Source of the DNA: a virus
Virus record (IMG/VR): IMGVR_UViG_3300035670_000026
Location: 32,001-96,000 of that record
Strand: one strand, 5' to 3'
DNA length: 64,000 bases
In this document: positions 1 through 64,000 of the stretch, piece after piece
Layout of the letters: every line of letters starts with the position of its first letter
How positions within the stretch are numbered: position 1 is the first letter of the stretch
Program-made: the position numbers and the translations under genes
The notes under the pieces: model-generated
The model's database searches: none
What the model was told of the DNA's origin: nothing
Seen by the model: the letters and a program-made list of their open reading frames with translations, nothing else

Positions 1-2
1 AA

Positions 3-1265
3 TTACGAGTTATTCAAACAGCAGGTGGTGTTAGTGGTACCGCTACTCGTAAAGCAATTAAAGATAATAATAAAGAACAATTCTTTCACCTCATTCCCGA
101 TATTCCTGAAAAAGAACAAGTTTGGGACATTGTGTCTCCTGTTATTAAAGAAGGTTTTATGGGAGATATAAAATCTAAATTTAATAAATTTATATCTGCT
201 ATTAAACAAGAAAACCAAGAAACTAAAGAGGTAGTTGGTTTATTGATTAAATCTGCTCAAGGTAAAATAGAATTAACAGATAAGGATAAAGAATATATAG
301 GCAACCAATTAAAAGATGTTTTAAAATTAATTGGTTTAACGGCAATTGCTACTTTGCCTGGTGGGTTTATTGCTGCTGCTTTAATTAAATTATTTAAGGC
401 CGAAGCATTAGTTACTCCATCTACTTTTGTAAATGAAGCAGATCCTAAAAAAGGAACAGGCAAAAAACCAAAAGGATCAGGCCGTAGATTATACACAGAT
501 GAAGACCCAAAAGATACAGTAGGTATTTCTTTTAAAACAAAAGAAGATATTGTTGATACTTTAAATAAAAAATCATTTAAAGCTAAATCACATGCTCGTC
601 AATCACAAATTATTAATTTAATACATCAACGAGTAAGAGCCGCTTATGGTAAAGCAAAAGATCCTGAGGTAAAAGCTCGTTTAAAAAGAGGATTAGATTA
701 TATTGAATCACGTAAAGAGGCATCTAAAGAAAAAACTCAACGTTTAAAAAATTTAAAAGAGATAGTAACAAATACAGAAGTTATTTGTGATAATTGTGGT
801 TGGAAATGGGATAAAGAAGATGGTGGAGATGATTTATATGTTTGTCATAAATGTGGACATGATAATACTCCAACTTCTTTAAAAGAAGGTTGGAATTTGC
901 AAGATGCTTTTGTATCTTTATCAAAATTCATGATGGTTAATGGGATGAATATCACCCCATTACCTAAAATTAAAACTATACCAGATGATAAAGAAAATGC
1001 ATCTAATCTTTTAGGTAAAACGGCTTATTATAATCCAACCGAAAAGTCTATTACTTTGTTTACAATGGATAGACACCCAAAAGATATATTGCGTTCATTT
1101 GCTCACGAAATGGTTCATCATGAACAAAATTTAGAAGGAAAATTAAATAATATTAACACAACCAATACAAACGAGAACGGAGATTTGCCTGAAGTTGAAA
1201 GTGAAGCATACGAAAAAGGAAATATAATGTTGCGCAATTGGGAAGATTCAATTAAAAATGTATAA
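3..1265 (+). CDS. 5'-truncated multi-module protein: end of a cytidylyltransferase-like domain, basic module, Zn ribbon, HExxH metallopeptidase-like domain
   Basis: Frame 3 is open from position 3 (LRVIQTAGGVSGTATRKAI, resembling the S-x-[ST]-x-x-R motif of HIGH nucleotidyltransferases) into ORF 132..1265. Also CDNCG..CHKCGH and HEMVHHEQ..E. Modules are separated by IKE/VNE/LKE. Confidence 0.6.
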   Translation, partial: LRVIQTAGGVSGTATRKAIKDNNKEQFFHLIPDIPEKEQVWDIVSPVIKEGFMGDIKSKFNKFISAIKQENQETKEVVGLLIKSAQGKIELTDKDKEYIGNQLKDVLKLIGLTAIATLPGGFIAAALIKLFKAEALVTPSTFVNEADPKKGTGKKPKGSGRRLYTDEDPKDTVGISFKTKEDIVDTLNKKSFKAKSHARQSQIINLIHQRVRAAYGKAKDPEVKARLKRGLDYIESRKEASKEKTQRLKNLKEIVTNTEVICDNCGWKWDKEDGGDDLYVCHKCGHDNTPTSLKEGWNLQDAFVSLSKFMMVNGMNITPLPKIKTIPDDKENASNLLGKTAYYNPTEKSITLFTMDRHPKDILRSFAHEMVHHEQNLEGKLNNINTTNTNENGDLPEVESEAYEKGNIMLRNWEDSIKNV

Positions 1266-1791
1266 ACTAACCGATTTATATAAACAACTTAAAGAGGAAA
1301 CAACTGAAGATCCTCAATCACAATATAAAATTTATTGTGATATGGACGGTGTTTTAACTGACTTTGATAAACGTTTTGAACAATTTGGAGGTATGCCTCC
1401 TCAACAATTTGAAAAAGAAAAAGGTAAAGAACAATTCTGGAACCTTATTGATAAGCAAATAGGTGTTAAATTCTGGGCAGGGATGCCTTGGATGTCTGAT
1501 GGTAAAGAGTTGTGGAATCATATTAAACAATATAACCCAACTTTATTATCTGCTCCTTCACGTGAAAATGAATCGCGTTTAGGTAAACGTGTTTGGGTTA
1601 AAAATAACATTCCGGGTACTCCTTTAATTTTAGCAGCAGCTGAAAAAAAGAAAAATTATGCTCGAAAAAATGCAATACTTATTGACGACAGAGTATCCAA
1701 TATTAACGACTGGAATACAGCCGGAGGTATTGGAATTCTTCATACATCAACAACATCAACATTAGAAAAATTAGCAAAATATGGCCTTTAG
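1258..1791 (+). CDS. HAD-family 5'(3')-deoxyribonucleotidase-like protein with N-terminal leader
   Basis: IYCDMDGVLTDF, ILIDDR, GGIGILH motifs; leader MYKLTDLYKQLKEE. Confidence 0.8.
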   Translation: MYKLTDLYKQLKEETTEDPQSQYKIYCDMDGVLTDFDKRFEQFGGMPPQQFEKEKGKEQFWNLIDKQIGVKFWAGMPWMSDGKELWNHIKQYNPTLLSAPSRENESRLGKRVWVKNNIPGTPLILAAAEKKKNYARKNAILIDDRVSNINDWNTAGGIGILHTSTTSTLEKLAKYGL

Positions 1792-2104
1792 AAGAGTAGT
1801 AATTAGCGGAGAAAAAGTACAAGATACAAAAACAGATCTTGAAAACTTCCTTTCAAATAAAATATTCAAAACCAATTATCCAGGTATGAAAACTAAACTT
1901 ATAGTTTCACCAGTTAAAAATGATACTATTGTAATTGATTTGAATGGTGACGGTGCTGATACAGTAGCTAAAAAAGTTAAAGATATTGGACAAAAATATA
2001 AAATGAAAGCTGTTATCAAGCTTGAAAAACCAATGTCTGCTGTTAAAGAAGTTAAAGTTACAAAAACAAAATTAATTGAAATTATTAAAAATTTCAACAA
2101 ATAA
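1781..2104 (+). CDS. hypothetical protein
   Basis: ORF overlapping neighbours, AT-rich codon usage. Confidence 0.7.
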   Translation: MAFRRVVISGEKVQDTKTDLENFLSNKIFKTNYPGMKTKLIVSPVKNDTIVIDLNGDGADTVAKKVKDIGQKYKMKAVIKLEKPMSAVKEVKVTKTKLIEIIKNFNK

Positions 2105-2676
2105 TGAATAACAATTCAGTTTTAAAAAAAGAGTTCAAACATAGAGATGTAGAACGTCTCCGTAATCTTGTCACGGGCAAGTACGGAGAAAAAACTACTA
2201 TGGGAACTGGTTATACAAAAGCAAAAGAATTTCACGATGAAGGCGATATTTGGGAAGAAGATGGTCGCACATGGACAATTAAAAATGGCGTAAAACAAAA
2301 TATTACAAAATTGGATAAGGCAAAAGAAGGTATTGTTTTACCTATTTTTTGTCCTTCTTGTTCTCGTACTATGAAACCTCATTTAGATAAAAGATGGTTT
2401 GTAATGTATGGACATTGCTTTGATTGTCAAGTAGATTTTGAACACGATCTTAGAAAACAAGGTAAACTTCAAGAATTTGAAAAACAAGTAACTAACCAAC
2501 ACTTAGAAGGAATGACTAAAGACTTTGAAGTTTGGTTTGATGAATTAATAAACGAAAAAAACCAATTTATCACTGAAAATGGTGATGTTGAAAAGTGGGA
2601 TGGTTCTGGGAAGGAACAGTTATTGAAATATAAACAAGAAGCACTAGAATATCTTAAAACACAGATTAAAGAATAA
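2104..2676 (+). CDS. hypothetical Zn-finger protein
   Basis: CPSC...HCFDC; TAATG coupling at both ends. Confidence 0.7.
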   Translation: MNNNSVLKKEFKHRDVERLRNLVTGKYGEKTTMGTGYTKAKEFHDEGDIWEEDGRTWTIKNGVKQNITKLDKAKEGIVLPIFCPSCSRTMKPHLDKRWFVMYGHCFDCQVDFEHDLRKQGKLQEFEKQVTNQHLEGMTKDFEVWFDELINEKNQFITENGDVEKWDGSGKEQLLKYKQEALEYLKTQIKE

Positions 2677-3299
2677 TGGAAACTACTTTAATGATGGCCA
2701 CAACTATTATCGTTGCCCTAATTACAGCTGTAATTGGTCCCGCAGTATTAGAATGGGTTAGAGCAAAACTGAAAAAAACAGAAATTGAAGATAAAAAATC
2801 CCCAATAGATGAAGCCATTCATTTAAATACTCTAGTTGATGAACAATTAGATATTATAATAGAAGAACTAGGAGCTGATAGAGTGTGGGTAGCCCAATTT
2901 CATAATGGAGGACATTTTTATCCCACAGGCAAATCCATCCAGAAATTTTCTATATTTTATGAAAAAGTAGCTCCTGGGGCTGTTACTATCCAACATACAT
3001 TTCAAAATGTCCCTTGTTCATTATTCCCAAAAGCATTAGCTCAACTTTATAAAGAAGGTGAATTATCAATTCCAACATACGAGGAAGAAGATTACGATTT
3101 AACAGGCGTTTCATCACCATATGGTACTAAATCGTTTTATATGATTGCATTAGATGATTTACGTGACCATTTTATTGGTGTATTATCTATCGCTTATAAC
3201 AGAGAACATAAATTATCCAAAGAAGAATGGATATTTATACGACAGAAAGCAGGCGTTATTGGCACTTTGCTTGACGAGTACTTAAATAATAAAAAATGA
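2676..3299 (+). CDS. single-TM protein with GAF-like domain (possible T4 gpT-type holin)
   Basis: N-terminal hydrophobic helix TTIIVALITAVIGPAVL; ADRVWVAQFHNGG and IGVLSIAY GAF-like strands. Confidence 0.5.
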   Translation: METTLMMATTIIVALITAVIGPAVLEWVRAKLKKTEIEDKKSPIDEAIHLNTLVDEQLDIIIEELGADRVWVAQFHNGGHFYPTGKSIQKFSIFYEKVAPGAVTIQHTFQNVPCSLFPKALAQLYKEGELSIPTYEEEDYDLTGVSSPYGTKSFYMIALDDLRDHFIGVLSIAYNREHKLSKEEWIFIRQKAGVIGTLLDEYLNNKK

Positions 3300-3514
3300 A
3301 ATTTAGATTAGGACCTTTAGAAAATGCTAGAACCTTTTATTCACCAAAAGGTAATACAACTGTAGTTAGGGACACGGTTGTAAATCAAACTCCACCCCCC
3401 CAACCCGAAACTTTACCCGAACCAGAAATTGAGGTTGTAATGAGTGGTGAACCAACATTAGAAATCTTAGCAGAAGAAACTCCTGCTCCTAAAAATATAA
3501 AATCTAAAAAATGA
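3296..3514 (+). CDS. hypothetical Pro/Glu-rich protein
   Basis: ORF with ATGA overlaps; ATATTTATA at 3231 upstream. Confidence 0.55.
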   Translation: MKFRLGPLENARTFYSPKGNTTVVRDTVVNQTPPPQPETLPEPEIEVVMSGEPTLEILAEETPAPKNIKSKK

Positions 3515-4866
3515 AAGACTTAAAGAAAATACAAGAATTTTTCTCTAATCCTTTAGAAGAAGAAAAATCATTCACAGACTATTCAAATAATGAGCTTTTA
3601 GCATACTATAAAAATACTAAAGATCCTAAAGCAAAGGGAGAATTAAATAAACGTGCTGAAAAAATTAAAGCTTTAACTAGAACAGATGTTAATGAAGCTG
3701 GGACAGGTGTTGATATGGCTAAAAAGCAATTAGATGCTTTAGGTGTTAAATATGAAATGTCAAAAACTGATAAAGTTAGACCATTCAAAGTAATTCACAA
3801 ACCAGTTAATAAATCAGATGAATTTTATGATAAATTTGAAGATATTGTTGATTTATTTAACTTAAAAGGTGTTGTAAAATCAGAAGCAGGATATGATTAT
3901 TCTTCATTTAAAGAATCAGTAAACGAACAAGCTGATCATGTATCTCCAATGGTGGTGAAAGCTTACAAAGAATACCTCCAAGCTAAAAAAGATGGGGATG
4001 GAGAAAAAGCATATCGCTACTATTCTAAAAAACTAAATAACACATACTCTACCAGAGCAGATAGAGATGCTATTGAAGCTATCTTAAAAAAGAAATATGG
4101 TAGTGCTTTTGACATTAAAGAATCAGTAAACGAACAAGAAGAAGATGCCGTTGATACAATTACAATGGATATTCCTTTATTCCTTCGTATGTTAGAATAT
4201 GCTAGAGAAGATGCTCAAAAAGACCTAGATTTACATGATGTTACCGAAAAAGCAAATAAATTAGGTAAAGAAAGAGGTATCTTATCTATGGAAGATTATG
4301 AAGAAATTGTAGGTGCTGCTGAAGAAATTGATGAAGCAGAATTAACCGAAGCTTATGTTCCTTCAAACATTAAAGACTTTGCTAAAAGAAAAGGTGTATC
4401 TTCTTTAGTTAATAAAGTAGCTGGTTGGGCTGAAAAAGTAGGTAAAAGAATTACTGGTGGAACTGCCATTGGATATAATTATTCCACTCTTATTTTAGAT
4501 ATGGAATACCAAGGTTCAGAAATTCGTATTAATACAGATAATGATACAATTGAGTTGTATGGTGAACCTGTTAGAAGTTTTAATGATTTTCAACGTGTAT
4601 ATATTGATGGGCAAGATGATAATATAGAAGAAAATGTTGCTCCTAATCACGATGGAAAAGCAGCACCTTATGGTTCTGGATACAAACCTTTAGAAGAAAA
4701 AATTGCTAAAGCATTAGACCAAATTAACGAAGAATTATGTCCCGCTGGTAAAGCATACATTAAAAGAAGATTAGCTGCTGGTGAAAAATCATCTGCTTAT
4801 CTTTCAGGCCGTGCCGTTAAAGTATGTAAAGGACAAATGTCTGGTACCTCTAAAAAGAAAAAATAA
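3511..4866 (+). CDS. modular putative internal head protein
   Basis: Leader MKDLKKIQEFFSNPLEE; modules bounded by VNE/IDE/LTE/IEE/INE; C-terminal basic module CPAGKAY..SAYLSG. Confidence 0.65.
   Translation: MKDLKKIQEFFSNPLEEEKSFTDYSNNELLAYYKNTKDPKAKGELNKRAEKIKALTRTDVNEAGTGVDMAKKQLDALGVKYEMSKTDKVRPFKVIHKPVNKSDEFYDKFEDIVDLFNLKGVVKSEAGYDYSSFKESVNEQADHVSPMVVKAYKEYLQAKKDGDGEKAYRYYSKKLNNTYSTRADRDAIEAILKKKYGSAFDIKESVNEQEEDAVDTITMDIPLFLRMLEYAREDAQKDLDLHDVTEKANKLGKERGILSMEDYEEIVGAAEEIDEAELTEAYVPSNIKDFAKRKGVSSLVNKVAGWAEKVGKRITGGTAIGYNYSTLILDMEYQGSEIRINTDNDTIELYGEPVRSFNDFQRVYIDGQDDNIEENVAPNHDGKAAPYGSGYKPLEEKIAKALDQINEELCPAGKAYIKRRLAAGEKSSAYLSGRAVKVCKGQMSGTSKKKK
3908..4138 (+). repeat. 24-bp perfect direct repeat TTAAAGAATCAGTAAACGAACAAG (3908-3931 and 4115-4138)
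   Basis: Identical copies 207 bp (69 codons) apart, each encoding KESVNEQ. Confidence 0.9.
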
Positions 4867-5156
4867 TGGACATTAATAGACTACAAGAAATAATTTCCGA
4901 ATCTTTACGTGACTGGTTTAAAAAAGAAGACTGGGTGCGCATTGATACTCAAGGTAATATTACTGGTCCTTGTGGTACTATGAAAAAAGGTGATGCTACA
5001 ACTCGTTGTTTGCCTCGTAAAAAAGCTCAATCATTATCTAAAGCTGAAAGAGCTAAAACTGCTCGTAAAAAAGCCGCTGGTTCTCGTAAAGGAAAACAAT
5101 TTGTAAAAAACACAAAAAAAGCAGAATACAAAAAAGGTACATACCAGAAAAAATAA
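4866..5156 (+). CDS. small basic protein
   Basis: IISE^SLRDWFKKEDWV..GPCG..RCLP; Lys-rich. Confidence 0.7.
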   Translation: MDINRLQEIISESLRDWFKKEDWVRIDTQGNITGPCGTMKKGDATTRCLPRKKAQSLSKAERAKTARKKAAGSRKGKQFVKNTKKAEYKKGTYQKK

Positions 5157-5157
5157 C

Positions 5158-5166
5158 ATATTTATA
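5158..5166 (+). promoter_or_regulatory. putative late promoter ATATTTATA
   Basis: Recurrent intergenic motif, 16 exact intergenic copies in the window. Confidence 0.7.
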
Positions 5167-5182
5167 ACATATACTTAATAAA

Positions 5183-7447
5183 ATGGCAAAATTTGACTTT
5201 AAAAAAGCAATCCTAGAAAATAAAGCTACCTTTTTTGGTTCATTAAACGAAGGTCAATTTTCTTGGTTTACTCAAGATACAGATCAACAAATTGGATCAG
5301 AACCAGAAAATACTCTTCCTTTTGTTTACATGCACGATAATAAAGGCAATAAATGGTTAGAAAAAAATTATGATGGATATGGTGAATTTGGTGGTAAAGA
5401 TTACTATGAATTACTAGACCAAATGAATGGTGGTGATGGTGATAGAAGTAGAGGTATTGATTTAGCTTTTGATAAAGAAGCTGTTGCTACTGGTAAAATA
5501 TTATTTCCAGCACTAACTGTTAGTGCAACATTACCTTCATACCATAGTTTTAATGAAGAACCAAAAAATGACCCAAACCAATCTTGGTATACTCCTGAAG
5601 AGGATGATTTTTATGATCAAAATGATGAAGAGGAATATGGATATGATGAGGATTATGACGAAGAAGAATTAGATGAAGCAGAATTGCCTGTTTTAACTGC
5701 TGATCAAGTTAAAATGATTGCTCAACAAGTAGCAGATAAATTTTCTGCAACAGATGATTTAGATATTAAATTTTTAACCACCCCAGGTTCAGTTGAAGCT
5801 GACCCTAAAGGAGCAGGATTTGATCTTGATACAATTGCAGGACCAAACACCCCCGGTGACGATTGGAAAGATGAAAATGGATTTACTATTGACAATTATT
5901 TAGGTAAATACGCTGGTGGTTCTTATTATATTAAACCTGAAGGCGGTAAACATAAGATTTATAACGCCGCAGCACAGAATGCTTATATTGGACACGTTAC
6001 TCCTCAAGGTGAGGTAGTATTTGAAATTCCTGGTTTCGAAGGAACTATAGATCAATTAAACTTTCTTGAAGAAGAAAAACCAAAAACAAAAATGAAAAAA
6101 TCAGAATTAAAAGAACTTATTAAGTCATCTATCATGAACGAAGTGTATCTTGATATTGACAACATGGAAGATGCTCCTGAATCAGAAGTTGATTTCTTAG
6201 CAGAAGTTGATGCTATTTTAGCTGAAGCTGATAAAGTAAAAGAAGGTGTATGGTCAGTAGTACCCGCTCGTATCCCTGAATTTATTAAGGCCATTGAAAA
6301 TATCAAAGAAGAATACCACGGTATTGTAGGTAGTGATGATGTATACAATGGGTTAGATGCTGCCATTTCAGCTGCAGAAGAATTATTAATGAATACTGCA
6401 GAAATTAACGAAGCAGACGAAGAAGTAGCAGTAGATGATACTGAAGTAGCAGTTGATGGTGAAGAAAATATTAATGTTGATACAACAATAGAAGTTGATC
6501 CTAATGTAAAAGCAGTTCAAGATTCATTAACACAAGCTCAAGCAGCTGCTCAAAAATTAGGTGATCCTAAATTAACAGATCAAATCGGTAATACAATTAC
6601 ATTCTTTACTCGTGCACACGTTGTAGATAAAGGTGCTGTAGCTGAAGAATTAAATGAAGTAAAATCACTCTTATTTTCGTTTGATTACAATACAGATGAA
6701 GATGATGTGGACTACATCCAAGGTTTATTAAAAGATGCTAGAGTTAATGCGATTGCGCAACCTGGTCTTGAATCAGGCGAAATGATAGTTAAAGCAAAAA
6801 ATGAAGTTGAATTGCGTAAAGCTAAAAAAGTAATCCAAGCAAATGGATTTAAAATCTATAAATCAGTAGAGGAAGGTAAAGAAATGGTAAATGAAGATTT
6901 AGCATCAGCTCTTACAGCGCTTATAATTTCTATAATAGCCATCCCAGCTTTACCAATAACTGGAGCATTATTAATGGGATTAATTGACTATCTATTTAAT
7001 GACTTACCTGATCAAAGAGCTGAAGCAAAATCATTAAGATCATACAAGGGACCTGATAAGCAAGAAAAAGTTTTAGCTTTAGCTAAAGAAATTGAAGCTA
7101 AATTATCCCCAGGTAAAAAGAGATACTTAAAAACATTAGTTAATCGTATTGGTGCTTCTAAACTTGAAGACAAAGCTAGAGAATACCGCGAATTAGATAG
7201 ATATGCTTCATCCGAAAAATCTCGAATGGATCGTGGATTAAATGAAAATCTAAAAACTGATATTGAATCTGCTCTAGAAGATCTTCCTATTCCAACCAAT
7301 ATGGAAGAAGATAAAAAAGAATATTACAAAGATGCTGAATCAGATGATGCGGCACATATTAACGCATTAGAAAAAGACATGAAAGATGATAAAAAATCAT
7401 CAATGAATGAAGTTATGTTTCCAATGTTAAAAAGAATTTTAAAATAA
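5183..7447 (+). CDS. large acidic modular putative internal head protein
   Basis: Leader MAKFDFKKAILE; internal MKKSELKELIK at 6092; more than 10 [ILVM]xE sites. Confidence 0.65.
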   Translation: MAKFDFKKAILENKATFFGSLNEGQFSWFTQDTDQQIGSEPENTLPFVYMHDNKGNKWLEKNYDGYGEFGGKDYYELLDQMNGGDGDRSRGIDLAFDKEAVATGKILFPALTVSATLPSYHSFNEEPKNDPNQSWYTPEEDDFYDQNDEEEYGYDEDYDEEELDEAELPVLTADQVKMIAQQVADKFSATDDLDIKFLTTPGSVEADPKGAGFDLDTIAGPNTPGDDWKDENGFTIDNYLGKYAGGSYYIKPEGGKHKIYNAAAQNAYIGHVTPQGEVVFEIPGFEGTIDQLNFLEEEKPKTKMKKSELKELIKSSIMNEVYLDIDNMEDAPESEVDFLAEVDAILAEADKVKEGVWSVVPARIPEFIKAIENIKEEYHGIVGSDDVYNGLDAAISAAEELLMNTAEINEADEEVAVDDTEVAVDGEENINVDTTIEVDPNVKAVQDSLTQAQAAAQKLGDPKLTDQIGNTITFFTRAHVVDKGAVAEELNEVKSLLFSFDYNTDEDDVDYIQGLLKDARVNAIAQPGLESGEMIVKAKNEVELRKAKKVIQANGFKIYKSVEEGKEMVNEDLASALTALIISIIAIPALPITGALLMGLIDYLFNDLPDQRAEAKSLRSYKGPDKQEKVLALAKEIEAKLSPGKKRYLKTLVNRIGASKLEDKAREYRELDRYASSEKSRMDRGLNENLKTDIESALEDLPIPTNMEEDKKEYYKDAESDDAAHINALEKDMKDDKKSSMNEVMFPMLKRILK

Positions 7448-7453
7448 AAGTAT

Positions 7454-7624
7454 ATGAACACACAAGAAATTTTCGAAAAAATTGAAGCTTTATATGAATT
7501 ATTCAAAGCAGAACATGCTGGAAAATCAAAAGCCGCTCATGGTCGCGCTCGCAAAGCATTAGGTGAAATCAAAAAATTGGTAGCCGAATACAGAAAAGCG
7601 TCAATCGATGAAGATAAAAAGTAA
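7454..7624 (+). CDS. histone H1-like Hc1 family protein (not in the ORF track)
   Basis: Hand translation: MNTQEIFEKIEALYELFKAEHAGKSKAAHGRARKALGEIKKLVAEYRKASIDEDKK; the KAA-x-RARKA...RK-x-S signature matches Hc1. Confidence 0.75.
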   Translation: MNTQEIFEKIEALYELFKAEHAGKSKAAHGRARKALGEIKKLVAEYRKASIDEDKK

Positions 7625-8966
7625 TTTAACTGAAAAGAAGCTTACTAAAGCTGAATTAGAGGCAAGAGAAAAAGTAATTAAAGACTTAAAAAAAAATAAG
7701 TCTGCTCTTGTTAAACGCTACGGCAAAGATGCTGAAGCAGTTATGTATGGACGTGCAACAAATATAGCTAAAAAAATGGCAGAATCAGAAAATAAAAATC
7801 GCATTAAAGAGCTTGTTAAAAAATCTCTTATGCAGGAAGCCGACATCGAAGTAGATGCCGATAGATATGAAGGTGAACAAGAACTAAGTCAAGCATCTGC
7901 TATGTTGGATGATTTAGAAACCAAATTAAACAACCATGATTGGTTTTATATGATGGCTGATGACAATAGAGCTTACACTTCTGGTTCAGCTAAAGAAAGA
8001 GAAATTCGTGATTTAATTTCTAAACTAGAATCTATGGGTTATGGAAAAGAAGCAAAAGATATGTACAATGAAAAAGAACCATATTCAAAAGCTTTTGGTC
8101 GTGATTCTAAATTAAAAGAAGCTAAAGGTAAAGATATGGATAAAGATGGCGATATCGATTCAGACGATTACTTAGCTGCCCGCGATGCTGCTATTAAAAA
8201 GGCAAAAGGCGAAATAAAAGAAGATTGGGGTAGTTCAGATCAATCTATTATGAACCAAGGAATTCATAAAGATTTAGGTAATCCTACAGAATTTCCTTCT
8301 CCATTTGATCCTAAATTTGAATCAGCAGTTGAATCAGCTGTAGATTTTTATTGGGATGAATGGCCTGAATATAGAACAGATAGAGATGGTCTTATAAATC
8401 ATGCTAAAAAACTTTACTACAGAGCTTATTTTCCTGAAAAATTTGAAGGATTTATGAAAATGTTTGGTGAAAGTTTAAATGAAGATATCGATTTAGGTCA
8501 CCAAGATAATGAACCACATATGATTAAAGGCGAATTATACCATATAGGTAAATACGCTATGAAGTTATATGCTATTATGGAAGAATTAGAAGAAGCAGGT
8601 GGTGAATATGACCTTCCAGCTTGGTGGCAGTCAAAAATTACTACTGCTAAAAATATGATGTCAAGTGCTAAACATTATCTTGATTTCGAATTAAAAGAAC
8701 CAGCAATTGATGCAGCCGTTGATGCTTTAACAGGTGAAGAACCTCATATGGGTGAACCAATGATGGAAGCAGAAATTAGTGCTGAAGAAAAATTAGCAGG
8801 TAAAATTGCTAAAGCACTTAAGGATATAGCTAATAAAGATGCTTCTGATCAAAGTAACCTTAAACAAGCTAGAACAGCTTTAAATAAAGGTAATATTGAA
8901 GCTGCTAAAAAAATTGCAAAACCTTATATAGCTGAAAAATTAGCTAAGCAATTAAAATCTAAATAA
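7608..8966 (+). CDS. modular putative internal head protein with EF-hand-like loop
   Basis: DMDKDGDIDSDD loop; modules bounded by LTE, MAE, MQE, LKE, IKE, LNE. Confidence 0.65.
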   Translation: MKIKSNLTEKKLTKAELEAREKVIKDLKKNKSALVKRYGKDAEAVMYGRATNIAKKMAESENKNRIKELVKKSLMQEADIEVDADRYEGEQELSQASAMLDDLETKLNNHDWFYMMADDNRAYTSGSAKEREIRDLISKLESMGYGKEAKDMYNEKEPYSKAFGRDSKLKEAKGKDMDKDGDIDSDDYLAARDAAIKKAKGEIKEDWGSSDQSIMNQGIHKDLGNPTEFPSPFDPKFESAVESAVDFYWDEWPEYRTDRDGLINHAKKLYYRAYFPEKFEGFMKMFGESLNEDIDLGHQDNEPHMIKGELYHIGKYAMKLYAIMEELEEAGGEYDLPAWWQSKITTAKNMMSSAKHYLDFELKEPAIDAAVDALTGEEPHMGEPMMEAEISAEEKLAGKIAKALKDIANKDASDQSNLKQARTALNKGNIEAAKKIAKPYIAEKLAKQLKSK

Positions 8967-9445
8967 TGAAAAAAAGCGAATTAAGAGATAAAATTAAAAT
9001 GCTTGTACAAAAAACGTACAAAGCTAAGACCATTGATTTAGATAAAGGTGGTGAAGTTACTCTTGACGCTGAAAAATTTCCTGTTTTAACAAAATTTCCT
9101 AAACTAAAAAAAGTAATCGTAGATCTATTAACAGATCAATACGAAGTTTTTATGACCAATATTGAGTGGGTAGCACCACGACCAACAACTTTCCGAATTA
9201 TACTTGGTAACGATGAAAACTTTTTGTTGATTTATACCGATAGAAGCTGGATTGCTCAGGTTGAAGGTAAAAAGTATTATTTGTTAAACCTCGGCGAAGA
9301 AGAGCAAGCAGCCGAATCTATTTCAAGATTATTAGCATATGGCCAAAAAACAGAAACCAGCACCGAAACCAGCTCAGAAGCCGGTTCCGAAGAAACAGGG
9401 CAAGAAGAAGTAACAGCTTCCTCTGAAGAAGAAACTACAACTTAA
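8966..9445 (+). CDS. hypothetical protein with MKKSEL leader
   Basis: MKKSELRDKIK leader, acidic Ser/Thr tail. Confidence 0.7.
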   Translation: MKKSELRDKIKMLVQKTYKAKTIDLDKGGEVTLDAEKFPVLTKFPKLKKVIVDLLTDQYEVFMTNIEWVAPRPTTFRIILGNDENFLLIYTDRSWIAQVEGKKYYLLNLGEEEQAAESISRLLAYGQKTETSTETSSEAGSEETGQEEVTASSEEETTT

Positions 9446-9447
9446 TT

Positions 9448-10566
9448 ATGAATATATTTGATAAACTTATCAAAGAAATTTCTTATAAATTTCCAAAAGG
9501 ATATCTTGACATCGATGATGCTCAAGATGTTCTTTTTTTCCAATCAATATTAGAGTCAATAGGTATTGAACTTTATAATTCTATTTTAATTAACGAAGCT
9601 GCCGAAGATATCAAAAATGAACTTATTGATGCGGGTTATACTCCTGAAGACATTATTGTAAAAAGTAGTAAACAAATTCGTTTATTAACTAAAGGAAATG
9701 AACGTAAATCTACAATGGATAAATTGTTAAAAGATTTAGAAGGTTCACGTTACGATATAAATTTTAAAGGTTCATCCTTAGGTGCTATCATAGCAGATGA
9801 TGGGACAGCAATTATTGTTAAACCAAAAGAAAGACAAGGTGGTTTATCTGCTGGTTTAGATAATGAACAAATGCTTGTAGATAGCATAAACCAATATACC
9901 CAAGATGACCCAATCAACATCAGATTTAAAGGAATAAATAAATCTGTATCTTACAATGATGTTGCTTCAGCTAAATCTGTAGGTGCAGATACAGCAGGTG
10001 GTAAAAAAGCAGATGTTCAATTATTAGATAAAAGTGGTAGTGTTATAGCAAATATTTCTCTTAAAAAAGCAAACGCTGAAATGTGGGAAAGTGCTGATAG
10101 ACGTTATAAAAATTTAATGCTTAAATTATCTGAAAAACTTTTAGATAGCCCATTTCCAAATGTTGCTTTAAGAACAACAGATAAAAAAGATATATATCGT
10201 TTATATAACCCAGCAACCGGAACAGATTTAGGAGGTCTTGTAATTACAGATTTACCAGACAATGAAAATGAATCTATTGTATTTGGTACTGATAATCCAA
10301 AAACAATAGTTATCAAACATACTTTCCAACCTTCAGATTTTAGCTTTAATAAATCTATACTAACAATAGATTCAGGTACTATTTTTACTGATTTAAAAGA
10401 TATTGAAGGAACAAAATACGAACCTATATTAGTAATTAGACACGATGTAACTCGTACTGCAACTAATGGTTTACGTCCTATTGTTTATAATGCTTCTCAT
10501 GCTTATAAAGACGGTAAATTAGCTGGGGGGAGAACAGAGTTAACTTATAATGAAGCAATAAAATAA
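9448..10566 (+). CDS. putative PD-(D/E)xK nuclease-like protein with N-terminal leader
   Basis: NEQ...KADV...ISLKK pattern; leader ends LINE. Confidence 0.5.
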   Translation: MNIFDKLIKEISYKFPKGYLDIDDAQDVLFFQSILESIGIELYNSILINEAAEDIKNELIDAGYTPEDIIVKSSKQIRLLTKGNERKSTMDKLLKDLEGSRYDINFKGSSLGAIIADDGTAIIVKPKERQGGLSAGLDNEQMLVDSINQYTQDDPINIRFKGINKSVSYNDVASAKSVGADTAGGKKADVQLLDKSGSVIANISLKKANAEMWESADRRYKNLMLKLSEKLLDSPFPNVALRTTDKKDIYRLYNPATGTDLGGLVITDLPDNENESIVFGTDNPKTIVIKHTFQPSDFSFNKSILTIDSGTIFTDLKDIEGTKYEPILVIRHDVTRTATNGLRPIVYNASHAYKDGKLAGGRTELTYNEAIK

Positions 10567-10579
10567 AATATTTATAAAT

Positions 10580-11227
10580 ATGTGTGGCTGCGGATGTAAT
10601 ACTTGTGATACTAAAAAATCTGTGCTTATGCTTAATGAAAGTATAGCACCGCGTGGGATATTGTCTGAAGGTCTTAAATACCATATAGACAATAATAGAC
10701 CGCTTACTGAACAGACTTATCGTGCTGGTTCATCAAACTATTTTAACTTGTGGGCTGAAGCTCGCTCATTTTATTCTCGTGAAATTATTGAAGTTACAAA
10801 CGAGGATGATTTAGCTATCTTAACCGAAACCAATTTAGGTGAATATGGTACATTAGAAGATGGTACTCGTGTTCCTTTAGATTTTATTATGGAAGATGTT
10901 TATCTTGATTTAAATGAAAATTTAGATGAAGCTAAAAAATCACAAAAGAAAGATCCACCAATTGGAAAACCAATGCGTGATTCATCAGGTGGTAAAGCTT
11001 ATAAAGTATACGTTCGCGATCCTAAAACCAAGAAAATTAAAACAGTACGTTTTGGTTCAGGTGGTTTAAAAGCTAAAATCAATAATCCTAAAGCACGTCA
11101 AGCATTTGCTAAACGCCATAAGTGTTCAACACGTAATGATAAAACAAAAGCTTCTTACTGGTCTTGTCGCTTGCCTCGTTACGCTAAATTGTTAGGATTA
11201 AAATCATCTTTTTCAGGATTTTGGTAA
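10580..11227 (+). CDS. modular protein with basic C-terminal domain
   Basis: MCGCGCNTC start; LNE/LSE/LTE/LDE sites; YKVYVRDPKT..VRFG..FAKRHKC..YWSCR. Confidence 0.7.
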   Translation: MCGCGCNTCDTKKSVLMLNESIAPRGILSEGLKYHIDNNRPLTEQTYRAGSSNYFNLWAEARSFYSREIIEVTNEDDLAILTETNLGEYGTLEDGTRVPLDFIMEDVYLDLNENLDEAKKSQKKDPPIGKPMRDSSGGKAYKVYVRDPKTKKIKTVRFGSGGLKAKINNPKARQAFAKRHKCSTRNDKTKASYWSCRLPRYAKLLGLKSSFSGFW

Positions 11228-11556
11228 TGATAAAATTATTAAATATATTAAATGAAGCAAAAAAAGTAAAAGAAACTTTTGAAAATTTTGCTGAAAAAAG
11301 AGGCGAGGGTGCTGCTAAAATAGCTAAAACCGCAGAGGAAAAAGGTGGTTTAGCACTTTTAACTTGGCATCATTTTAAAGTTAAAGCTCCCTATTATAAA
11401 AAAGCAACTGAAGGTAAATTTGATAAAGAAGCTGCCAAAAAAGAATTTGAGAATACATTAAAAAGTATTTCATTAAACATGACTCCAATTGAATTTCAAA
11501 GAGAGGTTGGTCGTTTAGAGGTACTAGGTGAATTATTAATTAGAGATAAAAAATAA
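11227..11556 (+). CDS. hypothetical protein with leader MIKLLNILNE
   Basis: ATG at 11227 coupled to the upstream TAA (TAATG). Confidence 0.7.
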   Translation: MIKLLNILNEAKKVKETFENFAEKRGEGAAKIAKTAEEKGGLALLTWHHFKVKAPYYKKATEGKFDKEAAKKEFENTLKSISLNMTPIEFQREVGRLEVLGELLIRDKK

Positions 11557-11559
11557 ATT

Positions 11560-11997
11560 ATGAATACATTTGATTTAAGAAGATATTTAGTTGAAGGTAA
11601 ATTATATGAAGCAGCAATGGCTTGTCCTTTACCTACTCAAGATTTAGAACTAAACACCAAAAATAGAGACTCAGCTATCAAAGCAGATTATATTAAATAT
11701 GGTCCTTTAAATGTTGATGAACCTGGAGATTTTTGGGACGAATTAGCTGAACACTGGGATACAACAGTTGAAGCAGCTAAACAATCACTTTGTGCAAATT
11801 GCGCTGCTTTTGATATTTCTCCTAGAATGGATGATTGTATGCCCGGTCCTTTATCTGATGAAGATGGAAGATTAGGATATTGCTGGATGCATAGTTTTAA
11901 ATGCCATTCAGCCCGTACTTGTAGAACATGGGCTAAAGGTGGTCCTATTGTAAAAGATACTATTTCTTACGAGTGGCAAGAACGTAAAGGAGAATGA
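11560..11997 (+). CDS. Cys/His-rich hypothetical protein with leader MNTFDLRRYLVE
   Basis: CANC, GYCWMH-x-FKCH, CRTW; probable metal binding. Confidence 0.7.
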   Translation: MNTFDLRRYLVEGKLYEAAMACPLPTQDLELNTKNRDSAIKADYIKYGPLNVDEPGDFWDELAEHWDTTVEAAKQSLCANCAAFDISPRMDDCMPGPLSDEDGRLGYCWMHSFKCHSARTCRTWAKGGPIVKDTISYEWQERKGE

Positions 11998-12254
11998 AAC
12001 CCTATAAAGACATAGAAGTTAATAACAAGTATGTTATTAGAGAATTTAGCGAAAACATTGACCCAATAGAGTTAATGTGGCATCGCGATGATGAAGATAG
12101 AACAGTTGAAATAATTGGTAAAACTGATTGGCAACTTCAATTAGATAATCAATTACCAACTTCTATAAATCAACCTATATTTATACCTCGACACGAGTGG
12201 CATCGCGTTATTAAAGGAACAGGTACACTTACATTAAAGATACACAAATCATGA
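11994..12254 (+). CDS. small cupin-like protein
   Basis: WHRDDEDR and IFIPRHEWHRVIKG motifs. Confidence 0.6.
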   Translation: MKPYKDIEVNNKYVIREFSENIDPIELMWHRDDEDRTVEIIGKTDWQLQLDNQLPTSINQPIFIPRHEWHRVIKGTGTLTLKIHKS

Positions 12255-12862
12255 AATCAATAGATACATTTGATTTAAGAAAATTTATAACTGAAGGACA
12301 GTTAGAAAAAAACTTACAAGAAGTTGATATTAACTTAGATGATAAAGAACAATCCGTAGTTGATGATGTAAAAGACGAAATGTCTGATATATTAAAAACT
12401 ATGGATACTGAATTAGCTAAAGCATCTGAATCTACCAATGAAGGTTTATTAACTGTAGCTAGTATTGCTATTGCATTACCTGCTATTATGGGACTAATTG
12501 CTAAATTTGGTAAAGCAGCGGGTAATATGGTTAATAAAGTTTTAGGTAAAAAACCAACAGACCAAGATGCTTATCAACAATGGATGACTAAATTAGGTCA
12601 TATTGCTGATGAATTACATCATTTGTATATGGCTCCAATTGAATCAATTGTTAAAAAATTTGTTAAAGATCCTGTAAAAGCTAAAAACGTATCAAGTGGT
12701 ATTTTTCACGTAATTGTAGCAACATTTTTAATAGCATCAGGAGCAACAGCCGTAAAAGCTTTACAATCTAAAAACTTATCTTTAGCAACTTTAGAAGGCG
12801 CTTTAAGTGCTATTAAAGGGGGAGAATTAAAACAATTTATCTCAGGACTAATTAGAGTTTAA
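12251..12862 (+). CDS. hypothetical protein with leader DTFDLRKFITE and hydrophobic helices
   Basis: Leader shared with 11560; hydrophobic LLTVASIAIALPAIMGLIA and IFHVIVATFLIA segments. Confidence 0.7.
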   Translation: MKSIDTFDLRKFITEGQLEKNLQEVDINLDDKEQSVVDDVKDEMSDILKTMDTELAKASESTNEGLLTVASIAIALPAIMGLIAKFGKAAGNMVNKVLGKKPTDQDAYQQWMTKLGHIADELHHLYMAPIESIVKKFVKDPVKAKNVSSGIFHVIVATFLIASGATAVKALQSKNLSLATLEGALSAIKGGELKQFISGLIRV

Positions 12863-12895
12863 TTTTATAATATTTATAAATAAACACTATAACAG

Positions 12896-13375
12896 ATGGC
12901 TCAACAATTTTACCATATAGCATGTTTAAACGAAACCCAAGCAGATTCATTAGGTCGCGGATTTATTTCGGCGTCTTTAGGAAATACTTCTGGTTTTAAA
13001 GCAGTAGCTATAGAAGATGCTTCCTTTCCAGAGTGGCAAATAGCAAATGTTATAACTTATGGTGTTGCTACACCTTTATCAGCCATCCAAAAATTATTTG
13101 ATCTTTCAGGATACGTTCAAGCACCGTTTGTTGCTATTATGCCCATATTTAGTAGCTCAGGTGCCAAATTAACATCTTGTAGATTGTACCAATTTGAAGA
13201 CCAAAATGATTTTTTAACCAATGGTTGGAAAATACCAGCAATAGATGGTAATCCAATTCAACCTTCAAAAGCACCTTTTGTAGATATTCCACAAGGAGTT
13301 TCTACTATTTCGGCAAATGGAGGTTTATTATATTTTTACGACACCAACTTTTCACAAAACTCAATTTTAAGTTAA
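12896..13375 (+). CDS. hypothetical protein (probable paralog of 13382)
   Basis: ATATTTATA at 12870; YHI..., KAVAIED, GGLL. Confidence 0.7.
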   Translation: MAQQFYHIACLNETQADSLGRGFISASLGNTSGFKAVAIEDASFPEWQIANVITYGVATPLSAIQKLFDLSGYVQAPFVAIMPIFSSSGAKLTSCRLYQFEDQNDFLTNGWKIPAIDGNPIQPSKAPFVDIPQGVSTISANGGLLYFYDTNFSQNSILS

Positions 13376-13381
13376 TAAATT

Positions 13382-13792
13382 ATGCCATCATATCATATAG
13401 GATCATTTGACCAAGCAGTAGTAGATGCTATGCCCCCAAGCGGAAAAATAGTAGCAATTCAAAATAATCCAAATAATAATAATAAATGTGTTGCTTATGA
13501 TGATACTGATTTTAATAATTTTGGAGTTAGTAAGGCTAAAACTCAACAAGTATTCCCACTTGCTGCTACAGTATACTGGACTGTAATGCCATATAATAAT
13601 GAAGGAGTATGTTTATATTGTTCATTCCCAACATTATCAGATCTTCTAAACAATGCTCAATTTACCCCAGATTTAGGTGGTGGAGCTATAGGAGGAGGCA
13701 CATTTGGTACAGTAGATGATGTAGCGATTTATTTATCAAATATAGGGGGAATGTTAATTATACCAACAGGTATTCCTTATGTAGGACCTTAA
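13382..13792 (+). CDS. hypothetical protein (probable paralog of 12896)
   Basis: YHI..., KCVAYDD, GGML. Confidence 0.7.
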   Translation: MPSYHIGSFDQAVVDAMPPSGKIVAIQNNPNNNNKCVAYDDTDFNNFGVSKAKTQQVFPLAATVYWTVMPYNNEGVCLYCSFPTLSDLLNNAQFTPDLGGGAIGGGTFGTVDDVAIYLSNIGGMLIIPTGIPYVGP

Positions 13793-13853
13793 TAATTGAA
13801 TAACTTACAGACGGATTCATAGCCCGTCGCTTTAATAAAAATTTTTAGAGAGC

Positions 13854-13884
13854 TGTGGCCTCCAATTTGGAGGCCACATTTTTT
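13854..13884 (+). terminator. intrinsic terminator
   Basis: TGTGGCCTCCA-ATT-TGGAGGCCACA-TTTTTT. Confidence 0.85.
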
Positions 13885-13897
13885 GTTTGTATATTTA
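13866..13897 (+). promoter_or_regulatory. Bacteroidota sigma-A-like promoter
   Basis: TTTG(13866)-N20-TATATTTA(13890), close to the -33 TTTG / -7 TAnnTTTG consensus. Confidence 0.5.
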
Positions 13898-13916
13898 AAT
13901 GTTAAACTTGTAATAA

Positions 13917-15278
13917 ATGAAGAGAATTGTAATTGTAGGAGCTGGAGTTGCAGGAGTAAATGCAGCAACTAAACTTGTAGATAATGGTTATCCTGGAGAA
14001 CTAATCACAATCATTGATATGGGAAAAGATCCATACCAACGCAAACCAGAAGAAGTAATGACTGGTTTCCTAGGTGCAGGTGGTTGGTCTGATGGTAAAC
14101 TAACTTATCACACAGCAATTGGAGGACAATTATCAAAGTATTGTGGTGAAGAAAAAGCAATGGAATTGATGGATCAAGTAATTACCAATTTCAAACGTTT
14201 TCATCCTAAACCTGAAGAAGTACAATGTTCAAATCCTGTCGAAGAACCTGAATTTATTAAACCATATTTTGGTTTACGTTTATTTCCAGTATGGCACGTT
14301 GGAACAGATTATCTATCTGAAATTGCTAAAAATTGGTACGATTATTTAGTATCTAAAGGTGTACAATTTATTTGGGAAACTAAAGTATATGCTATTGATT
14401 TTGAGAATTGTAGAGTATTAGCTAATTCATTAATAGAAAAATTAGAATACGAACGCAGATACGATGAATTAATTTTTGCAGTAGGTAAATCAGGTATCGA
14501 TTTTGCTCAAGAATTAGCCCAAGAATATAAACTTCCCGACGAACCTAAATCAGTTCAGATTGGTGTACGTTTTGAAGCCCCACAAAAACACTTCCAAAAG
14601 TTGATTGACATCAGCTATGACTTTAAGTTGTATCGTAAGTTTGAAGATAAAGGTGTTTCGCTTCGCTCATTCTGTACAAATAACAATGCTGCTTATGTTG
14701 CTGTAGAGGAAACCTATGGAGATCACAGTTACAATGGTCACGCTAAAAAAGACGAAGCATATAGAAATAATATGACTAACTTTGGTATCTTGATGGAAAT
14801 TAATGGTATTGAAGATCCATTTACTTGGTCACGTGAAGTAGTAAATAAAGTACAAGCAAACGGAACTGGTTTGTATTATAGTCCATCTCGTAAACCATCT
14901 ACTACCTCTGAAGGTAATAATGTAACTTCAACTCAAATTAGTTTAGATACACTTGTTCATGTTGTAGAACCTGCAATGGGTGGTTATTTTAAATATGTAA
15001 TGGATTTTATTATGGATATGAAAAAAGTATTCCCAACACTTCAAGATGATTGGGGTATGTATATTCCTGAAGTAAAATATTTGTCACCTGAGGTTAAAGT
15101 AGATTATAATAATTTAGCATTAGCTGATTATTCAAATGTACATTTTGTGGGTGATGCTTTGAGTGCTCGAGGTATTACAGTATCAGGAGCACAAGCGATT
15201 TATGTTGTTGAATCTATGCTTGGAGAATGGAAAAAACATGTGTATCTTTTAGATCAAGGAACAGGAGATTTATTTTAA
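13917..15278 (+). CDS. FAD-dependent oxidoreductase (uncharacterised dehydrogenase family)
   Basis: IVGAGVAG Rossmann motif, GAGGWSDGKL, SFCTN, PEVKY, VGD...RGI. Confidence 0.85.
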   Translation: MKRIVIVGAGVAGVNAATKLVDNGYPGELITIIDMGKDPYQRKPEEVMTGFLGAGGWSDGKLTYHTAIGGQLSKYCGEEKAMELMDQVITNFKRFHPKPEEVQCSNPVEEPEFIKPYFGLRLFPVWHVGTDYLSEIAKNWYDYLVSKGVQFIWETKVYAIDFENCRVLANSLIEKLEYERRYDELIFAVGKSGIDFAQELAQEYKLPDEPKSVQIGVRFEAPQKHFQKLIDISYDFKLYRKFEDKGVSLRSFCTNNNAAYVAVEETYGDHSYNGHAKKDEAYRNNMTNFGILMEINGIEDPFTWSREVVNKVQANGTGLYYSPSRKPSTTSEGNNVTSTQISLDTLVHVVEPAMGGYFKYVMDFIMDMKKVFPTLQDDWGMYIPEVKYLSPEVKVDYNNLALADYSNVHFVGDALSARGITVSGAQAIYVVESMLGEWKKHVYLLDQGTGDLF

Positions 15279-15283
15279 AAATT

Positions 15284-15535
15284 ATGGAAAATCATAAATA
15301 CACCCCCGCAAAAAAACTTATTAAAGCTGATGGTACTATCGCTTATGTATTTGACAATAAACTTCACAATTGGGAAGGTCCAGCATTAATTCCAGAAGGT
15401 GATATGCGTAAACGTGAATACTATCTTAATGGTATTCAACTTACAGAAGATGGTTGGAAAGAAGCTCGTAAAAATAGAGAAGGATTGCCTTGGTATAAAC
15501 AAGCTTCATCAAAAGGAGGCACAAACAGATTTTAA
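15284..15535 (+). CDS. small protein with an LHxxxGPA...YYLNG unit
   Basis: Start more plausible at ATG 15284 after the previous stop; KLHNWEGPALI..EYYLNG. Confidence 0.65.
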   Translation: MENHKYTPAKKLIKADGTIAYVFDNKLHNWEGPALIPEGDMRKREYYLNGIQLTEDGWKEARKNREGLPWYKQASSKGGTNRF

Positions 15536-15536
15536 A

Positions 15537-15920
15537 ATGGGACACAAATATGAACCAATACCCCGTAAGGGAGATACATACAAAAAAGCTTGGGGACATG
15601 AGCTTTGGATTGTTAACGATGATGAATATTGTGGTAAACTTCTAGTGTTTAATAAAGATAAAAAATTTTCTATGCATTATCATTTGATTAAAAAAGAATC
15701 ATGGTATGTTGCTGAAGGGGAATTTGAATATAGTTGGTTAAACACAGAAACAGCTTCCCACGAATCAACTGTGATTTGTCAAGGAGATGTTGTAGATTTA
15801 GAACGTGGACAACCTCATCAATTAAGAGCACTTACAGAAGGAGCTACAATTTTTGAAGTATCAACCAAACATTACGAAGAAGATAGTTATAGAGTACTAC
15901 CAGGATCATCACAATTATGA
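15537..15920 (+). CDS. cupin (sugar isomerase-like)
   Basis: KAWGHELW..YCGK..SMHYH..KKESW..PHQL; start at ATG 15537. Confidence 0.8.
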   Translation: MGHKYEPIPRKGDTYKKAWGHELWIVNDDEYCGKLLVFNKDKKFSMHYHLIKKESWYVAEGEFEYSWLNTETASHESTVICQGDVVDLERGQPHQLRALTEGATIFEVSTKHYEEDSYRVLPGSSQL

Positions 15921-16447
15921 AAATAGGTTTTTGCGGAACAATGTCAGTAGGTAAAACAACGCTTGTTAATGCGTTGAAAGAATTACCTGAATTTAAAGAT
16001 TATACATTTAGAACAGAACGTTCAAAGTATTTAATGGAATTAGGCATTCCTTTGAATACTGATTCAACATTAAAAGGTCAATGTATATTTCTAGCTGAAC
16101 GAGCTAGTGAATTAATGTGTGAAAATATTATTACAGATAGAACTGTAATTGATATTATTGCATTTACTAAAGCAGCTAAATCAATTGATTACCATGAAGC
16201 TGAAGATTTTATTGCTTTAGCCACACGTTTACTCCCCGAATATGATTATTTATTTTATGTTTCACCTGAAGGAGTAGACATAGAAGACAATGGGGTTCGT
16301 GAAACTGATCAAGAGTACCGCGAACTGATCGACTTTATTATAAAACATCAATTAAAGACACATAAGTGGAAGATTAAAAATTTAGTAAATATTAAAGGTT
16401 CTACTGAAGAACGTATTACACAGGTGAAATCTGTCCTTTCTTTATAA
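15917..16447 (+). CDS. P-loop NadR/AAA_28-type kinase/ATPase
   Basis: GTMSVGKTT Walker A, ITDRT, DNGVR. Confidence 0.8.
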   Translation: MKIGFCGTMSVGKTTLVNALKELPEFKDYTFRTERSKYLMELGIPLNTDSTLKGQCIFLAERASELMCENIITDRTVIDIIAFTKAAKSIDYHEAEDFIALATRLLPEYDYLFYVSPEGVDIEDNGVRETDQEYRELIDFIIKHQLKTHKWKIKNLVNIKGSTEERITQVKSVLSL

Positions 16448-16469
16448 TATTTATATCCAAAATACTGCA

Positions 16470-16871
16470 ATGAAAAAATCAGAAGCTAAAGAATATATTA
16501 AAGAACTTATTATTTCTGAATTAACAGAAGTTGATACCGATAAAACTCGTGGTACTGTAGTAATGCCTAAAGCAGCTAACCCACAAGATATTAAAAAAAT
16601 GACTGATCAAGGTGTTGATGTAGAATTAAAAGAAGAAGAAGAAGATATTGAACCAACTGCAAAAGATATTGCAGCTAATGCTTCAATTGCTAAACTACAA
16701 TCTAAGTATAGTGAAGTAGTTAAACAAATGAAATCAGTAGTAAATAAGTACAAATCAGCTGAAGGTACTGAAAGACAAAAATATGTTGATCAATTAAAAG
16801 GTTTAACTAAGCTTAAAAAAGAATTAGAAGCTATGATTAATCCTTCTCTTGATGACGAAGATCAAGATTAA
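16470..16871 (+). CDS. hypothetical protein with leader MKKSEAKEYIKELIISELTE
   Basis: Late motif at 16447; leader shared with 6092 and 8966. Confidence 0.7.
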   Translation: MKKSEAKEYIKELIISELTEVDTDKTRGTVVMPKAANPQDIKKMTDQGVDVELKEEEEDIEPTAKDIAANASIAKLQSKYSEVVKQMKSVVNKYKSAEGTERQKYVDQLKGLTKLKKELEAMINPSLDDEDQD

Positions 16872-16874
16872 TTT

Positions 16875-17456
16875 ATGGATTTAAAAAAGGTTTTTAACAA
16901 TTTTCAAACAATACTAATAGTAGTATTAGTAATAATCATATTTTTAATGCGTGAATGTAGTGGAGGAAAATCCTCTACTACTCCTCGTATTGAACGAGAT
17001 ACAGTAATTGAATATGTTACTGTAACTAAGGAAACAAAAGTATACGTTCCTAAAATTAAAACTATAGTTAAAACTCGTATTGATAGTTTCTTAACACCTA
17101 TTGATACAACAGCTATTTTAGCTGATTATTATGCTGAAAAGTATTATGATGATGAACAAGAATTAGATAGTTTATATTTAGTAATTTTAGATACAGTAAC
17201 TCAAAATTCAATTACAGGAAGACAAATTAAATATACTTTAAAATATCCTATCAAAACAATTACAGTTAAAGAATATATTAACCAACGAGAATTATATTAT
17301 GGTGTAGGTTTAGATATTTCTACTCTTAATTATTTTGGAGGAGAACTATTTTACAGAACTAAAAAATCACAGGGATACGGCCTAAGTATTGGACTTAATA
17401 ATAAACTCCAACCAGTTGTAATGGGTCGTATGTACTGGAAATTAGGTAAAAAATGA
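16875..17456 (+). CDS. membrane-anchored protein, possible spanin
   Basis: N-terminal TM/lipoprotein-like ILIVVLVIIIFLMREC; C-terminal amphipathic beta strands ending MYWK. Confidence 0.45.
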   Translation: MDLKKVFNNFQTILIVVLVIIIFLMRECSGGKSSTTPRIERDTVIEYVTVTKETKVYVPKIKTIVKTRIDSFLTPIDTTAILADYYAEKYYDDEQELDSLYLVILDTVTQNSITGRQIKYTLKYPIKTITVKEYINQRELYYGVGLDISTLNYFGGELFYRTKKSQGYGLSIGLNNKLQPVVMGRMYWKLGKK

Positions 17457-19021
17457 GCCAACCCGATTTAAGAAACATAATTCGTGAAGAATATTTAAAG
17501 TGTGCCCAAGATCCGGCTCACTTTATGAAAAAATACTGTCACATTCAACATCCTCAACGTGGCCGAGTATTATTTAATCTATATCCATTCCAAGAAAAAA
17601 CATTACGTTTATTTAGAGATAATCCATATTCAATTGTATTAAAATCTCGTCAATTAGGTATATCAACATTAGCTGCAGGTTATTCTTTATGGTTAATGTT
17701 GTTTCATAAAGATAAAAACGTACTTTGTATTGCAACTAAGCAAGAAACTGCTAAAAACATGGTTACAAAGGTTAAGTTTATGTTTGATAACTTACCTTCT
17801 TGGCTTAAAATCTCAGCAGACGAACATAATAAATTAACATTAAGACTAAGTAACGGATCACAAATCAAAGCTACCTCAGCAAGTAGTGATGCTGGTCGAT
17901 CAGAAGCAGTATCTTTACTAATTGTCGATGAGGCAGCGTTTATTGAACAAATTGGTGAGATTTGGGCTTCAGCTCAACAAACACTAGCAACTGGTGGTGG
18001 AGCAATAGTACTTTCAACTCCATATGGAACTGGAAACTGGTTTCATAAGACATGGGTATCAGCAGAATCAGCAGAAAATGATTTTTTACCTATCAAGTTA
18101 CCTTGGTATGTACACCCTGAAAGAGATGAATCTTGGAGAAAAAGACAAGATGAATTACTTGGTGACCCTAGATTAGCAGCACAAGAATGTGATTGTGATT
18201 TTAGTACATCTGGTGATGTAGTATTTTACCCTGAATGGGTTGAATTTTTAAAACAAACAACAATTAAAGATCCATTAGAGCGAAGAGGTACTGATCAAAA
18301 TTTATGGGTATGGGAACCAGCAGACTATACACGTGAATATATAGTAGTAGCTGACGTAGCCAGAGGTGATGGTAAAGACTCTTCCGCTTGTCATGTAATT
18401 GATATAGCAACTAATACACAAGTTGCTGAGTATAAAGGACAGCTTTCACCTAAAGAATATGGTTATTTTTTAGTAGGTTTAGCTTCCGAATATAATAATG
18501 CAATGCTAGTAGTAGAAAATGCCTCAATTGGTTGGGCAACACTAGATGCTATTATTGAAAGAAATTATCGTAACCTTTACCATTCACCAAAATCTGATCA
18601 ATTAACCGCAGATTCCTATTTAAGGGTATTTGAAGGAAATTCAGATATGACTCCTGGTTTTACAATGTCTTTGAGAACAAGACCATTAGTTATAAATAAA
18701 TTTAGAGAGTATGTTGGTGATCGTTCTGTAACAATTCGTTCAAAAAGATTGTTAGAAGAAATGAAAGTGTTTATTTGGAAAAACGGACGACCAGAAGCAC
18801 AATCAGGTTATAATGATGATTTAGTAATGTCTTTTGGTATAGCAATGTTTTTAAGAGATACTTCACTGAAATTCCAACAACAATCTCATGATATGACTCG
18901 AGCTACACTTGGTAATATGAGTAAAAGTACGTATGTTGGTGCTTACAACCCCAATGCTCCTAAAAATCCATATCAAATAAAAACAGATGGTGGATTTGAG
19001 GATATAAAATGGTTGTTATAA
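17453..19021 (+). CDS. terminase large subunit (T4 gp17-like)
   Basis: LYPFQ Q-motif, KSRQLGIST Walker A, IVDEAAF Walker B, STPYG, ADVARG, DDLVM. Confidence 0.95.
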   Translation: MSQPDLRNIIREEYLKCAQDPAHFMKKYCHIQHPQRGRVLFNLYPFQEKTLRLFRDNPYSIVLKSRQLGISTLAAGYSLWLMLFHKDKNVLCIATKQETAKNMVTKVKFMFDNLPSWLKISADEHNKLTLRLSNGSQIKATSASSDAGRSEAVSLLIVDEAAFIEQIGEIWASAQQTLATGGGAIVLSTPYGTGNWFHKTWVSAESAENDFLPIKLPWYVHPERDESWRKRQDELLGDPRLAAQECDCDFSTSGDVVFYPEWVEFLKQTTIKDPLERRGTDQNLWVWEPADYTREYIVVADVARGDGKDSSACHVIDIATNTQVAEYKGQLSPKEYGYFLVGLASEYNNAMLVVENASIGWATLDAIIERNYRNLYHSPKSDQLTADSYLRVFEGNSDMTPGFTMSLRTRPLVINKFREYVGDRSVTIRSKRLLEEMKVFIWKNGRPEAQSGYNDDLVMSFGIAMFLRDTSLKFQQQSHDMTRATLGNMSKSTYVGAYNPNAPKNPYQIKTDGGFEDIKWLL

Positions 19022-19049
19022 TATTTATACATATATAATTAAATAAAAG

Positions 19050-20948
19050 ATGGCAGATACTAGTTTATTCACCCGATTACAACGACTGTTTTCAACAGAC
19101 GTTATTATTAGAAATGTGGGTGGCAACGAATTAAAAGTAATGGATGTTGATTCAATTCAACGTTCAGGTGATATAGCCACTAATTCATTAATGGATAGAT
19201 ATAATCGCTTATACTCTCCAGCATCAACTTCATTGTTGGGAGCCCAGTTAAATATTAACTGGCAGTATATGAGAACAATGGTATATTCAGATTATGATAA
19301 CATGGATTATGATGCTATTATTGCCTCTGCTCTTGATATTATTTCTGATGAAAGTACCTTAAAGAATGATATGGGAGAGGTACTTCATATTAAATCTAAT
19401 AATGAAGATATTCAACAAGTTTTATACAATTTATTTTATGATGTACTAAACATCGAGTTTAATTTATGGTCTTGGATTCGCCAAATGTGTAAGTACGGAG
19501 ACTTTTTCTTAAAAATGGAAATTGCTGAAAAATTTGGTGTTTATAATGTAATTCCTTATACTGCTTTCCATATTGAAAGACAAGAAAACTACGATAGAGA
19601 ACACCCAAATGCTGTAAGATTTAGATACTCCCCAGAAGGTATTTATGCTGGTGGTTCTGGTTATTATGGTGTTCCTAATACTTTTGATAGAGATAAAGAA
19701 AATGGCATTTATTTTGATAATTATGAAATGGCTCATTTTAGATTATTAACTGATGTTAATTATCTCCCTTATGGTCGTTCATATCTGGAACCCGCTCGTC
19801 GTATTTTTAAACAATATGCTTTAATGGAAGATGCTATGTTAATTCATAGAATTTCTCGTAGTCCAGACCGTCGTATTTTTTATATTAATGTTGGTTCTAT
19901 TCCCCCAAACGAGGTAGAAAATTTCATGCAGAAGACAATTTCTACAATGAAACGTACTCCATTAATGGATAGTCAAACTGGTGAATATAATCTAAAATAT
20001 AATCAACAAAACTTATTAGAAGATTTTTACATTCCTATTCGTGGAAATGACACATCAACTAAAATCGAAACTACTCCAGGTTTACAATATGATGGTATTC
20101 AAGATGTTACTTATTTAAGAGATAAATTATTTGCTGCCCTTAAGGTGCCTAAAGCATTTATGGGTTATGAAAAAGATTTAACTGGTAAAGCAACATTAGC
20201 GGCCGAAGATATTCGTTTTGCTCGCACAATTGACCGTATACAACGCATTGTCCTATCAGAATTATATAAGATCGCATTAGTTCACTTATATTCGCAAGGT
20301 TACACTGGAGAAGAATTAACTAATTTTGAATTAGATTTAACAGGTCCTTCAATCATCTATGATCAGGAAAAAATTGCATTGTTAACTCAAAAAGTAGATT
20401 TAGCTCAAAAGATTATGGAAACTAAATTGTTACCAACAGACTGGATTTACGATAATATTTTCAATTTCAGCCAAGATGAATTTGATGAATACAGAGATTT
20501 ATTAGCTGAAGACCAAAAACGTGCTTTTAGATACAAACAATTAGAAGAAGAAGGTAATGATCCTAAAGTAACAGGTCGTTCATATGGTACACCACATGAT
20601 TTAGCATCTTTATATGGTAAAGGAAGAATGTATTCTGAACCAGAAAACGTTCCTGTAGGATATGGGGATGATTTGAAAATGGGTCGTCCTGAAGAAAAAT
20701 CTACTAACCGTAATACTCAAAATGATAATTTTGGCAAAGACAGATTAGGTGCAAGAGGAATGAAAAAAGATGATAATGAATCAGATTCAATCCGCCCTCA
20801 ATATAAAGGTGATTCACCTTTAGCACTTGAAGCAAAGCAAGTTTATCTTAAAAATAAAACATTAATTGAAAATGTCGTAAAGAAAATTTCATTTAATGAA
20901 GATAAACCGAAAGATTCATTGTTAGATGAAAGTCAAATAAGGGAGTAA
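19050..20948 (+). CDS. portal protein (T4 gp20-like)
   Basis: MEDAMLIHRISRSPDRRIFYINVG, EDFYIP, YLRDKLFAALKVP. Confidence 0.95.
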   Translation: MADTSLFTRLQRLFSTDVIIRNVGGNELKVMDVDSIQRSGDIATNSLMDRYNRLYSPASTSLLGAQLNINWQYMRTMVYSDYDNMDYDAIIASALDIISDESTLKNDMGEVLHIKSNNEDIQQVLYNLFYDVLNIEFNLWSWIRQMCKYGDFFLKMEIAEKFGVYNVIPYTAFHIERQENYDREHPNAVRFRYSPEGIYAGGSGYYGVPNTFDRDKENGIYFDNYEMAHFRLLTDVNYLPYGRSYLEPARRIFKQYALMEDAMLIHRISRSPDRRIFYINVGSIPPNEVENFMQKTISTMKRTPLMDSQTGEYNLKYNQQNLLEDFYIPIRGNDTSTKIETTPGLQYDGIQDVTYLRDKLFAALKVPKAFMGYEKDLTGKATLAAEDIRFARTIDRIQRIVLSELYKIALVHLYSQGYTGEELTNFELDLTGPSIIYDQEKIALLTQKVDLAQKIMETKLLPTDWIYDNIFNFSQDEFDEYRDLLAEDQKRAFRYKQLEEEGNDPKVTGRSYGTPHDLASLYGKGRMYSEPENVPVGYGDDLKMGRPEEKSTNRNTQNDNFGKDRLGARGMKKDDNESDSIRPQYKGDSPLALEAKQVYLKNKTLIENVVKKISFNEDKPKDSLLDESQIRE

Positions 20949-20982
20949 GAATCTCTATATATTTATAATAAAACCTATAGGA

Positions 20983-21840
20983 ATGAATATTAAACATTCT
21001 AAGTATAAGAATACTGGAATTCTATTTGAATTGCTTGTTAGACAAATCACTGCTGATACATTGTCTGGCAAGGATTCAAAGGCAACGAGTATTCTAAAAA
21101 AATACTTTGTTAAAACAGAATTAGGAAGAGAATATAAATTATATGAAACTCTATCCAAACATAAAAATTTAACCGAGGGTAAAGCAGAAGTTGTAATCAA
21201 TTCAGTTATCGAATCGTCTAAAAACCTAAATAGAGGTACATTAAAAAGACAAAAATATAACTTAATTAAAGAAATTTCAAATTATTATAATTTAGAAGAG
21301 TTTTTTAAAACTAAATTACCTAATTATAAAATACACGCTGCTTTATATACTTTAGTTGAAATTTATAACAGTGAAAATTTATCTAATCCTGATCAAATTA
21401 TTTCAAACAAAATTGCTATTTTAGAAAGTTTAACAACTAAACAAGTTAATAAGCAAAAAGTTGAAAATGATTTATTAACAGAATTTCAATCATATGATAA
21501 GGATTTACGTATTTTAACCTATAAAGTTTTATTAGAAAAATTTAATGGTAAATACGAATCGCTAAACGATAATCAAAAATCAGTTTTAAAAGAATTTATT
21601 AATTCAGTTGACTCAACTCCAAAATTAAAAGAATTTTACAATACTAAAATTGGAGAAATTAAAGAGGAAATAAATAAGTTAGCCAAAACAGTTACTAATA
21701 AAGCAATTCAAATAAAATTGAATGAAGTAGCTAATTTACTTTCTCCATTAGGTAAAACAGTAAATGTTGGGGATGATGAATTAGTAAATTTGTTACAATA
21801 TTATGCATTATTAGAAGAACTTGTTAAATCAAATGGCTAA
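20983..21840 (+). CDS. head-cluster hypothetical protein
   Basis: Between portal and protease; late motif at 20959. Confidence 0.75.
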   Translation: MNIKHSKYKNTGILFELLVRQITADTLSGKDSKATSILKKYFVKTELGREYKLYETLSKHKNLTEGKAEVVINSVIESSKNLNRGTLKRQKYNLIKEISNYYNLEEFFKTKLPNYKIHAALYTLVEIYNSENLSNPDQIISNKIAILESLTTKQVNKQKVENDLLTEFQSYDKDLRILTYKVLLEKFNGKYESLNDNQKSVLKEFINSVDSTPKLKEFYNTKIGEIKEEINKLAKTVTNKAIQIKLNEVANLLSPLGKTVNVGDDELVNLLQYYALLEELVKSNG

Positions 21841-22687
21841 TTTTAAATACAAATTAAAAGAACTAGAAGTTGGTGATGTAGAATATGGTAAAGGTACCAA
21901 ATCTACAGTTACTGATATTGATCCTGAAACAGGTAGAATTACATGGAATATTGAAGATGCTCCTGATTTTAGTTCTGTATTTAAAAATTTAAAGAAAGCT
22001 AAAGAATTTATGGATACTTTAGCTCGCAGTAAAGATGTTCGTGGTGATTCAACAATGTTAAAAATCCAACAAGATTTAACTAAAATATTTAATGAATTAC
22101 GCACTCATGTAAGAAAAAATTATCCTGATGAATATACTAGGATTAAAATGATAGCAGAAGATAATACTATTGCTTCTAATTCAGGATTTATTTCAGGTGG
22201 AGAAGGTGAAAATCATACAGGTCCTTCCCCTCGTAAATCAACATATGGAGCTTATACACAAGCTGGATATAAAAAAGTAAATGAAGGTCCGGGCGCAACA
22301 TTAGGTCCTGGTCCTAAAGCAGGTCCTGAAGGTGTAACAGATAATGTTTATGTTAAAGACTTTAAATACAAATTAGTTAATCAAAAAGAACTAAATAAAA
22401 AAGCTAAAGGTATTGAAGTTAAACGAGTAATGGAAGTAACAGATATTGAAAATTTCCTTAATGATATAAACATTACAGACCCTGATAAAAGAAAATTTAT
22501 CATAGATAGATTAGAAGGATTTGATACATTAGAAGAAAAATTAAATGCTTTAATCCCTTTACTACAATCAGCAAAACATGAAACTATGGATTATTACAGA
22601 GCAAATCCAAATTCATTTGCTGTAGTATACGGAACAGATTTAGCAAATGATTATTTAAACGATTTAATAGATTTATTTAAAAAATAA
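21833..22687 (+). CDS. modular putative prohead core/internal protein
   Basis: Start at ATG 21833 (MANFKYKLKE); IAE, VNE, VME sites. Confidence 0.65.
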   Translation: MANFKYKLKELEVGDVEYGKGTKSTVTDIDPETGRITWNIEDAPDFSSVFKNLKKAKEFMDTLARSKDVRGDSTMLKIQQDLTKIFNELRTHVRKNYPDEYTRIKMIAEDNTIASNSGFISGGEGENHTGPSPRKSTYGAYTQAGYKKVNEGPGATLGPGPKAGPEGVTDNVYVKDFKYKLVNQKELNKKAKGIEVKRVMEVTDIENFLNDINITDPDKRKFIIDRLEGFDTLEEKLNALIPLLQSAKHETMDYYRANPNSFAVVYGTDLANDYLNDLIDLFKK

Positions 22688-22694
22688 TAATAAT

Positions 22695-22922
22695 ATGGCA
22701 AATATACCAGCAAACGCACTTGGAGTAGTAACCACAACATCTGTAACAGGCAGTTTTGCCGGTTTTACAGTAGTATCAGGTTCAGCTACTATTACAGGTT
22801 TAAAAGATGCTAATAATGTAGAATTAGCAGCTACAGATTGGGTTATACCAGCAGGATTTACTATCCCTATCTATGTAACTAGCGCTTCTCTTTCATCAGG
22901 AGCAATAATGCTTTACCCTTAA
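22695..22922 (+). CDS. small beta-rich virion protein (possible decoration protein)
   Basis: VTGSF, VSGSA, TSASL motifs; position in the head cluster. Confidence 0.6.
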   Translation: MANIPANALGVVTTTSVTGSFAGFTVVSGSATITGLKDANNVELAATDWVIPAGFTIPIYVTSASLSSGAIMLYP

Positions 22923-22934
22923 TATTTATAACAA

Positions 22935-23543
22935 ATGAAAACACTACAACAAGAATATCAACTTATAAAAGAGGGAAAAGGTAATAAAGACCATTTCCTT
23001 AAAATGGCTAGAAATATGTTTCCTGAATATATTGCTCATGGAAATGATTTTAATGCTGCTGTATCTATTTTAAAAAGTAAAAGTCTTTTAAGTGAAGCAG
23101 TAGGTGGTGTAGTAACTTTATCAACTCAACCTAACTGGTTTAAAATCTTTAATGATAATATTGCTGAAGCAGTAGGTGTTAAAGATAAAAAAGAGTATGG
23201 TGATCAAAATACATTTGAAAAAATTGATAAAGATGTAGCTAAAGATTTAGCAAATCAATTTGATAATAATAACCCTAAAAATATTGATAACCTTTATGGT
23301 CAATCATTTTTATTAGGTTATTTAACAGAAATGGGTGATCCTAAAAATGCTAAAAAAACAGTTGATGAATTAAAAGATATTGTAGCTAAAAACATGGCTA
23401 AAGATATCAATTACTACCATACAAATGCTTCATTCGGTGTTAAAGGAATTGGATACACTAAAGATTCAGTTGGAATGGGTGAACCTAAAGCACTAAAAGG
23501 AAAATATAAATCAAGTGGCTACGGCGATTTAGATAAAAAATAA
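22935..23543 (+). CDS. putative prohead core/internal protein
   Basis: Leader MKTLQQEYQLIKE resembles the T4 capsid-targeting sequence; LSE, IAE sites. Confidence 0.65.
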   Translation: MKTLQQEYQLIKEGKGNKDHFLKMARNMFPEYIAHGNDFNAAVSILKSKSLLSEAVGGVVTLSTQPNWFKIFNDNIAEAVGVKDKKEYGDQNTFEKIDKDVAKDLANQFDNNNPKNIDNLYGQSFLLGYLTEMGDPKNAKKTVDELKDIVAKNMAKDINYYHTNASFGVKGIGYTKDSVGMGEPKALKGKYKSSGYGDLDKK

Positions 23544-23546
23544 TTC

Positions 23547-24152
23547 ATGAAACAAGTATTAATTGAAACAATTCCGTTTTCAGTTGCTCCCATACAACTA
23601 ACTGAAGGTTTAAAAGCACCTTCTGGTAATCCTTTAGTTGAAGGAATACTTGCTACAGCTGAAGTTAAAAACGGAAACGGAAGATATTATCCTAGAGAAT
23701 TATGGGATAGAGAAATTAGTAAGTATACTGAAATTGTTAAAGAAAATAGAGCAACAGGTGAATTAGATCACCCTGATTCTTCAATTATTAACCTTAAAAA
23801 CGTATCACATATTATTAGAGATATTTGGTGGGACGGAGATAAGGTAATGGGTAAGTTAGAAATTTTACCTACCGTTTCTGGTAATATTTTAAAAGCATTA
23901 ATCGAAAACAATGTAACAGTAGGTGTATCATCTCGTGGTATGGGTTCATTAAAACAAATTGGTGAAACCTTAGAAGTACAAGATGATTTTGAATTACTTT
24001 GCTGGGATTTTGTTTCAACTCCTTCTAATCCAGGTTCATATATGCATTTGGTAAAAGAAGGTAAAGAATATATTGAAAAAGACGATTTTGCAAAAGTAAA
24101 TTCTATATTAACAGAAATACTTTGCGCTAATGGGACTTGTCCCGTTTTCTAA
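23547..24152 (+). CDS. prohead core protein protease (T4 gp21-like)
   Basis: NGNGRYY, GELDHP, VSH, GVSSRGMGS, DFVSTPS. Confidence 0.95.
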   Translation: MKQVLIETIPFSVAPIQLTEGLKAPSGNPLVEGILATAEVKNGNGRYYPRELWDREISKYTEIVKENRATGELDHPDSSIINLKNVSHIIRDIWWDGDKVMGKLEILPTVSGNILKALIENNVTVGVSSRGMGSLKQIGETLEVQDDFELLCWDFVSTPSNPGSYMHLVKEGKEYIEKDDFAKVNSILTEILCANGTCPVF

Positions 24153-24183
24153 GACGCCTGCTACCTTAGGCATTTTAAACCGT

Positions 24184-24226
24184 ACCCGTAAGCATACCAT
24201 AAGAACTGCTTGCGGGTCTTTTTTTT
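24184..24226 (+). terminator. intrinsic terminator-like hairpin
   Basis: ACCCGTAAGCA-N12-TGCTTGCGGGT followed by CTTTTTTTT. Confidence 0.7.
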
Positions 24227-24374
24227 CCACAATAGGCGACTTTAAAAAATTTTCATATATGTATATTCGTAATATGCGATTTTCTTATATCGCATCACGC
24301 TAATAAATTTTATTACGCTTCGACAATCGTCACTAATAAGCGTATTTCCAACATTTAATTTGAGGACAAAAAGT

Positions 24375-25535
24375 ATGAACAGAGATCTGCTAAAAGAAGC
24401 AATCGCTGATGCAAAAGCTGTTAAAGAAACTGCTATTGCAAATGCAAAAGCTGCTTTGGAAGAAGCGTTTACTCCCTATTTGAAAGAAAAGTTAGCTGCA
24501 AAGTTAGCTGAAATGGATGATATGGAAGAAGCCGAAATCGAAGAAGCTAAAAAAGAAGAGAAAGACATGAAGGAAGGTTACGACATGGACGAATCTTATG
24601 AAATGGAAGAAGCCAATGACAAAAAAGGGTACGAAGGCCAAATGGGCAAGAAAAAATTAGGTACCAAAGAAATGTCAGAAGCTAATGAAATGGAAGAAGG
24701 TAAAGACCTTGACGAAATGGACCTTGATGAACTTCTTAGAGAACTTGATGATATGGAAGAAGGAAAAAAAGAAGACGTAATGGAAGGTGAAGATGACCTC
24801 ATCAACGATCCCAAAGGACCTACAGCACATGGTAATGTTGCTGAAGAGGAAGAAATGGAAATGGGTGAAGAAGATGAAGAAATCGATCTTGAAAATATGT
24901 CTGAAGATGACCTAAAATCATTCATCGAATCAGTAATCGCTGATATGGTAGCCGCTGGGGAACTAGAAGGCGAAGTTAAAGGCGAAGAAGGTGAAGAAGA
25001 AGAAGTTGAAGCTTCTGAAGAAGAAGAAGTAAACATTGACGAATTGGTAGCCGAGTTAGAGGAAAGAAAAAAGTACGGTGGTAATAAAGGAGACGTTCCT
25101 GCTGCTAAACGTGGTGACAAAAAAGACACTGCTGAAGAAGAAGGCGTTGAAGACTACAAGAAAAAAGTTAAAGAAATGAAACATGAACTTGAAGAAGCTT
25201 ATGCCGCTCTTGAAACTGTAAAATCTGACCTTAATGAAGTTAATTTGTTAAATGCTAAATTACTTTACACTAACAAAATCTTTAGAGCTAAAAACTTAAC
25301 TGAATCACAGAAAGTAAAAGTATTGGAAGCTTTTGATAAAGCAACCACAGTAAAAGAAACTAAATTAGTCTACGAAACATTATCAGGTGAAGTTAAAACA
25401 ACTAAATCTCCGGTAACTGAATCTATGATTGGTGGTGCTTCTAAAGCTGCAGGTGTTGCTCTAACAAAGAAACCAATTCTAGAAGTTAACGATCAATTTG
25501 CTAGATGGCAAACGTTAGCCGGTATTAAAAAATAA
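24375..25535 (+). CDS. prohead core scaffold protein (T4 gp22-like)
   Basis: Acidic coiled-coil protein between protease and capsid; many xxE sites; C-terminal WQTLAGI. Confidence 0.85.
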   Translation: MNRDLLKEAIADAKAVKETAIANAKAALEEAFTPYLKEKLAAKLAEMDDMEEAEIEEAKKEEKDMKEGYDMDESYEMEEANDKKGYEGQMGKKKLGTKEMSEANEMEEGKDLDEMDLDELLRELDDMEEGKKEDVMEGEDDLINDPKGPTAHGNVAEEEEMEMGEEDEEIDLENMSEDDLKSFIESVIADMVAAGELEGEVKGEEGEEEEVEASEEEEVNIDELVAELEERKKYGGNKGDVPAAKRGDKKDTAEEEGVEDYKKKVKEMKHELEEAYAALETVKSDLNEVNLLNAKLLYTNKIFRAKNLTESQKVKVLEAFDKATTVKETKLVYETLSGEVKTTKSPVTESMIGGASKAAGVALTKKPILEVNDQFARWQTLAGIKK

Positions 25536-25569
25536 TTTAAACCAAATTTAAAAAACAAAAACAAAAAAA

Positions 25570-27330
25570 ATGTCACAAGTACAACAATTACTCGAAAGCG
25601 CAGCTGGCTCATGGAAGTCACTTCAGAGCGACGCTGCAAGATTATCTGGAAAGTGGACCAAAACAGGTCTTCTTGAAGGTCTTGGCGAGGTTGAAAAAAA
25701 TAACATGTCTATCTTGTTAGAAAACCAAGCTAAACAATTAGTAACTGAAAATAATACTATCTCTTCTAACTCATCATTCGTTTCTAACGGACAAGGTGAG
25801 AACTGGGCTGGTATTGCTCTTCCTTTGGTACGTAAAGTATTCGGTACTATCGTAGCAAAAGAATTCGTTTCAGTTCAACCAATGAACATGCCATCAGGTC
25901 TTGTGTTCTTCTTAGATTTCCAATACGGAAACAATAAGACACCATTTACTGCTGGTTCTTCTTTGTATGGTAACAGAAACACTGCTTCTCAATTCCCATT
26001 CTCTACTCCAGCTGCTGAAGGTGGTTTATATGGTGGTCCAGAAGGTCGTTTCACTTACGCTACTAACCAATTCTCAGGTTCAACTACATTAACCGGTTCA
26101 ATCGGTGGTGGTGCTGCTCCAACAGCTGCTGCTGGTGTTGCTGTAGTTACTTCAGCTTCATGGGCTGACTTAAACTTTGATTCTGCTTACTCAGCTTCTG
26201 TTGTTGCTGGTGAAATTTACGAAATCTTAGTTCCTACAGCTTCTACTTTATTACCATCATTTGACCAAGATGCAGTTCGTGGTTTCGTTGGTTCAGGTTC
26301 ACTTGCTAGTGGTATCTTTGCTCCAGCAGGTTTGTTACCAGCATTTACAAACTACAACTACACTAACAACACAATTGCTTTCTATTACACTGCTTCTGCA
26401 GCTGCAACTGCCGCTCAATTGTCAGGTTCAATAACGTTCTTCTACGAAAAAGCTGGTTCACAAGATGGTATTCCTTCCTTCTCAGGTGGTAATAACTTCA
26501 GCGGATCTGGTCGTGGTGATTTCGAAGCTTCAGGTTCTTTCTCAGTACCTAACGCTGCGTCTGCTACTCAAATCGTTATCCCAGAGATCAACGTTAGAAT
26601 GCAATCTCAAGCCATCACTGCTAAAACCAAGAAATTGAAGGCAGTATGGACTCCTGAATTTGCTCAAGACTTGGCTGCTTACCAGAACATCGACGCTGAA
26701 GCTGAATTGACTAACATTATGAGTGAGTACATTTCAATGGAAATTGATTTGGAAATCTTAGACATGTTGATCGAAGATGCTGCTGCTGCTACTGAGTACT
26801 GGTCAGCTATTAACAACCAAGTTTATAGCAACGGTGCTTTTGCTGCTAACTCTTCAGCTTTCTTTAACACTCAAGGTCAGTGGTTCCAAACTTTAGGTAC
26901 TAAAATCCAAAAAGTATCTAACAAGATCCACCAGTTAACTTTGAGAGGTGGTGCTAACTTCTTAGTAACTTCTCCTACAATCGCTACTATCCTTGAGTCA
27001 ATCCCAGGATTTGCTTCTACTAACAACGGTGAAGCTGATCAAATGGAATACGCTTTCGGTGTACAGAAAGTTGGTTCAGTAAATGGTCGTTACAAAGTTT
27101 ACAAAAACCCTTACATGACTGAAAACTTGATCCTTATGGGTTACAGAGGTTCTCAGTTCTTGGAAACTGGTGCTGTATTCGCTCCTTACATTCCGTTGAT
27201 CATGACTCCTCTAGTGTACGATCCTGATACCTTCACTCCACGTAAAGGTTTATTGACTCGTTACGCTAAGAAGATGTTACGTCCTGAATTCTATGGTAAG
27301 ATTTACATCAATGGTTTAAATACCATTTAA
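25570..27330 (+). CDS. major capsid protein (T4 gp23-like) with a Ser/Gly/Ala-rich insertion
   Basis: LPLVRKVF..VSVQPM..PSGLVF, KLKAVWTPEFAQDL, APYIPL, PRKGLLTRYA. Confidence 0.97.
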   Translation: MSQVQQLLESAAGSWKSLQSDAARLSGKWTKTGLLEGLGEVEKNNMSILLENQAKQLVTENNTISSNSSFVSNGQGENWAGIALPLVRKVFGTIVAKEFVSVQPMNMPSGLVFFLDFQYGNNKTPFTAGSSLYGNRNTASQFPFSTPAAEGGLYGGPEGRFTYATNQFSGSTTLTGSIGGGAAPTAAAGVAVVTSASWADLNFDSAYSASVVAGEIYEILVPTASTLLPSFDQDAVRGFVGSGSLASGIFAPAGLLPAFTNYNYTNNTIAFYYTASAAATAAQLSGSITFFYEKAGSQDGIPSFSGGNNFSGSGRGDFEASGSFSVPNAASATQIVIPEINVRMQSQAITAKTKKLKAVWTPEFAQDLAAYQNIDAEAELTNIMSEYISMEIDLEILDMLIEDAAAATEYWSAINNQVYSNGAFAANSSAFFNTQGQWFQTLGTKIQKVSNKIHQLTLRGGANFLVTSPTIATILESIPGFASTNNGEADQMEYAFGVQKVGSVNGRYKVYKNPYMTENLILMGYRGSQFLETGAVFAPYIPLIMTPLVYDPDTFTPRKGLLTRYAKKMLRPEFYGKIYINGLNTI

Positions 27331-27362
27331 TCTAAAGTAGACTAGGATAACTTTTCGAAATG

Positions 27363-27391
27363 AGAACCCCGCGCAAGCGGGGTTCTTTTTT
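27363..27391 (+). terminator. intrinsic terminator after the capsid gene
   Basis: AGAACCCCGC-GCAA-GCGGGGTTCT-TTTTT (GNRA loop). Confidence 0.9.
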
Positions 27392-27405
27392 CATATTTAT
27401 AACAA

Positions 27406-27858
27406 ATGAATAATTTAACAGCATTTAATTATAATCTAAACACTTCAACTTCTGGAGCTGTAGAAGATGGTAACGTATCATATGCTACTGCGTCGTATAT
27501 TGAATCTGGCTCATTTGGATTAACATGGGGATATGAAGTTTGTGCTATTAGTGGTTATACGTTTATAAGCGATTCATATACACAAAATTATTCACCTACA
27601 TCATCTGCTACCCCTATATTTTATGTCACGGCTACTACAAAATCGGTTGATGTTTTAGATACTATAAATAGATTACACGATAGAATCACTCAAACTCCAT
27701 TTACATATATTAATACCGCTTTAAATTGGATTAGTGGTAGCGACAAATATATTACTTTATATACTTGTAGTATTTACGATTACCCAGCAGATTTATTACA
27801 AGAAGACGGAAACTATTTATTACAAGAAGATACATCAAATATTAAGTTAGAATTTTAA
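27406..27858 (+). CDS. hypothetical virion protein
   Basis: Late motif at 27393; C-terminal LLQEDGNYLLQED duplication. Confidence 0.7.
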   Translation: MNNLTAFNYNLNTSTSGAVEDGNVSYATASYIESGSFGLTWGYEVCAISGYTFISDSYTQNYSPTSSATPIFYVTATTKSVDVLDTINRLHDRITQTPFTYINTALNWISGSDKYITLYTCSIYDYPADLLQEDGNYLLQEDTSNIKLEF

Positions 27859-27860
27859 TC

Positions 27861-28505
27861 ATGCCAAATTTACCTATATCCCAATTACCCTCAGCATCCG
27901 CACTATCACCAGATAATGTATTTGCTGTTGTTCAAAATGGTACAACAAAACAATCTCCTTATAGTTTTATTTTGTATGCTCCTACAAATAACTACGGACT
28001 ATTTAATCAAACAAGCTCAAGCCCACCAGTAACAGGAGTTGCTCCTTTCTCAGGTAGTTTAATTGATGGGGGTATTGGAACATTATCTATCCCAGCTAAT
28101 GGATTTATTAAAGGAGATGCTTTTCAAGCTACTTTATCTGGAATAATAAGTGCTGAAAATAATAAAACTCTTGAAATTACTATTAAAGCAGGTAGTGCAA
28201 TTTTAACAGACACTGGAATTATTTCTATGCCTGGAATTAGTACTAAAAATTGGAGAATGGATATAGATTTTTCTATTAATGAAATAGGAGGAGCCGGAAC
28301 AGCAGAAGTATCTACAGCAGGAACTATTACTTTTAGAAAAGATGCATCTGGAGAAGTATTAACTGAAATTTTTAGTACAATTAATAATACAACTTTTGAT
28401 ACTACAACAACAAATACATTAGAAATTATTGCTGAATGGGGTAATTCTCCATCAGCTGCTAGTTCTATTTATACTCAAAACTTTACTTTATTAAAAGTTT
28501 ACTAA
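27861..28505 (+). CDS. hypothetical virion/fibre-associated protein
   Basis: N-terminal PISQLP..VVQNGTTK motif seen in fibre-type proteins; Thr/Ser/Gly rich. Confidence 0.6.
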   Translation: MPNLPISQLPSASALSPDNVFAVVQNGTTKQSPYSFILYAPTNNYGLFNQTSSSPPVTGVAPFSGSLIDGGIGTLSIPANGFIKGDAFQATLSGIISAENNKTLEITIKAGSAILTDTGIISMPGISTKNWRMDIDFSINEIGGAGTAEVSTAGTITFRKDASGEVLTEIFSTINNTTFDTTTTNTLEIIAEWGNSPSAASSIYTQNFTLLKVY

Positions 28506-28584
28506 TTTTTTAGTAGTTTTTTTACTTATAGGTATTTCTACTATATGTATAGTAGAATATAAAGTTTAACTAACGTTTTAAAAA

Positions 28585-29499
28585 ATGAAAGAGACCCCAA
28601 GTCAGTTACATCTACAAAGTTATGTGATGAATTTTCCCTTTACCTTATCAACCTCAGATCCAAATAATATTTGGATGCAGGAATTATCAGATGAGGAACT
28701 AGCTGTTAATAAACCTAAAGCATATAAACAATTTATGGATCTTTATAGCTTTATGGCCAGTAATTCTCTAACGTATTTGCTTCCATCAGAAGGAAACTAT
28801 CAGGATCAGGTGTATGTTGCTAATTTAGGTATTTATTTACCACATATAACCGATGAAAATCACATTATTTTATCTAACTTCACATCAGATCCTCGTAAAG
28901 GAGAAGAACTAGTAGGCGAAAAGTTTTTCACCCAAATGGGTTATAAAACGGCTATTTCTCCTTATAAATGGGAAGGTGAAGCTGACTTGAAATATCTTTA
29001 TGATAATGTTTACATTGGAGGTTATGGTATTCGTTCAAATATTAAAACATATGAGTGGATGGAAAAAAATTATGATATGAATATTATTAAGGTTGCTATG
29101 ACCGATGAATATTTGTATCATTTGGATTGTTCTATTTTTGCACTAAACCCAGAACAAACTTTAATATGTACTGAATTATTTGATCCTGAAGAAATAGCTG
29201 AAATTGAAAAACACACTGAAATTATTGATGTAGATATTGAAGATGCTTTAGGTGGAATGACAAATTCAGTTCGTATGGGTAATATGGTTTTATGTGCTTC
29301 TAATATTTCTGAGATGAAAAAAACTCACGAGTATTATGAAGGTGAAAAACATAAAATAGCTTCATTAGAAAAAATTTGTTCAGACGCTGGTATGGAACCT
29401 GTAATATTTAATCTTTCAGAATTTATGAAATCAGGTGCTATGTTAAGCTGTATGGTAATGCATTTAAACAGAATCGATCACAATAGAACCTTACTGTAA
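28585..29499 (+). CDS. amidinotransferase / DDAH-like (pentein) enzyme
   Basis: DQVYVAN, WEGEAD, YHLDC, C-terminal GAMLSCM with the catalytic Cys. Confidence 0.85.
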   Translation: MKETPSQLHLQSYVMNFPFTLSTSDPNNIWMQELSDEELAVNKPKAYKQFMDLYSFMASNSLTYLLPSEGNYQDQVYVANLGIYLPHITDENHIILSNFTSDPRKGEELVGEKFFTQMGYKTAISPYKWEGEADLKYLYDNVYIGGYGIRSNIKTYEWMEKNYDMNIIKVAMTDEYLYHLDCSIFALNPEQTLICTELFDPEEIAEIEKHTEIIDVDIEDALGGMTNSVRMGNMVLCASNISEMKKTHEYYEGEKHKIASLEKICSDAGMEPVIFNLSEFMKSGAMLSCMVMHLNRIDHNRTLL

Positions 29500-30245
29500 T
29501 GGCACAAACACTTCAAGATTGGCTAAACGGTGAGGTAAAACAATTACAAAAACTTCCCGTAGGCGAGTTATCTAATACATTTTTCTTTAGAGACCCAATT
29601 CGCCCAATGTATATTGACCATGAGCATTTTTATTCACCCGCTGATGGTACAATTTTGTATCAAAAATACGTTCAAGATCCTACTTCACCTATAATTGAAA
29701 TTAAAGGTATAGATTATACATTACAAGATGTATTAGGTGATGATGAATACAATAAACCATCGTTAGTTATCGGTATATTTATGTCATTTTACGACGTTCA
29801 CATCAACCGCATACCCTATGGTGGAATATTAAAATACAAACCACTAGACGTTATAGAATCAACCAACAAACCAATGTTAGCGGTTGAAAAAGATATTCTA
29901 AATAAAATTGTTAATCCTAACAATATGGAATATCTTAAACATAACGAGAGAATGTGGAATCAAATTTACTCACCCTCTTTAGATTACACTTATTACCTTG
30001 TTCAAATTGCAGATGAGGATGTAAATGTAATTGCTCACTTCACAAATTCACAAAACGATACATTTGCTCAAAATGAAAGATTTTCTTTAATAAGATGGGG
30101 GTCGCAAGTCGATCTAGTACTCCCGTTAGATGAACGATTCGATTTTGACCTTGTTTTAGATAACCACATGCATGTAAATGCTGGATTAGACAAACTAGTT
30201 AAAATTAATTTTAAAGACCATGAACCAACAAAATCACGAAGATGA
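29499..30245 (+). CDS. phosphatidylserine decarboxylase-like proenzyme
   Basis: FFFR, SPADG, IFMSFYDVHINRIP, WGSQ autocleavage motif. Confidence 0.85.
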   Translation: MAQTLQDWLNGEVKQLQKLPVGELSNTFFFRDPIRPMYIDHEHFYSPADGTILYQKYVQDPTSPIIEIKGIDYTLQDVLGDDEYNKPSLVIGIFMSFYDVHINRIPYGGILKYKPLDVIESTNKPMLAVEKDILNKIVNPNNMEYLKHNERMWNQIYSPSLDYTYYLVQIADEDVNVIAHFTNSQNDTFAQNERFSLIRWGSQVDLVLPLDERFDFDLVLDNHMHVNAGLDKLVKINFKDHEPTKSRR

Positions 30246-30954
30246 GATCTTCAAAGAAAAAAGAAAACCAAAAAATCCAATTAGATTTAAAATACAACTA
30301 AACGAAGAGCAAAAAGAAGCAAAAGCAAAAATTTTAGATAATACAGTTACATTGTTAGCTGGAGCAGCGGGTTCTGGTAAAACATTGTTAGCATGTCAAA
30401 TAGGTCTTGAAAGATTATTTATGAGAGAAGTTGACAAAGTAATTATTACTCGCCCAACTGTTTCAAAAGAAGAAATTGGATTTCTACCAGGTGATTTAAG
30501 AGAAAAAATGGATCCTTGGGTACAACCAATTTATCAAAACATGTATCTTCTTTATGATAAAGATAAAATAGAAAAACATATTCAAGCTGGTGATATAGAA
30601 ATTGTACCTGTATCATTTATGCGAGGAAGAACATTTGTAAATTCTATTGTAATTGTTGACGAGGCACAAAACGTTACACACGAACAAATGGAAATGATTG
30701 TAACTCGTATTGGTAAAGGATCTAAAATGATTATTTGTGGTGATGACCATCAAGTAGATTTAAAACAAAAACGTGATTCTGGATTTAAATTCTTATATAC
30801 GGCAGCTAAAAAAATTAAAGGATTAGCAGGTATTACTTTAAAACAAAATCACAGAGACGATATTGTAGAATCCTTAATTGATCTTTATAACGAAGAATAC
30901 GAATACAGACAAAACATAGGAACATCAGGTAGCTCAGGAAATTCTCGTAAATAG
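30220..30954 (+). CDS. phoH: PhoH-family ATPase
   Basis: GAAGSGKT, IGFLPG, MRGRTF, DEAQN, TRIG. Confidence 0.95.
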   Translation: MNQQNHEDEIFKEKRKPKNPIRFKIQLNEEQKEAKAKILDNTVTLLAGAAGSGKTLLACQIGLERLFMREVDKVIITRPTVSKEEIGFLPGDLREKMDPWVQPIYQNMYLLYDKDKIEKHIQAGDIEIVPVSFMRGRTFVNSIVIVDEAQNVTHEQMEMIVTRIGKGSKMIICGDDHQVDLKQKRDSGFKFLYTAAKKIKGLAGITLKQNHRDDIVESLIDLYNEEYEYRQNIGTSGSSGNSRK

Positions 30955-30995
30955 TAAGGAACCCTAGCTTTTTAATATTTATATCCAAAAAGCGA

Positions 30996-31421
30996 ATGGC
31001 AACTCTTACTACACAAATTTACGAAATTTTAACGCTTGATGGAAACGATGTTGGATCATCCCAAATCCAAACTATTAACGGCATAAACTATGTAGATAAT
31101 AGAGTTTTAAGCGTACCTACAGGGTCGGTAACTACTATATTTTCAATGGATGCTACTCCAGGTGCTGGTACTTTTGTAACCAGCAGTATTAAATACATTA
31201 GAGTATCTAATATTAGTACAGTTAATGCCCCAATTCAACTTGTTGTATCCTCTTCAACTGAAGCAATGAGCTATTTTGTAACAACAGGTAGTTCATATAT
31301 GTTATCAACAAGTAAAATGACAGGTAGTGTAGGAGGATTATTATTTGACGATATTAAATCAGTTAAAGTTGAACCTTCTGGTAGTGCAGCAACTTTAGAA
31401 TATTATATAGCAACAACTTAA
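30996..31421 (+). CDS. hypothetical virion protein
   Basis: Late motif at 30975; several TGS/SGS motifs. Confidence 0.7.
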   Translation: MATLTTQIYEILTLDGNDVGSSQIQTINGINYVDNRVLSVPTGSVTTIFSMDATPGAGTFVTSSIKYIRVSNISTVNAPIQLVVSSSTEAMSYFVTTGSSYMLSTSKMTGSVGGLLFDDIKSVKVEPSGSAATLEYYIATT

Positions 31422-31427
31422 TAAATT

Positions 31428-32660
31428 ATGGCATCTACAGTAATTCCAATTTGGCCCGGTTCAGCATCTTTTGCTCAAGTATCTGCTTCTTATTATGGAA
31501 CAGGTACGTGGCCACCTCCTACTCCATTTGGGTTTTATGATAGCGATCCTGAATTTAAAACCGATGCCAATAAAGTATCTAATTTTTGTGCTTTACACTT
31601 AGGTTATCCTATTGAAAATGTAGAATTACAAGAAATTAACTTCTTTGCTGCTTTTGAAGAAGCAGTAACTGTATATGGAAACGAATTATATGCTTTTCAA
31701 TTAAGAGATAACTACTTATCTTTAGAAGGAGCTTCTGATAGAATTGATGTTAATAATTCAATTTTCACTCCTTCAATGGATACTATTGTTAGATTGTCTC
31801 AACAGTATGGTGAAGAAGCAGGAGTTGGTGGTAATGTAACTTGGTATAAAGGCCAATTAACTTTAGTCCCCGGTCAACAAAGATACGATTTAACTAAATG
31901 GGCTGAAGATTTAGGAATTACAGGTGGTATTGAAATTAAAAACGTTTGGTATCAACCACCCCCTGCTGTTTCTCAAATGTATTCTTCTTATTTAATAGGA
32001 CAAGGAGGACTAGGAGGGGTACCAGCAGCAGGTATGTTTGGACTTGGTATGGGTGGATATGCGGGGTATTTAATGATGCCTACAAGTTTTGCTATGCAAA
32101 ATATTCAAGCTATTGAAATGCAAAACCAGGTAATGCTTTCAAATTATACCTTTAATGTTATAAACAATATATTATCTGTATTTCCAATTCCCGGAACTGG
32201 TGATTTTGAATGGGGTATAGATGATGATGGTGGATTAGGATATGGACATTATTTAGTATTTGACTTTATTAAAATCCAAGATAGAATTGATGCTTCTTTT
32301 GCTGACGGTACTAATAAAATTACCAATACCTCAGATGCTCCTTATTTAAATCCTACTTATGCTAAAATTAATTCAATAGGTAGAAGTTGGATTTTCGAAT
32401 ATACTTTAGCTAAAGCTAAAGAAATGTTAGGTTTAACTCGTAACAAATATTCTCAAATACCAATCCCTGGAGCTGAAGTAACTTTAAATGGTGATTCGTT
32501 AGCTACGCAAGGTATTGATGAACAAGAAAAATTAATTACAAGATTAAGAGAATATTTTGATCAAACTTCTCGCCAAGCTTTACTTGAAAGAAGACAAGCA
32601 GAATCAGTAGCTCGAGTAGCTGAAATTAGTCAAGTACCAATGACAATTTTTATAGGATAA
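31428..32660 (+). CDS. neck protein (T4 gp13-like)
   Basis: LGYPIENVEL; WIFEYTLAKAKEMLG..RNKY..IPG..VTLNG. Confidence 0.85.
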   Translation: MASTVIPIWPGSASFAQVSASYYGTGTWPPPTPFGFYDSDPEFKTDANKVSNFCALHLGYPIENVELQEINFFAAFEEAVTVYGNELYAFQLRDNYLSLEGASDRIDVNNSIFTPSMDTIVRLSQQYGEEAGVGGNVTWYKGQLTLVPGQQRYDLTKWAEDLGITGGIEIKNVWYQPPPAVSQMYSSYLIGQGGLGGVPAAGMFGLGMGGYAGYLMMPTSFAMQNIQAIEMQNQVMLSNYTFNVINNILSVFPIPGTGDFEWGIDDDGGLGYGHYLVFDFIKIQDRIDASFADGTNKITNTSDAPYLNPTYAKINSIGRSWIFEYTLAKAKEMLGLTRNKYSQIPIPGAEVTLNGDSLATQGIDEQEKLITRLREYFDQTSRQALLERRQAESVARVAEISQVPMTIFIG

Positions 32661-32661
32661 T

Positions 32662-33183
32662 ATGGCACTATATGGACAAATGAGAGATATTAGTATGTTT
32701 CGATTCATTAATCGTGAATTGATGCAAAATATTATTTCTCAACAAGTAGTATTTTACAAATACAATGTTACTACAACTAAAGTAAACATGTATGGTGAAT
32801 CTGTTGAAGGTAGAAATTTTGCAGATCCGGTAATATTATTTGCTTTAATTGAAACAACAAATTTTGAATATCCTGTAAGTGATTTTGGTGCTGATTTTAA
32901 TTGGCAGGTAACTTACAAATTTTTACGAGATGATTTAGTTGATGCTAATGTTTACCCAGAAATAGGAGATGTAGTTATGTTCCAAAATGGCTACTGGGAA
33001 ATAGATAATGTAAATACAACTCAATTCTTTGTTGGTAAAGATCCAGAATACCCGTATTTAGATGCAGCAGGAGATAACCCATATGAAGAGGATTTAGGAC
33101 AATTTGGATATAGTGTATCCGTAATTTGCACTTGTCACTATGTTCCTTCAGATAGAATTAATATTGAATTATCACGACTATAA
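32662..33183 (+). CDS. neck/head closure protein (T4 gp14-like)
   Basis: NMYGES, PEIGDV; synteny after gp13. Confidence 0.7.
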   Translation: MALYGQMRDISMFRFINRELMQNIISQQVVFYKYNVTTTKVNMYGESVEGRNFADPVILFALIETTNFEYPVSDFGADFNWQVTYKFLRDDLVDANVYPEIGDVVMFQNGYWEIDNVNTTQFFVGKDPEYPYLDAAGDNPYEEDLGQFGYSVSVICTCHYVPSDRINIELSRL

Positions 33184-34136
33184 TGGCTCAAAATAGACTA
33201 AATAAACCAACGCCAAAAACACAACGTGAGATAAGTGTAGAACAACACAAATCAACGTATTCACCCTCGGGTAATCCTAATTATGCGGATCCTGATGTTC
33301 CTGGTATTAATCGTGCATTACAAACATCATTTAAGGGGGATAATGTAAAACCTTTTAGTGTTGGTATTAAAGATATTGATGAAGCTGTATATTACTACTT
33401 TGAAAATGTAATCCAACCCTCAGTAATACAAAATGGATCTCGTTTACCTGTTCCTATTATATATGGTTCTCCTGAAAAATGGAAATCATACCAAAAAGAC
33501 GGGTATTACAGAGACCAAAAAGGTAAAATTATGGCTCCTTTGATTATGTTTAAAAGAGAGTCAATGGAAAAAAATAGGACTATTGGTAATAAATTAGATG
33601 CTAATAATCCTCATAACTATGGAGTTTCTCAGAAAAAATATGATGCTAGAAATTCATATGATAACTTTAAAGTATTAACTAATAGAATTCCTGAAAAGCA
33701 ATTTTATGCTACAGTAATTCCTGATTATGTAACTATAACTTATAGTTGTGCGATATTTACGTATTATGTAGAACAACTAAATAAAATAGTTGAATCTATT
33801 GAATATGCTTCTGATGCTTATTGGGGTGATCCTCAAAGATATAAATTTAAAACAATGATTGATTCGTTTGGTTTTCAAACAGAATTAACTCAAAATGATG
33901 AACGTATTGTAAGAAGTACATTTACTATAAGATTAAATGGATACATAGTACCTGAAATATTACAAAAAGATTTGAACTCAATTAAAAAATTCTCTGATAA
34001 AACTAAAATTATATTTTCAATTGAAGCTTCTTCAATAGATGCTCTATATACTGGCCAAGAAAATGCTAATGGAACAATTACAACCCCAGAAACAATTAAA
34101 GCACTAGAAATTAAGAAAAAAGTGAACGCAATATAA
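33183..34136 (+). CDS. tail terminator / sheath stabiliser (T4 gp15-like)
   Basis: VPIIYGSPEKW, PDYVTITY; synteny. Confidence 0.7.
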   Translation: MAQNRLNKPTPKTQREISVEQHKSTYSPSGNPNYADPDVPGINRALQTSFKGDNVKPFSVGIKDIDEAVYYYFENVIQPSVIQNGSRLPVPIIYGSPEKWKSYQKDGYYRDQKGKIMAPLIMFKRESMEKNRTIGNKLDANNPHNYGVSQKKYDARNSYDNFKVLTNRIPEKQFYATVIPDYVTITYSCAIFTYYVEQLNKIVESIEYASDAYWGDPQRYKFKTMIDSFGFQTELTQNDERIVRSTFTIRLNGYIVPEILQKDLNSIKKFSDKTKIIFSIEASSIDALYTGQENANGTITTPETIKALEIKKKVNAI

Positions 34137-34170
34137 TCTTACCATATTTATATGAGATAAATCCTAAAGA

Positions 34171-37100
34171 ATGGCTCAAGTAAGATTCCTAGACCAAGTT
34201 CCAGTTGGCGTATATAATGTAGATCCTACGGGTACCGGTGCTGGTACCATTGATATATACCAAAATGGTACACTAGTAAGCGCTAGTGTTCCATATATTA
34301 ATATCAGCGGTTCAGCTGAGGTTTTAGGATTTGCACCATTCGGTACAAATAATGGTGTTACAATATACGTTTCTGGAGTAGGATTTCCATTTTCAGGTTC
34401 AGCCGAAATTACAGGATCTTTAGTAATCTCAGGTTCTGAGACTTATCCTATTATAATTCAAACCCTTCCGGTTCAAGATATTGAGTACGTAGTAACGTAC
34501 AACCCAATAACAGGTACTTTAGGATATGTAAATGCTACTTCTGGAACAAGCGGTATTTCAGGAACATCAGGAGCTTCAGGACAATCAGGCACTTCAGGAA
34601 CAAGTGGTACAGCAGGTACTACAGGAACTGCGGGTAACTCAGGTAATTCTCAAACTTCAGGTACAAGCGGTACCTCAGGTACAAATGGTTCAAGTGGTAC
34701 AGAAGGTATCTCAGGAATAAGTGCAACTTCTGGCACTAGTGGTACTAGTGGTTCAACAGGTACTTCAGGAAATAGTGAAAATTCAGGAACTAGTGGAACG
34801 AGTGGTACAAGTGGTACTAATGGTTCTGCTGGTACTTCTGGTATAAGTGAAAATAGTGGTACTTCAGGTACTTCCGGTACAAGTGGAACTAATGGTTCAT
34901 TAGGTACATCAGGAGAAAGCCAAACATCAGGTACTTCAGGTACTTCTGGGACAGCAGGTTCTTCAGGAACTGCGGGTGAATCAGGAAATAGTAAAACATC
35001 AGGAACTAGCGGTACTAGCGGTACTAGCGGTACTAGCGGTACTAGTGGTACAAGTGGTACAAACGGTAGCGCAGGTACAGCTGGTATAAGTGAAACCTCA
35101 GGTACAAGTGGTACCTCAGGAACAAGCGGTACAAATGGTTCTTCAGGAACTGCGGGTGAATCAAGCATAAGTGAAACTTCAGGCACTTCAGGCACTTCAG
35201 GTACCTCAGGAACAGCAGGTTCATCTGGAACCGCTGGTGAATCAGGTATAAGTGAAACCTCAGGTACAAGTGGTACTTCAGGTACTAATGGTAGTGCAGG
35301 TACAGCAGGTGCTTCACAAACAAGTGGTACAAGTGGTACTTCAGGTACCTCAGGTACAAATGGTAGTTCAGGTACTTCAGGAGAAAGTAATGTAAGTGGT
35401 ACTTCAGGAACATCTGGAACCTCAGGTAGTACTGGTACTTCTGGTACTTCAGGTAATGATGGTACTTCTGGCATATCTAGTACTTCAGGTACTAGTGGAA
35501 CTTCAGGTACTAGTGGTACAAGTGGTACAACAGGTACTGCTGGTTTAGATGGATTTGATGGTGTAAGTGGTGCTAGTGGTTCTTCAGGTTCTTCAGGTAC
35601 TAGTGGAACTTCAGGTTCTGTAGGTACAGCAGGTACTTCAGGAGTATCACAAACAGCAGGTACATCTGGTACTTCAGGTACATCTGGTACCAATGGTACA
35701 GCCGGTACATCAGGAAATAGTCAAACTTCAGGTACAAGCGGAACATCAGGTTCTTCAGGTACTTCTGGAGAAGATGGTACAAGTGGTACATCTGGTATTT
35801 CAGCTACAAGTGGAACTTCAGGTACCAACGGTTCAAACGGTACAGCAGGAGCTGCTGGACAATCAGGAGCAAGCGCTACTTCAGGTACTAGTGGAACTTC
35901 AGGTAGTACAGGTACTTCAGGGTTAAGTGGAAATTCAGATTCTTCAGGTACTAGTGGTACATCAGGTACTTCTGGTACATCTGGTACTGCAGGTTCTGCT
36001 GGTACTGCAGGTACAGCAGGAAATAGTGAAACAGCAGGTACATCAGGTACTTCAGGTACAAGCGGAACTAACGGTTCAGCTGGTACATCAGGTAATAGTG
36101 AAACCTCAGGTACTTCAGGAACTAGTGGTACTTCAGGAACAAATGGTTCTGCAGGTACAGCAGGTGCTACTGGACAGTCAGGTGCAAGTGCAACAAGTGG
36201 TACATCAGGAACTAGCGGTTCTACAGGTACTTCTGGTTTAAGTGGAAATAGTGAAACCTCTGGTACAAGTGGTACATCAGGTACTTCTGGTACGAGTGGT
36301 ACAACAGGTTCATCAGGAACCGCTGGTGAGTCAGGTACTAGTGAAACCTCAGGTACTAGCGGTACTAGTGGTACTAGCGGAACAAATGGTTCTTCTGGTA
36401 CAGCTGGTATTTCTGGTAATAGTGAAACTTCAGGTACATCTGGTACTTCAGGTACAAGTGGAACCAACGGTTCAGCAGGTACAGCTGGAGTTGCAGGTCA
36501 ATCAGGTGCAAGCGCTACTTCAGGTACAAGTGGAACAAGTGGTTCTACAGGTACATCAGGTTTAGCAGGAGTTAGTGAAACTTCAGGCACTTCGGGTACA
36601 AGTGGAACTTCAGGTACATCAGGAACAACAGGTTCATCTGGAACAGTTGGTGAATCAGGTACAAGTGGCACTTCAGGTACTTCAGGTACTTCAGGCACTT
36701 CAGGCACTTCAGGCACTTCAGGTACAAACGGTTCATCAGGAACATCAGGCGAATCAGGTACTAGTGCAACTTCAGGTACATCAGGTACAAGCGGAACTAA
36801 TGGTTCATCAGGAACTGCCGGAGCTGCAGGTCAATCAGGTGCAAGTGCAACTAGTGGTACCTCAGGTACTTCAGGTAGTACTGGTACTTCAGGTTTAGCA
36901 GGCGAAAGCAAAACATCAGGTACATCAGGTACTTCAGGTACTTCAGGTACAAACGGTTCATCAGGAACAGCAGGCGAATCAGGAAATAGTGAAACTTCTG
37001 GTACAAGTGGTACTAGTGGTACTAGTGGTACTAGTGGTACAAACGGTTCTTCAGGAACGGCAGGTGCTTCTGGTAATAGTGAAACATCAGGAACAAGTGG

Positions 37101-40100
37101 CACTTCAGGTACTTCAGGTACTAATGGTAGTACGGGTACAGCAGGTGCTGCTGGTCAGTCAGGTGCTAGTGCAACCTCAGGTACAAGTGGAACAAGTGGT
37201 TCTACAGGTACATCAGGTTTAGCAGGTGAAAGTAAAACTTCAGGTACAAGTGGAACTAGCGGTACTAATGGTAGCGCTGGAACAGCCGGTGCTTCTCAAA
37301 CAAGTGGTACTAGCGGTACATCAGGTACTAATGGTAGTGTAGGTACAGCTGGAGTTGCAGGTATTTCTGAAACAAGTGGTACTTCTGGTACAAGCGGTAC
37401 TAATGGTAGTGCTGGAACAACCGGTACTTCTCAAACAAGCGGAACTTCAGGTACTAGTGGTACTAACGGTTCAGCAGGTACTGCTGGAGCCGCTGGACAA
37501 TCAGGAGCTAGTGCAACAAGTGGTACAAGCGGAACAAGTGGTTCTACAGGTACTTCAGGATTAAGTAGCGACTCAGGTTCTGCAGGTACAAGTGGTACTA
37601 GTGGTACTTCCGGAACGAGCGGAACAAATGGTTCTTCTGGTACAGCAGGTGCTTCGGGCAATTCAAGAACTTCAGGAACTAGTGGTACAAGCGGTACAAA
37701 TGGTAGCGCAGGTACTTCTGGTATAAGTGATATATCAGGTACAAGTGGTACTTCAGGCACTTCAGGTACTTCAGGAACAAATGGTTCAAATGGTACAGCA
37801 GGTGCTGCTGGACAATCAGGAGCTAGTGCAACAAGTGGCACTTCAGGCACTTCAGGTTCTACAGGTACTTCAGGATTAGCAGGTGAAAGCAAAACATCAG
37901 GTACTAGCGGTACTTCAGGTACAAATGGTAGTGCAGGTACAGCAGGCGCTTCACAAACAAGTGGAACTTCTGGTACAAGCGGTACAAACGGTAGCGCAGG
38001 TACAGCAGGTGCTGCTGGATTAAGCAGAACATCAGGTACCTCAGGTACAAGCGGAACTAACGGTTCAGCAGGTACTGCCGGTAACTCAGGAAATAGTCAA
38101 ACTTCAGGTACAAGCGGTACCTCAGGAACAAATGGTAGCACGGGTACAGCCGGAGCTGCAGGACAATCAGGTGCAAGTGCTACAAGTGGTACTAGTGGTA
38201 CCTCAGGTAGTACAGGTACTTCAGGTTTAGCAGGCGCTTCTCAAACATCAGGTACAAGTGGTACTTCTGGTACTTCTGGTACTTCAGGCACAAATGGTAG
38301 CGTTGGAACAGCAGGCATTTCAGGTGATAGTAAAACATCAGGTACAAGTGGTACAAGCGGTACTAATGGTTCATCAGGTACTAACGGTAACGCAGGTGTT
38401 TCAGGTTTAAGTTCAACTTCAGGCACTAGCGGAACTTCAGGTTCATCAGGTACCTCAGGTTTAGCACGTACATCAGGTACTAGTTCAACAAGTGGAACTA
38501 GTGGTACAAGTGGAACAAATGGTTCTTCTGGTACAGCAGGTGCTTCAGGAAATAGTCAAACATCTGGAACTTCAGGTACTAGCGGTACAACAGGCAGTGC
38601 AGGTACAGCAGGCCAATCAGGTAATTCTCAAACAAGTGGCACCTCAGGTACAAGCGGTACAAGTGGAACAAATGGTTCTTCTGGTACAGCAGGTGCTGCT
38701 GGATTAAGTAGAACATCCGGTACAAGTGGTACTAGCGGAACTAATGGTTCAAATGGCACTTCAGGAAATGCAGGTACAGCAGGTGCAAGTGCGACTTCAG
38801 GTACAAGTGGTACAAGCGGTACTAATGGTTCATCAGGTACTAACGGTAACGCAGGTGTTTCAGGATTAAGTTCAACTTCAGGCACTAGTGGCACTTCAGG
38901 TTCATCAGGTACCTCAGGTTTAGCCCAAAATTCAGGAACATCAGGCACAAGTGGTACTAGCGGAACAAATGGCTCTGCAGGTACAAACGGTGCCTCAGGA
39001 AATAGTAGAACTTCTGGTACTAGTGGTACTAGTGGTACAGCTGGTACCTCAGGTACAGCAGGAGCTTCAGGAAATAGTCAAACATCAGGTACTAGTGGTA
39101 CAAGTGGCACAGCAGGTTCTGCTGGTACTGCAGGTACAGCAGGTGCTTCAGGTGATAGTAAAACATCAGGTACTAGCGGTACATCAGGAACTAATGGTTC
39201 AGCAGGTACAGCAGGAGCTGCTGGATTAAGTCAGACATCAGGTACTAGTGGTACTAGCGGAACTAATGGCTCAACAGGTACAGCGGGAGTTTCAGGTAAT
39301 AGTAGAACAGCGGGTACATCCGGTACAAGCGGTACAAGTGGTACTAACGGTTCAAACGGAACTTCAGGTAATGCAGGTGTTTCAGGATTAAGCTCTACAA
39401 GTGGCACTTCAGGAACAAGTGGTTCAAGTGGTACTTCAGGTTTAGCTCAAACAGCTGGTTCAAGTTCAGCTTCTCAAACAAGCGGCACCTCAGGTACTAG
39501 TGGTACATCAGGAGCTACTCAAACAGCAGGTTCAAGTTCATCATCACAAACTAGTGGTACAAGCGGTACTTCAGGAACTAATGGTTCATCAGGTACGGCA
39601 GGTGCATCCGGTAATAGTAGAACATCAGGAACATCAGGAACTAGCGGAACAAACGGTTCAGCTGGTACAGCAGGTTCTTCACAAACTTCTGGCACTTCAG
39701 GTACAAGCGGTACAGCTGGTTCAAATGGTACAGCCGGTGTAGCAGGTGCTTCTCAAACAAGTGGTACAAGCGGTACAAGTGGTACAAACGGTAGTGCTGG
39801 TACAGCAGGTGCTTCTGGATTAAGTAGAACATCAGGCACAAGTGGTACTTCAGGTACAAACGGTTCATCAGGTACTAATGGAAACGCAGGTGTTTCAGGA
39901 TTAAGCTCTACAAGTGGCACTTCAGGCACTTCAGGTTCATCAGGTACTTCAGGTTTAGCCCAAAATTCAGGCACTTCAGGTACTTCAGGTACAAGCGGAA
40001 CAAATGGTTCATCTGGTACAAATGGTGCTGCTGGAAACAGCAGAACTTCAGGAACAAGTGGTACTAGCGGTACAGCAGGTTCTGCAGGTACAAATGGTAC

Positions 40101-41877
40101 AGCAGGTGCTTCTGGATTAAGCCGGACATCAGGTACAAGTGGTACTAGTGGTACTAATGGTAGTTCAGGTACTGCCGGTACAGCAGGAGCTTCAGGTAAT
40201 AGTAGAACATCAGGAACATCAGGTACTAGTGGAACAAATGGTTCTTCAGGTACAGCAGGTGTTGCAGGTATATCACAAACTTCAGGAACAAGTGGTACTA
40301 GCGGAACTAATGGTTCAGCAGGTACAGCTGGTAACTCAGGTCAATCAAGTACATCAGGAACTAGTGGTACTTCAGGTACTAATGGTTCAGCAGGTACAAA
40401 CGGTAACGCAGGTGTTTCAGGTTTAAGTTCAACTTCAGGCACTTCAGGAACAAGTGGTTCATCAGGAACTTCAGGTTTAGCTCGTACAGCAGGTTCAAGT
40501 TCAGCTTCTCAAACAAGTGGTACATCAGGTACAAGCGGTACTTCAGGTGCAACACAAACAGCCGGTTCTAGTTCTGCGTCACAAACTAGCGGAACAAGTG
40601 GTACTAGCGGAACTTCAGGTTCAACAGGAACTGCAGGACAAGCAGGTGCTTCACGGACCTCAGGTACAAGCGGTACAAGCGGAACTAACGGTTCTTCAGG
40701 TACTAATGGTGCTTCAGGAAATAGTAGAACTTCAGGTACTAGCGGTACAAGTGGTAGTACAGGTACAGGAGGTAATGCAGGTGCATCTCAAACAAGTGGT
40801 ACTAGTGGAACAAATGGTTCTTCTGGTACAAATGGAGCTTCAGGTAATAGTAGAACTTCAGGTACAAGCGGTACTTCAGGTACTAATGGTTCAGCAGGTA
40901 CAAACGGTAACGCAGGTGTTTCAGGTTTAAGTTCAACTTCAGGCACTTCAGGAACAAGTGGTTCAAGTGGTACCTCAGGTTTAGCACGTACTTCAGGAAC
41001 AAGTGGTACTAGTGGTACAGCAGGTTCTTCAGGTACAAATGGTGCCTCAGGAAATAGTAGAACATCAGGCACAAGTGGTACTTCAGGTACAAGTGGTTCA
41101 TTAGGTACTTCAGGTAACGCTGGAGGTAGTGGTGTAAGTAATACTTCAGGTACAAGTGGTACCTCAGGTTCAAGTGGTACTGGTGGTGCATCAGGTGCAA
41201 GTAGAACATCTGGTACTTCAGGTACTAGTGGTACAAGCGGTATTTCAGGTAATGTTGGTACAGCTGGTACTTACGTGTCTATAATCGCAGGAAATGGTTT
41301 AACTGGAGGTGGTCAATTAACTACAGATAGAACATTAGATGTAGGAGCAGGTATTGGTATAACAGTTAATGCAAATGATGTTGCTTTAGCATTAGTATCA
41401 AATAGCCCCCCAGAATTATTATATTGGGATGGTTCTCAATTTATAGAATTTACAAGTGGTCCTTTAAGTGCTGGTCCTAATTTCTTAGATGGTAACGGAC
41501 TAATCGATTTAAATAATTTCAATAACTTCTCAGCTAATAGTAAATCGTTTGATATTGTTCACCCAACAAAAGGCGAACCTTGGAGATTAAGATATGGTGT
41601 TTTAGAAGGTCCTGAACATGGTGTTTACTTTAGAGGTTATACAACTGAAAAAGTAATCGAATTACCTGATTACTGGACTGGATTAGTACACGATAATAGC
41701 TACACAGTACAATTAACTCCTGTAGGGAATTGTATGCACTACGTAGTAGAAATTAAAGATAATAAAGTACACATTGATTCAGCTTGTGGAGAAGTAACAT
41801 GTTATTACTTGATTCAAGCAGAAAGAAAAGATGTTGAAAAAGTACTTCTCGAATATAAAAGAGATACAAAAGGATAA
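34171..41877 (+). CDS. giant Gly-Thr-Ser triplet-repeat fibre protein (2568 aa)
   Basis: About 2240 aa of G-X-Y triplets; C-terminal KSFDIVHP..LEGPE.GVYFRG..AERKD domain of the kind found at phage fibre tips. Confidence 0.85.
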   Translation: MAQVRFLDQVPVGVYNVDPTGTGAGTIDIYQNGTLVSASVPYINISGSAEVLGFAPFGTNNGVTIYVSGVGFPFSGSAEITGSLVISGSETYPIIIQTLPVQDIEYVVTYNPITGTLGYVNATSGTSGISGTSGASGQSGTSGTSGTAGTTGTAGNSGNSQTSGTSGTSGTNGSSGTEGISGISATSGTSGTSGSTGTSGNSENSGTSGTSGTSGTNGSAGTSGISENSGTSGTSGTSGTNGSLGTSGESQTSGTSGTSGTAGSSGTAGESGNSKTSGTSGTSGTSGTSGTSGTSGTNGSAGTAGISETSGTSGTSGTSGTNGSSGTAGESSISETSGTSGTSGTSGTAGSSGTAGESGISETSGTSGTSGTNGSAGTAGASQTSGTSGTSGTSGTNGSSGTSGESNVSGTSGTSGTSGSTGTSGTSGNDGTSGISSTSGTSGTSGTSGTSGTTGTAGLDGFDGVSGASGSSGSSGTSGTSGSVGTAGTSGVSQTAGTSGTSGTSGTNGTAGTSGNSQTSGTSGTSGSSGTSGEDGTSGTSGISATSGTSGTNGSNGTAGAAGQSGASATSGTSGTSGSTGTSGLSGNSDSSGTSGTSGTSGTSGTAGSAGTAGTAGNSETAGTSGTSGTSGTNGSAGTSGNSETSGTSGTSGTSGTNGSAGTAGATGQSGASATSGTSGTSGSTGTSGLSGNSETSGTSGTSGTSGTSGTTGSSGTAGESGTSETSGTSGTSGTSGTNGSSGTAGISGNSETSGTSGTSGTSGTNGSAGTAGVAGQSGASATSGTSGTSGSTGTSGLAGVSETSGTSGTSGTSGTSGTTGSSGTVGESGTSGTSGTSGTSGTSGTSGTSGTNGSSGTSGESGTSATSGTSGTSGTNGSSGTAGAAGQSGASATSGTSGTSGSTGTSGLAGESKTSGTSGTSGTSGTNGSSGTAGESGNSETSGTSGTSGTSGTSGTNGSSGTAGASGNSETSGTSGTSGTSGTNGSTGTAGAAGQSGASATSGTSGTSGSTGTSGLAGESKTSGTSGTSGTNGSAGTAGASQTSGTSGTSGTNGSVGTAGVAGISETSGTSGTSGTNGSAGTTGTSQTSGTSGTSGTNGSAGTAGAAGQSGASATSGTSGTSGSTGTSGLSSDSGSAGTSGTSGTSGTSGTNGSSGTAGASGNSRTSGTSGTSGTNGSAGTSGISDISGTSGTSGTSGTSGTNGSNGTAGAAGQSGASATSGTSGTSGSTGTSGLAGESKTSGTSGTSGTNGSAGTAGASQTSGTSGTSGTNGSAGTAGAAGLSRTSGTSGTSGTNGSAGTAGNSGNSQTSGTSGTSGTNGSTGTAGAAGQSGASATSGTSGTSGSTGTSGLAGASQTSGTSGTSGTSGTSGTNGSVGTAGISGDSKTSGTSGTSGTNGSSGTNGNAGVSGLSSTSGTSGTSGSSGTSGLARTSGTSSTSGTSGTSGTNGSSGTAGASGNSQTSGTSGTSGTTGSAGTAGQSGNSQTSGTSGTSGTSGTNGSSGTAGAAGLSRTSGTSGTSGTNGSNGTSGNAGTAGASATSGTSGTSGTNGSSGTNGNAGVSGLSSTSGTSGTSGSSGTSGLAQNSGTSGTSGTSGTNGSAGTNGASGNSRTSGTSGTSGTAGTSGTAGASGNSQTSGTSGTSGTAGSAGTAGTAGASGDSKTSGTSGTSGTNGSAGTAGAAGLSQTSGTSGTSGTNGSTGTAGVSGNSRTAGTSGTSGTSGTNGSNGTSGNAGVSGLSSTSGTSGTSGSSGTSGLAQTAGSSSASQTSGTSGTSGTSGATQTAGSSSSSQTSGTSGTSGTNGSSGTAGASGNSRTSGTSGTSGTNGSAGTAGSSQTSGTSGTSGTAGSNGTAGVAGASQTSGTSGTSGTNGSAGTAGASGLSRTSGTSGTSGTNGSSGTNGNAGVSGLSSTSGTSGTSGSSGTSGLAQNSGTSGTSGTSGTNGSSGTNGAAGNSRTSGTSGTSGTAGSAGTNGTAGASGLSRTSGTSGTSGTNGSSGTAGTAGASGNSRTSGTSGTSGTNGSSGTAGVAGISQTSGTSGTSGTNGSAGTAGNSGQSSTSGTSGTSGTNGSAGTNGNAGVSGLSSTSGTSGTSGSSGTSGLARTAGSSSASQTSGTSGTSGTSGATQTAGSSSASQTSGTSGTSGTSGSTGTAGQAGASRTSGTSGTSGTNGSSGTNGASGNSRTSGTSGTSGSTGTGGNAGASQTSGTSGTNGSSGTNGASGNSRTSGTSGTSGTNGSAGTNGNAGVSGLSSTSGTSGTSGSSGTSGLARTSGTSGTSGTAGSSGTNGASGNSRTSGTSGTSGTSGSLGTSGNAGGSGVSNTSGTSGTSGSSGTGGASGASRTSGTSGTSGTSGISGNVGTAGTYVSIIAGNGLTGGGQLTTDRTLDVGAGIGITVNANDVALALVSNSPPELLYWDGSQFIEFTSGPLSAGPNFLDGNGLIDLNNFNNFSANSKSFDIVHPTKGEPWRLRYGVLEGPEHGVYFRGYTTEKVIELPDYWTGLVHDNSYTVQLTPVGNCMHYVVEIKDNKVHIDSACGEVTCYYLIQAERKDVEKVLLEYKRDTKG
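34541..41270 (+). repeat. degenerate 9-bp coding repeat (GGT ACT TCA / GGT ACA AGT)
   Basis: Directly visible; the synonymous codons vary widely. Confidence 0.95.
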
Positions 41878-41899
41878 AATATTTATATAAAAACATTAA

Positions 41900-44800
41900 A
41901 TGGCTAAAAATGTAACCATAATACCAGGTTCGGGTTCGTTAGAATTTACAGATTCTAATGGCAAGTCAATTAAAATGGTTCTTACCGGATCATTAAATGA
42001 CACTTTAATGTTTGTAAGTGGTAGTGTTCCTATTATGGAAATAAATCCCACTAATGGTTTGGATACAAATAAACCTCCTAAATTTAATGAGGTACCAGAA
42101 GACAATAATTTACCAAATTACCTTGTATACAACGTAAATAATGGGTCTATAGGTTATAGATCAATAGCAAATGGTTCATCTGGTACAGCAGGTACTACAG
42201 GCACTAGTGGACCAAGTAGAACATCAGGCACATCAGGCACATCAGGAACAAACGGTTCTGCTGGTACAAATGGAGCATCAGGAGCAAGCCGTACTTCAGG
42301 TACATCAGGAACAAGTGGTACAGCAGGTAGTGCGGGTACTAGTGGTGCTGCACGGACAGCAGGTTCAAGCTCAGCATCACAAACTTCAGGTACAAGTGGT
42401 ACAAGCGGTACTTCAGGAGCTACTCAAAACGCTGGTTCTAGTTCTGCATCACGGACTTCAGGTACATCCGGTACTAGTGGAACAAATGGTTCTACAGGTA
42501 CAAATGGAGCCGCAGGTGCTTCAGGTACTTCTAGAACCTCAGGTACTAGTGGTACAAATGGTAGTGCTGGTACAAATGGTAATGCCGGTGTCTCAGGGGC
42601 TAGTTCAACCTCAGGTACTTCAGGGACTAGTGGTTCCTCAGGCACTTCAGGTTTAGCACAGACCGCAGGTTCAAGCTCAAACAGCCGGACTTCAGGTACA
42701 AGTGGTACAAGCGGTACTTCAGGTGCTGCACGGAATGCTGGTACAAGCTCTGCATCTCAAACCTCAGGAACCTCAGGTACAAGCGGTACAAATGGTAGTA
42801 TAGGTACAGGAGGTGCAGCTGGAGCATCAGGACAATCACGGACTTCTGGTACAAGCGGAACTTCAGGTACAGCAGGTAGCGCAGGTACTTCAGGTGCTTC
42901 ACGTACTGCCGGTTCAAGCTCATCTTCACAAACCTCAGGAACTAGTGGTACAAGTGGTACCTCAGGAGCAACCCAATCTGCAGGTTCAAGCTCAGCATCA
43001 CAAACTTCAGGTACAAGCGGCACAAGCGGTACTAATGGTAGTGCTGGTACAAACGGAATAGCAGGAGCATCAGGTGTAAGCCGAACTTCAGGAACGTCAG
43101 GAACAAATGGCTCAAATGGTACTTCAGGTGCTAATGGGGCTTCAGGAAATAGTAGAACCTCAGGAACTAGTGGTACAAGCGGTACTAATGGTTCATCAGG
43201 TACAAATGGTAACGCAGGTGTTTCAGGAGTTTCTCCAACCTCAGGTACAAGTGGAACTAGTGGTTCTTCAGGAACAAGTGGTTTAGCACAGACCGCAGGT
43301 TCAAGCTCAAACAGCCGGACTTCAGGTACAAGTGGTACCTCAGGTACATCAGGAGCTGCACGGAATGCAGGTTCAAGTTCTGCAAGCTTTACTTCAGGTA
43401 CAAGTGGTACCTCAGGAACAAATGGTAGTGCAGGTACAGGAGGTGCAGCTGGAGCATCAGGACAATCACGAACTTCTGGTACTTCAGGAACAAACGGTTC
43501 AGCAGGTACAAACGGAGCTTCAGGAGCTTCACGAACTTCAGGCACTAGTGGTACTTCAGGTACAGCAGGTAGCGCAGGTACTTCAGGTGCTGCACGGACA
43601 GCAGGTTCAAGTTCATCATCTCAAACCTCAGGTACAACAGGTACAAGTGGTACCTCAGGAGCAACCCAATCTGCAGGTTCAAGTTCTGCATCACGGACTT
43701 CAGGTACTTCCGGTACCTCAGGTACAAATGGTTCAGCTGGTACTAATGGCAACGCCGGTGCTTCAGGCGTAAGCCGGACTTCAGGTACTTCAGGTACAAA
43801 TGGTTCAAGTGGTACTTCAGGAGCAAATGGTGCCTCTGGAGTATCAAGAACTTCCGGAACTAGTGGTACTAATGGCTCTTCAGGTACAAGTGGTAATGCT
43901 GGAGCTTCAGGAGTTGCTTCAACTTCAGGCACAAGTGGTACTTCAGGTTCTTCAGGTACTTCAGGTTTAGCACGAACAGCAGGACAAAGTACCTCATCTC
44001 AAACCTCAGGTACAAGTGGTACAAATGGTTCAAGTGGTGCTGGTAGAACAGCTGGTACAAGTTCAGCATCACAAACTTCAGGTACAAGCGGCACAAGCGG
44101 TACTTCAGGTGCTGTACAAACAGCAGGTTCAAGCTCAAACAGTCGGACTTCAGGTACAACAGGTACTTCAGGAACATCAGGTGCAAACCAAAATGCTGGT
44201 TCAAGCTCAGCATCACGGACTTCAGGTACATCAGGTACTTCAGGTACAAATGGTAGTTCGGGTACTTCAGGTATTTCAGGTGCTGCTGGTGTAAGTGGAG
44301 CAAGCCAAACCTCAGGTACAACAGGTACAAGTGGTACCTCAGGAGCAACCCAATCTGCAGGTTCAAGTTCTGCATCACGGACTTCAGGAACAAGTGGCAC
44401 TTCAGGAACGTCAGGAGCTACACGGACATCAGGTTCAAGTTCATTATCACAAACCTCAGGTACAAGTGGTACAAATGGTTCAAGTGGTGCTGGTAGAACA
44501 GCTGGTACAAGTACCGCCTCTCAAACTAGTGGTACAAGTGGTACAAGTGGTACAGGAGGTGCAACTACAAACGCAGGTGCTAGTTCAGCATCACGGACTT
44601 CAGGCACAAGTGGTACTAGCGGTACTTCTGGACAAGGACGGAGTGCAGGTACAAGTACAGCAAGTTTTACCTCAGGCACATCAGGTACAAGTGGTTCAAC
44701 AGGTGCTGCACGTACTGCAGGACAAAGTACAGCATCACAAACCTCAGGTACTTCAGGTTCAAGTGGAACATCAGGTGCGGCCACAGTCGCAGGTTCAAGT

Positions 44801-45328
44801 TCAAACAGCCGAACTTCAGGTACAACAGGTACTTCAGGAACATCAGGTGCTGCTAGAACAGCTGGACAAAGTTCAGCAAGCCGGACTTCAGGAACCAATG
44901 GTACATCAGGTACTTCAGGTGCTGCAAGAACTTCAGGTACAAGTTCAGCTTCTGGAACTTCAGGAACAAGTGGCGTATCAGGTACCTCAGGTTTATCATT
45001 TAATGGTACTAGTGGTATTAGTGGTGGTGTATTTACTAACCAACCAGATTATTTAGTTAAAACTACAGGAACAACTACAATACAAAGTGTATCATTTTTA
45101 TCAGTTTCAGGTGCTACTTTAAATGTAACAGGTACTGTTGCTACTAGTTTTTTACAAGTAGATAATGCAGGTGGGTTTTTTAATTTTCAACCCCCAGGTG
45201 GTCCTAACGGAGTAGATCAAGTTTATACAAATATAAACCCAAATTTTGTATTAGGTGAACCAGATGTTTGGTTGATAGTAAACGTAAATGGAATTGATTA
45301 TGTATTTCCGGGATATGCAGCTCCGTAA
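41900..45328 (+). CDS. second Gly-Thr-Ser triplet-repeat fibre protein (1142 aa)
   Basis: About 950 aa of triplet repeats with unique N- and C-termini. Confidence 0.85.
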   Translation: MAKNVTIIPGSGSLEFTDSNGKSIKMVLTGSLNDTLMFVSGSVPIMEINPTNGLDTNKPPKFNEVPEDNNLPNYLVYNVNNGSIGYRSIANGSSGTAGTTGTSGPSRTSGTSGTSGTNGSAGTNGASGASRTSGTSGTSGTAGSAGTSGAARTAGSSSASQTSGTSGTSGTSGATQNAGSSSASRTSGTSGTSGTNGSTGTNGAAGASGTSRTSGTSGTNGSAGTNGNAGVSGASSTSGTSGTSGSSGTSGLAQTAGSSSNSRTSGTSGTSGTSGAARNAGTSSASQTSGTSGTSGTNGSIGTGGAAGASGQSRTSGTSGTSGTAGSAGTSGASRTAGSSSSSQTSGTSGTSGTSGATQSAGSSSASQTSGTSGTSGTNGSAGTNGIAGASGVSRTSGTSGTNGSNGTSGANGASGNSRTSGTSGTSGTNGSSGTNGNAGVSGVSPTSGTSGTSGSSGTSGLAQTAGSSSNSRTSGTSGTSGTSGAARNAGSSSASFTSGTSGTSGTNGSAGTGGAAGASGQSRTSGTSGTNGSAGTNGASGASRTSGTSGTSGTAGSAGTSGAARTAGSSSSSQTSGTTGTSGTSGATQSAGSSSASRTSGTSGTSGTNGSAGTNGNAGASGVSRTSGTSGTNGSSGTSGANGASGVSRTSGTSGTNGSSGTSGNAGASGVASTSGTSGTSGSSGTSGLARTAGQSTSSQTSGTSGTNGSSGAGRTAGTSSASQTSGTSGTSGTSGAVQTAGSSSNSRTSGTTGTSGTSGANQNAGSSSASRTSGTSGTSGTNGSSGTSGISGAAGVSGASQTSGTTGTSGTSGATQSAGSSSASRTSGTSGTSGTSGATRTSGSSSLSQTSGTSGTNGSSGAGRTAGTSTASQTSGTSGTSGTGGATTNAGASSASRTSGTSGTSGTSGQGRSAGTSTASFTSGTSGTSGSTGAARTAGQSTASQTSGTSGSSGTSGAATVAGSSSNSRTSGTTGTSGTSGAARTAGQSSASRTSGTNGTSGTSGAARTSGTSSASGTSGTSGVSGTSGLSFNGTSGISGGVFTNQPDYLVKTTGTTTIQSVSFLSVSGATLNVTGTVATSFLQVDNAGGFFNFQPPGGPNGVDQVYTNINPNFVLGEPDVWLIVNVNGIDYVFPGYAAP
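42173..45030 (+). repeat. degenerate 9-bp coding repeat
   Basis: Directly visible. Confidence 0.95.
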
Positions 45329-45333
45329 TTAAA

Positions 45334-45365
45334 CTTGGATATTTAAATATTTTTATTTATATTTA
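45334..45365 (+). promoter_or_regulatory. Bacteroidota sigma-A-like promoter for the glycosyltransferase cassette
   Basis: CTTG(45334)-N20-TATATTTA(45358), same spacing as at 13866. Confidence 0.45.
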
Positions 45366-45381
45366 TTGGAAATATTCTGTT

Positions 45382-47373
45382 ATGAAAAAATTGTTATATA
45401 TTGCTCCACATTTATCTACAGGTGGACTACCTCAATATTTAACTAAAAAAATTGAATTACTTAAAGATGAATTCGACATCTACCTTGTAGAATGGGCAGA
45501 TGTTACGGGTGGTGTTTTAGTAGTAACACGAAATAAAATTCTTAAATTAGTTAAACCTGATAATTTTTTTACATTAGGTGAAAATAAAATAGAATTAATT
45601 GATATAATTAATCGTGTTCAACCCGATATTGTTCATACTGAAGAAATTCCTGAGTTTTATATGGATTTTGATGTAGCATCTAAATTATATAAAACAGACC
45701 GCAAATATATTATTGTAGAAACCTCACACGATTCATCATTTGATACAACCCAGAAAAAATTTTACCCAGATAAATTTATGTTTGTATCAAATTGGCAAAT
45801 TGAACAATATAAAGATATTGATATTCCACGCGTATTAGTCGAATATCCTATCGAATATATTGAACGCCCTAACCGCGAAGAGGCACTGCGTAAATTACAA
45901 TTAGACCCCGCTAAAAAACACATTTTACACGTTGGGTTATATACCTCTCGCAAAAATCAAGCTGAATTTTTTGAATATGCTCGTTCAATGCCTGAATATG
46001 AATTTCATAGTTTAGGTAATAGAGCTGATAATTTTAAATGGTATTGGGAACCATTATCTAATGATACTCCTCCAAATTTAACCTGGTGGAATGAACGCAC
46101 AGATGTAGATGCTTTTTATCAAGCAATGGATTTATTTTTATTTACATCTCGTGGTTCAGCAAATGATAAAGAAACAATGCCTTTAGTTATTCGTGAAGCA
46201 ATTTCATACCAAACTCCAGTTTTGATTTATAATTTAGGTGTTTATCAAAATTATTTTGATAAATTTAAAGGAGTAAAATATCTTGAATTTGATAATTTTG
46301 AAAAAAATTGTGAATTAATTAAAGAAGTTGTAGAAACAAAAGAAACAATCGATATTGAACAAGAAGCAATTATTATTTCTACATATCCTATTCAACAAAG
46401 TGTAATAGATTCTACAAAAGAATGCATTGAATCTTTTAAACAAACAGGAAGAAAAATTATATTAACTTCTCACGTTCCTATTCCTGAAGAATTACAAGAA
46501 TTAGTTGATTATTGTGTTTATGATAAAAATAATTTATTAACTAAACACGATTTTTATTATCATTGCTGGGTTGATTATGGACATTTTAAAGTAAATACAA
46601 TTTTACAAGGTGAAGACAATGATGTTTATCATGGTCCTGCTGTTTATACAAATTATTATAACGCAGCTTCATTAGCAAAAAATATAGGAACTAAAAAATT
46701 ATTTTTTATTAATTACGACTATATCCTTACTAACCCAGAATTTATAAATGAAATTTCTTTTAAATTAAATAAGAAAAAAGCATTTGTTGATGAAAGAAAA
46801 TATTCAGAGGGTGAAGTAAGTAGTACTTTCTTTATAGGTATTCAAACAGATTTATTCTTTAAAACTCACGAATTTATTTCTACAGCTGCTGGATATGATA
46901 ATTTAAAACATAAAGTAGGTAGTTTATCTAATGGTTATGAAAATATATTCTATTTTGCTTTACAACCTTTTAGAAATCAAATTCATATAGAATCAGCTGA
47001 AAATTGGGATAAATTAATTAGTGAAAATTTTAAACACAATAATTTTTCTCGTATAGAATATACTACTGTTTTACCAACTAATGTTGAAAATCATTTTGCT
47101 ATTTACTATCAAAATTCAAATGAAGTAGATAGTAGAAATTTAGTTGTAAGCGCTATAGAAGAAGGACAAGAAATTTTTAATGAAACTATTAACATTACTA
47201 GTAAATTTGCTTGGTATAGACTTCATCAAATCAATGATAAAGAACTTATAATTAATTTTGAGTTTTATGATGCTCATAATAATAAGTTTTTAAGTAAAAA
47301 AACTATTGTTGTAAATAAAGATTACATTGATAATAAATTACAAACAAACGGACTTTTAGAAAAAGTATTATGA
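45382..47373 (+). CDS. GT4-like (GT-B) glycosyltransferase fused to a second GT-like domain
   Basis: HLSTGGLPQY, VGLYTSRKNQ, DLFLFTS..ETMPLVIREA; second domain IILTSH..VDYCVYD. Confidence 0.85.
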   Translation: MKKLLYIAPHLSTGGLPQYLTKKIELLKDEFDIYLVEWADVTGGVLVVTRNKILKLVKPDNFFTLGENKIELIDIINRVQPDIVHTEEIPEFYMDFDVASKLYKTDRKYIIVETSHDSSFDTTQKKFYPDKFMFVSNWQIEQYKDIDIPRVLVEYPIEYIERPNREEALRKLQLDPAKKHILHVGLYTSRKNQAEFFEYARSMPEYEFHSLGNRADNFKWYWEPLSNDTPPNLTWWNERTDVDAFYQAMDLFLFTSRGSANDKETMPLVIREAISYQTPVLIYNLGVYQNYFDKFKGVKYLEFDNFEKNCELIKEVVETKETIDIEQEAIIISTYPIQQSVIDSTKECIESFKQTGRKIILTSHVPIPEELQELVDYCVYDKNNLLTKHDFYYHCWVDYGHFKVNTILQGEDNDVYHGPAVYTNYYNAASLAKNIGTKKLFFINYDYILTNPEFINEISFKLNKKKAFVDERKYSEGEVSSTFFIGIQTDLFFKTHEFISTAAGYDNLKHKVGSLSNGYENIFYFALQPFRNQIHIESAENWDKLISENFKHNNFSRIEYTTVLPTNVENHFAIYYQNSNEVDSRNLVVSAIEEGQEIFNETINITSKFAWYRLHQINDKELIINFEFYDAHNNKFLSKKTIVVNKDYIDNKLQTNGLLEKVL

Positions 47374-48317
47374 AAATATGCCAAGTAAATCCAGGTTGTG
47401 GTATTCCTATTCCTCCTCCAGCATGGGGAGCAATTGAAAAAATTGTATGGGAATTTATGTGCAATCTAAAAAAATTAGGACACGAAGTAGATTTAAAATG
47501 GGCCAATGAAGTACAACCAGGTGAATATGATGTTGTGATGGTTCACGTTGCTAATTTAGCAATTGAATTAGCTAACAGAGGTATTCCCTATGTATTTCAA
47601 CATCACGACCACCATGCATATCATTACGGAAAAGATTCATTTATTTATAAAGAAAATAGAGAAGCAATGGAACGCTCTGTTTTTTCTTTAGTTCCTGCTC
47701 GTTATTTAGTTGAATATTTTGATTTACCTAATGTGTATTATTTTTCACACGGGGCGGATACAAAAAGTTTTTATCCAAATCAAACACCTCCATTAATGCA
47801 TAATTTATTAATGGTTGCAAATAATGGTTTAGGTGGTTATGGAGCATATGATAGAAAAGGATTTGGATTAGGAGTCCAAATAGCAATGTCTCGTAATTTA
47901 CCTATTACAATTGCTGGTCCTAAAAATAATGAAAAATGGCTTAAAGATAATCCTTGGGTATTAGGTTATCCTAAATTAACAATGGCTTGGGATATTCCAA
48001 ATGAGGAATTAAGACAACTTTATACATCACATACAATATTTTTACATCCAAGTGAATTAGAAGCTGGACATCCTAATTTAACCTTACTAGAGGCAGCAGC
48101 TTGTGGTTTACCTATTTTAGGATGGATTGAGATGGAAACTACATTTCATGGATTATGGAGAGCACCTCGTGATTTAAACTTGCTTCTTAAAGGATTAGAT
48201 GTTATTATTAATGAATATGGAGACTATAGACAACGTTCACTTAATACAGCAAAAGAATTATCATGGTTAAATCGCTCAAAAGAATTAATAGAATTATTTA
48301 AAAAACATGCGCACTAA
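47370..48317 (+). CDS. GT4-like glycosyltransferase
   Basis: IPPPAWGAIEKI, RKG, HPSELEAGHPNLTLLEAAACGLP. Confidence 0.9.
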   Translation: MKICQVNPGCGIPIPPPAWGAIEKIVWEFMCNLKKLGHEVDLKWANEVQPGEYDVVMVHVANLAIELANRGIPYVFQHHDHHAYHYGKDSFIYKENREAMERSVFSLVPARYLVEYFDLPNVYYFSHGADTKSFYPNQTPPLMHNLLMVANNGLGGYGAYDRKGFGLGVQIAMSRNLPITIAGPKNNEKWLKDNPWVLGYPKLTMAWDIPNEELRQLYTSHTIFLHPSELEAGHPNLTLLEAAACGLPILGWIEMETTFHGLWRAPRDLNLLLKGLDVIINEYGDYRQRSLNTAKELSWLNRSKELIELFKKHAH

Positions 48318-48993
48318 ATTTTATACAAAAAACGACCAAATAATTGATATTTCAACTTGGGATACATCCTTAAGCCAAAATGAAATGGGAGATAAATATG
48401 GTTGGGAAGGATCTATGGCTTTTGGAAATTTAATTCACGATGAATTAAATCAATGGGGTCCTGGTATGCAATATGGAGATATTTATCTTGATTTAGGAGC
48501 AAATATTGGTATGTCTGCTCTTAGAGCAGAATCAAAAGGTTGCTCAAAAATATACTGTGTAGAACCAGACCCAGGAGTATTTGAAGCTTTAAATAAAAAT
48601 AAAAACTATAATTGGATTGTTGATAATATAGCTATTGGTTCCGAAAGAGGATACATTGACATTCCAAAATGGCCTAACTGGTGGGATACTCAACCTATCC
48701 AATGTATTACTTTAGATGAATTTTTTGCAAAACATAATCTTACAAAAGTAGATTACATGAAAGTTGATATTGAAGGACATGAAAAATATGTTTTTAATAA
48801 TGTTAGTCAAATTACATGGGATAAAATTAATAAAATATTTTTTGAATTTCATGAAGATGTAGATACATTAAGCACTGAACAACGAAATGAAGAAAGAATA
48901 AAATTCTGCCAATTCTATTCAGATAAAGGTTTTAATAATCATCATGTCGATTTAGGATACTATCAAAGTTTTATTTATTTTTGGAAATCATGA
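48307..48993 (+). CDS. FkbM-family SAM methyltransferase
   Basis: LDLGANIG, CVEP, TLD, MKVDIEGHE, FEFH. Confidence 0.9.
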   Translation: MRTKFYTKNDQIIDISTWDTSLSQNEMGDKYGWEGSMAFGNLIHDELNQWGPGMQYGDIYLDLGANIGMSALRAESKGCSKIYCVEPDPGVFEALNKNKNYNWIVDNIAIGSERGYIDIPKWPNWWDTQPIQCITLDEFFAKHNLTKVDYMKVDIEGHEKYVFNNVSQITWDKINKIFFEFHEDVDTLSTEQRNEERIKFCQFYSDKGFNNHHVDLGYYQSFIYFWKS

Positions 48994-50192
48994 AAGAAGT
49001 TTTAATAAACGAATATAACAATACTGAAATTTTAAGGATATCTCATAGAGAACCTGAAAATACTTTTAATATTAATTTTTTAGATGGACCTTTTGTAGAA
49101 GTTTTAGGTCCTTTACAAAAAGAATATCTTATTAAATTTGTTAATACTAAAACTAATCGTGTTTTATTCGAGAATACTATTACTAATAATATGTGGACTC
49201 GTTCTAATATAAAATACTTAGTTAAATGGCGTATTGAAATTTATGATAAAAAAACAGGTGAAAAAATTATTGAACATACATTTAATCCTCAAGGAAAACG
49301 AGTTTATATTCATTTAGATTCATCTGCTGTAGGTGATACATTAGCATGGTTTCCTCTTATTGAAGAATTTAGAAAAGAAAATAATTGTGAAGTAGCTTGT
49401 TCAACTTTTCATAATGAATGGTTTGAAAAAAACTACCCTAAATTAGAATTTATAAAACCAGGTACTGAAGTACGTGATTTATATGCTATGTTTACTATTG
49501 GGTGGTTTTATGATAATAAAAAAGTTGTATTTGATAGAACACCAATTGATTTTAAAAAATATCCTTTACAACAAACCGCTACAGAAATTTTAGGATTAAA
49601 ATATAAAGAAGTTAAACCTCAATTAGTAACTCCTGAACGAAAAACAGATATTGAAGGAAAATATGTTGTAATTGCTCCCCATGCTTCAGCACATGCTAAG
49701 TATTGGATGTATCCAGGAGGATGGCAAACAGTTATTGATTATTTAAACGAAAAAGGATATAAAGTAGCAATGATTACTGGTGAACCTTTAAATGATGATT
49801 GGCACGATTCAAAACTTGGAGGTACATTAACTGGAGTAATCGATAAAACAGGATTTCACATTGATTTAGAAGATAGAATGATAGACATTCGTGATGCTTC
49901 TGCTTTTATTGGTTTAGGAAGTGGATTAAGTTGGTTATCTTGGGCATTAAATACTCCTACAGTTTTAATTTCCGGATTTAGTTATCCATATACTGAATTT
50001 CAGGATTGTGAAAGAATTTACCCTAAAGATCCTAAAACATGTAGAGGATGTTTTAACCGCCATTGGTTAAACCCAGGAGATTGGGAATGGTGTCCTGATC
50101 ATAAAAATACTCCTCGTCAATTTGAATGTACAAAAGTTATTGAACCTTCTCAAATAATAGAATCTCTTAATAAACTTCTTAATATTTATTAA
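48990..50192 (+). CDS. Aah/TibC-like autotransporter O-heptosyltransferase family protein
   Basis: NINFLDGP.VE, SAVGDTLAWFP, KYW, FIGLGSGLSWL.WA..P.VLISGFS....EF; four-Cys motif CRGC..WCP.H..FECTK. Confidence 0.85.
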   Translation: MKEVLINEYNNTEILRISHREPENTFNINFLDGPFVEVLGPLQKEYLIKFVNTKTNRVLFENTITNNMWTRSNIKYLVKWRIEIYDKKTGEKIIEHTFNPQGKRVYIHLDSSAVGDTLAWFPLIEEFRKENNCEVACSTFHNEWFEKNYPKLEFIKPGTEVRDLYAMFTIGWFYDNKKVVFDRTPIDFKKYPLQQTATEILGLKYKEVKPQLVTPERKTDIEGKYVVIAPHASAHAKYWMYPGGWQTVIDYLNEKGYKVAMITGEPLNDDWHDSKLGGTLTGVIDKTGFHIDLEDRMIDIRDASAFIGLGSGLSWLSWALNTPTVLISGFSYPYTEFQDCERIYPKDPKTCRGCFNRHWLNPGDWEWCPDHKNTPRQFECTKVIEPSQIIESLNKLLNIY

Positions 50193-50193
50193 C

Positions 50194-50442
50194 ATGGAAA
50201 ATAAAGTTTTAACACCAGAAGAGTTATCTAAATTACAAGAACTAAATAATAAAAGAGGAGATTTAGTTGAACGTTTTGGAGTTATCGAAATCAATATTCA
50301 AGATTTAGAACTTCAAAAAGAACAATTAATCGAAGAGTTATCACAAATTAAAAAAGCCGAGTTAGAAATTGGAGCTTTGTTACAACAAAAATATGGTGAT
50401 TCAAACATAAATTTATCCACCGGAGAAATAACTCCAAGATAA
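50194..50442 (+). CDS. small coiled-coil protein
   Basis: Heptad-rich; KYG..INL.TGE C-terminus. Confidence 0.7.
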   Translation: MENKVLTPEELSKLQELNNKRGDLVERFGVIEINIQDLELQKEQLIEELSQIKKAELEIGALLQQKYGDSNINLSTGEITPR

Positions 50443-50494
50443 TATTTTGAAAAGACTTAACATATTTATAACAAAACATTAACATAATCTAACA

Positions 50495-52225
50495 ATGGCA
50501 GAAACATTAATATCTCCTGGTGTATTAGCGTTAGAAAACGACAATTCATTTGTATCGTCTCAACCTGTAACCGTAGGAGCAGCTATTATCGGTCCTACTG
50601 TAAAAGGTCCTGTAAACGTACCAACAATTGTTACATCTTATAGCGATTACCAAAATAAATTTGGTACTACTTTTTTAAGTGCAAGCCAAGTTTACAGCTA
50701 CTTTACTTCAATTGCTGCTTACAACTATTTCAACAATGGTGGTCAAACCTTATTAGTTTCAAGAGTAGTAACTGGTTCATTTACTAGCGCAACTACAGCT
50801 ACTGGTTCAGGTACTCCCATAATAGAATCAACTAATATTGAAGCTTTAGTATTAAAAACTATTTCTCAAGGTGAAATTATGAATAACACTGGATCTATGG
50901 ATATCAGTGGTTCTTTAGTTTCTGGTTCAGTCGATAATATTAGATGGCAAGTTACTAACAGAGATACATCATCTGGTACATTTAGTTTATTAGTTAGACA
51001 AGGTGATGATAATGCAAATACTCCAATTGTACTAGAAACTTGGACTAATTTATCAATGGACCCAACAGCTCCTAACTATGTATCTAGAATAATTGGTGAC
51101 CAATACAGACAATATAATTCAACAGATAACCAAATTGAAGTAATTGGAACTTATCCTAACAACTCAAGATATGTCTATGTATCTAGTGTTAATACTCCTA
51201 CACCATTATATTTTGATAACAATGGTTTAGCTAAAGCAGCATTTACCGGTTCAATTCCTATAAATGGTAGTGGTTCATTTGGAGCAGCTACCGGTGCTTT
51301 ATTTGTAGGAGTTGCTGATTATTACAATGCTATTGATTTAGCTACAACAACTCCACAAGGTATTTCAGCAAGTGCTTACACTAATATGGTTAATTTATTA
51401 GGTAATGCTGATGATTATAGATATAATGTATTATTAACCCCTGGTTTATTCTCTTCAACAGCTAATTTAGGTGCTTCTCAAGTAACTACAGCAATCAATA
51501 ATACTCAAAATAGAGGAGATGCAATTTACGTAACCGATTTAGTACCATTTAGTTCAAGTATCTCAGAAGTAACTACTCAAGCAAATGCTAAAAATACTTC
51601 ATATGCTGCTGCTTACTGGCCTTGGTTACAAACCATCGATCCAGATTCAGCTCAATTAGTATGGGTACCAGCTTCAACAATGATTGGTGGTGTTTATGCT
51701 TACAACGATAACGTAAGTGAGCCATGGTTTGCACCAGCAGGTATTAACAGAGGTGGATTAGGTAACGTAGTAAGAGCTGAAAAGAAATTGTCTCAAGCTA
51801 ACCGCGATACTTTATATACAAATAAAGTTAACCCAATTGCAACATTCCCTGGAACAGGAGTTGTAGTATACGGACAGAAAACATTACAAACTAAAGCATC
51901 TGCACTTGACCGTGTAAACGTTCGTAGATTGTTAATCCAACTTAAGTCTTATATTTCTCAAGTAGCTCAAAACTTAGTGTTCGAACAAAACACAATCGCT
52001 ACAAGAAACCAATTCTTAAGCCAAGTTAACCCATACTTAGAATCAGTACAACAACGTCAAGGTTTGTACGCGTTTAAGGTGATCATGGACGATAGCAATA
52101 ATACAGCTGATGTAATTGATAGAAACCAGATGGTAGGTCAAATTTATATTCAACCTACTAAAACAGCAGAATTTATTTACTTGGATTTCAACATCTTACC
52201 TACAGGTGCTACTTTCCCAGCGTAA
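50495..52225 (+). CDS. tail sheath protein (T4 gp18-like)
   Basis: ISPGV, GPTVKGP, WFAPAG.NRG, GQKTL, RVNVRRL, P.KTAEFI. Confidence 0.97.
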   Translation: MAETLISPGVLALENDNSFVSSQPVTVGAAIIGPTVKGPVNVPTIVTSYSDYQNKFGTTFLSASQVYSYFTSIAAYNYFNNGGQTLLVSRVVTGSFTSATTATGSGTPIIESTNIEALVLKTISQGEIMNNTGSMDISGSLVSGSVDNIRWQVTNRDTSSGTFSLLVRQGDDNANTPIVLETWTNLSMDPTAPNYVSRIIGDQYRQYNSTDNQIEVIGTYPNNSRYVYVSSVNTPTPLYFDNNGLAKAAFTGSIPINGSGSFGAATGALFVGVADYYNAIDLATTTPQGISASAYTNMVNLLGNADDYRYNVLLTPGLFSSTANLGASQVTTAINNTQNRGDAIYVTDLVPFSSSISEVTTQANAKNTSYAAAYWPWLQTIDPDSAQLVWVPASTMIGGVYAYNDNVSEPWFAPAGINRGGLGNVVRAEKKLSQANRDTLYTNKVNPIATFPGTGVVVYGQKTLQTKASALDRVNVRRLLIQLKSYISQVAQNLVFEQNTIATRNQFLSQVNPYLESVQQRQGLYAFKVIMDDSNNTADVIDRNQMVGQIYIQPTKTAEFIYLDFNILPTGATFPA

Positions 52226-52264
52226 TTTTTTAAAAGTTGAATATTTATAATAAAATAAAATAAA

Positions 52265-52753
52265 ATGGCAGTATTAGATCCAAACGAAATATTTTTCACA
52301 GCTTTTGAACCAAAGCAAACCAATCGATTTATTATGTATATCGATGGTATTCCTGCTTACGAAATCAAAGGTGTGGGTGCTGTAAACTTAACTCAAAGCA
52401 CAGTACCTCTTAATCACATTAACGTACAACGTTTCGTTAAAGGTAAAACAACTTGGGGTACTATCCAGTTTACACTATTTGATCCAATTACTCCTTCAGG
52501 TGCTCAAGCTGTAATGGAATGGGTTCGTTTACATCACGAATCTGTAACTGGTAGAGATGGTTACAGTGATTTCTATAAGAAAGATTTAACTTTCAACGTA
52601 TTAGGACCTGTAGGTGATATCGTATCAGAATGGATTATTAAAGGTGCATTAATTACTGAATCAAATTTTGGTGATTATAACTGGGATGATGATGGTACTG
52701 CCGTAAACATCACAATGACAGTTCAACCAGATTACTGTATCTTGAACTTCTAA
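52265..52753 (+). CDS. tail tube protein (gp19-like)
   Basis: Follows the sheath; FEPKQTNRF, YKKD, EW.IKGA. Confidence 0.9.
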   Translation: MAVLDPNEIFFTAFEPKQTNRFIMYIDGIPAYEIKGVGAVNLTQSTVPLNHINVQRFVKGKTTWGTIQFTLFDPITPSGAQAVMEWVRLHHESVTGRDGYSDFYKKDLTFNVLGPVGDIVSEWIIKGALITESNFGDYNWDDDGTAVNITMTVQPDYCILNF

Positions 52754-52775
52754 TTAATAAAAATAAATTTAAAAG

Positions 52776-52806
52776 AGCTCGCGATTTTTCGCGAGCTTCT
52801 TTTTTT
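52776..52806 (+). terminator. intrinsic terminator
   Basis: AGCTCGCGA-TTTT-TCGCGAGCT followed by a T-run. Confidence 0.85.
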
Positions 52807-52852
52807 CTCATATATTTATATACGACAACAAAGTTATTAATAAAAACAATTT

Positions 52853-53611
52853 ATGACCGAATTTAAGTTCCCAACCGAAACAATCGATTTACCTTCAAAA
52901 GGTTTATTATATCCTGAAGGTTCACCTCTAGCAGAAGGTAAAATCGAAATGAAATACATGACTGCTAGAGAAGAAGATATTTTAAGCAATACAAACTATC
53001 TTAAGCAAGGTATTTGGTTAGACAAATTACTCCAATCAATGATTATAAGTAAAATTAATTATGATGATTTGTTACTTGGTGATAAAGATGCTATTATATT
53101 AGCAGCTCGTATTTTAGGTTATGGTAAAGATTATAGTTTTAGATATACTTTCCCATTATCAGATGTAGAAGAAACTGTTACTGTAGATTTAAGTTCTTTG
53201 AAAGAAAAAGAATTTGATACTTCTTTAATAAAAGAATCTAGAAAAAATGAATTTACTTTTGAATTTCCAACTACAGGTAATGTAATTACATTTAAATTGT
53301 TAACAGTTGGTGATGAAAAAGCTATAGAAAAAGAAATTCTTGGTTTGAAAAAAATTGATCCTAAAGGTTCATTTGAAATTTCAACTCGATTAAAAAATAT
53401 GATTATTTCTGTTAATGGTGATTATGAAAAGAAAACCATTAGAGAATTTGTAGATTATGGGTTATTAGCTCGCGACGCTAAAGCACTTAGAGAATACATT
53501 GGTAATATAAACCCAGGTGTAGATATGTCTTATACTCACATAACTGAAAACGGTGTAGAGGAGGACATCGTTATACCAGTAGGGCTTAACTTTTTTTGGC
53601 CTGACGCCTGA
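52853..53611 (+). CDS. baseplate hub / tail assembly chaperone (T4 gp26-like)
   Basis: LPSKG..Y, MTAREEDIL, ARILGYG, C-terminal FFWP. Confidence 0.85.
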   Translation: MTEFKFPTETIDLPSKGLLYPEGSPLAEGKIEMKYMTAREEDILSNTNYLKQGIWLDKLLQSMIISKINYDDLLLGDKDAIILAARILGYGKDYSFRYTFPLSDVEETVTVDLSSLKEKEFDTSLIKESRKNEFTFEFPTTGNVITFKLLTVGDEKAIEKEILGLKKIDPKGSFEISTRLKNMIISVNGDYEKKTIREFVDYGLLARDAKALREYIGNINPGVDMSYTHITENGVEEDIVIPVGLNFFWPDA

Positions 53612-53867
53612 GTATAGAGCTTCACTCTTTATCCAAATACATGAAATTGTATTTCATGGACAAGGAGGATACAGCTGGGATATAATTTATGACATGCCTA
53701 TTTGGTTGCGAAATTTTACATACAATAAAATAAAAGAATTTCACGAAAAGAAAAACACACCAAAAGACACAGTTCAAGAATCAATCAAAAATATGAAATC
53801 AGCTGGAGCTACAGCTAGTACAAAAATACAAGTTCCAACCTATGTTACAAAGGCATCTAAAAAATGA
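53595..53867 (+). CDS. unannotated gp51-like ORF, probably reached by a +1 frameshift from the gp26-like gene
   Basis: Open +1 frame FGLTPEYRASLFIQIHEIVFHGQGGYSWDIIYDMPIWLRNFTYNKIKEF...ASKK*; begins at a T7 run; no ATG at its start. Confidence 0.7.
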   Translation, partial: FGLTPEYRASLFIQIHEIVFHGQGGYSWDIIYDMPIWLRNFTYNKIKEFHEKKNTPKDTVQESIKNMKSAGATASTKIQVPTYVTKASKK

Positions 53868-53896
53868 TGCCTTTTAATATTTATAACAAAAACTAA

Positions 53897-56497
53897 ATGG
53901 CTAAACAAAATTCTACTCAAAGACTTAATGAAGAATTAGGATTTCTGAGAGACCAAATTACATCAATTGGTGCTCAGATTGGTGAAGCTATTAATGAAAG
54001 ATTAGAAGAAACAGGAAATATTGTTGATAGAGTATCATCAACTATTAATAAAACAACTGCAAAAGCAGCTGTAAAATCTGTTACTGATTTAACTAAAGGT
54101 TTAGATAGTGCCCTTCAAAATCAATTAAAAATAAATCAAGGTGCTCTTAAGTTATCTGATATAACTAAAGCACAACAAGGTTTAGAATCTAGAAGATTAA
54201 CTTTAAAACAAAATCTTCAAAACCTAGAAAATTTAGGTTTAATTACAGCTAAGGAAAGAGCAAAACAAGAACAAGAATTATCAGAAGCTTTAAATAACGA
54301 AGCTAAAATTCTTAACAATCAAGCAAAAGAATATGACACTATTAACCAAAAATTAGGTGTTACTGGTAAATTAATAGGTGGTATTTCTAAAATTCCTGTC
54401 TTAGGAAATTTAATAGATGCTGAAGAAGCTTTAGGAGCGGCTCAATTAGAAGCAGCTAAAAAAGGTTCTACATCAGCAACTGTAATGAAAAAAGCATTCA
54501 GTTCATTAGGAAGTAGTTTAAAAACTAGTTTAATGGACCCTTTAACTGGTATAACATTAGTATTAGCTGGTGTTAAACAGTTATATAACATATTTAAAAA
54601 AGTTGATACCGAAACTGGTAACTTTGCTAAAGAAATGGGTATATCCTATAATGAAGCAAGAGCTACCAGAAAAGAATTTGAAGATATAGCAGCTAGCTCA
54701 GGTGATGTTAATATAACAGCATCTAAATTACTTCAATCTCAATTAGAAATTAATAAAGCATTAGGAGCTAATGCTAAGGTATCAGAAGAAGATTTAAAAA
54801 CATATACTCAATTAAGAGATGTTGCTGGAGTTGAACCAGAACTTTTAAATGAATCTCTTAAATTAAGTAAACTCCGTAATGTATCTTTAAAACAAGCTAC
54901 AACTTCTTTATTAGGTCAATTAAAAGTTACTAAAGCACAATTAGGTATTAACTTTAGTAATAAAGAAATAATGTCTGAAGTTGCTAAAACTTCAAATGTT
55001 ACTAAAATAGCATTAGGAGGTAGCACAGAAGCATTAGTAAAAGGTGTAGCACAAGCAAAAGCATTAGGTACAAGTTTAGATAAATTAGATAATTTAGCCG
55101 GTTCTTTACTTAATTTTGAAGAATCAATCTCAGCAGAATTAGAAGCTGAATTATTAACTGGTAGAGATTTAAATTTAGAAGGAGCTAGAAGAGCTGCTTT
55201 AAATAATGATTTAGTAGGATTAGGTCGTGAATTAAAAGCTCAGGGAGTTGATGCTGTTAAATTCGGTAAAATGAATAGACTTCAACAAGAGTCTATTGCT
55301 AAAGCTATGGGTATGAGCCGTGAAGAAATGGCTGACATGCTTATGGAACAACAAGCCCTTCAAACACTTGGTAAACAAAATATGGACCAAGTAAAAGAAG
55401 AGTATGAATTAGCACGTAAACAAGGTAAAGAAGCAGAATTTTTAGCTAAATTAGGTAATGATGAATTAGCATCCCAACTAAAAAATCAGTCTGTACAAGA
55501 AAGGATGGCCGTTGCTCAAGAAAAAATGCTTGCTGCTTTTGAAAAGTTATCTCCAATTATCGAATCTATTGTAACTCCAATTGCAAATGTTGCTGGAGCA
55601 TTAGCATCTTCAAAACCATTAATGGATGCTATTGTAAAAGGTGCTCTTATATTAGCTGGTATTAAATTTGCGAACTTCCTTAGTTTAGGAAAATCATTAG
55701 GAGGTATGAGTAGTATGTTTGGTGGAGGTGGTGCCGCGGGAGGTGCTGCTAAATCTTTAAGTGAAAAACAAATTGCTGCTGGTTTTGGGGGTAAAGCTGC
55801 TAAAGAAGCTCTTAAAACAGGAGGAATGGAAGCCGCACAAGCTGCTATGAAAGGTGGTGGTGGTGGATTATTTGGTAAGATTGGAGGATTTTTTAGCAAT
55901 ATGAATCCTTTAAAAGCCGTTAAAGGTAAAATAGGAAAAATAGCACCAAAATTATTAAAAATTCCTTTAATAAGTACTGTATTAGAAGGTATATTTGCTG
56001 GTCAAGATATTGCTAACCTAATTTCTGGGGGTGGTTCACTTAACGAAATATACAAAGGTATAGGTGTAAGAGGTGGTGAAGCTATTGGTGGTATTGGTGG
56101 GGCAGCTTTAGGAGCCGTAGTAGGATCACTAATCCCAGGTCCTGGTACTCTTATAGGTGGTATTTTAGGAGATGCTTTAGGAAGATGGGTAGGTGGTAGC
56201 TTAACAGAAGCATTAGGTGCTGAAGGATTTGGTAAAACAATTGCTTCAACTTTTGGATATGATAAAGACATTGAATCTGGAATTAAAGGGGGTGCGATAC
56301 AAGCTGAAGATTATGTAATTAAAACTTTACCTAAAGATACAGTAGTAGGTGCCGGTGGTACTAAATTAGGTAGAACAGATGAAATGGTAGCGTTGCTACA
56401 AGAACTTATAACTGCTGTTAAAACAGGTGGTAATGTTTATCTTGATGGTAATAAGGTTGGTACCGCAATGGGTATTAGTGCTTATAAAACTCAATAA
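53897..56497 (+). CDS. tape measure protein
   Basis: Long Ala/Leu helical protein after the chaperone; Gly-rich hydrophobic C-terminal part; VYLDG.KVG end. Confidence 0.85.
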   Translation: MAKQNSTQRLNEELGFLRDQITSIGAQIGEAINERLEETGNIVDRVSSTINKTTAKAAVKSVTDLTKGLDSALQNQLKINQGALKLSDITKAQQGLESRRLTLKQNLQNLENLGLITAKERAKQEQELSEALNNEAKILNNQAKEYDTINQKLGVTGKLIGGISKIPVLGNLIDAEEALGAAQLEAAKKGSTSATVMKKAFSSLGSSLKTSLMDPLTGITLVLAGVKQLYNIFKKVDTETGNFAKEMGISYNEARATRKEFEDIAASSGDVNITASKLLQSQLEINKALGANAKVSEEDLKTYTQLRDVAGVEPELLNESLKLSKLRNVSLKQATTSLLGQLKVTKAQLGINFSNKEIMSEVAKTSNVTKIALGGSTEALVKGVAQAKALGTSLDKLDNLAGSLLNFEESISAELEAELLTGRDLNLEGARRAALNNDLVGLGRELKAQGVDAVKFGKMNRLQQESIAKAMGMSREEMADMLMEQQALQTLGKQNMDQVKEEYELARKQGKEAEFLAKLGNDELASQLKNQSVQERMAVAQEKMLAAFEKLSPIIESIVTPIANVAGALASSKPLMDAIVKGALILAGIKFANFLSLGKSLGGMSSMFGGGGAAGGAAKSLSEKQIAAGFGGKAAKEALKTGGMEAAQAAMKGGGGGLFGKIGGFFSNMNPLKAVKGKIGKIAPKLLKIPLISTVLEGIFAGQDIANLISGGGSLNEIYKGIGVRGGEAIGGIGGAALGAVVGSLIPGPGTLIGGILGDALGRWVGGSLTEALGAEGFGKTIASTFGYDKDIESGIKGGAIQAEDYVIKTLPKDTVVGAGGTKLGRTDEMVALLQELITAVKTGGNVYLDGNKVGTAMGISAYKTQ

Positions 56498-56526
56498 TTT
56501 TAATATTTATAATAAAAAATACAACT

Positions 56527-56769
56527 ATGGGACTATTAGATTTACTTAAAAAAGGATCTGTATTAACTGATTTAGATGGTAAAACCCCAAAATCATATGA
56601 TGGTGTAACTCAATATGAAAAAGGTTTAGCAACATCTCAATTAGATTTAGATGGTAAAACACCTCTTGCATACGACAGACTCACTCAATACCAGAAAAGT
56701 TTAGCTGCATCTCAATTAGATTTAGACGGTACAACTCCTGAAAAATATTTGGATAACTTACCTGGGTAA
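56527..56769 (+). CDS. small protein with a 25-aa internal repeat
   Basis: DLDG[KT]TP at residues 15, 40 and 65. Confidence 0.75.
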   Translation: MGLLDLLKKGSVLTDLDGKTPKSYDGVTQYEKGLATSQLDLDGKTPLAYDRLTQYQKSLAASQLDLDGTTPEKYLDNLPG

Positions 56770-58733
56770 TGCCTTTAATCGATTTAAAGACTGACTTAAA
56801 GTCCCTGCGATATGGGAAGGATACTCTTGGAGGAGGGTATAGTGGACAACCCTATATTCAAACTCCAATTCCTGATGGCTTTAATGATTTAGGACCACGT
56901 GAAGATTTTATTTTAAGGGGAGGTGTAAACGCAATAGAAGATTCTCTTACTGACGTTAAACGCTTAACTAAAATGTTTATAGACACTAAATCACCAAATG
57001 GTTTATTGTTTATAGCAAAGCAACAGCTATTATCTCGTACAGCAGTTCGTACTCAAACAAGTGGTATTTTAAATGAAGGTATTTATTCCCCATTAAATAC
57101 ATTAGCTCAAGCCGGTGTTATAGCGTTTGGTACACATTTAAATAAACAAGGTATAAATCCGTTTGCCCAAACGGGAGCATATGCTAACAACAATTCTTTA
57201 TACGGTACTAGAGTTAAATCTACTCAACCTAATATTGAAAACAGATTAGTTAAATTATATAATGCTGTATCTGGTTCTACAATAGGTAATGACAATGGTA
57301 TAAAACTAAATGATGGTCAAAATGTTATAGTTTATACAGGAGGCCCTGGTTCTATTTTAGGAATAGGAAATACTGGTATAAGATATGTTGATAATATTAA
57401 CAGAACAGGTTTAAATAATTATCAAGCTAAATCCCCTACATTAAAACCTTATTTTGAAGGTAAAGCTCCAAAAATTGTAACTCCTGGAGATTATTTAAAA
57501 ACTATAGGAGATGCTATAAGTGATAAAGGTGTTTCTGGAAAATATTTAAGATTAACAGGAGATCGTTTAATTAATGCTTTTAATAGTGAAGGTAAACCTG
57601 TAGATGACTATTTTCATAATGTATATGAACCTGCTACTGAAGGTAATACATGGCCTGTAAATACTCCTTTAATTTACGCTAATAATACCTTTACTTATAA
57701 TCAAGAAGATATTATATCTACTGAAAATAATGTAGGTAAATTAGACGGTAGTCCAAGAACTCAAGATTTTAGAGCTATTTTAAGAACTAAATTACAAGGT
57801 ACTCAAAAGACTAAAGCAGAACAAACAGGCGCTACACCCGATGCTCCTAATTACAATACAAAAAACATAGAAAATAGAGTATTATTAGGAGACCCAGGTC
57901 AACGCTCAGGAAAAAGCTATGTTAATTATGAAAAAGGAGTTCAAACAATAAATGGATCTTCTATTTATTCTTCAATAGACATTGCTGGAATAGGATCATA
58001 CCAACCAGGATTAGATAAAATTACATCTATTCCTGTATATAGAAGTGAAAATGTAGCTTCTGAAAAATATGTAAATGATTTAGTTAAATTTAGAATTGCT
58101 ATTATAGATAATGATTCTCCTAATTTTAAAACATTCATACATTTTAGAGCATTTTTAGATTCAATGTCAGATTCTTACTCATCTACATGGAATGGATTTA
58201 ATTATTTAGGAAGAGGTGAACAATTTTACACTTATGGTGGGTTTACTCGACAAATGTCATTATCTTGGACAGTTGTTGCTCAGTCAAAGCAAGAACTTAT
58301 TCCAATGTATAAAAAATTAAATTATCTTGCCTCATCACTTACCCCAGATTATAGTCCAAATGGGTATATGAGAGGTAATTTAGTACAATTAACAATAGGT
58401 GGTTATGTTTATGAACAACCTGGTTTTATAACTGCTTTAACATATGATGTACCAAGTGAATCACCTTGGGAAATTGGTTTAGGTTCTAGTGAAGCTGGAA
58501 ATGAGGATTCCTCAGTTAAGGAATTACCACACATGATTAAAGTAACAGGATTTAGCTTTACCCCAATCCAAAGATTTATCCCAAGACTTCAAAATAATAC
58601 TTACGCATTTAATAATAACACAACAGGAAGTGTTGAAGATGATTTTGGATTTGTAAGTACCTATGGTCCTGAAAGATATATTGCTCTAGCTAATGGTGCA
58701 AATACTGTAAATAATAATTATGATAGTAATTAA
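56769..58733 (+). CDS. baseplate protein with a C-terminal tube-like (tail tube initiator) domain
   Basis: FRAFL..SDSYS..W....YLGRGE.FYTY.GF.R; synteny. Confidence 0.6.
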   Translation: MPLIDLKTDLKSLRYGKDTLGGGYSGQPYIQTPIPDGFNDLGPREDFILRGGVNAIEDSLTDVKRLTKMFIDTKSPNGLLFIAKQQLLSRTAVRTQTSGILNEGIYSPLNTLAQAGVIAFGTHLNKQGINPFAQTGAYANNNSLYGTRVKSTQPNIENRLVKLYNAVSGSTIGNDNGIKLNDGQNVIVYTGGPGSILGIGNTGIRYVDNINRTGLNNYQAKSPTLKPYFEGKAPKIVTPGDYLKTIGDAISDKGVSGKYLRLTGDRLINAFNSEGKPVDDYFHNVYEPATEGNTWPVNTPLIYANNTFTYNQEDIISTENNVGKLDGSPRTQDFRAILRTKLQGTQKTKAEQTGATPDAPNYNTKNIENRVLLGDPGQRSGKSYVNYEKGVQTINGSSIYSSIDIAGIGSYQPGLDKITSIPVYRSENVASEKYVNDLVKFRIAIIDNDSPNFKTFIHFRAFLDSMSDSYSSTWNGFNYLGRGEQFYTYGGFTRQMSLSWTVVAQSKQELIPMYKKLNYLASSLTPDYSPNGYMRGNLVQLTIGGYVYEQPGFITALTYDVPSESPWEIGLGSSEAGNEDSSVKELPHMIKVTGFSFTPIQRFIPRLQNNTYAFNNNTTGSVEDDFGFVSTYGPERYIALANGANTVNNNYDSN

Positions 58734-59032
58734 TGAACAGATATCAAAACATACCGAAAACAAAAATTGAAGGAAATTTAGTATATCAAACATCAAGATA
58801 TCCTGAGGTACCTTTATCATCAAATGATATCTATGTTTATACTACTATAGGTGATAGGTTTGATACTTTATCTCAACAATATTATGGTAATAGTTCTTTG
58901 TGGTGGGTTATTTCAATTGCTAATACTGATAAAGTAAACCAAAGTACTTTAATAATTCCTGAAGGATTACAAATACGAATCCCAGCAAATTATTCTATCA
59001 TTGTTCAAGATTTTAATATAATAAACGCTTAA
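58733..59032 (+). CDS. LysM-like baseplate protein (gp53/tail X-like)
   Basis: GDRFDTLSQQYYGNSSLWWVISIAN..G.QIRIP. Confidence 0.85.
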   Translation: MNRYQNIPKTKIEGNLVYQTSRYPEVPLSSNDIYVYTTIGDRFDTLSQQYYGNSSLWWVISIANTDKVNQSTLIIPEGLQIRIPANYSIIVQDFNIINA

Positions 59033-59033
59033 T

Positions 59034-61883
59034 ATGGCTAACATAGTAGGGGAAGGTTTTAATCCAATAATTATAAGTCAAATAAAACAACGACAAAAAA
59101 TCTATGGTGCTAGTGATAGAGATAATCAAATATTATCTTTTTTACAAGCTCGAACAGGTTGGTGTAAGATGGTTTCATCTGTTGATGTAACATCTCCAGT
59201 TAGAGGAATACCTTATAGTGGAACTGAATTAGCTTCAAGATTTGTTTTATTTAATGGAACTACAAATGAATCACCTACTAGAGGAGCCCAAGAAACTTAT
59301 CAAAGAGGTGGTATATGGCCTGGTGTAGGAGATTTTAATAATTATGCTTATGGTATGGGAGGTACAGCATTTGGTTTAAATCCAATGCCTGGTATTACTC
59401 AAGCTACTATCAAAACCGAAACTAGAGGTTCATTAAAAACAGCTACTATTAATATTAGAGCAAATAATAGAAATCAATTTGATATTATTGATGTTTTATA
59501 TTTGCGTTTAGGATATTCAATGTTATTAGAATGGGGTAATAGTTCATATTATGATAATAATAATGTTTATATAACTGATAATCCTCATAGTTTAGCAGAT
59601 GATTTTTTAACTGGTAAAGTAAAATACAATAATTATTATTCTAAAATATCTTCTAAAATAGAAGCATCTTGTGGAAACTACGATGCTATTATAGGAAAAG
59701 TAGTTAATTTTACTTGGACATTTACAAAAGAAGGAACTTATGATATTACTGTAACTTTAAGAAGTTTAGGTGATGTTATAGAATCATTAAAAACAAATGC
59801 TCTTTTACCTGGTGGCACCTCAGAAAATACATCAGGCACCTCAGGTACAGCAGGTACATCAGGTACTGCGGGGGTTGCCGGTCCTCCACCTGAACCAACC
59901 CCAGAAGATGTAATTAAATCTTTTGCAAATGTACATCAAATAGGAAAAAAACTTTACAACTTACAACAAAAACTTCAACCTTTAGGAGCAACTGAAGCTG
60001 GTATTTCTAGATTAACAGGAACTAATTCTTCGGATACTATTGCTTTTAGACAACAATATGAAGGAAGCCCAGCTCAATATTATGTTAGATTAGGATATTT
60101 CTTAGAATATATTCAAAATACTATCCTTCCATATATTGATACTCCTGATGTTCCTATTCAAAAAATAGATACTAATGTAGAGTCTAATATTATTTATTTA
60201 ATGGCTCGCCAAATTAGTACTAATCCTGGAATTTGTATTTTTAATAAAGTTTTTGATACTCCTAATGGATTTATAGAGTTTGCAGCAGGAACAAATAATT
60301 TTATAGTTTCAGCACCCAACGGTAAAAATCAATATGGTAAGATAATGAATGCATATTTTAATATGCAATATATTCTTACTCAAATGGATTCATTAAAAAA
60401 TGAAGATGGTAAAGTTCCATTGTATGATTTATTAAATTGTTTATGTCAAGGATGGAATAATGCAACTGGTAATTTTAATAAATTAGAACCTACTGTTGAT
60501 GCAGACGAAAGTATTATTAGATTTACAGATGAAGTTGTCCTCCCAGATAGAGATTCATGGTTAGGAAAACAAGGAAAATCAACAGAATTAGCTTCATTTG
60601 ATGTTTATGGATATTATTATGGGAAAGGTGATGATGGATATCTTAAAGGCCAATCCCATGCTGGTTTTATTAGAGATTTAAGTTTTAATACTACAATTCC
60701 ACCTAATTTAGCAACTATGATTACTATAGGTGCTACCTCAAATGGATATGTAGTAGGACAAGATTCAACAGCTTTATCTCGTATGAATGCTGGTTTAGAT
60801 GATAGATTTAAAAAAACTATTAAAACACACCAAGATACTAATACAACTGGAAGTGGTTCAATTAATGAAAATTATAAAGGTGCCCTAGAAGCATTTCAAG
60901 TATTTGCTCGTGATTTAGGTTCTTATAAAGGTACTGTAAAACCAAAATGGAACCAAGAAGCAATTACTAATTTTACTAATACTGCCGTTACATTTTACGA
61001 ATATGATCAAGCTAAACAATCATTAGAAGCTGCTGGATTAACTTCTGAAGAAGCTTCAGTATCAGCTCAGAAAAATGATTTTTCAATTTTGTCTACAAAA
61101 CCTGCTTCTCCAAACATTGGATTTTTACCATTTGATTTACAATTAACAATGGATGGACTTTCAGGAATGAAAGTTTACCAAAAATATGTAGCAGATTCTA
61201 GTTTTTTACCTTCAAACTATCCCACATCATTAGAATTTTTAATTAAAGGTATAACTAATAATATTCAAAATAATGAATGGACTACTACTTTAGAATCAAT
61301 TGCTGTACCTAAAAATCCATTTGGTTCTTCAATTGCTAAAGGTACTGTAGCAGCCGGTTCTGCAAGAGATACAAGTAGAGGTGCTGCTCCTACACCAACC
61401 GAATCTACACCAAACGCTGATAGATTAAGAACAATCTTAGCAAGTTTAGGGTACCGTGAAAAAGGTAGAGAATTATCTAACGGTGGAGATATTTCAAATG
61501 ATCTAGTAAATTATGCTGCTTCAGTATTTAGAGAAATTAAAAAACAATTTCCAAGTTTAATAATTACAGTAACTGGAGGTAATGATGCTTATCACCAAAG
61601 ATTATCTTATAAATCATCTCATACCTTAGGCCAAGGATTAGATTTTGTAATTTCTCCCCTAACAACAGCTAATAAAAATGCTGTTGATAAAATATTAGGT
61701 GGATTTGCAGCCGGTAACCAAAATAAAGTTGTTAGCTTTATTAATGAGTACGATTATCCATCATCAGCTGCAACTGCCGGTCATTTCCATATTAGAATAG
61801 GTGGTAAAATTGAAAGTAAAAGAATTGCTACATTTATAGCTCAAGCCGATAAAGGTCAATTAACAACATATCCAATAGTATAA
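59034..61883 (+). CDS. baseplate hub-like protein with a C-terminal M15-like Zn peptidase domain
   Basis: PMPGI, LRLGYSMLLEWG, YDAIIG.V.NF.W; C-terminal TGGND..H..SSH..G.GLD..GHFHI. Confidence 0.65.
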   Translation: MANIVGEGFNPIIISQIKQRQKIYGASDRDNQILSFLQARTGWCKMVSSVDVTSPVRGIPYSGTELASRFVLFNGTTNESPTRGAQETYQRGGIWPGVGDFNNYAYGMGGTAFGLNPMPGITQATIKTETRGSLKTATINIRANNRNQFDIIDVLYLRLGYSMLLEWGNSSYYDNNNVYITDNPHSLADDFLTGKVKYNNYYSKISSKIEASCGNYDAIIGKVVNFTWTFTKEGTYDITVTLRSLGDVIESLKTNALLPGGTSENTSGTSGTAGTSGTAGVAGPPPEPTPEDVIKSFANVHQIGKKLYNLQQKLQPLGATEAGISRLTGTNSSDTIAFRQQYEGSPAQYYVRLGYFLEYIQNTILPYIDTPDVPIQKIDTNVESNIIYLMARQISTNPGICIFNKVFDTPNGFIEFAAGTNNFIVSAPNGKNQYGKIMNAYFNMQYILTQMDSLKNEDGKVPLYDLLNCLCQGWNNATGNFNKLEPTVDADESIIRFTDEVVLPDRDSWLGKQGKSTELASFDVYGYYYGKGDDGYLKGQSHAGFIRDLSFNTTIPPNLATMITIGATSNGYVVGQDSTALSRMNAGLDDRFKKTIKTHQDTNTTGSGSINENYKGALEAFQVFARDLGSYKGTVKPKWNQEAITNFTNTAVTFYEYDQAKQSLEAAGLTSEEASVSAQKNDFSILSTKPASPNIGFLPFDLQLTMDGLSGMKVYQKYVADSSFLPSNYPTSLEFLIKGITNNIQNNEWTTTLESIAVPKNPFGSSIAKGTVAAGSARDTSRGAAPTPTESTPNADRLRTILASLGYREKGRELSNGGDISNDLVNYAASVFREIKKQFPSLIITVTGGNDAYHQRLSYKSSHTLGQGLDFVISPLTTANKNAVDKILGGFAAGNQNKVVSFINEYDYPSSAATAGHFHIRIGGKIESKRIATFIAQADKGQLTTYPIV

Positions 61884-61884
61884 A

Positions 61885-62547
61885 ATGTATTATCCTAAAT
61901 CTCAAATAAAGACTAATTTATACACTAATGGGGATGAGTATGTTATTGAATTAACCCAAACCCCCTATACAGGATATTATTACTTAACAAGTACAGGAAG
62001 AGCATTTACTGGAAGAACACCTGATGATAGACCAAATCAAGAATTAATTAAAGTTGAACCGGTAACAAAAGATGAAGGTGATTCTTCAACAGTAATAAGA
62101 CCCTCAACAGCTACTATTTTTTCATCTCATAATCCGGGAGCAATAGATGCAGTTACTTCTTTAGATTATAATTCGGCTTTAAATTATGCCCAATTAAAAA
62201 ATATAAACGTATATAATCCTCCAATTAAAATTTTACCTTATTATTCTCCAACCCAACCAACCCAACAAGATTATCAAAATGGAGAATTTCAAAGATATTT
62301 TTGTAAACAAACAAATCAAATTTCATATATTGAGATTAATCAAGAACAATTTGACAAATTAGTTGCTCAAGATCCTCAAATTGAATTTTCTCTTTATCAA
62401 CCATTTACTATAACTTGGATATTAACTGGAGATAAAGAACAAGTTACTCGTAATAATAAAAATATAGTTGAGTTAGCTATTTTTAGACAAAAACTACCTA
62501 AATTTGGAGATTACCTAAAATTTGATTATATTAAATACTATCAATAA
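61885..62547 (+). CDS. hypothetical baseplate-region protein
   Basis: MYYPKSQI, PT..DY..G...RYF. Confidence 0.7.
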   Translation: MYYPKSQIKTNLYTNGDEYVIELTQTPYTGYYYLTSTGRAFTGRTPDDRPNQELIKVEPVTKDEGDSSTVIRPSTATIFSSHNPGAIDAVTSLDYNSALNYAQLKNINVYNPPIKILPYYSPTQPTQQDYQNGEFQRYFCKQTNQISYIEINQEQFDKLVAQDPQIEFSLYQPFTITWILTGDKEQVTRNNKNIVELAIFRQKLPKFGDYLKFDYIKYYQ

Positions 62548-62560
62548 ATGGTTATAATAA

Positions 62561-63841
62561 ATGTTTTGGTTAATCGAGACTCAATCTCAAATTGAGTATT
62601 TAATAAATAGGCAATACAAAGAGGTATTTATAGAAATAGTACCTCATCATGATAAAGTACATCCTGCTTTAAATGATGTATCCTTAGTGTATTTTAGACC
62701 GTCTATAGAAACAAAAGGGTTTATGTTATGTATTGACCATAGCGAGACTTTAAGTATTAATAAGACACTAGTAAACACACTATTACAAGAAATAGAACAA
62801 TTATGGGTGCGTGATAAGAAAAATGCATTATACTATTTTCAAATTAAGAGCTTGCTCGATATAAACATACTTACGAATCCGTATATACCAGAACAAACTC
62901 CAACTCATACATATTTTTATAACAAATACCCGGATAACAAAGAAATTAACAAAATTATTCCGGTAGTTAAACATTATGAGGTATGTGAGAATATTTATAA
63001 TAAAGTAAAACCTCATTTTACAACGGATTTACCCTCGTATTTTGATTTTTACAACAACAAAACCACACTCGCATTCTTTGGAATCGAAAAAAATGGAGTA
63101 AATATAGATGAAACAATTTTTGAACAACATTTTAAACCTACAAAAGATTTCTACTCTATTAGTAACGGACGGGTTTATACAAATTACAACCTTTCTACAA
63201 CTACACGTAGACCAAGTAACTCTTTTAATGGCATTAATTTTGCCGCACTAAATAAGGATAATGGCGCAAGGGGGAGCTTCATATCGAGTCATGAGTTTGT
63301 GGAGCTTGATATTAGTGCATATCATCCTCATCTCGCTAGTCGCTTGGTTGCCTATGATTTTGGCGGTGTCGATGTCCACCAAGCGTTCGCAGATCTCTAC
63401 GGTACGAGCTACAAAGAAGCCAAAGAACTCACGTTTAAGCAACTATACGGAGGCGTATTTAAAGAGTATGAGCACCTTGAATTTTTTCAACAAATAAAGA
63501 AATTTATTGATAATAACTGGAAAGAGTTTAATAACTCGGGTCAAGTTATCGTGCCGAACTCAAGTTATTGCTTTAAAAAAAGCGAGCTGGATAATATGAA
63601 TCCACAAAAGCTATTTAATTATATTTTACAAAACTTGGAGACATCAACAAACGTTTGTATCTTAATGGAAATACATAAATTGTTAAGAGGTAAAAATACT
63701 AAGTTAGTATTATATACGTATGATAGTTTTTTATTCGATTACGATGCAGAAGAAAATTTAATGAATGATATAGAAAATGTATTTAAAAATAAAGGTTTAC
63801 AAATAAAGGTTAAAAATGGAAACAGTTACGATTTTGAATAG
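62561..63841 (+). CDS. short family A DNA polymerase-like protein
   Basis: TTRRPSN, motif A ELDISAYHP, motif B AKELTFKQLYGG, motif C YTYDS. Confidence 0.75.
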   Translation: MFWLIETQSQIEYLINRQYKEVFIEIVPHHDKVHPALNDVSLVYFRPSIETKGFMLCIDHSETLSINKTLVNTLLQEIEQLWVRDKKNALYYFQIKSLLDINILTNPYIPEQTPTHTYFYNKYPDNKEINKIIPVVKHYEVCENIYNKVKPHFTTDLPSYFDFYNNKTTLAFFGIEKNGVNIDETIFEQHFKPTKDFYSISNGRVYTNYNLSTTTRRPSNSFNGINFAALNKDNGARGSFISSHEFVELDISAYHPHLASRLVAYDFGGVDVHQAFADLYGTSYKEAKELTFKQLYGGVFKEYEHLEFFQQIKKFIDNNWKEFNNSGQVIVPNSSYCFKKSELDNMNPQKLFNYILQNLETSTNVCILMEIHKLLRGKNTKLVLYTYDSFLFDYDAEENLMNDIENVFKNKGLQIKVKNGNSYDFE

Positions 63842-64000
63842 TTATTATGATATTTATTGGGAGAAAACCCAACTAAATATTAAAGATTTGAACAACAAGT
63901 TATTTTGTACGTTTGTAGACGAAGAGTCACTTGACAGTATGGTTTCGAGCATATCGAAAACATATTCTATTATGTACAATAAAATGTTTGTGTTATTTGT
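63816..64000 (+). CDS. 3'-truncated hypothetical protein
   Basis: Open frame METVTILN..LNNKLFCTF..YNKMFVLF to the window end; alternative TTG start at 63888. Confidence 0.55.
   Translation, partial: METVTILNSYYDIYWEKTQLNIKDLNNKLFCTFVDEESLDSMVSSISKTYSIMYNKMFVLF

Follow-up and report, generated by a model that had tools for sequence, protein, structure and literature searches.

What do short amphipathic leaders that end with hydrophobic-x-Glu do on otherwise unrelated phage proteins? The question is raised by the gene cluster at positions 3-16871 of the window, the whole stretch of 64,000 nucleotides that was analyzed, which is situated directly upstream of the head genes and terminase. The window is part of the 149.8-kb genome of an uncultured aquatic Far-T4 (T4-like) phage that encodes its own chaperonin (GroEL/GroES); among cultured phages, Flavobacterium phage immuto is most closely related to it. 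The original prediction had proposed that leaders and similar junctions within long ORFs mark a large arsenal of polyproteins that are packaged in the head, cut at maturation and injected with the DNA. This interpretation is partly supported by the sequences, and in the reading that we consider best, and hold with modest confidence, cargo proteins and polyproteins would carry capsid-targeting and processing signals of the T4 style.

Leader families and their distribution

All leaders quoted in the original prediction are present at the starts of the respective ORFs. In 15 of the 24 genes of the cluster, an [ILVM]-x-E motif ends no later than residue 22, compared to 7.4 expected from shuffling (p ~5e-4), and in 15 of 38 genes in the rest of the window (8.9 expected). 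Hydrophobic-x-Glu is a short motif that is common in Lys/Glu-rich helices. When N-terminal 25-mers (signal peptides removed) of 260 non-homologous cargo families from the window genome, immuto, and 80 related loci were compared, 119 pairs reached values of at least 35 and 91 pairs of at least 40, while the corresponding numbers were 12 and 3 for internal 25-mers, 14 and 3 for C-terminal 25-mers, and 2 and 0 for shuffled N-termini.

Four leader families (A-D) exist, each of which ends with hydrophobic-x-Glu and is carried by unrelated proteins, and matches to the leader HMMs are almost exclusively N-terminal (19 N-terminal and 2 internal for type A, 78 and 5 for type B, 14 and 1 for type D). 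F4 and E12 are invariant in type A leaders (n = 14), as is Q-x-x-A-G-I-I-x-E in type C leaders (n = 7), whereby counts of Glu conservation from top-hit lists stem from search profiles that already contain the Glu. In the conservation profile the leader reaches 0.64 and is followed by 10-20 hypervariable residues (0.09-0.17); values for the 159-aa protein (8966..9445) are 0.65 for the leader and 0.14 for the linker. AT-rich codon bias makes the DNA of the leaders fairly similar. Of 133 genes located up to 10 kb upstream of the terminase, 15 have a leader, compared to 1 of 87 genes downstream of it; a small number of tagged genes are well separated from the late genes (genome positions 2495, 108583, and 143213). 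Within the cluster, about 11-12 of the 24 genes bear a recognisable leader and about half do not, the latter including the genes at 13917-16447 (oxidoreductase, cupin, and P-loop kinase) and several small ORFs. A system of shared leaders exists, but the term "large arsenal" was overstated, as roughly half of the genes in this range are leaderless and resemble ordinary enzymes.

Leader exchange and relation to the scaffold

Orthologous cargos from different relatives bear different leaders, the exchanges being A/C and A/D. The 145-aa Cys-rich cargo (11560..11997) has orthologues in three relatives (L010, L020, and L040) that carry a type D leader instead of type A and, without its leader, it resembles genes adjoining capsid-maturation protease genes in Actinomycetia phage DSL-LC01. 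Similarly, most metagenomic orthologues of the 203-aa protein (12251..12862) bear a type C leader on cargos that are 77-87% identical. In the AlphaFold2 model of this protein, residues 1-29 are unpacked (pLDDT <50) and are followed by a helical bundle (pTM 0.72), for which Foldseek found no match in the PDB.

It is remarkable that the type C leader reproduces the peptide conserved at the C-terminus of the scaffold protein and that the type C HMM also picks up the C-termini of scaffold homologues. The motif is kept in 26 scaffold homologues, in immuto, and in Microcystis phage Mel-JY01, and 12 of 15 residues match between leader and scaffold tail of immuto. Copies of the motif in scaffolds end directly after it, whereas 123 of the 124 other copies go on with I-x-E. 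The type B leader resembles the N-terminus of the scaffold, and the addresses may have originated from the scaffold.

Long ORFs and their junctions

The long ORFs are modular, as proposed, and pieces of them are exchanged with relatives. [ILMV]-N-E occurs 20 times in the cluster, where 5.8 are expected (z 5.5), and 52 times in the rest of the genome (40 expected). Module shuffling among related phages at leaders and junctions was encountered in the form of fusions, swaps, and breakpoints. The suspected enrichment of xxE sites at module boundaries is clear for the 754-aa ORF (5183..7447), for which an analysis with 120 deeper homologues yielded 12 recurrent breakpoints, 8 of them no more than 4 residues away from an [ILMV]-x-E site (background 0.22, p ~0.001), with no enrichment of the control motifs [ILMV]-x-K and [ILMV]-x-D; in the set of 80 loci, breakpoints and xxE sites coincided weakly (20 of 64 versus 13.1 expected, p 0.03). 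In addition to acidic linkers and a hydrophobic hairpin, the 754-aa ORF has a type B leader in its interior (nt 6092-6142), the Met of which is residue 304, and the segment comprising residues 304-414 corresponds to the N-terminal part of stand-alone genes of 178 aa.

In metagenomes, leaders recur as module junctions inside long ORFs, and these junctions constitute the N-termini of stand-alone genes elsewhere, as for one inside P0016, which equals the leader at the start of such genes. Among the best 120 metagenomic matches to type A, 48 have at least 2 full leaders and 76 junction-only cores are found (0.04 expected), the median module of such polyproteins comprising 106 aa. Type C presents the same polyprotein and junction pattern.

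Genes of the cluster and of the head module

The features discussed are compiled in Table 1.

Table 1. Features of the gene cluster and the adjacent head module (window coordinates).
Feature	Position	Strand	Details
C-terminal 420 aa of 559-aa multidomain ORF	3..1265	+	ORF start 414 nt before window
NT5C-type 5'-nucleotidase	1258..1791	+	phrog_2643, E 2e-30, from residue 21
451-aa modular ORF	3511..4866	+	A2-subtype leader nt 3511-3561; four [ILMV]-N-E sites
96-aa very basic protein	4866..5156	+	12-aa leader ending I-S-E, nt 4866-4901
754-aa polyprotein-like ORF	5183..7447	+	type A leader nt 5183-5251; seven [ILMV]-N-E sites
452-aa modular ORF	7608..8966	+	recurrent breakpoint at ~residue 290, adjoining L-N-E at 292
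159-aa protein	8966..9445	+	type B leader nt 8966-9007
372-aa protein	9448..10566	+	conserved ~40-aa N-terminal module common to several divergent C-terminal domains
215-aa Cys-rich protein, two halves	10580..11227	+	L-N-E site at residue 113
109-aa protein	11227..11556	+	type D leader nt 11227-11256
145-aa Cys-rich cargo	11560..11997	+	type A leader nt 11560-11610
203-aa helical-bundle protein, two very hydrophobic helices	12251..12862	+	type A leader nt 12251-12295
133-aa protein	16470..16871	+	20-aa type B leader nt 16470-16529
202-aa protein, gp67/gp68 slot of head module	22935..23543	+	leader nt 22935-22973
Prohead serine protease, T4 gp21 family	23547..24152	+	Peptidase_S77, Pfam E 5.5e-30
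Acidic scaffold protein	24375..25535	+	last ~13 residues (nt 25494-25532): motif copied by type C leaders
Major capsid protein, gp23-like	25570..27330	+	predicted maturation cut after E60 (V-T-E), codon nt 25747-25749

The 559-aa ORF, whose own amphipathic leader lies outside the window, comprises a nucleotidyltransferase-like domain, a hydrophobic hairpin, a basic stretch, a Zn-ribbon, and HExxH, and its homologue in the relative L089 is fused to the nucleotidase. The nucleotidase named as cargo by the original prediction is well recognized; its 13-aa type D leader (nt 1258-1296, HMM score 13) is followed by an acidic linker and a HAD fold, and NT5C domains in the metagenomic polyproteins P0121 and P0134 bear type C leaders. 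The labels "nuclease-like" and "metallopeptidase" correspond to weak matches only; the HExxH part resembles Peptidase_M91/DUF6782 weakly (E 0.01), and the likeness of the 372-aa protein, which may stand outside the leader system, to restriction endonucleases is a weak lead.

The 451-aa ORF has a basic C-terminal module that is common to other genes and that in L010 is fused to a homologue of the 96-aa protein, the leader of which thereby becomes internal. This 96-aa protein is like T4 internal proteins in size and charge, and matches PHROG families of unknown function. The counterpart of the 159-aa protein in immuto is fused inside an 841-aa ORF, and relatives of the 215-aa protein gain an N-terminal leader as well as inserts of up to ~400 aa at its L-N-E site. 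Family searches with the 133-aa protein gave no match; relatives conserve it two genes ahead of the large terminase and, judging by this position, it could be small-terminase-like or terminase-associated.

In the head module, the gp21 homologue anticipated at 23547 belongs to the Peptidase_S77 family and possesses L-I-E at residues 5-7, as occurs near the N-terminus of T4 gp21, where "LIE-9" has been described (PMC9026906). The leader of the 202-aa protein is its best-conserved part (28 homologues) and, among the leaders, the nearest in likeness to the T4 capsid-targeting sequence. V-T-E of the capsid protein aligns with the sites of T4 gp23 (L-T-E, then A) and gp24 (L-R-E, then S), and conservation falls just past it.

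Proposed function and alternatives

The tags, their N-terminal position, swapping, copying of the scaffold, and use at junctions, as well as the protease and the T4-equivalent capsid site, are computed from the sequences; from these we infer how tagged proteins might be bound, packaged, cleaved, and injected. Interchangeable tags ending with Glu probably direct cargo into the head and label positions at which the head protease would cut. The cluster upstream of the terminase would encode prohead cargo, and each tag seems to be bipartite, with an amphipathic "address", which might bind either the scaffold core during its assembly or the capsid protein on its inner face, and a hydrophobic-x-Glu "cut site", often doubled, which might be read by the T4-type S77 prohead protease. 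Long ORFs have the same peptides, or the cut-site half alone, between modules and therefore one addressed chain would carry several modules into the head, to be cut apart at maturation. Acidic linkers would leave the head, while modules of basic, hydrophobic, or enzymatic nature would be retained and reach the host together with the DNA.

Several points count against this reading. Hydrophobic-x-Glu is a frequent short motif, the profiles behind the Glu counts already include the Glu, some tagged genes are remote from the late region, the type B protein at 16470 might be associated with the terminase, and homology of leaders A-D to the T4 capsid-targeting sequence is not detectable. Moreover, the tagged nucleotidase, nucleotidyltransferase, and 2H phosphoesterase are enzymes of a metabolic type and might function in the cytoplasm, and the long ORFs are to a large extent highly acidic, which would be more fitting for core material that is expelled than for cargo that is retained. 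T4 gp22, gp67, and gp68 are cut to pieces by the protease and leave the prohead prior to DNA packaging, and the tagged proteins might likewise be auxiliary scaffold or core proteins that set head size or fill the prohead, with nothing functional being injected. Acidic low-complexity stretches as in T4 gp67 and the scaffold of the window, numerous cut-type sites on each chain, the derivation of tags from the scaffold, and the lack of a recognisable enzyme fold in most modules agree with such a role, which we nevertheless consider unlikely, as some tagged modules are clearly enzymes (NT5C, Acb1-like 2H phosphoesterase, nucleotidyltransferase), basic modules like internal proteins and membrane-active-looking modules exist, and cargo turnover between close relatives is very fast, unlike that of structural scaffolds.

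It is more doubtful still that the peptides dock to a common partner other than the prohead, e.g., a chaperonin, a site on the membrane, or a factory for replication or assembly, the Glu then being part of a binding helix and not of a cut site. Tagged genes outside the late region, enzymes that would serve in the cytoplasm, and a phage-encoded chaperonin would fit, but docking leaves unexplained why one tag equals the C-terminal peptide of the scaffold, why tags cluster beside head genes, why only the Glu-containing half is kept at internal junctions, and why breakpoints follow [ILMV]-x-E and not the Lys or Asp variants. Least probable of all, in our opinion, is that leaders are mainly recombination linkers for cassette exchange between co-infecting phages, tolerated as spacers without a targeting role. 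Although fusions, fissions, and swaps occur exactly at leaders, whose DNA is fairly similar under the AT-rich codon bias, leaders have no common upstream DNA, and paralogous leaders within the genome differ at synonymous codon positions and in residues while the hydrophobic pattern and the Glu are retained. Furthermore, four unrelated leaders interchange on the same cargo, contrary to what homology-driven exchange predicts, and identity with the scaffold tail would be left without explanation.

Comparison with known systems

The concept of targeted and processed head cargo is already known from the capsid-targeting sequences of T4 and from polyvalent proteins. In T4, the capsid-targeting sequence comprises 10 residues, of which residues 4 and 7 serve targeting and residues 8 and 10 processing, and the prohead protease cuts after L/I-x-E (PMC9026906, PMC3012670). 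As in the window phage, a short N-terminal peptide with a targeting part followed by hydrophobic-x-Glu is borne by otherwise unrelated proteins (IPI, IPII, IPIII, and Alt, processed by gp21), an S77-family protease, the same order of head genes, and a capsid site at the gp23 cut position are present, and the T4 sequence likewise resembles the N-terminus of its own scaffold gp22. The leaders of T4 were read from its genome; no homology between leaders A-D and the capsid-targeting sequence is detectable, and the match of type A to gp22 is not significant (HMM score 4.5). Whereas T4 has essentially one leader, here four sequence-unrelated families interchange, one of them a copy of the scaffold C-terminus; tags also form internal polyprotein junctions and occasionally are C-terminal, and about a dozen tagged genes form one cluster beside the terminase.

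Polyvalent proteins, which are encoded among late or virion genes, combine several domains of conflict-type enzymes in one chain. It is predicted that they are packaged, accompany the DNA on delivery, and are freed by proteolysis, which is attributed to embedded peptidases, mostly zincin-like MPTase (Iyer et al., 2017; PMC5512222). In contrast, junctions here fit the prohead protease motif, Pfam detected no MPTase domain, modules are small (~100 aa) and mostly of unknown fold, and an explicit repeated leader or junction peptide is absent from that description (PMC5512222). In the giant phages phiKZ, 201phi2-1, and SPN3US, a gp21-like protease cuts numerous proteins of the head interior after Glu, and propeptides have multiple redundant cut sites; a shared short-leader family or repeated junction peptides are not mentioned in the giant-phage literature cited (PMC9026906). 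Their motif is S/A-x-E instead of hydrophobic-x-E, and experimental proteomics has been performed on these phages.

Finally, CpmB of SaPI1 (compared with the 80alpha scaffold) and the cargo-loading peptides of encapsulins provide examples in which a short peptide at the end of a protein binds to an HK97-fold shell protein on its inner face, and unrelated proteins bearing it can get inside the shell or redirect assembly. We assume that the scaffold tail of the window phage binds its capsid protein. While CpmB and encapsulin peptides are C-terminal and not removed by a protease, the scaffold copy described here is in most cases located at the N-terminus or internally, with a cut-type site after it.

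The phage and its head module

The window corresponds to bases 32001-96000 of one contig of 149,817 bp, whose called genes lie nearly all on one strand. Identity of the major capsid protein is 65% with that of Flavobacterium phage vB_FspM_immuto (immuto), 46% with that of Microcystis phage Mel-JY01, 35% with that of Rhodothermus phage RM378, and at most about 31% with those of classical T4-like phages. By this gradation of predicted protein identities, the phage can be assigned to the Far-T4 group (PMC4360716; Roux et al., 2015), with a capsid protein nearest to the Far-T4/RM378 branch and with T4-like head genes. Near-identical DNA was not found among cultured phages. The gp21 homolog expected at 23547 is indeed a Peptidase_S77 protein within the head module (see table). 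It contains L-I-E near its start, as does T4 gp21, and V-T-E↓N of the capsid protein aligns with L-T-E↓A of T4 gp23 and L-R-E↓S of gp24.

Features of the window. Leaders are short N-terminal peptides grouped into types A to D; single positions are gene starts.
Feature	Position	Details
ORF with HExxH domain	3-1265	
Nucleotidase, NT5C type	1258	
FAD oxidoreductase	13917-15278	
Cupin	15429-15920	
NadR-type P-loop kinase	15917-16447	AAA_28, E 3e-12
Leader type A	5183, 11560, 12251	consensus M-x-N-F-D-L-K-K-Y-L-A-E-G-K-L
Leader subtype A2	3511	
Leader type B	8966, 16470, internal copy in the 5183 ORF	about 20 residues, start M-K-K-S-E-L-K, end I-L-S-E
Leader type C		core Q-K-L-A-G-I-I-T-E
Leader type D	1258, 11227	M-I-K-L-x-D-I-L-K-E
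Large terminase	17453	head module
Portal	19050	head module
Four small or medium genes	between 19050 and 23547	between portal and protease
Peptidase_S77 protease	23547-24152	PF03420, E 5.5e-30
Acidic scaffold	24375	
Capsid protein	25570	

Some further features of these regions were recorded. The only ORF in the 220-nt gap at 24153-24374, between protease and scaffold, is an implausible one of 57 aa; in immuto and the related locus L058 this gap holds small genes with A-like and C-like motifs. Between 34000 and 46000 of the window, the G+C content rises to 41-48% versus about 31% elsewhere, in the same stretch as the fibre genes of 2,568 and 1,142 aa. In the related locus L089, the large terminase (L089:16549-19293) has 914 aa and a ~370-aa insertion, possibly an intein; the parts on either side match residues 5-267 and 243-522 of the window enzyme.

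Leaders are shared by unrelated proteins

The original prediction held that many otherwise unrelated proteins of the cluster begin with a short leader ending in [ILVM]-x-E. Translations bear out the leaders that it quoted. The cluster comprises the 24 genes that precede the terminase, and in 15 of them such a motif is complete by residue 22, versus 7.4 expected. Residues 2-26 were compared in all pairs among 260 non-homologous cargo families (cargo being the part behind the leader) taken from the present genome, that of immuto, and 80 related viral contigs with terminases 77-96% identical. After removal of signal peptides, N-terminal segments gave 119 pairs at ≥35 and 91 at ≥40, versus 0-3 at ≥40 in the controls, i.e., internal segments (12 at ≥35, 3 at ≥40), C-terminal segments (14 and 3), and shuffled N-termini (2 and 0), so that the sharing of leaders by otherwise unrelated proteins is upheld.

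Clustering resolves four leader families, all closed by hydrophobic-x-E, and the Glu is invariant in the alignments of types A and C. Matches to the leader HMM are almost exclusively N-terminal. The sequences upstream of the leaders are unrelated, with no shared regulatory DNA, and the leaders differ at synonymous codons; selection therefore acts on the leader peptide. The T4-type late promoter TATAAATA occurs only 7 times in the genome, and its count is thus uninformative. It is found 14 nt before the gene at 12896-13375, which together with 13382-13792 encodes adjacent leaderless proteins of 159 and 136 aa with no family match.

In nine loci with both flanks of the terminase, leaders are present in 15 of 133 genes upstream and in 1 of 87 downstream, the latter situated between protease and scaffold. 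A small number of tagged genes in the present genome are located at other places; one of them encodes 187 residues headed by a type C leader.

Judged from sequence comparison, leaders behave like exchangeable modules. The 12251 cargo carries type A in this phage and in the related loci L005, L007, and L033, and type C in L013, L017, L020, and most of 88 metagenomic orthologs (cargo 77-87% identical). Similarly, the 11560 cargo, with type A in this phage, is preceded by type D in L010, L020, and L040, and members of the 10580 family possess a leader in some relatives and lack it in this phage. In alignments of orthologs, identity is 0.64 over the first 10-residue block of the leader and 0.56 over the second, and the 10-20 residues behind it are hypervariable (0.09-0.17). 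The AlphaFold2 model of the 12251 protein consists of unpacked residues 1-29 followed by a confidently predicted helical bundle, for which Foldseek found no real match in the PDB.

Leaders resemble the ends of the scaffold protein

The type C core stands at the C-terminus of 26/26 scaffold homologs, as R-W-Q-K/T-L-A-G-I or R-F-K-K-L-A-G-I followed by 0-4 residues, and also at the end of the immuto and Mel-JY01 scaffolds; conversely, scaffold C-termini are recovered by the type C HMM. Immuto bears leaders of types A, B, and C on at least nine genes, and its type C leader has 12 of 15 positions in common with its scaffold tail. Outside scaffolds, type C copies continue with I-x-E in 123/124 cases, a sample biased towards Glu because the query profile already includes this residue, and scaffold copies simply stop. 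The scaffold N-terminus has a five-residue run in common with type B. BLASTP detected no similarity between the scaffold and T4 gp22, and the cluster proteins show no direct homology to the scaffold.

T4 gp22 (L084:4118-4927) possesses an internal W-L-A-E-N-K-L with six residues identical to the type A core. Although gp22 is the best T4 match of the type A HMM, its score of 4.5 is not significant, and the segment is kept as a lead only. The N-terminus of T4 gp22 resembles the T4 capsid-targeting sequence (CTS).

Leaders and cut-type sites within long proteins

Within the cluster, [ILMV]-N-E is enriched 3.4-fold (z 5.5). In the 754-residue ORF at 5183, residues 304-414, beginning with the type B leader found inside this ORF, match the N-terminal part of proteins that relatives encode in separate genes. 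The prediction that modules meet at xxE sites fared weakly in a first test with 80 loci and well in a deeper test with 120 shorter homologs of this ORF, in which 8 of 12 recurrent breakpoints lie at most 4 residues from [ILMV]-x-E (p 0.001 against a background of 0.22). Each of the five largest clusters of breakpoints (297, 341/348/354, 410, 488/492, and 709) falls on this motif, and breakpoints in this ORF are not enriched at [ILMV]-x-K, [ILMV]-x-D, [AGST]-x-E, or [DEKN]-x-E.

A search of 5.8 billion proteins with the type A profile gave 1,556 matches at E≤10 among 8,000 candidates scored. Among the best 120 of these (all E<1e-11), 48 contain two or three full leaders, usually with the Met kept in internal copies, and 73 contain the core L-A-E-G-K-L-L-K-E in two to five copies. 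In the same 120, internal cores devoid of the first half of the leader number 76 versus 0.04 expected, and the median spacing is 106 residues. At residue 260 of the metagenomic protein P0016, an internal junction can be aligned with the leader that opens stand-alone genes of 195 residues in L088-L090; these genes reside in a cluster syntenic with that of the window. With this junction and the internal type B leader both found as N-termini of separate genes elsewhere, the proposed shuffling of modules among relatives at leaders and junctions holds. Type C presents the same polyprotein pattern, exemplified by an 858-residue chain consisting of leader, 2H phosphoesterase, NT5C nucleotidase, leader, and a third module. 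P0121 has this make-up, with a 2H phosphoesterase joined to NT5C and to a third module. The AlphaFold2 model of P0012, a metagenomic protein with two leaders, is of low confidence.

Cargo proteins

Only four of the 24 cluster genes match known families, i.e., the nucleotidase, FAD oxidoreductase, cupin, and kinase of the table, and searches of Pfam, PHROGs, and PDB sequences return almost nothing for most cluster proteins. ORF 3-1265 opens with a nucleotidyltransferase-like domain and further contains a Zn-ribbon and an HExxH domain; in L089 it forms a fusion with NT5C. For the HExxH motif, the Pfam search yielded no MPTase family, just weak matches to Peptidase_M91/DUF6782 (E 0.01). The immuto homolog of ORF 3-1265 is annotated as NadR/NMN adenylyltransferase and the cupin adjoins the NadR-type kinase, a possible NAD-salvage theme.

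The type C-led 187-residue protein is encoded outside the window (genome 108583-109146; L094:584-1147) and matches Pfam Acb1, an anti-CBASS 2H phosphoesterase, just under the cutoff (E 1.3e-5), and also 2_5_RNA_ligase2 (2',5'-RNA ligase). In P0121, such an Acb1-like domain is fused to the NT5C nucleotidase between two type C leaders. Three cluster proteins contain a similar, very hydrophobic Ala/Ile/Leu-Pro-rich helical segment, at about 800-870 (ORF 3-1265), 6905-6990 (5183), and 12450-12520 (12251), which may be a membrane-active element of ejected proteins.

The cargo of 11560-11997 resembles, without the leader, genes annotated as 'high potential iron-sulfur protein' (L092:4659-5393). In the Actinomycetia phage DSL-LC01, an 11560-like gene adjoins a 3,290-aa ORF and three genes annotated as 'capsid maturation protease'; the neighbors of such genes in other phages yielded a single weak match, to an S78 protease. 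The 16470 product has no match in cultured phages and is possibly linked to terminase. In L089:11489-13849, a pair of inserted genes divides the FAD oxidoreductase into two ORFs; the start of one inserted gene resembles that of a GIY-YIG homing endonuclease.

Discussion

The simplest account of these sequence patterns would be a T4-like system of capsid targeting and processing that employs several scaffold-derived addresses and has been extended to polyproteins. On its widest form, which we consider plausible but somewhat short of probable, the capsid of Far-T4 phages would be loaded by a natural plug-and-play code, in which several interchangeable peptides from the scaffold ends combine address and cut site. 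In this form of the account, the peptides would be used at N-termini and as polyprotein joints, so that fast-changing sets of small modules would be packed, cut apart, and delivered along with the DNA. Ready-made counter-defence cargo would then include the Acb1-like phosphoesterase, the nucleotidase, and an NAD-salvage enzyme, and the copy of the scaffold tail would reveal where on the head the addresses dock.

The main rival accepts tagging and differs about the cargo, the tagged proteins being expendable core proteins and not effectors. Two others reinterpret the leaders themselves, either as docking tags for a non-capsid partner or as pure recombination linkers. Both fit less well, since neither accommodates the identity with the scaffold tail or the Glu specificity of the breakpoints as readily as targeting followed by processing at the capsid would.

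The CTS concept of T4 (PMC3012670, PMC9026906), polyvalent proteins (PMC5512222), and propeptide processing in giant phages are already known. A literature search for the leader motif strings found no paper, no proteome turned up for this phage group, and the Far-T4 paper (PMC4360716) makes no mention of internal proteins, prohead, or scaffold. What this phage adds is the copy of the scaffold tail, leader families that replace one another, and a junction peptide that recurs. Far-T4 phages rank with the most abundant phages of aquatic habitats, and the majority of their genes are without known function. If capsid targeting and processing is the correct reading, a short sequence rule would tell which of these proteins travel in the virion, some counter-defence enzymes would seem to be delivered ready-made and not produced after entry, and natural, diverse cargo-loading tags would be at hand for capsid engineering. 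In T4, the affinity of the CTS for the core is only inferred (PMC9026906), and the copy of the scaffold tail would indicate by what principle such sequences dock. With immuto, growing on Flavobacterium sp. LMO8, a cultured relative exists that makes this reading directly testable.

No homology of leader families A-D to the T4 CTS is detectable, and the leader at 22935 is the only one to resemble it by eye. Three elements of the T4 system are found here, i.e., a gp21-family protease, a shared N-terminal leader, and a leader end of L/I-x-E. In the dissected T4 CTS, residues 4 and 7 serve targeting and residues 8 and 10 serve processing (PMC9026906), an arrangement that the bipartite layout of the present leaders mirrors. 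Type B resembles the scaffold N-terminus just as the T4 IPII and IPIII leaders resemble the N-terminus of gp22. With the polyvalent proteins (Iyer et al., 2017; PMC5512222), the cluster has in common several unrelated conflict-type domains per chain, encoded by a cluster adjoining head genes.

Follow-up and report, generated by a model that had tools for sequence, protein, structure and literature searches.

In this phage and its relatives, the head, neck, sheath and fibre proteins that face outward contain Ser/Thr-Gly(Ala)-Ser four to five times too often, in the form of an ordered tag, hydrophobic-[S/T]-[G, less often A]-S-hydrophobic. A pattern of this type would be expected from a reader that acts in trans, for example a glycosyltransferase. 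We give a probability of roughly 0.4 to the reading that the tag is recognized, or used as acceptor, by soluble glycosyltransferases that the clade conserves and that are encoded outside the window (the whole stretch of DNA analyzed here, 64,000 nucleotides, positions 32,001 to 96,000 of IMG/VR record IMGVR_UViG_3300035670_000026).

The tag and its carrier proteins

The original prediction held that a recurrent [ST]-[GA]-S tripeptide in surface-exposed virion proteins may be a glycosylation sequon. Every motif that it listed was found in place, in the capsid and sheath proteins, the open reading frames (ORFs) at 22695, 27406 and 30996, and the N termini of gp13 and of both fibres. The carriers are as follows (motifs observed against shuffled expectation).

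22695..22922, + strand: 75-aa small ORF of the head module; 3 motifs (VTGSF, VSGSA, TSASL) against 0.42
25570..27330, + strand: major capsid protein (MCP; gp23-like; phrog_138, E 5e-71); 11 motifs
27406..27858, + strand: 150-aa orphan ORF directly after the MCP gene; 3 motifs against 0.46
27861..28505, + strand: 214-aa Ser/Thr-rich ORF; 2 motifs against 1.0 (p 0.27, not significant alone)
30996..31421, + strand: 141-aa conserved neck-region ORF; 4 motifs against 0.77 (p 0.004)
31428..32660, + strand: head-tail adaptor or head-completion protein (phrog_211; the gp13 of the original prediction); 2 motifs against 0.6, at N-terminal residues 12 and 18
34171..41877, + strand: 2568-aa collagen-like fibre; N-terminal head (about 125 aa) with 4 motifs, body (G-T-S)n
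41900..45328, + strand: 1142-aa collagen-like fibre (Pfam Collagen, E 1.3e-47); N-terminal head (about 95 aa) with 3 motifs
50495..52225, + strand: tail sheath (phrog_23, E 2e-75); 9 motifs

All MCP motifs fall within residues 138-323 (about nt 25981-26541), in the variable insertion, and all sheath motifs within residues 62-293 (about nt 50678-51376), in the variable N-half. The enrichment over composition-matched sequence that had been anticipated was confirmed with whole-protein shuffles (2000 per ORF), both for the MCP ([ST][GA]S, 11 versus 2.0; p 5e-4) and for the sheath (9 versus 1.6; p 5e-4), and persisted in block shuffles of the MCP insertion alone (11 versus 1.7) and the sheath N-half alone (9 versus 1.4). 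Over 35 structural ORFs shuffled within 10-60-residue blocks, SGS was seen 43 times versus 8.8 expected, [ST]GS 68 versus 16.5 and [ST][GA]S 94 versus 30.8 (z 12-14), and blocks of 10 residues left the SGS excess intact (z about 12).

Of all 8000 tripeptides, none was more over-represented in the genome of 149.8 kb than SGS, with 48 occurrences against 12.9 expected (z 9.8; z 5 for the next in rank). The same scan gave 2.2x for TGS, 1.7x for SAS and 1.4x for TAS, and found no enrichment of SGT (0.75x), SGG (0.66x), SSS or TST. Ser was preferred over Thr at position 3 about fivefold (48 SGS versus 9 SGT). The treatment of [ST]-[GA]-S as one motif was correct as regards an ordered excess; most of the signal, though, is carried by the Gly form, the core being hydrophobic-[S/T]-G-S-hydrophobic and the Ala variant weaker. 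The carriers do contain more Ser, Thr and Gly than the enzymes, but chance or a by-product of such composition is an explanation to which we give almost no credence, given that z values of 12-14 survive shuffles that retain local composition and that SGT, SGG, SSS and TST show nothing similar; in these candidate substrates the excess goes beyond both global and local composition.

Codons at 81 motif sites were diverse and tracked background usage, which rules out a DNA-level motif and places selection on the protein level. Switching between the TCN and AGY serine codon families was seen at non-motif Ser columns too. Recent paralogy of the carriers was rejected (all-against-all BLAST links two C termini only), as was avoidance of deamidation-prone Asn-Gly and Asp-Gly turns (NG and DG are near expectation in the related contig G001, immuto and Mel-JY01).

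The tag occurs in MCP, sheath, neck, baseplate and fibre proteins. PHROGs and Pfam gave no names for most of the motif-rich baseplate and fibre proteins. Non-structural proteins carry the motif at expectation, with 0-1 in each enzyme, and portal, terminase, protease, tube, hub and tape measure had 0 motifs in every clade genome, in line with the rarity noted at first for enzymes and internal proteins. With exposure judged at domain level (MCP insertion, sheath N-half, none internal), the tag appears confined to outward-facing virion parts. Of the fibres, the N-terminal heads do carry motifs as proposed; the collagen-like bodies are depleted (36 versus 103; 24 versus 43) because their register is G-T-S.

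The sites are predicted to lie in a variety of secondary-structure contexts, both inside and at the ends of strands, in loops and at helix caps; one common element of structure, for example a type II' hairpin, is unsupported. Several sheath sites fall at strand ends or hairpins in a confident AF2 model, which matches T4 gp18. The AF2 model of the MCP was used for rough context only, because its confidence is low (pLDDT 56 overall; 70-85 in the insertion).

Distribution within the Far-T4 clade

In MCP and sheath trees, the phage groups with immuto, Mel-JY01, LR756508 and RM378, with T4 and HSE3 outside. Far-T4 phages, a globally common aquatic clade, are recognized by an MCP that branches separately from the T4-likes, together with RM378 and environmental sequences of the group (Roux et al. 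2015, PMC4360716); by these trees the present phage, which is aquatic, is a member. Genome-wide, SGS reaches 3.15x here, 2.98x in G001, 2.65x in immuto (a Flavobacterium phage), 2.77x in Mel-JY01 and 2.59x in RM378, versus 0.94x in T4, 0.69x in HSE3 and 1.3x in S-PRM1. LR756508, an in-clade megaphage, showed no enrichment and had 0 motifs in its two sheaths. Hydrophobic flanks are common to this phage, G001, immuto and RM378, weak in Mel-JY01 (0.18 versus 0.13) and absent in controls. Proteins without a homologue in this phage are 2.2-2.8x enriched in each relative, versus 0.7x in T4 and HSE3. Judged by these genomes, the tag is characteristic of Far-T4 phages (this one, G001, immuto, Mel-JY01 and RM378) and not a general habit of structural proteins.

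Orthologues of the 22695 ORF occur in 10 related loci with 2-4 motifs apiece, those of the 30996 ORF in 22 loci with 3-5 apiece, and those of the 27861 ORF in 6 loci; the 27406 ORF had no homologue among 80 related loci. Seventy-three MCP orthologues hold 438 motifs versus 126 expected; the conserved sites are residue 208 (66/73), then 274, 169 and 195, and Gly and Ala interchange at conserved sites. Among sheaths, 98 orthologues carry 2-9 [ST]GS versus 0.6-1.7 expected, with residue 143 best conserved (91/101), then 62 and 259. Each sheath has 7.8 +/- 1.8 motifs, spread over 69 distinct alignment columns, with 27% of instances in rare columns and 54-56% in a handful of positionally conserved ones. 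Across these alignments, sheaths keep up their number of motifs but change the positions.

Within the motif, the central Gly is conserved best; the flanking Ser become N, D, T, A or G in orthologues (e.g., NGT, DGN, SGA), and motif Ser are only slightly more conserved than other Ser of the same domains. Such replacements resemble ordinary turn positions, and the hydrophobic flanks embed the motif in folded beta structure; all of this speaks against the acceptor-site reading.

A structural idiom that involves no modification is nearly as likely as a glycosyltransferase site. The tripeptide would then be a small-residue connector between hydrophobic strand residues, favored by the beta-rich outer domains and fibres of this lineage, passed on in conserved columns and arising afresh in new loops since it folds well. 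Gly conservation, the swapping of flanking Ser with the classic turn formers N, D, T and G, the majority of instances in few conserved columns, hydrophobic residues on both flanks and the strand-end or hairpin sites of the sheath model are all consistent with it. However, a physical preference should be universal, and the motif is missing from the outer proteins of T4, of HSE3 and of LR756508, itself a clade member; mixed contexts that include strand interiors and helix caps, the interchange of Gly and Ala at conserved MCP sites and an equal excess in non-homologous, lineage-specific proteins also argue against it, and the preference for Ser over Thr at position 3 is not predicted by turn propensities.

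The glycosyltransferase cassette and the collagen-like fibres

Directly 5' of the sheath gene lies a cassette of four genes.

45382..48317, + strand: two GT4-family glycosyltransferase genes, 663 aa and 315 aa (PF00534, PF13692)
48307..48993, + strand: FkbM-family methyltransferase (PF05050, E 6.6e-16)
48981..50192, + strand: TibC/Aah-type (BAHT) protein O-heptosyltransferase homologue (PDB 4rap TibC, E 8e-55; PF01075)

The original prediction implied a link between the motif and these genes; on that reading they would heptosylate or otherwise glycosylate capsid, neck and sheath at the tripeptide. Besides their position next to the sheath gene, the apparently intact TibC homologue favors this link. 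Its homology to TibC is full-length (4rap_A, E 8.3e-55; query 24-399 versus chain 20-386). TibC uses Asp110 as catalytic base and binds sugar with Thr226, Lys230, Arg286 and Trp305 (PMC4358343); in alignment, the phage protein keeps Asp110, Lys230, Arg286 and Trp305, replaces Thr226 by Ser and Pro300 by Gly, and has a Cys cluster, a predicted iron site, of CRGC, WCP and FEC versus CYGC, WCP and FEC. Furthermore, the Ser that TibC and Aah modify in the cytoplasm is adjacent to Gly or Ala within a folded beta structure, and in the case of TibC one of these two follows it (PMC4358343).

Comparison with relatives nonetheless already refutes most of the link, and we consider it very improbable. No TibC-like enzyme was found in immuto or G001, yet both keep the SGS excess (2.65x and 2.98x, versus 3.15x here), and the G001 MCP has 10 motifs versus 2.1 expected. 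Sheath [ST]GS density is equal with the cassette upstream (6.0; n=63) and without it (5.6; n=13; Mann-Whitney p 0.78). The motif is, in short, as frequent in cassette-free relatives, genome-wide, in the MCP and in the sheath. Conversely, contig G003 has the cassette and no SGS excess (1.14x), a contrast weakened by its position outside the clade in MCP and sheath trees and its completeness of only 52%. Of the acceptor-motif proposal, what stands is a real, ordered motif confined, at the level of domains, to outward-facing virion proteins; the tie to the cassette in the window is not supported.

The cassette instead co-occurs with collagen-like ORFs (20/3/1/6; Fisher p 9e-4), and in related loci two GT4 genes accompany the TibC-like gene. 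The two fibres here have long uninterrupted tracts of G-x-y triplets (651 triplets in the 34171 fibre, 216 in the 41900 fibre; 40% GTS), and T-S-G occurs 336 times in the 34171 fibre. The ORF at 48981-50192 thus tracks the collagen-like ORFs and not the motif, of which it is most probably not the reader; the cassette is most likely a separate, mobile module serving collagen-like (G-T-S)n fibres. The T-S-G context of these fibres resembles the N-S-G-G and T-S-A-A contexts of the TibA Ser sites modified by TibC. Separation of tag and cassette sharpens this second hypothesis, that the cassette serves the fibres.

Candidate readers and known systems

None of the clade members with motif excess is without glycosyltransferases, which makes glycosylation by other clade-conserved enzymes possible. 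The candidates are a pair of virus-only GT4 enzymes, 481 and 439 aa long (GT481 and GT439; genome 124498-127237) and a 213-aa GT2 (genome 129518-130159). Among 50,697 phage records only 7 have GT481, and these are all from Far-T4 phages; no complete contig of the clade that was tested lacks it. The ESM Atlas likewise places it in a virus-only GT4 family, and its best solved relative is the putative glycosyltransferase B736L of chlorovirus NY-2A (3oy2, E 2e-10). RM378 apparently has only one of the two GT4 genes. LR756508 has a GT481-like gene at 30% only, and neither GT439 nor GT2. The distributions of the three enzymes and of the motif agree, LR756508 included; with the clade's base an unresolved polytomy, a single evolutionary event could explain this agreement. 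The trio could instead serve DNA or host-surface glycosylation.

The Far-T4 clade as a whole puts the tag on its outward parts (MCP insertion, sheath outer domains, neck and decoration proteins, baseplate and fibre heads); under the acceptor-site reading, a trans-acting factor common to the clade would read it there as a recognition or acceptor site. The analysis shows the statistics of the motif, its spread over proteins and genomes and its independence of the cassette. We infer that the motif is read, that its reader may be a glycosyltransferase, and which Ser would be modified; the most plausible process would be O-glycosylation of Ser on folded subunits in the cytoplasm, prior to assembly, by the GT4 pair and the GT2. 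A different reader is improbable, be it for another modification (phosphorylation or acylation), a chaperone of assembly, or a ligand from host or environment that binds Ser-lined surface strands. The same statistics and distribution would point to it, as they do not specify the chemistry, but comparison of orthologues gave no clade-specific kinase, acyltransferase or chaperone candidate, and glycosyltransferases stood out.

A bolder version, which we offer tentatively and hold to be somewhat more doubtful than the acceptor site as such, is that Far-T4 phages sugar-coat the whole particle by a self-encoded cytoplasmic O-glycosylation code. The GT4 pair and GT2 would read the tag on folded subunits, every outward protein, newly acquired ones included, would evolve it, and some lineages would add an exchangeable second module (TibC-like heptosyltransferase, GT4s, FkbM and a PfkB-type sugar kinase) that glycosylates collagen-like G-T-S fibres. 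Should the tag prove to be an acceptor site, tailed phages with Gram-negative or aquatic hosts would have their first protein glycosylation code defined by sequence. Each particle would offer thousands of sites, and most aquatic viromes contain the clade. A coat of sugar on this scale would influence how stable the particles are, how they adsorb, how grazers or immune systems recognize them, and how much an infection costs in sugar nucleotides. With immuto, Mel-JY01 and RM378, three members of the clade are in culture, so the hypothesis can be tested directly. If the tag is a structural idiom only, it is still a signature of outward-facing virion proteins in unannotated Far-T4 contigs.

Phage-encoded glycosyltransferases reportedly glycosylate mycobacteriophage virions (Freeman et al., Cell Host Microbe, 2023), where the sites on capsid and tail-tube subunits reportedly lie in C-terminal extensions. 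The likeness is in the phage's own soluble glycosyltransferases and in major, repeated particle proteins as the proposed targets. Those phages, however, are actinobacteriophage siphoviruses, whereas ours are unrelated aquatic Far-T4 myoviruses, and the candidate sites here, proposed from sequence, are a short ordered tripeptide in folded outer domains of many proteins.

With the BAHT enzymes (TibC/Aah), the 48981-50192 ORF shares full-length homology with aligned catalytic and Fe-finger residues, and their use of Ser beside Gly or Ala on folded beta structure in the cytoplasm illustrates how the tag could work in principle. In contrast to those systems, the TibC-like enzyme here does not track the tag, and its substrate is probably not an autotransporter beta-helix passenger, the co-occurring candidate being a collagen-like G-T-S fibre; since Gly replaces Pro300, a stereoselectivity residue of TibC, the donor sugar may differ.

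GtfA/GtfB, which add O-GlcNAc to serine-rich repeat adhesins, also come from two neighboring GT-B genes, for proteins of about 480 and 440 aa, and likewise have Ser-small-Ser acceptor-like sequences. The GT481/GT439 pair, however, resembles GtfA as a generic GT-B only (4pqg, E 0.009 over 64 residues), the tag consists of isolated tripeptides with hydrophobic flanks and not of long S-x-S-x tracts, and the accessory Sec system is not involved.

Chloroviruses (PBCV-1 group) carry N-linked glycans at atypical sequons, in an experimentally proven eukaryotic-viral system. They share with our proposal a host-independent, virus-encoded machinery for coating the major capsid protein, and the best solved relative of GT481 is one of theirs; what is proven there is here proposed from sequence.

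Phage, gene content, and relatives

The window covers positions 32001-96000 of a phage contig 149,817 bp long. Its genes lie on a single strand throughout (GC content, ~31%) and encode terminase, portal, protease, scaffold, a gp23-like major capsid protein (MCP), neck proteins, a pair of giant collagen-like fibres, a glycosyltransferase (GT) cassette of four genes, sheath, tube, and baseplate proteins. The main features, all on the same strand, are as follows.

25570-27330, MCP
30220-30954, 244-aa ORF within the head-neck block
34171-45328, collagen-like fibre genes
45382-50192, GT cassette (GT4, GT4, FkbM, TibC-like)
48981-50192, TibC-like ORF of the cassette
50495-52225, tail sheath

The closest cultured relative was Flavobacterium phage vB_FspM_immuto (MCP, 65%; sheath, 54%), followed by Microcystis phage Mel-JY01 (46% and 49%); two phages were more distant, LR756508 (uncultured, 484 kb) and Rhodothermus phage RM378. 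A related contig, G001 (93% complete), was 81% identical in MCP and 74% in sheath. The studied phage and these relatives belong to the "Far-T4" group described by Roux et al. 2015 (PMC4360716), a placement on which MCP and sheath trees were concordant. The 244-aa ORF has an immuto orthologue (60% identical) annotated as PhoH-like, and its position is conserved in immuto and Mel-JY01. GC content over the fibre genes was 45-47% vs ~31% elsewhere, a rise for which Gly, Thr, and Ser codons in the repeats, and not foreign origin, are the presumed cause.

The motif and the proteins that carry it

The original prediction placed [ST]-[GA]-S tripeptides in virion proteins and described them as apparently rare in enzymes and internal proteins. 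All listed motifs were present where placed, each enzyme held 0-1, and structural ORFs were enriched over whole-protein shuffles (MCP, 11 vs 2.0 expected; sheath, 9 vs 1.6; ORF 22695, 3 vs 0.42; ORF 27406, 3 vs 0.46; ORF 30996, 4 vs 0.77). Both ORF 22695 and ORF 30996 are conserved, with a stable number of motifs. When all 8,000 tripeptides were scored against per-protein composition (whole genome minus the two collagen giants), SGS ranked first (48 vs 12.9; z, 9.8; runner-up z, 5), with TGS at 2.2×, SAS at 1.7×, and TAS at 1.4×, and without enrichment of SGT (0.75×), SGG (0.66×), or SSS and TST (1.1×). Block shuffles (10-60 residues, 35 structural ORFs) gave 43 vs 8.8 for SGS and 68 vs 16.5 for [ST]GS (z, 12-14), and the excess persisted when the MCP insertion or the sheath N-half was taken by itself. 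At the 81 [ST]GS sites, position −1 was hydrophobic and +1 hydrophobic or Ala. The observation holds and can be narrowed to hydrophobic-[S/T]-G(A)-S-hydrophobic. Because codon choice at these sites varied, the signal lies at the protein level. No paralogy was detectable among motif-carrying proteins.

Motif-dense proteins in this phage and its relatives were MCP, sheath, small head/neck ORFs, and fibre heads. A 1,658-aa protein adjoining the baseplate wedge gene held 22 motifs vs 2.3, and its 353-aa neighbour 9 vs 1.1. Terminase, portal, protease, tube, hub, and tape measure had none in any clade genome; with the enrichment of the outer proteins, ~10 would be predicted in this internal set. 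The N-terminal heads of the fibres bear motifs; their collagen bodies are depleted because the repeat register is G-T-S.

Across 101 sheaths, motif starts were spread over 69 alignment columns (7.8 ± 1.8 per protein), six columns holding 54% of instances and rare columns 27%. Sheath sites 143 (motif in 91/101; SGS in 90), 62 (SAS/SGS in 79/101), and 259 (75/101) were the best kept, as were MCP sites 208 (66/73) and 274 (54/73). The sheath model was confident over its N-terminal two thirds (pLDDT, ~90) and matched T4 gp18; the MCP model was poor outside the insertion. Motif contexts were mixed (strand interiors, strand ends/hairpins, loops, and helix N-caps).

Clade distribution and candidate readers

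With collagen-like residues masked beforehand, genome SGS ratios were 3.15× in the studied phage, 2.98× in G001, 2.65× in immuto, and 2.77× in Mel-JY01; RM378, the remotest member, also carried the tag (SGS, 2.59×; TGS, 2.8×). No excess was found in T4 (SGS, 0.94×; TGS, 0.38×), Bacillus phage HSE3 (0.69×), or cyanophage S-PRM1 (1.3×). Sites hydrophobic on both flanks made up 31-38% in the studied phage, G001, immuto, and RM378 (background, 12-17%) and 0-10% in controls. In each relative, proteins without a homologue in the studied phage, several large fibre-like ones among them, were as enriched as shared ones (2.2-2.8×; T4 and HSE3, 0.7×), so the tag is not mere inheritance of a few domains. 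LR756508 has the syntenic Far-T4 structural module and no motif excess (SGS, 0.69×); its two 824-aa sheath paralogues, ~1 kb apart (L302 42463-44937 and 45952-48426), are motif-free.

G001 also showed a strong excess of TAS, ASY, and SYA (ASY, 53 vs 9.5), which suggests a T-A-S-Y repeat, and encodes two large, fibre-like, [ST]GS-rich proteins without homologues in the studied phage (at 48394, 1,135 aa, 21 vs 5.0; at 54197, 858 aa, 12 vs 4.0). In Mel-JY01, an open frame of 805 aa occupies plus-strand positions 635-3052 of locus L001 and holds 37 [ST]GS along with collagen-like stretches of G-T-S. For this region the deposited annotation, which may be in error, gives a gene on the minus strand (739-2298) and a short one on the plus strand.

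Since the tag is clade-wide, order-specific, and outward-facing, extends to unrelated proteins that are lineage-specific, and is lacking in other myoviruses as well as in LR756508, we tentatively favor (probability, roughly 0.4) a trans-acting factor that would read it, most plausibly a glycosyltransferase. Candidates from gene-content comparison were a pair of GT4 enzymes (481 aa and 439 aa) and a GT2 of 213 aa, all encoded outside the window and common to the studied phage, G001, immuto, and Mel-JY01; RM378 has a GT481-like gene and GT2s, and neither the pair nor the GT2 was found in T4, HSE3, or S-PRM1. The virus-only 481-aa family occurred in only seven phage records, all Far-T4, and in 3/3 complete clade contigs tested. 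LR756508 has a GT481-like gene (30%) and lacks the other two, which, with its absent excess, agrees with a GT link. The trees did not split the base of the clade, so a single gain or loss could explain this co-distribution. A lineage-specific structural idiom without modification is close to the reader in plausibility, if slightly less probable: among orthologues Gly was the best-kept position, with Ser exchanged for N, D, T, A, or G, which fits ordinary turns and counts against an acceptor, and motif Ser was conserved just slightly above other Ser.

The cassette and the collagen-like fibres

The motif had been proposed as a sequon that the adjacent cassette would read. This reading fails the test set for it in the original prediction, as the excess persists in cassette-free relatives (immuto, complete, without any GT9; G001, 93% complete, with no GT9 found). 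The G001 MCP held 10 motifs vs 2.1 expected. Across 98 distinct sheath orthologues, [ST]GS numbered 2-9 (0.6-1.7 expected), with no difference between those with the cassette upstream (n = 63) and without (n = 13; 6.0 vs 5.6; P = 0.78). Contig G003, outside the clade by trees, has the cassette and lacks the tag.

ORF 48981-50192 matched PDB 4rap (E = 8e-55) with the catalytic Asp, sugar-binding Lys/Arg/Trp, and Cys cluster aligned (residues per PMC4358343), convincing sequence grounds for a TibC/Aah homologue. Such genes are rare in phages (Mel-JY01 and three uncultured megaphages among 50,697 records) and occurred in 232 IMG/VR contigs. In Mel-JY01, GT4, FkbM, and TibC-like parts are fused into one 1,226-aa protein (L001 4750-8430). 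Outside the window, a 250-aa PfkB-family sugar kinase, possibly HldE-kinase-like (L299 14142-14894; genome 132142-132894), had its sole homologue among compared genomes in G003 (42%) and may supply activated heptose to the TibC-like enzyme; surrounding DegT, RmlD-like, DUF707, and epimerase genes are likewise missing from G001 and immuto.

Cassette and collagen-like (G-T-S)n fibre genes (34171-50192; loci L004-L156) move as a unit that sits upstream of the sheath gene, a linkage that points to the fibres as the TibC-like enzyme's substrate. Masked collagen-like residues numbered 2,830, 461, and 727 in three cassette-positive genomes and 0 in two cassette-negative ones, and cassette and collagen-like ORFs were associated across the 30 sheath loci whose upstream sequence was long enough (20/3/1/6; Fisher P = 9e-4). 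TibC acceptor Ser residues lie in N-S-G-G and T-S-A-A contexts (PMC4358343), and T-S-G occurs 336 times in the fibres. Because the cassette tracks collagen-like ORFs, and T-S-G contexts resemble TibC sites, it more likely serves the fibres than the motif.
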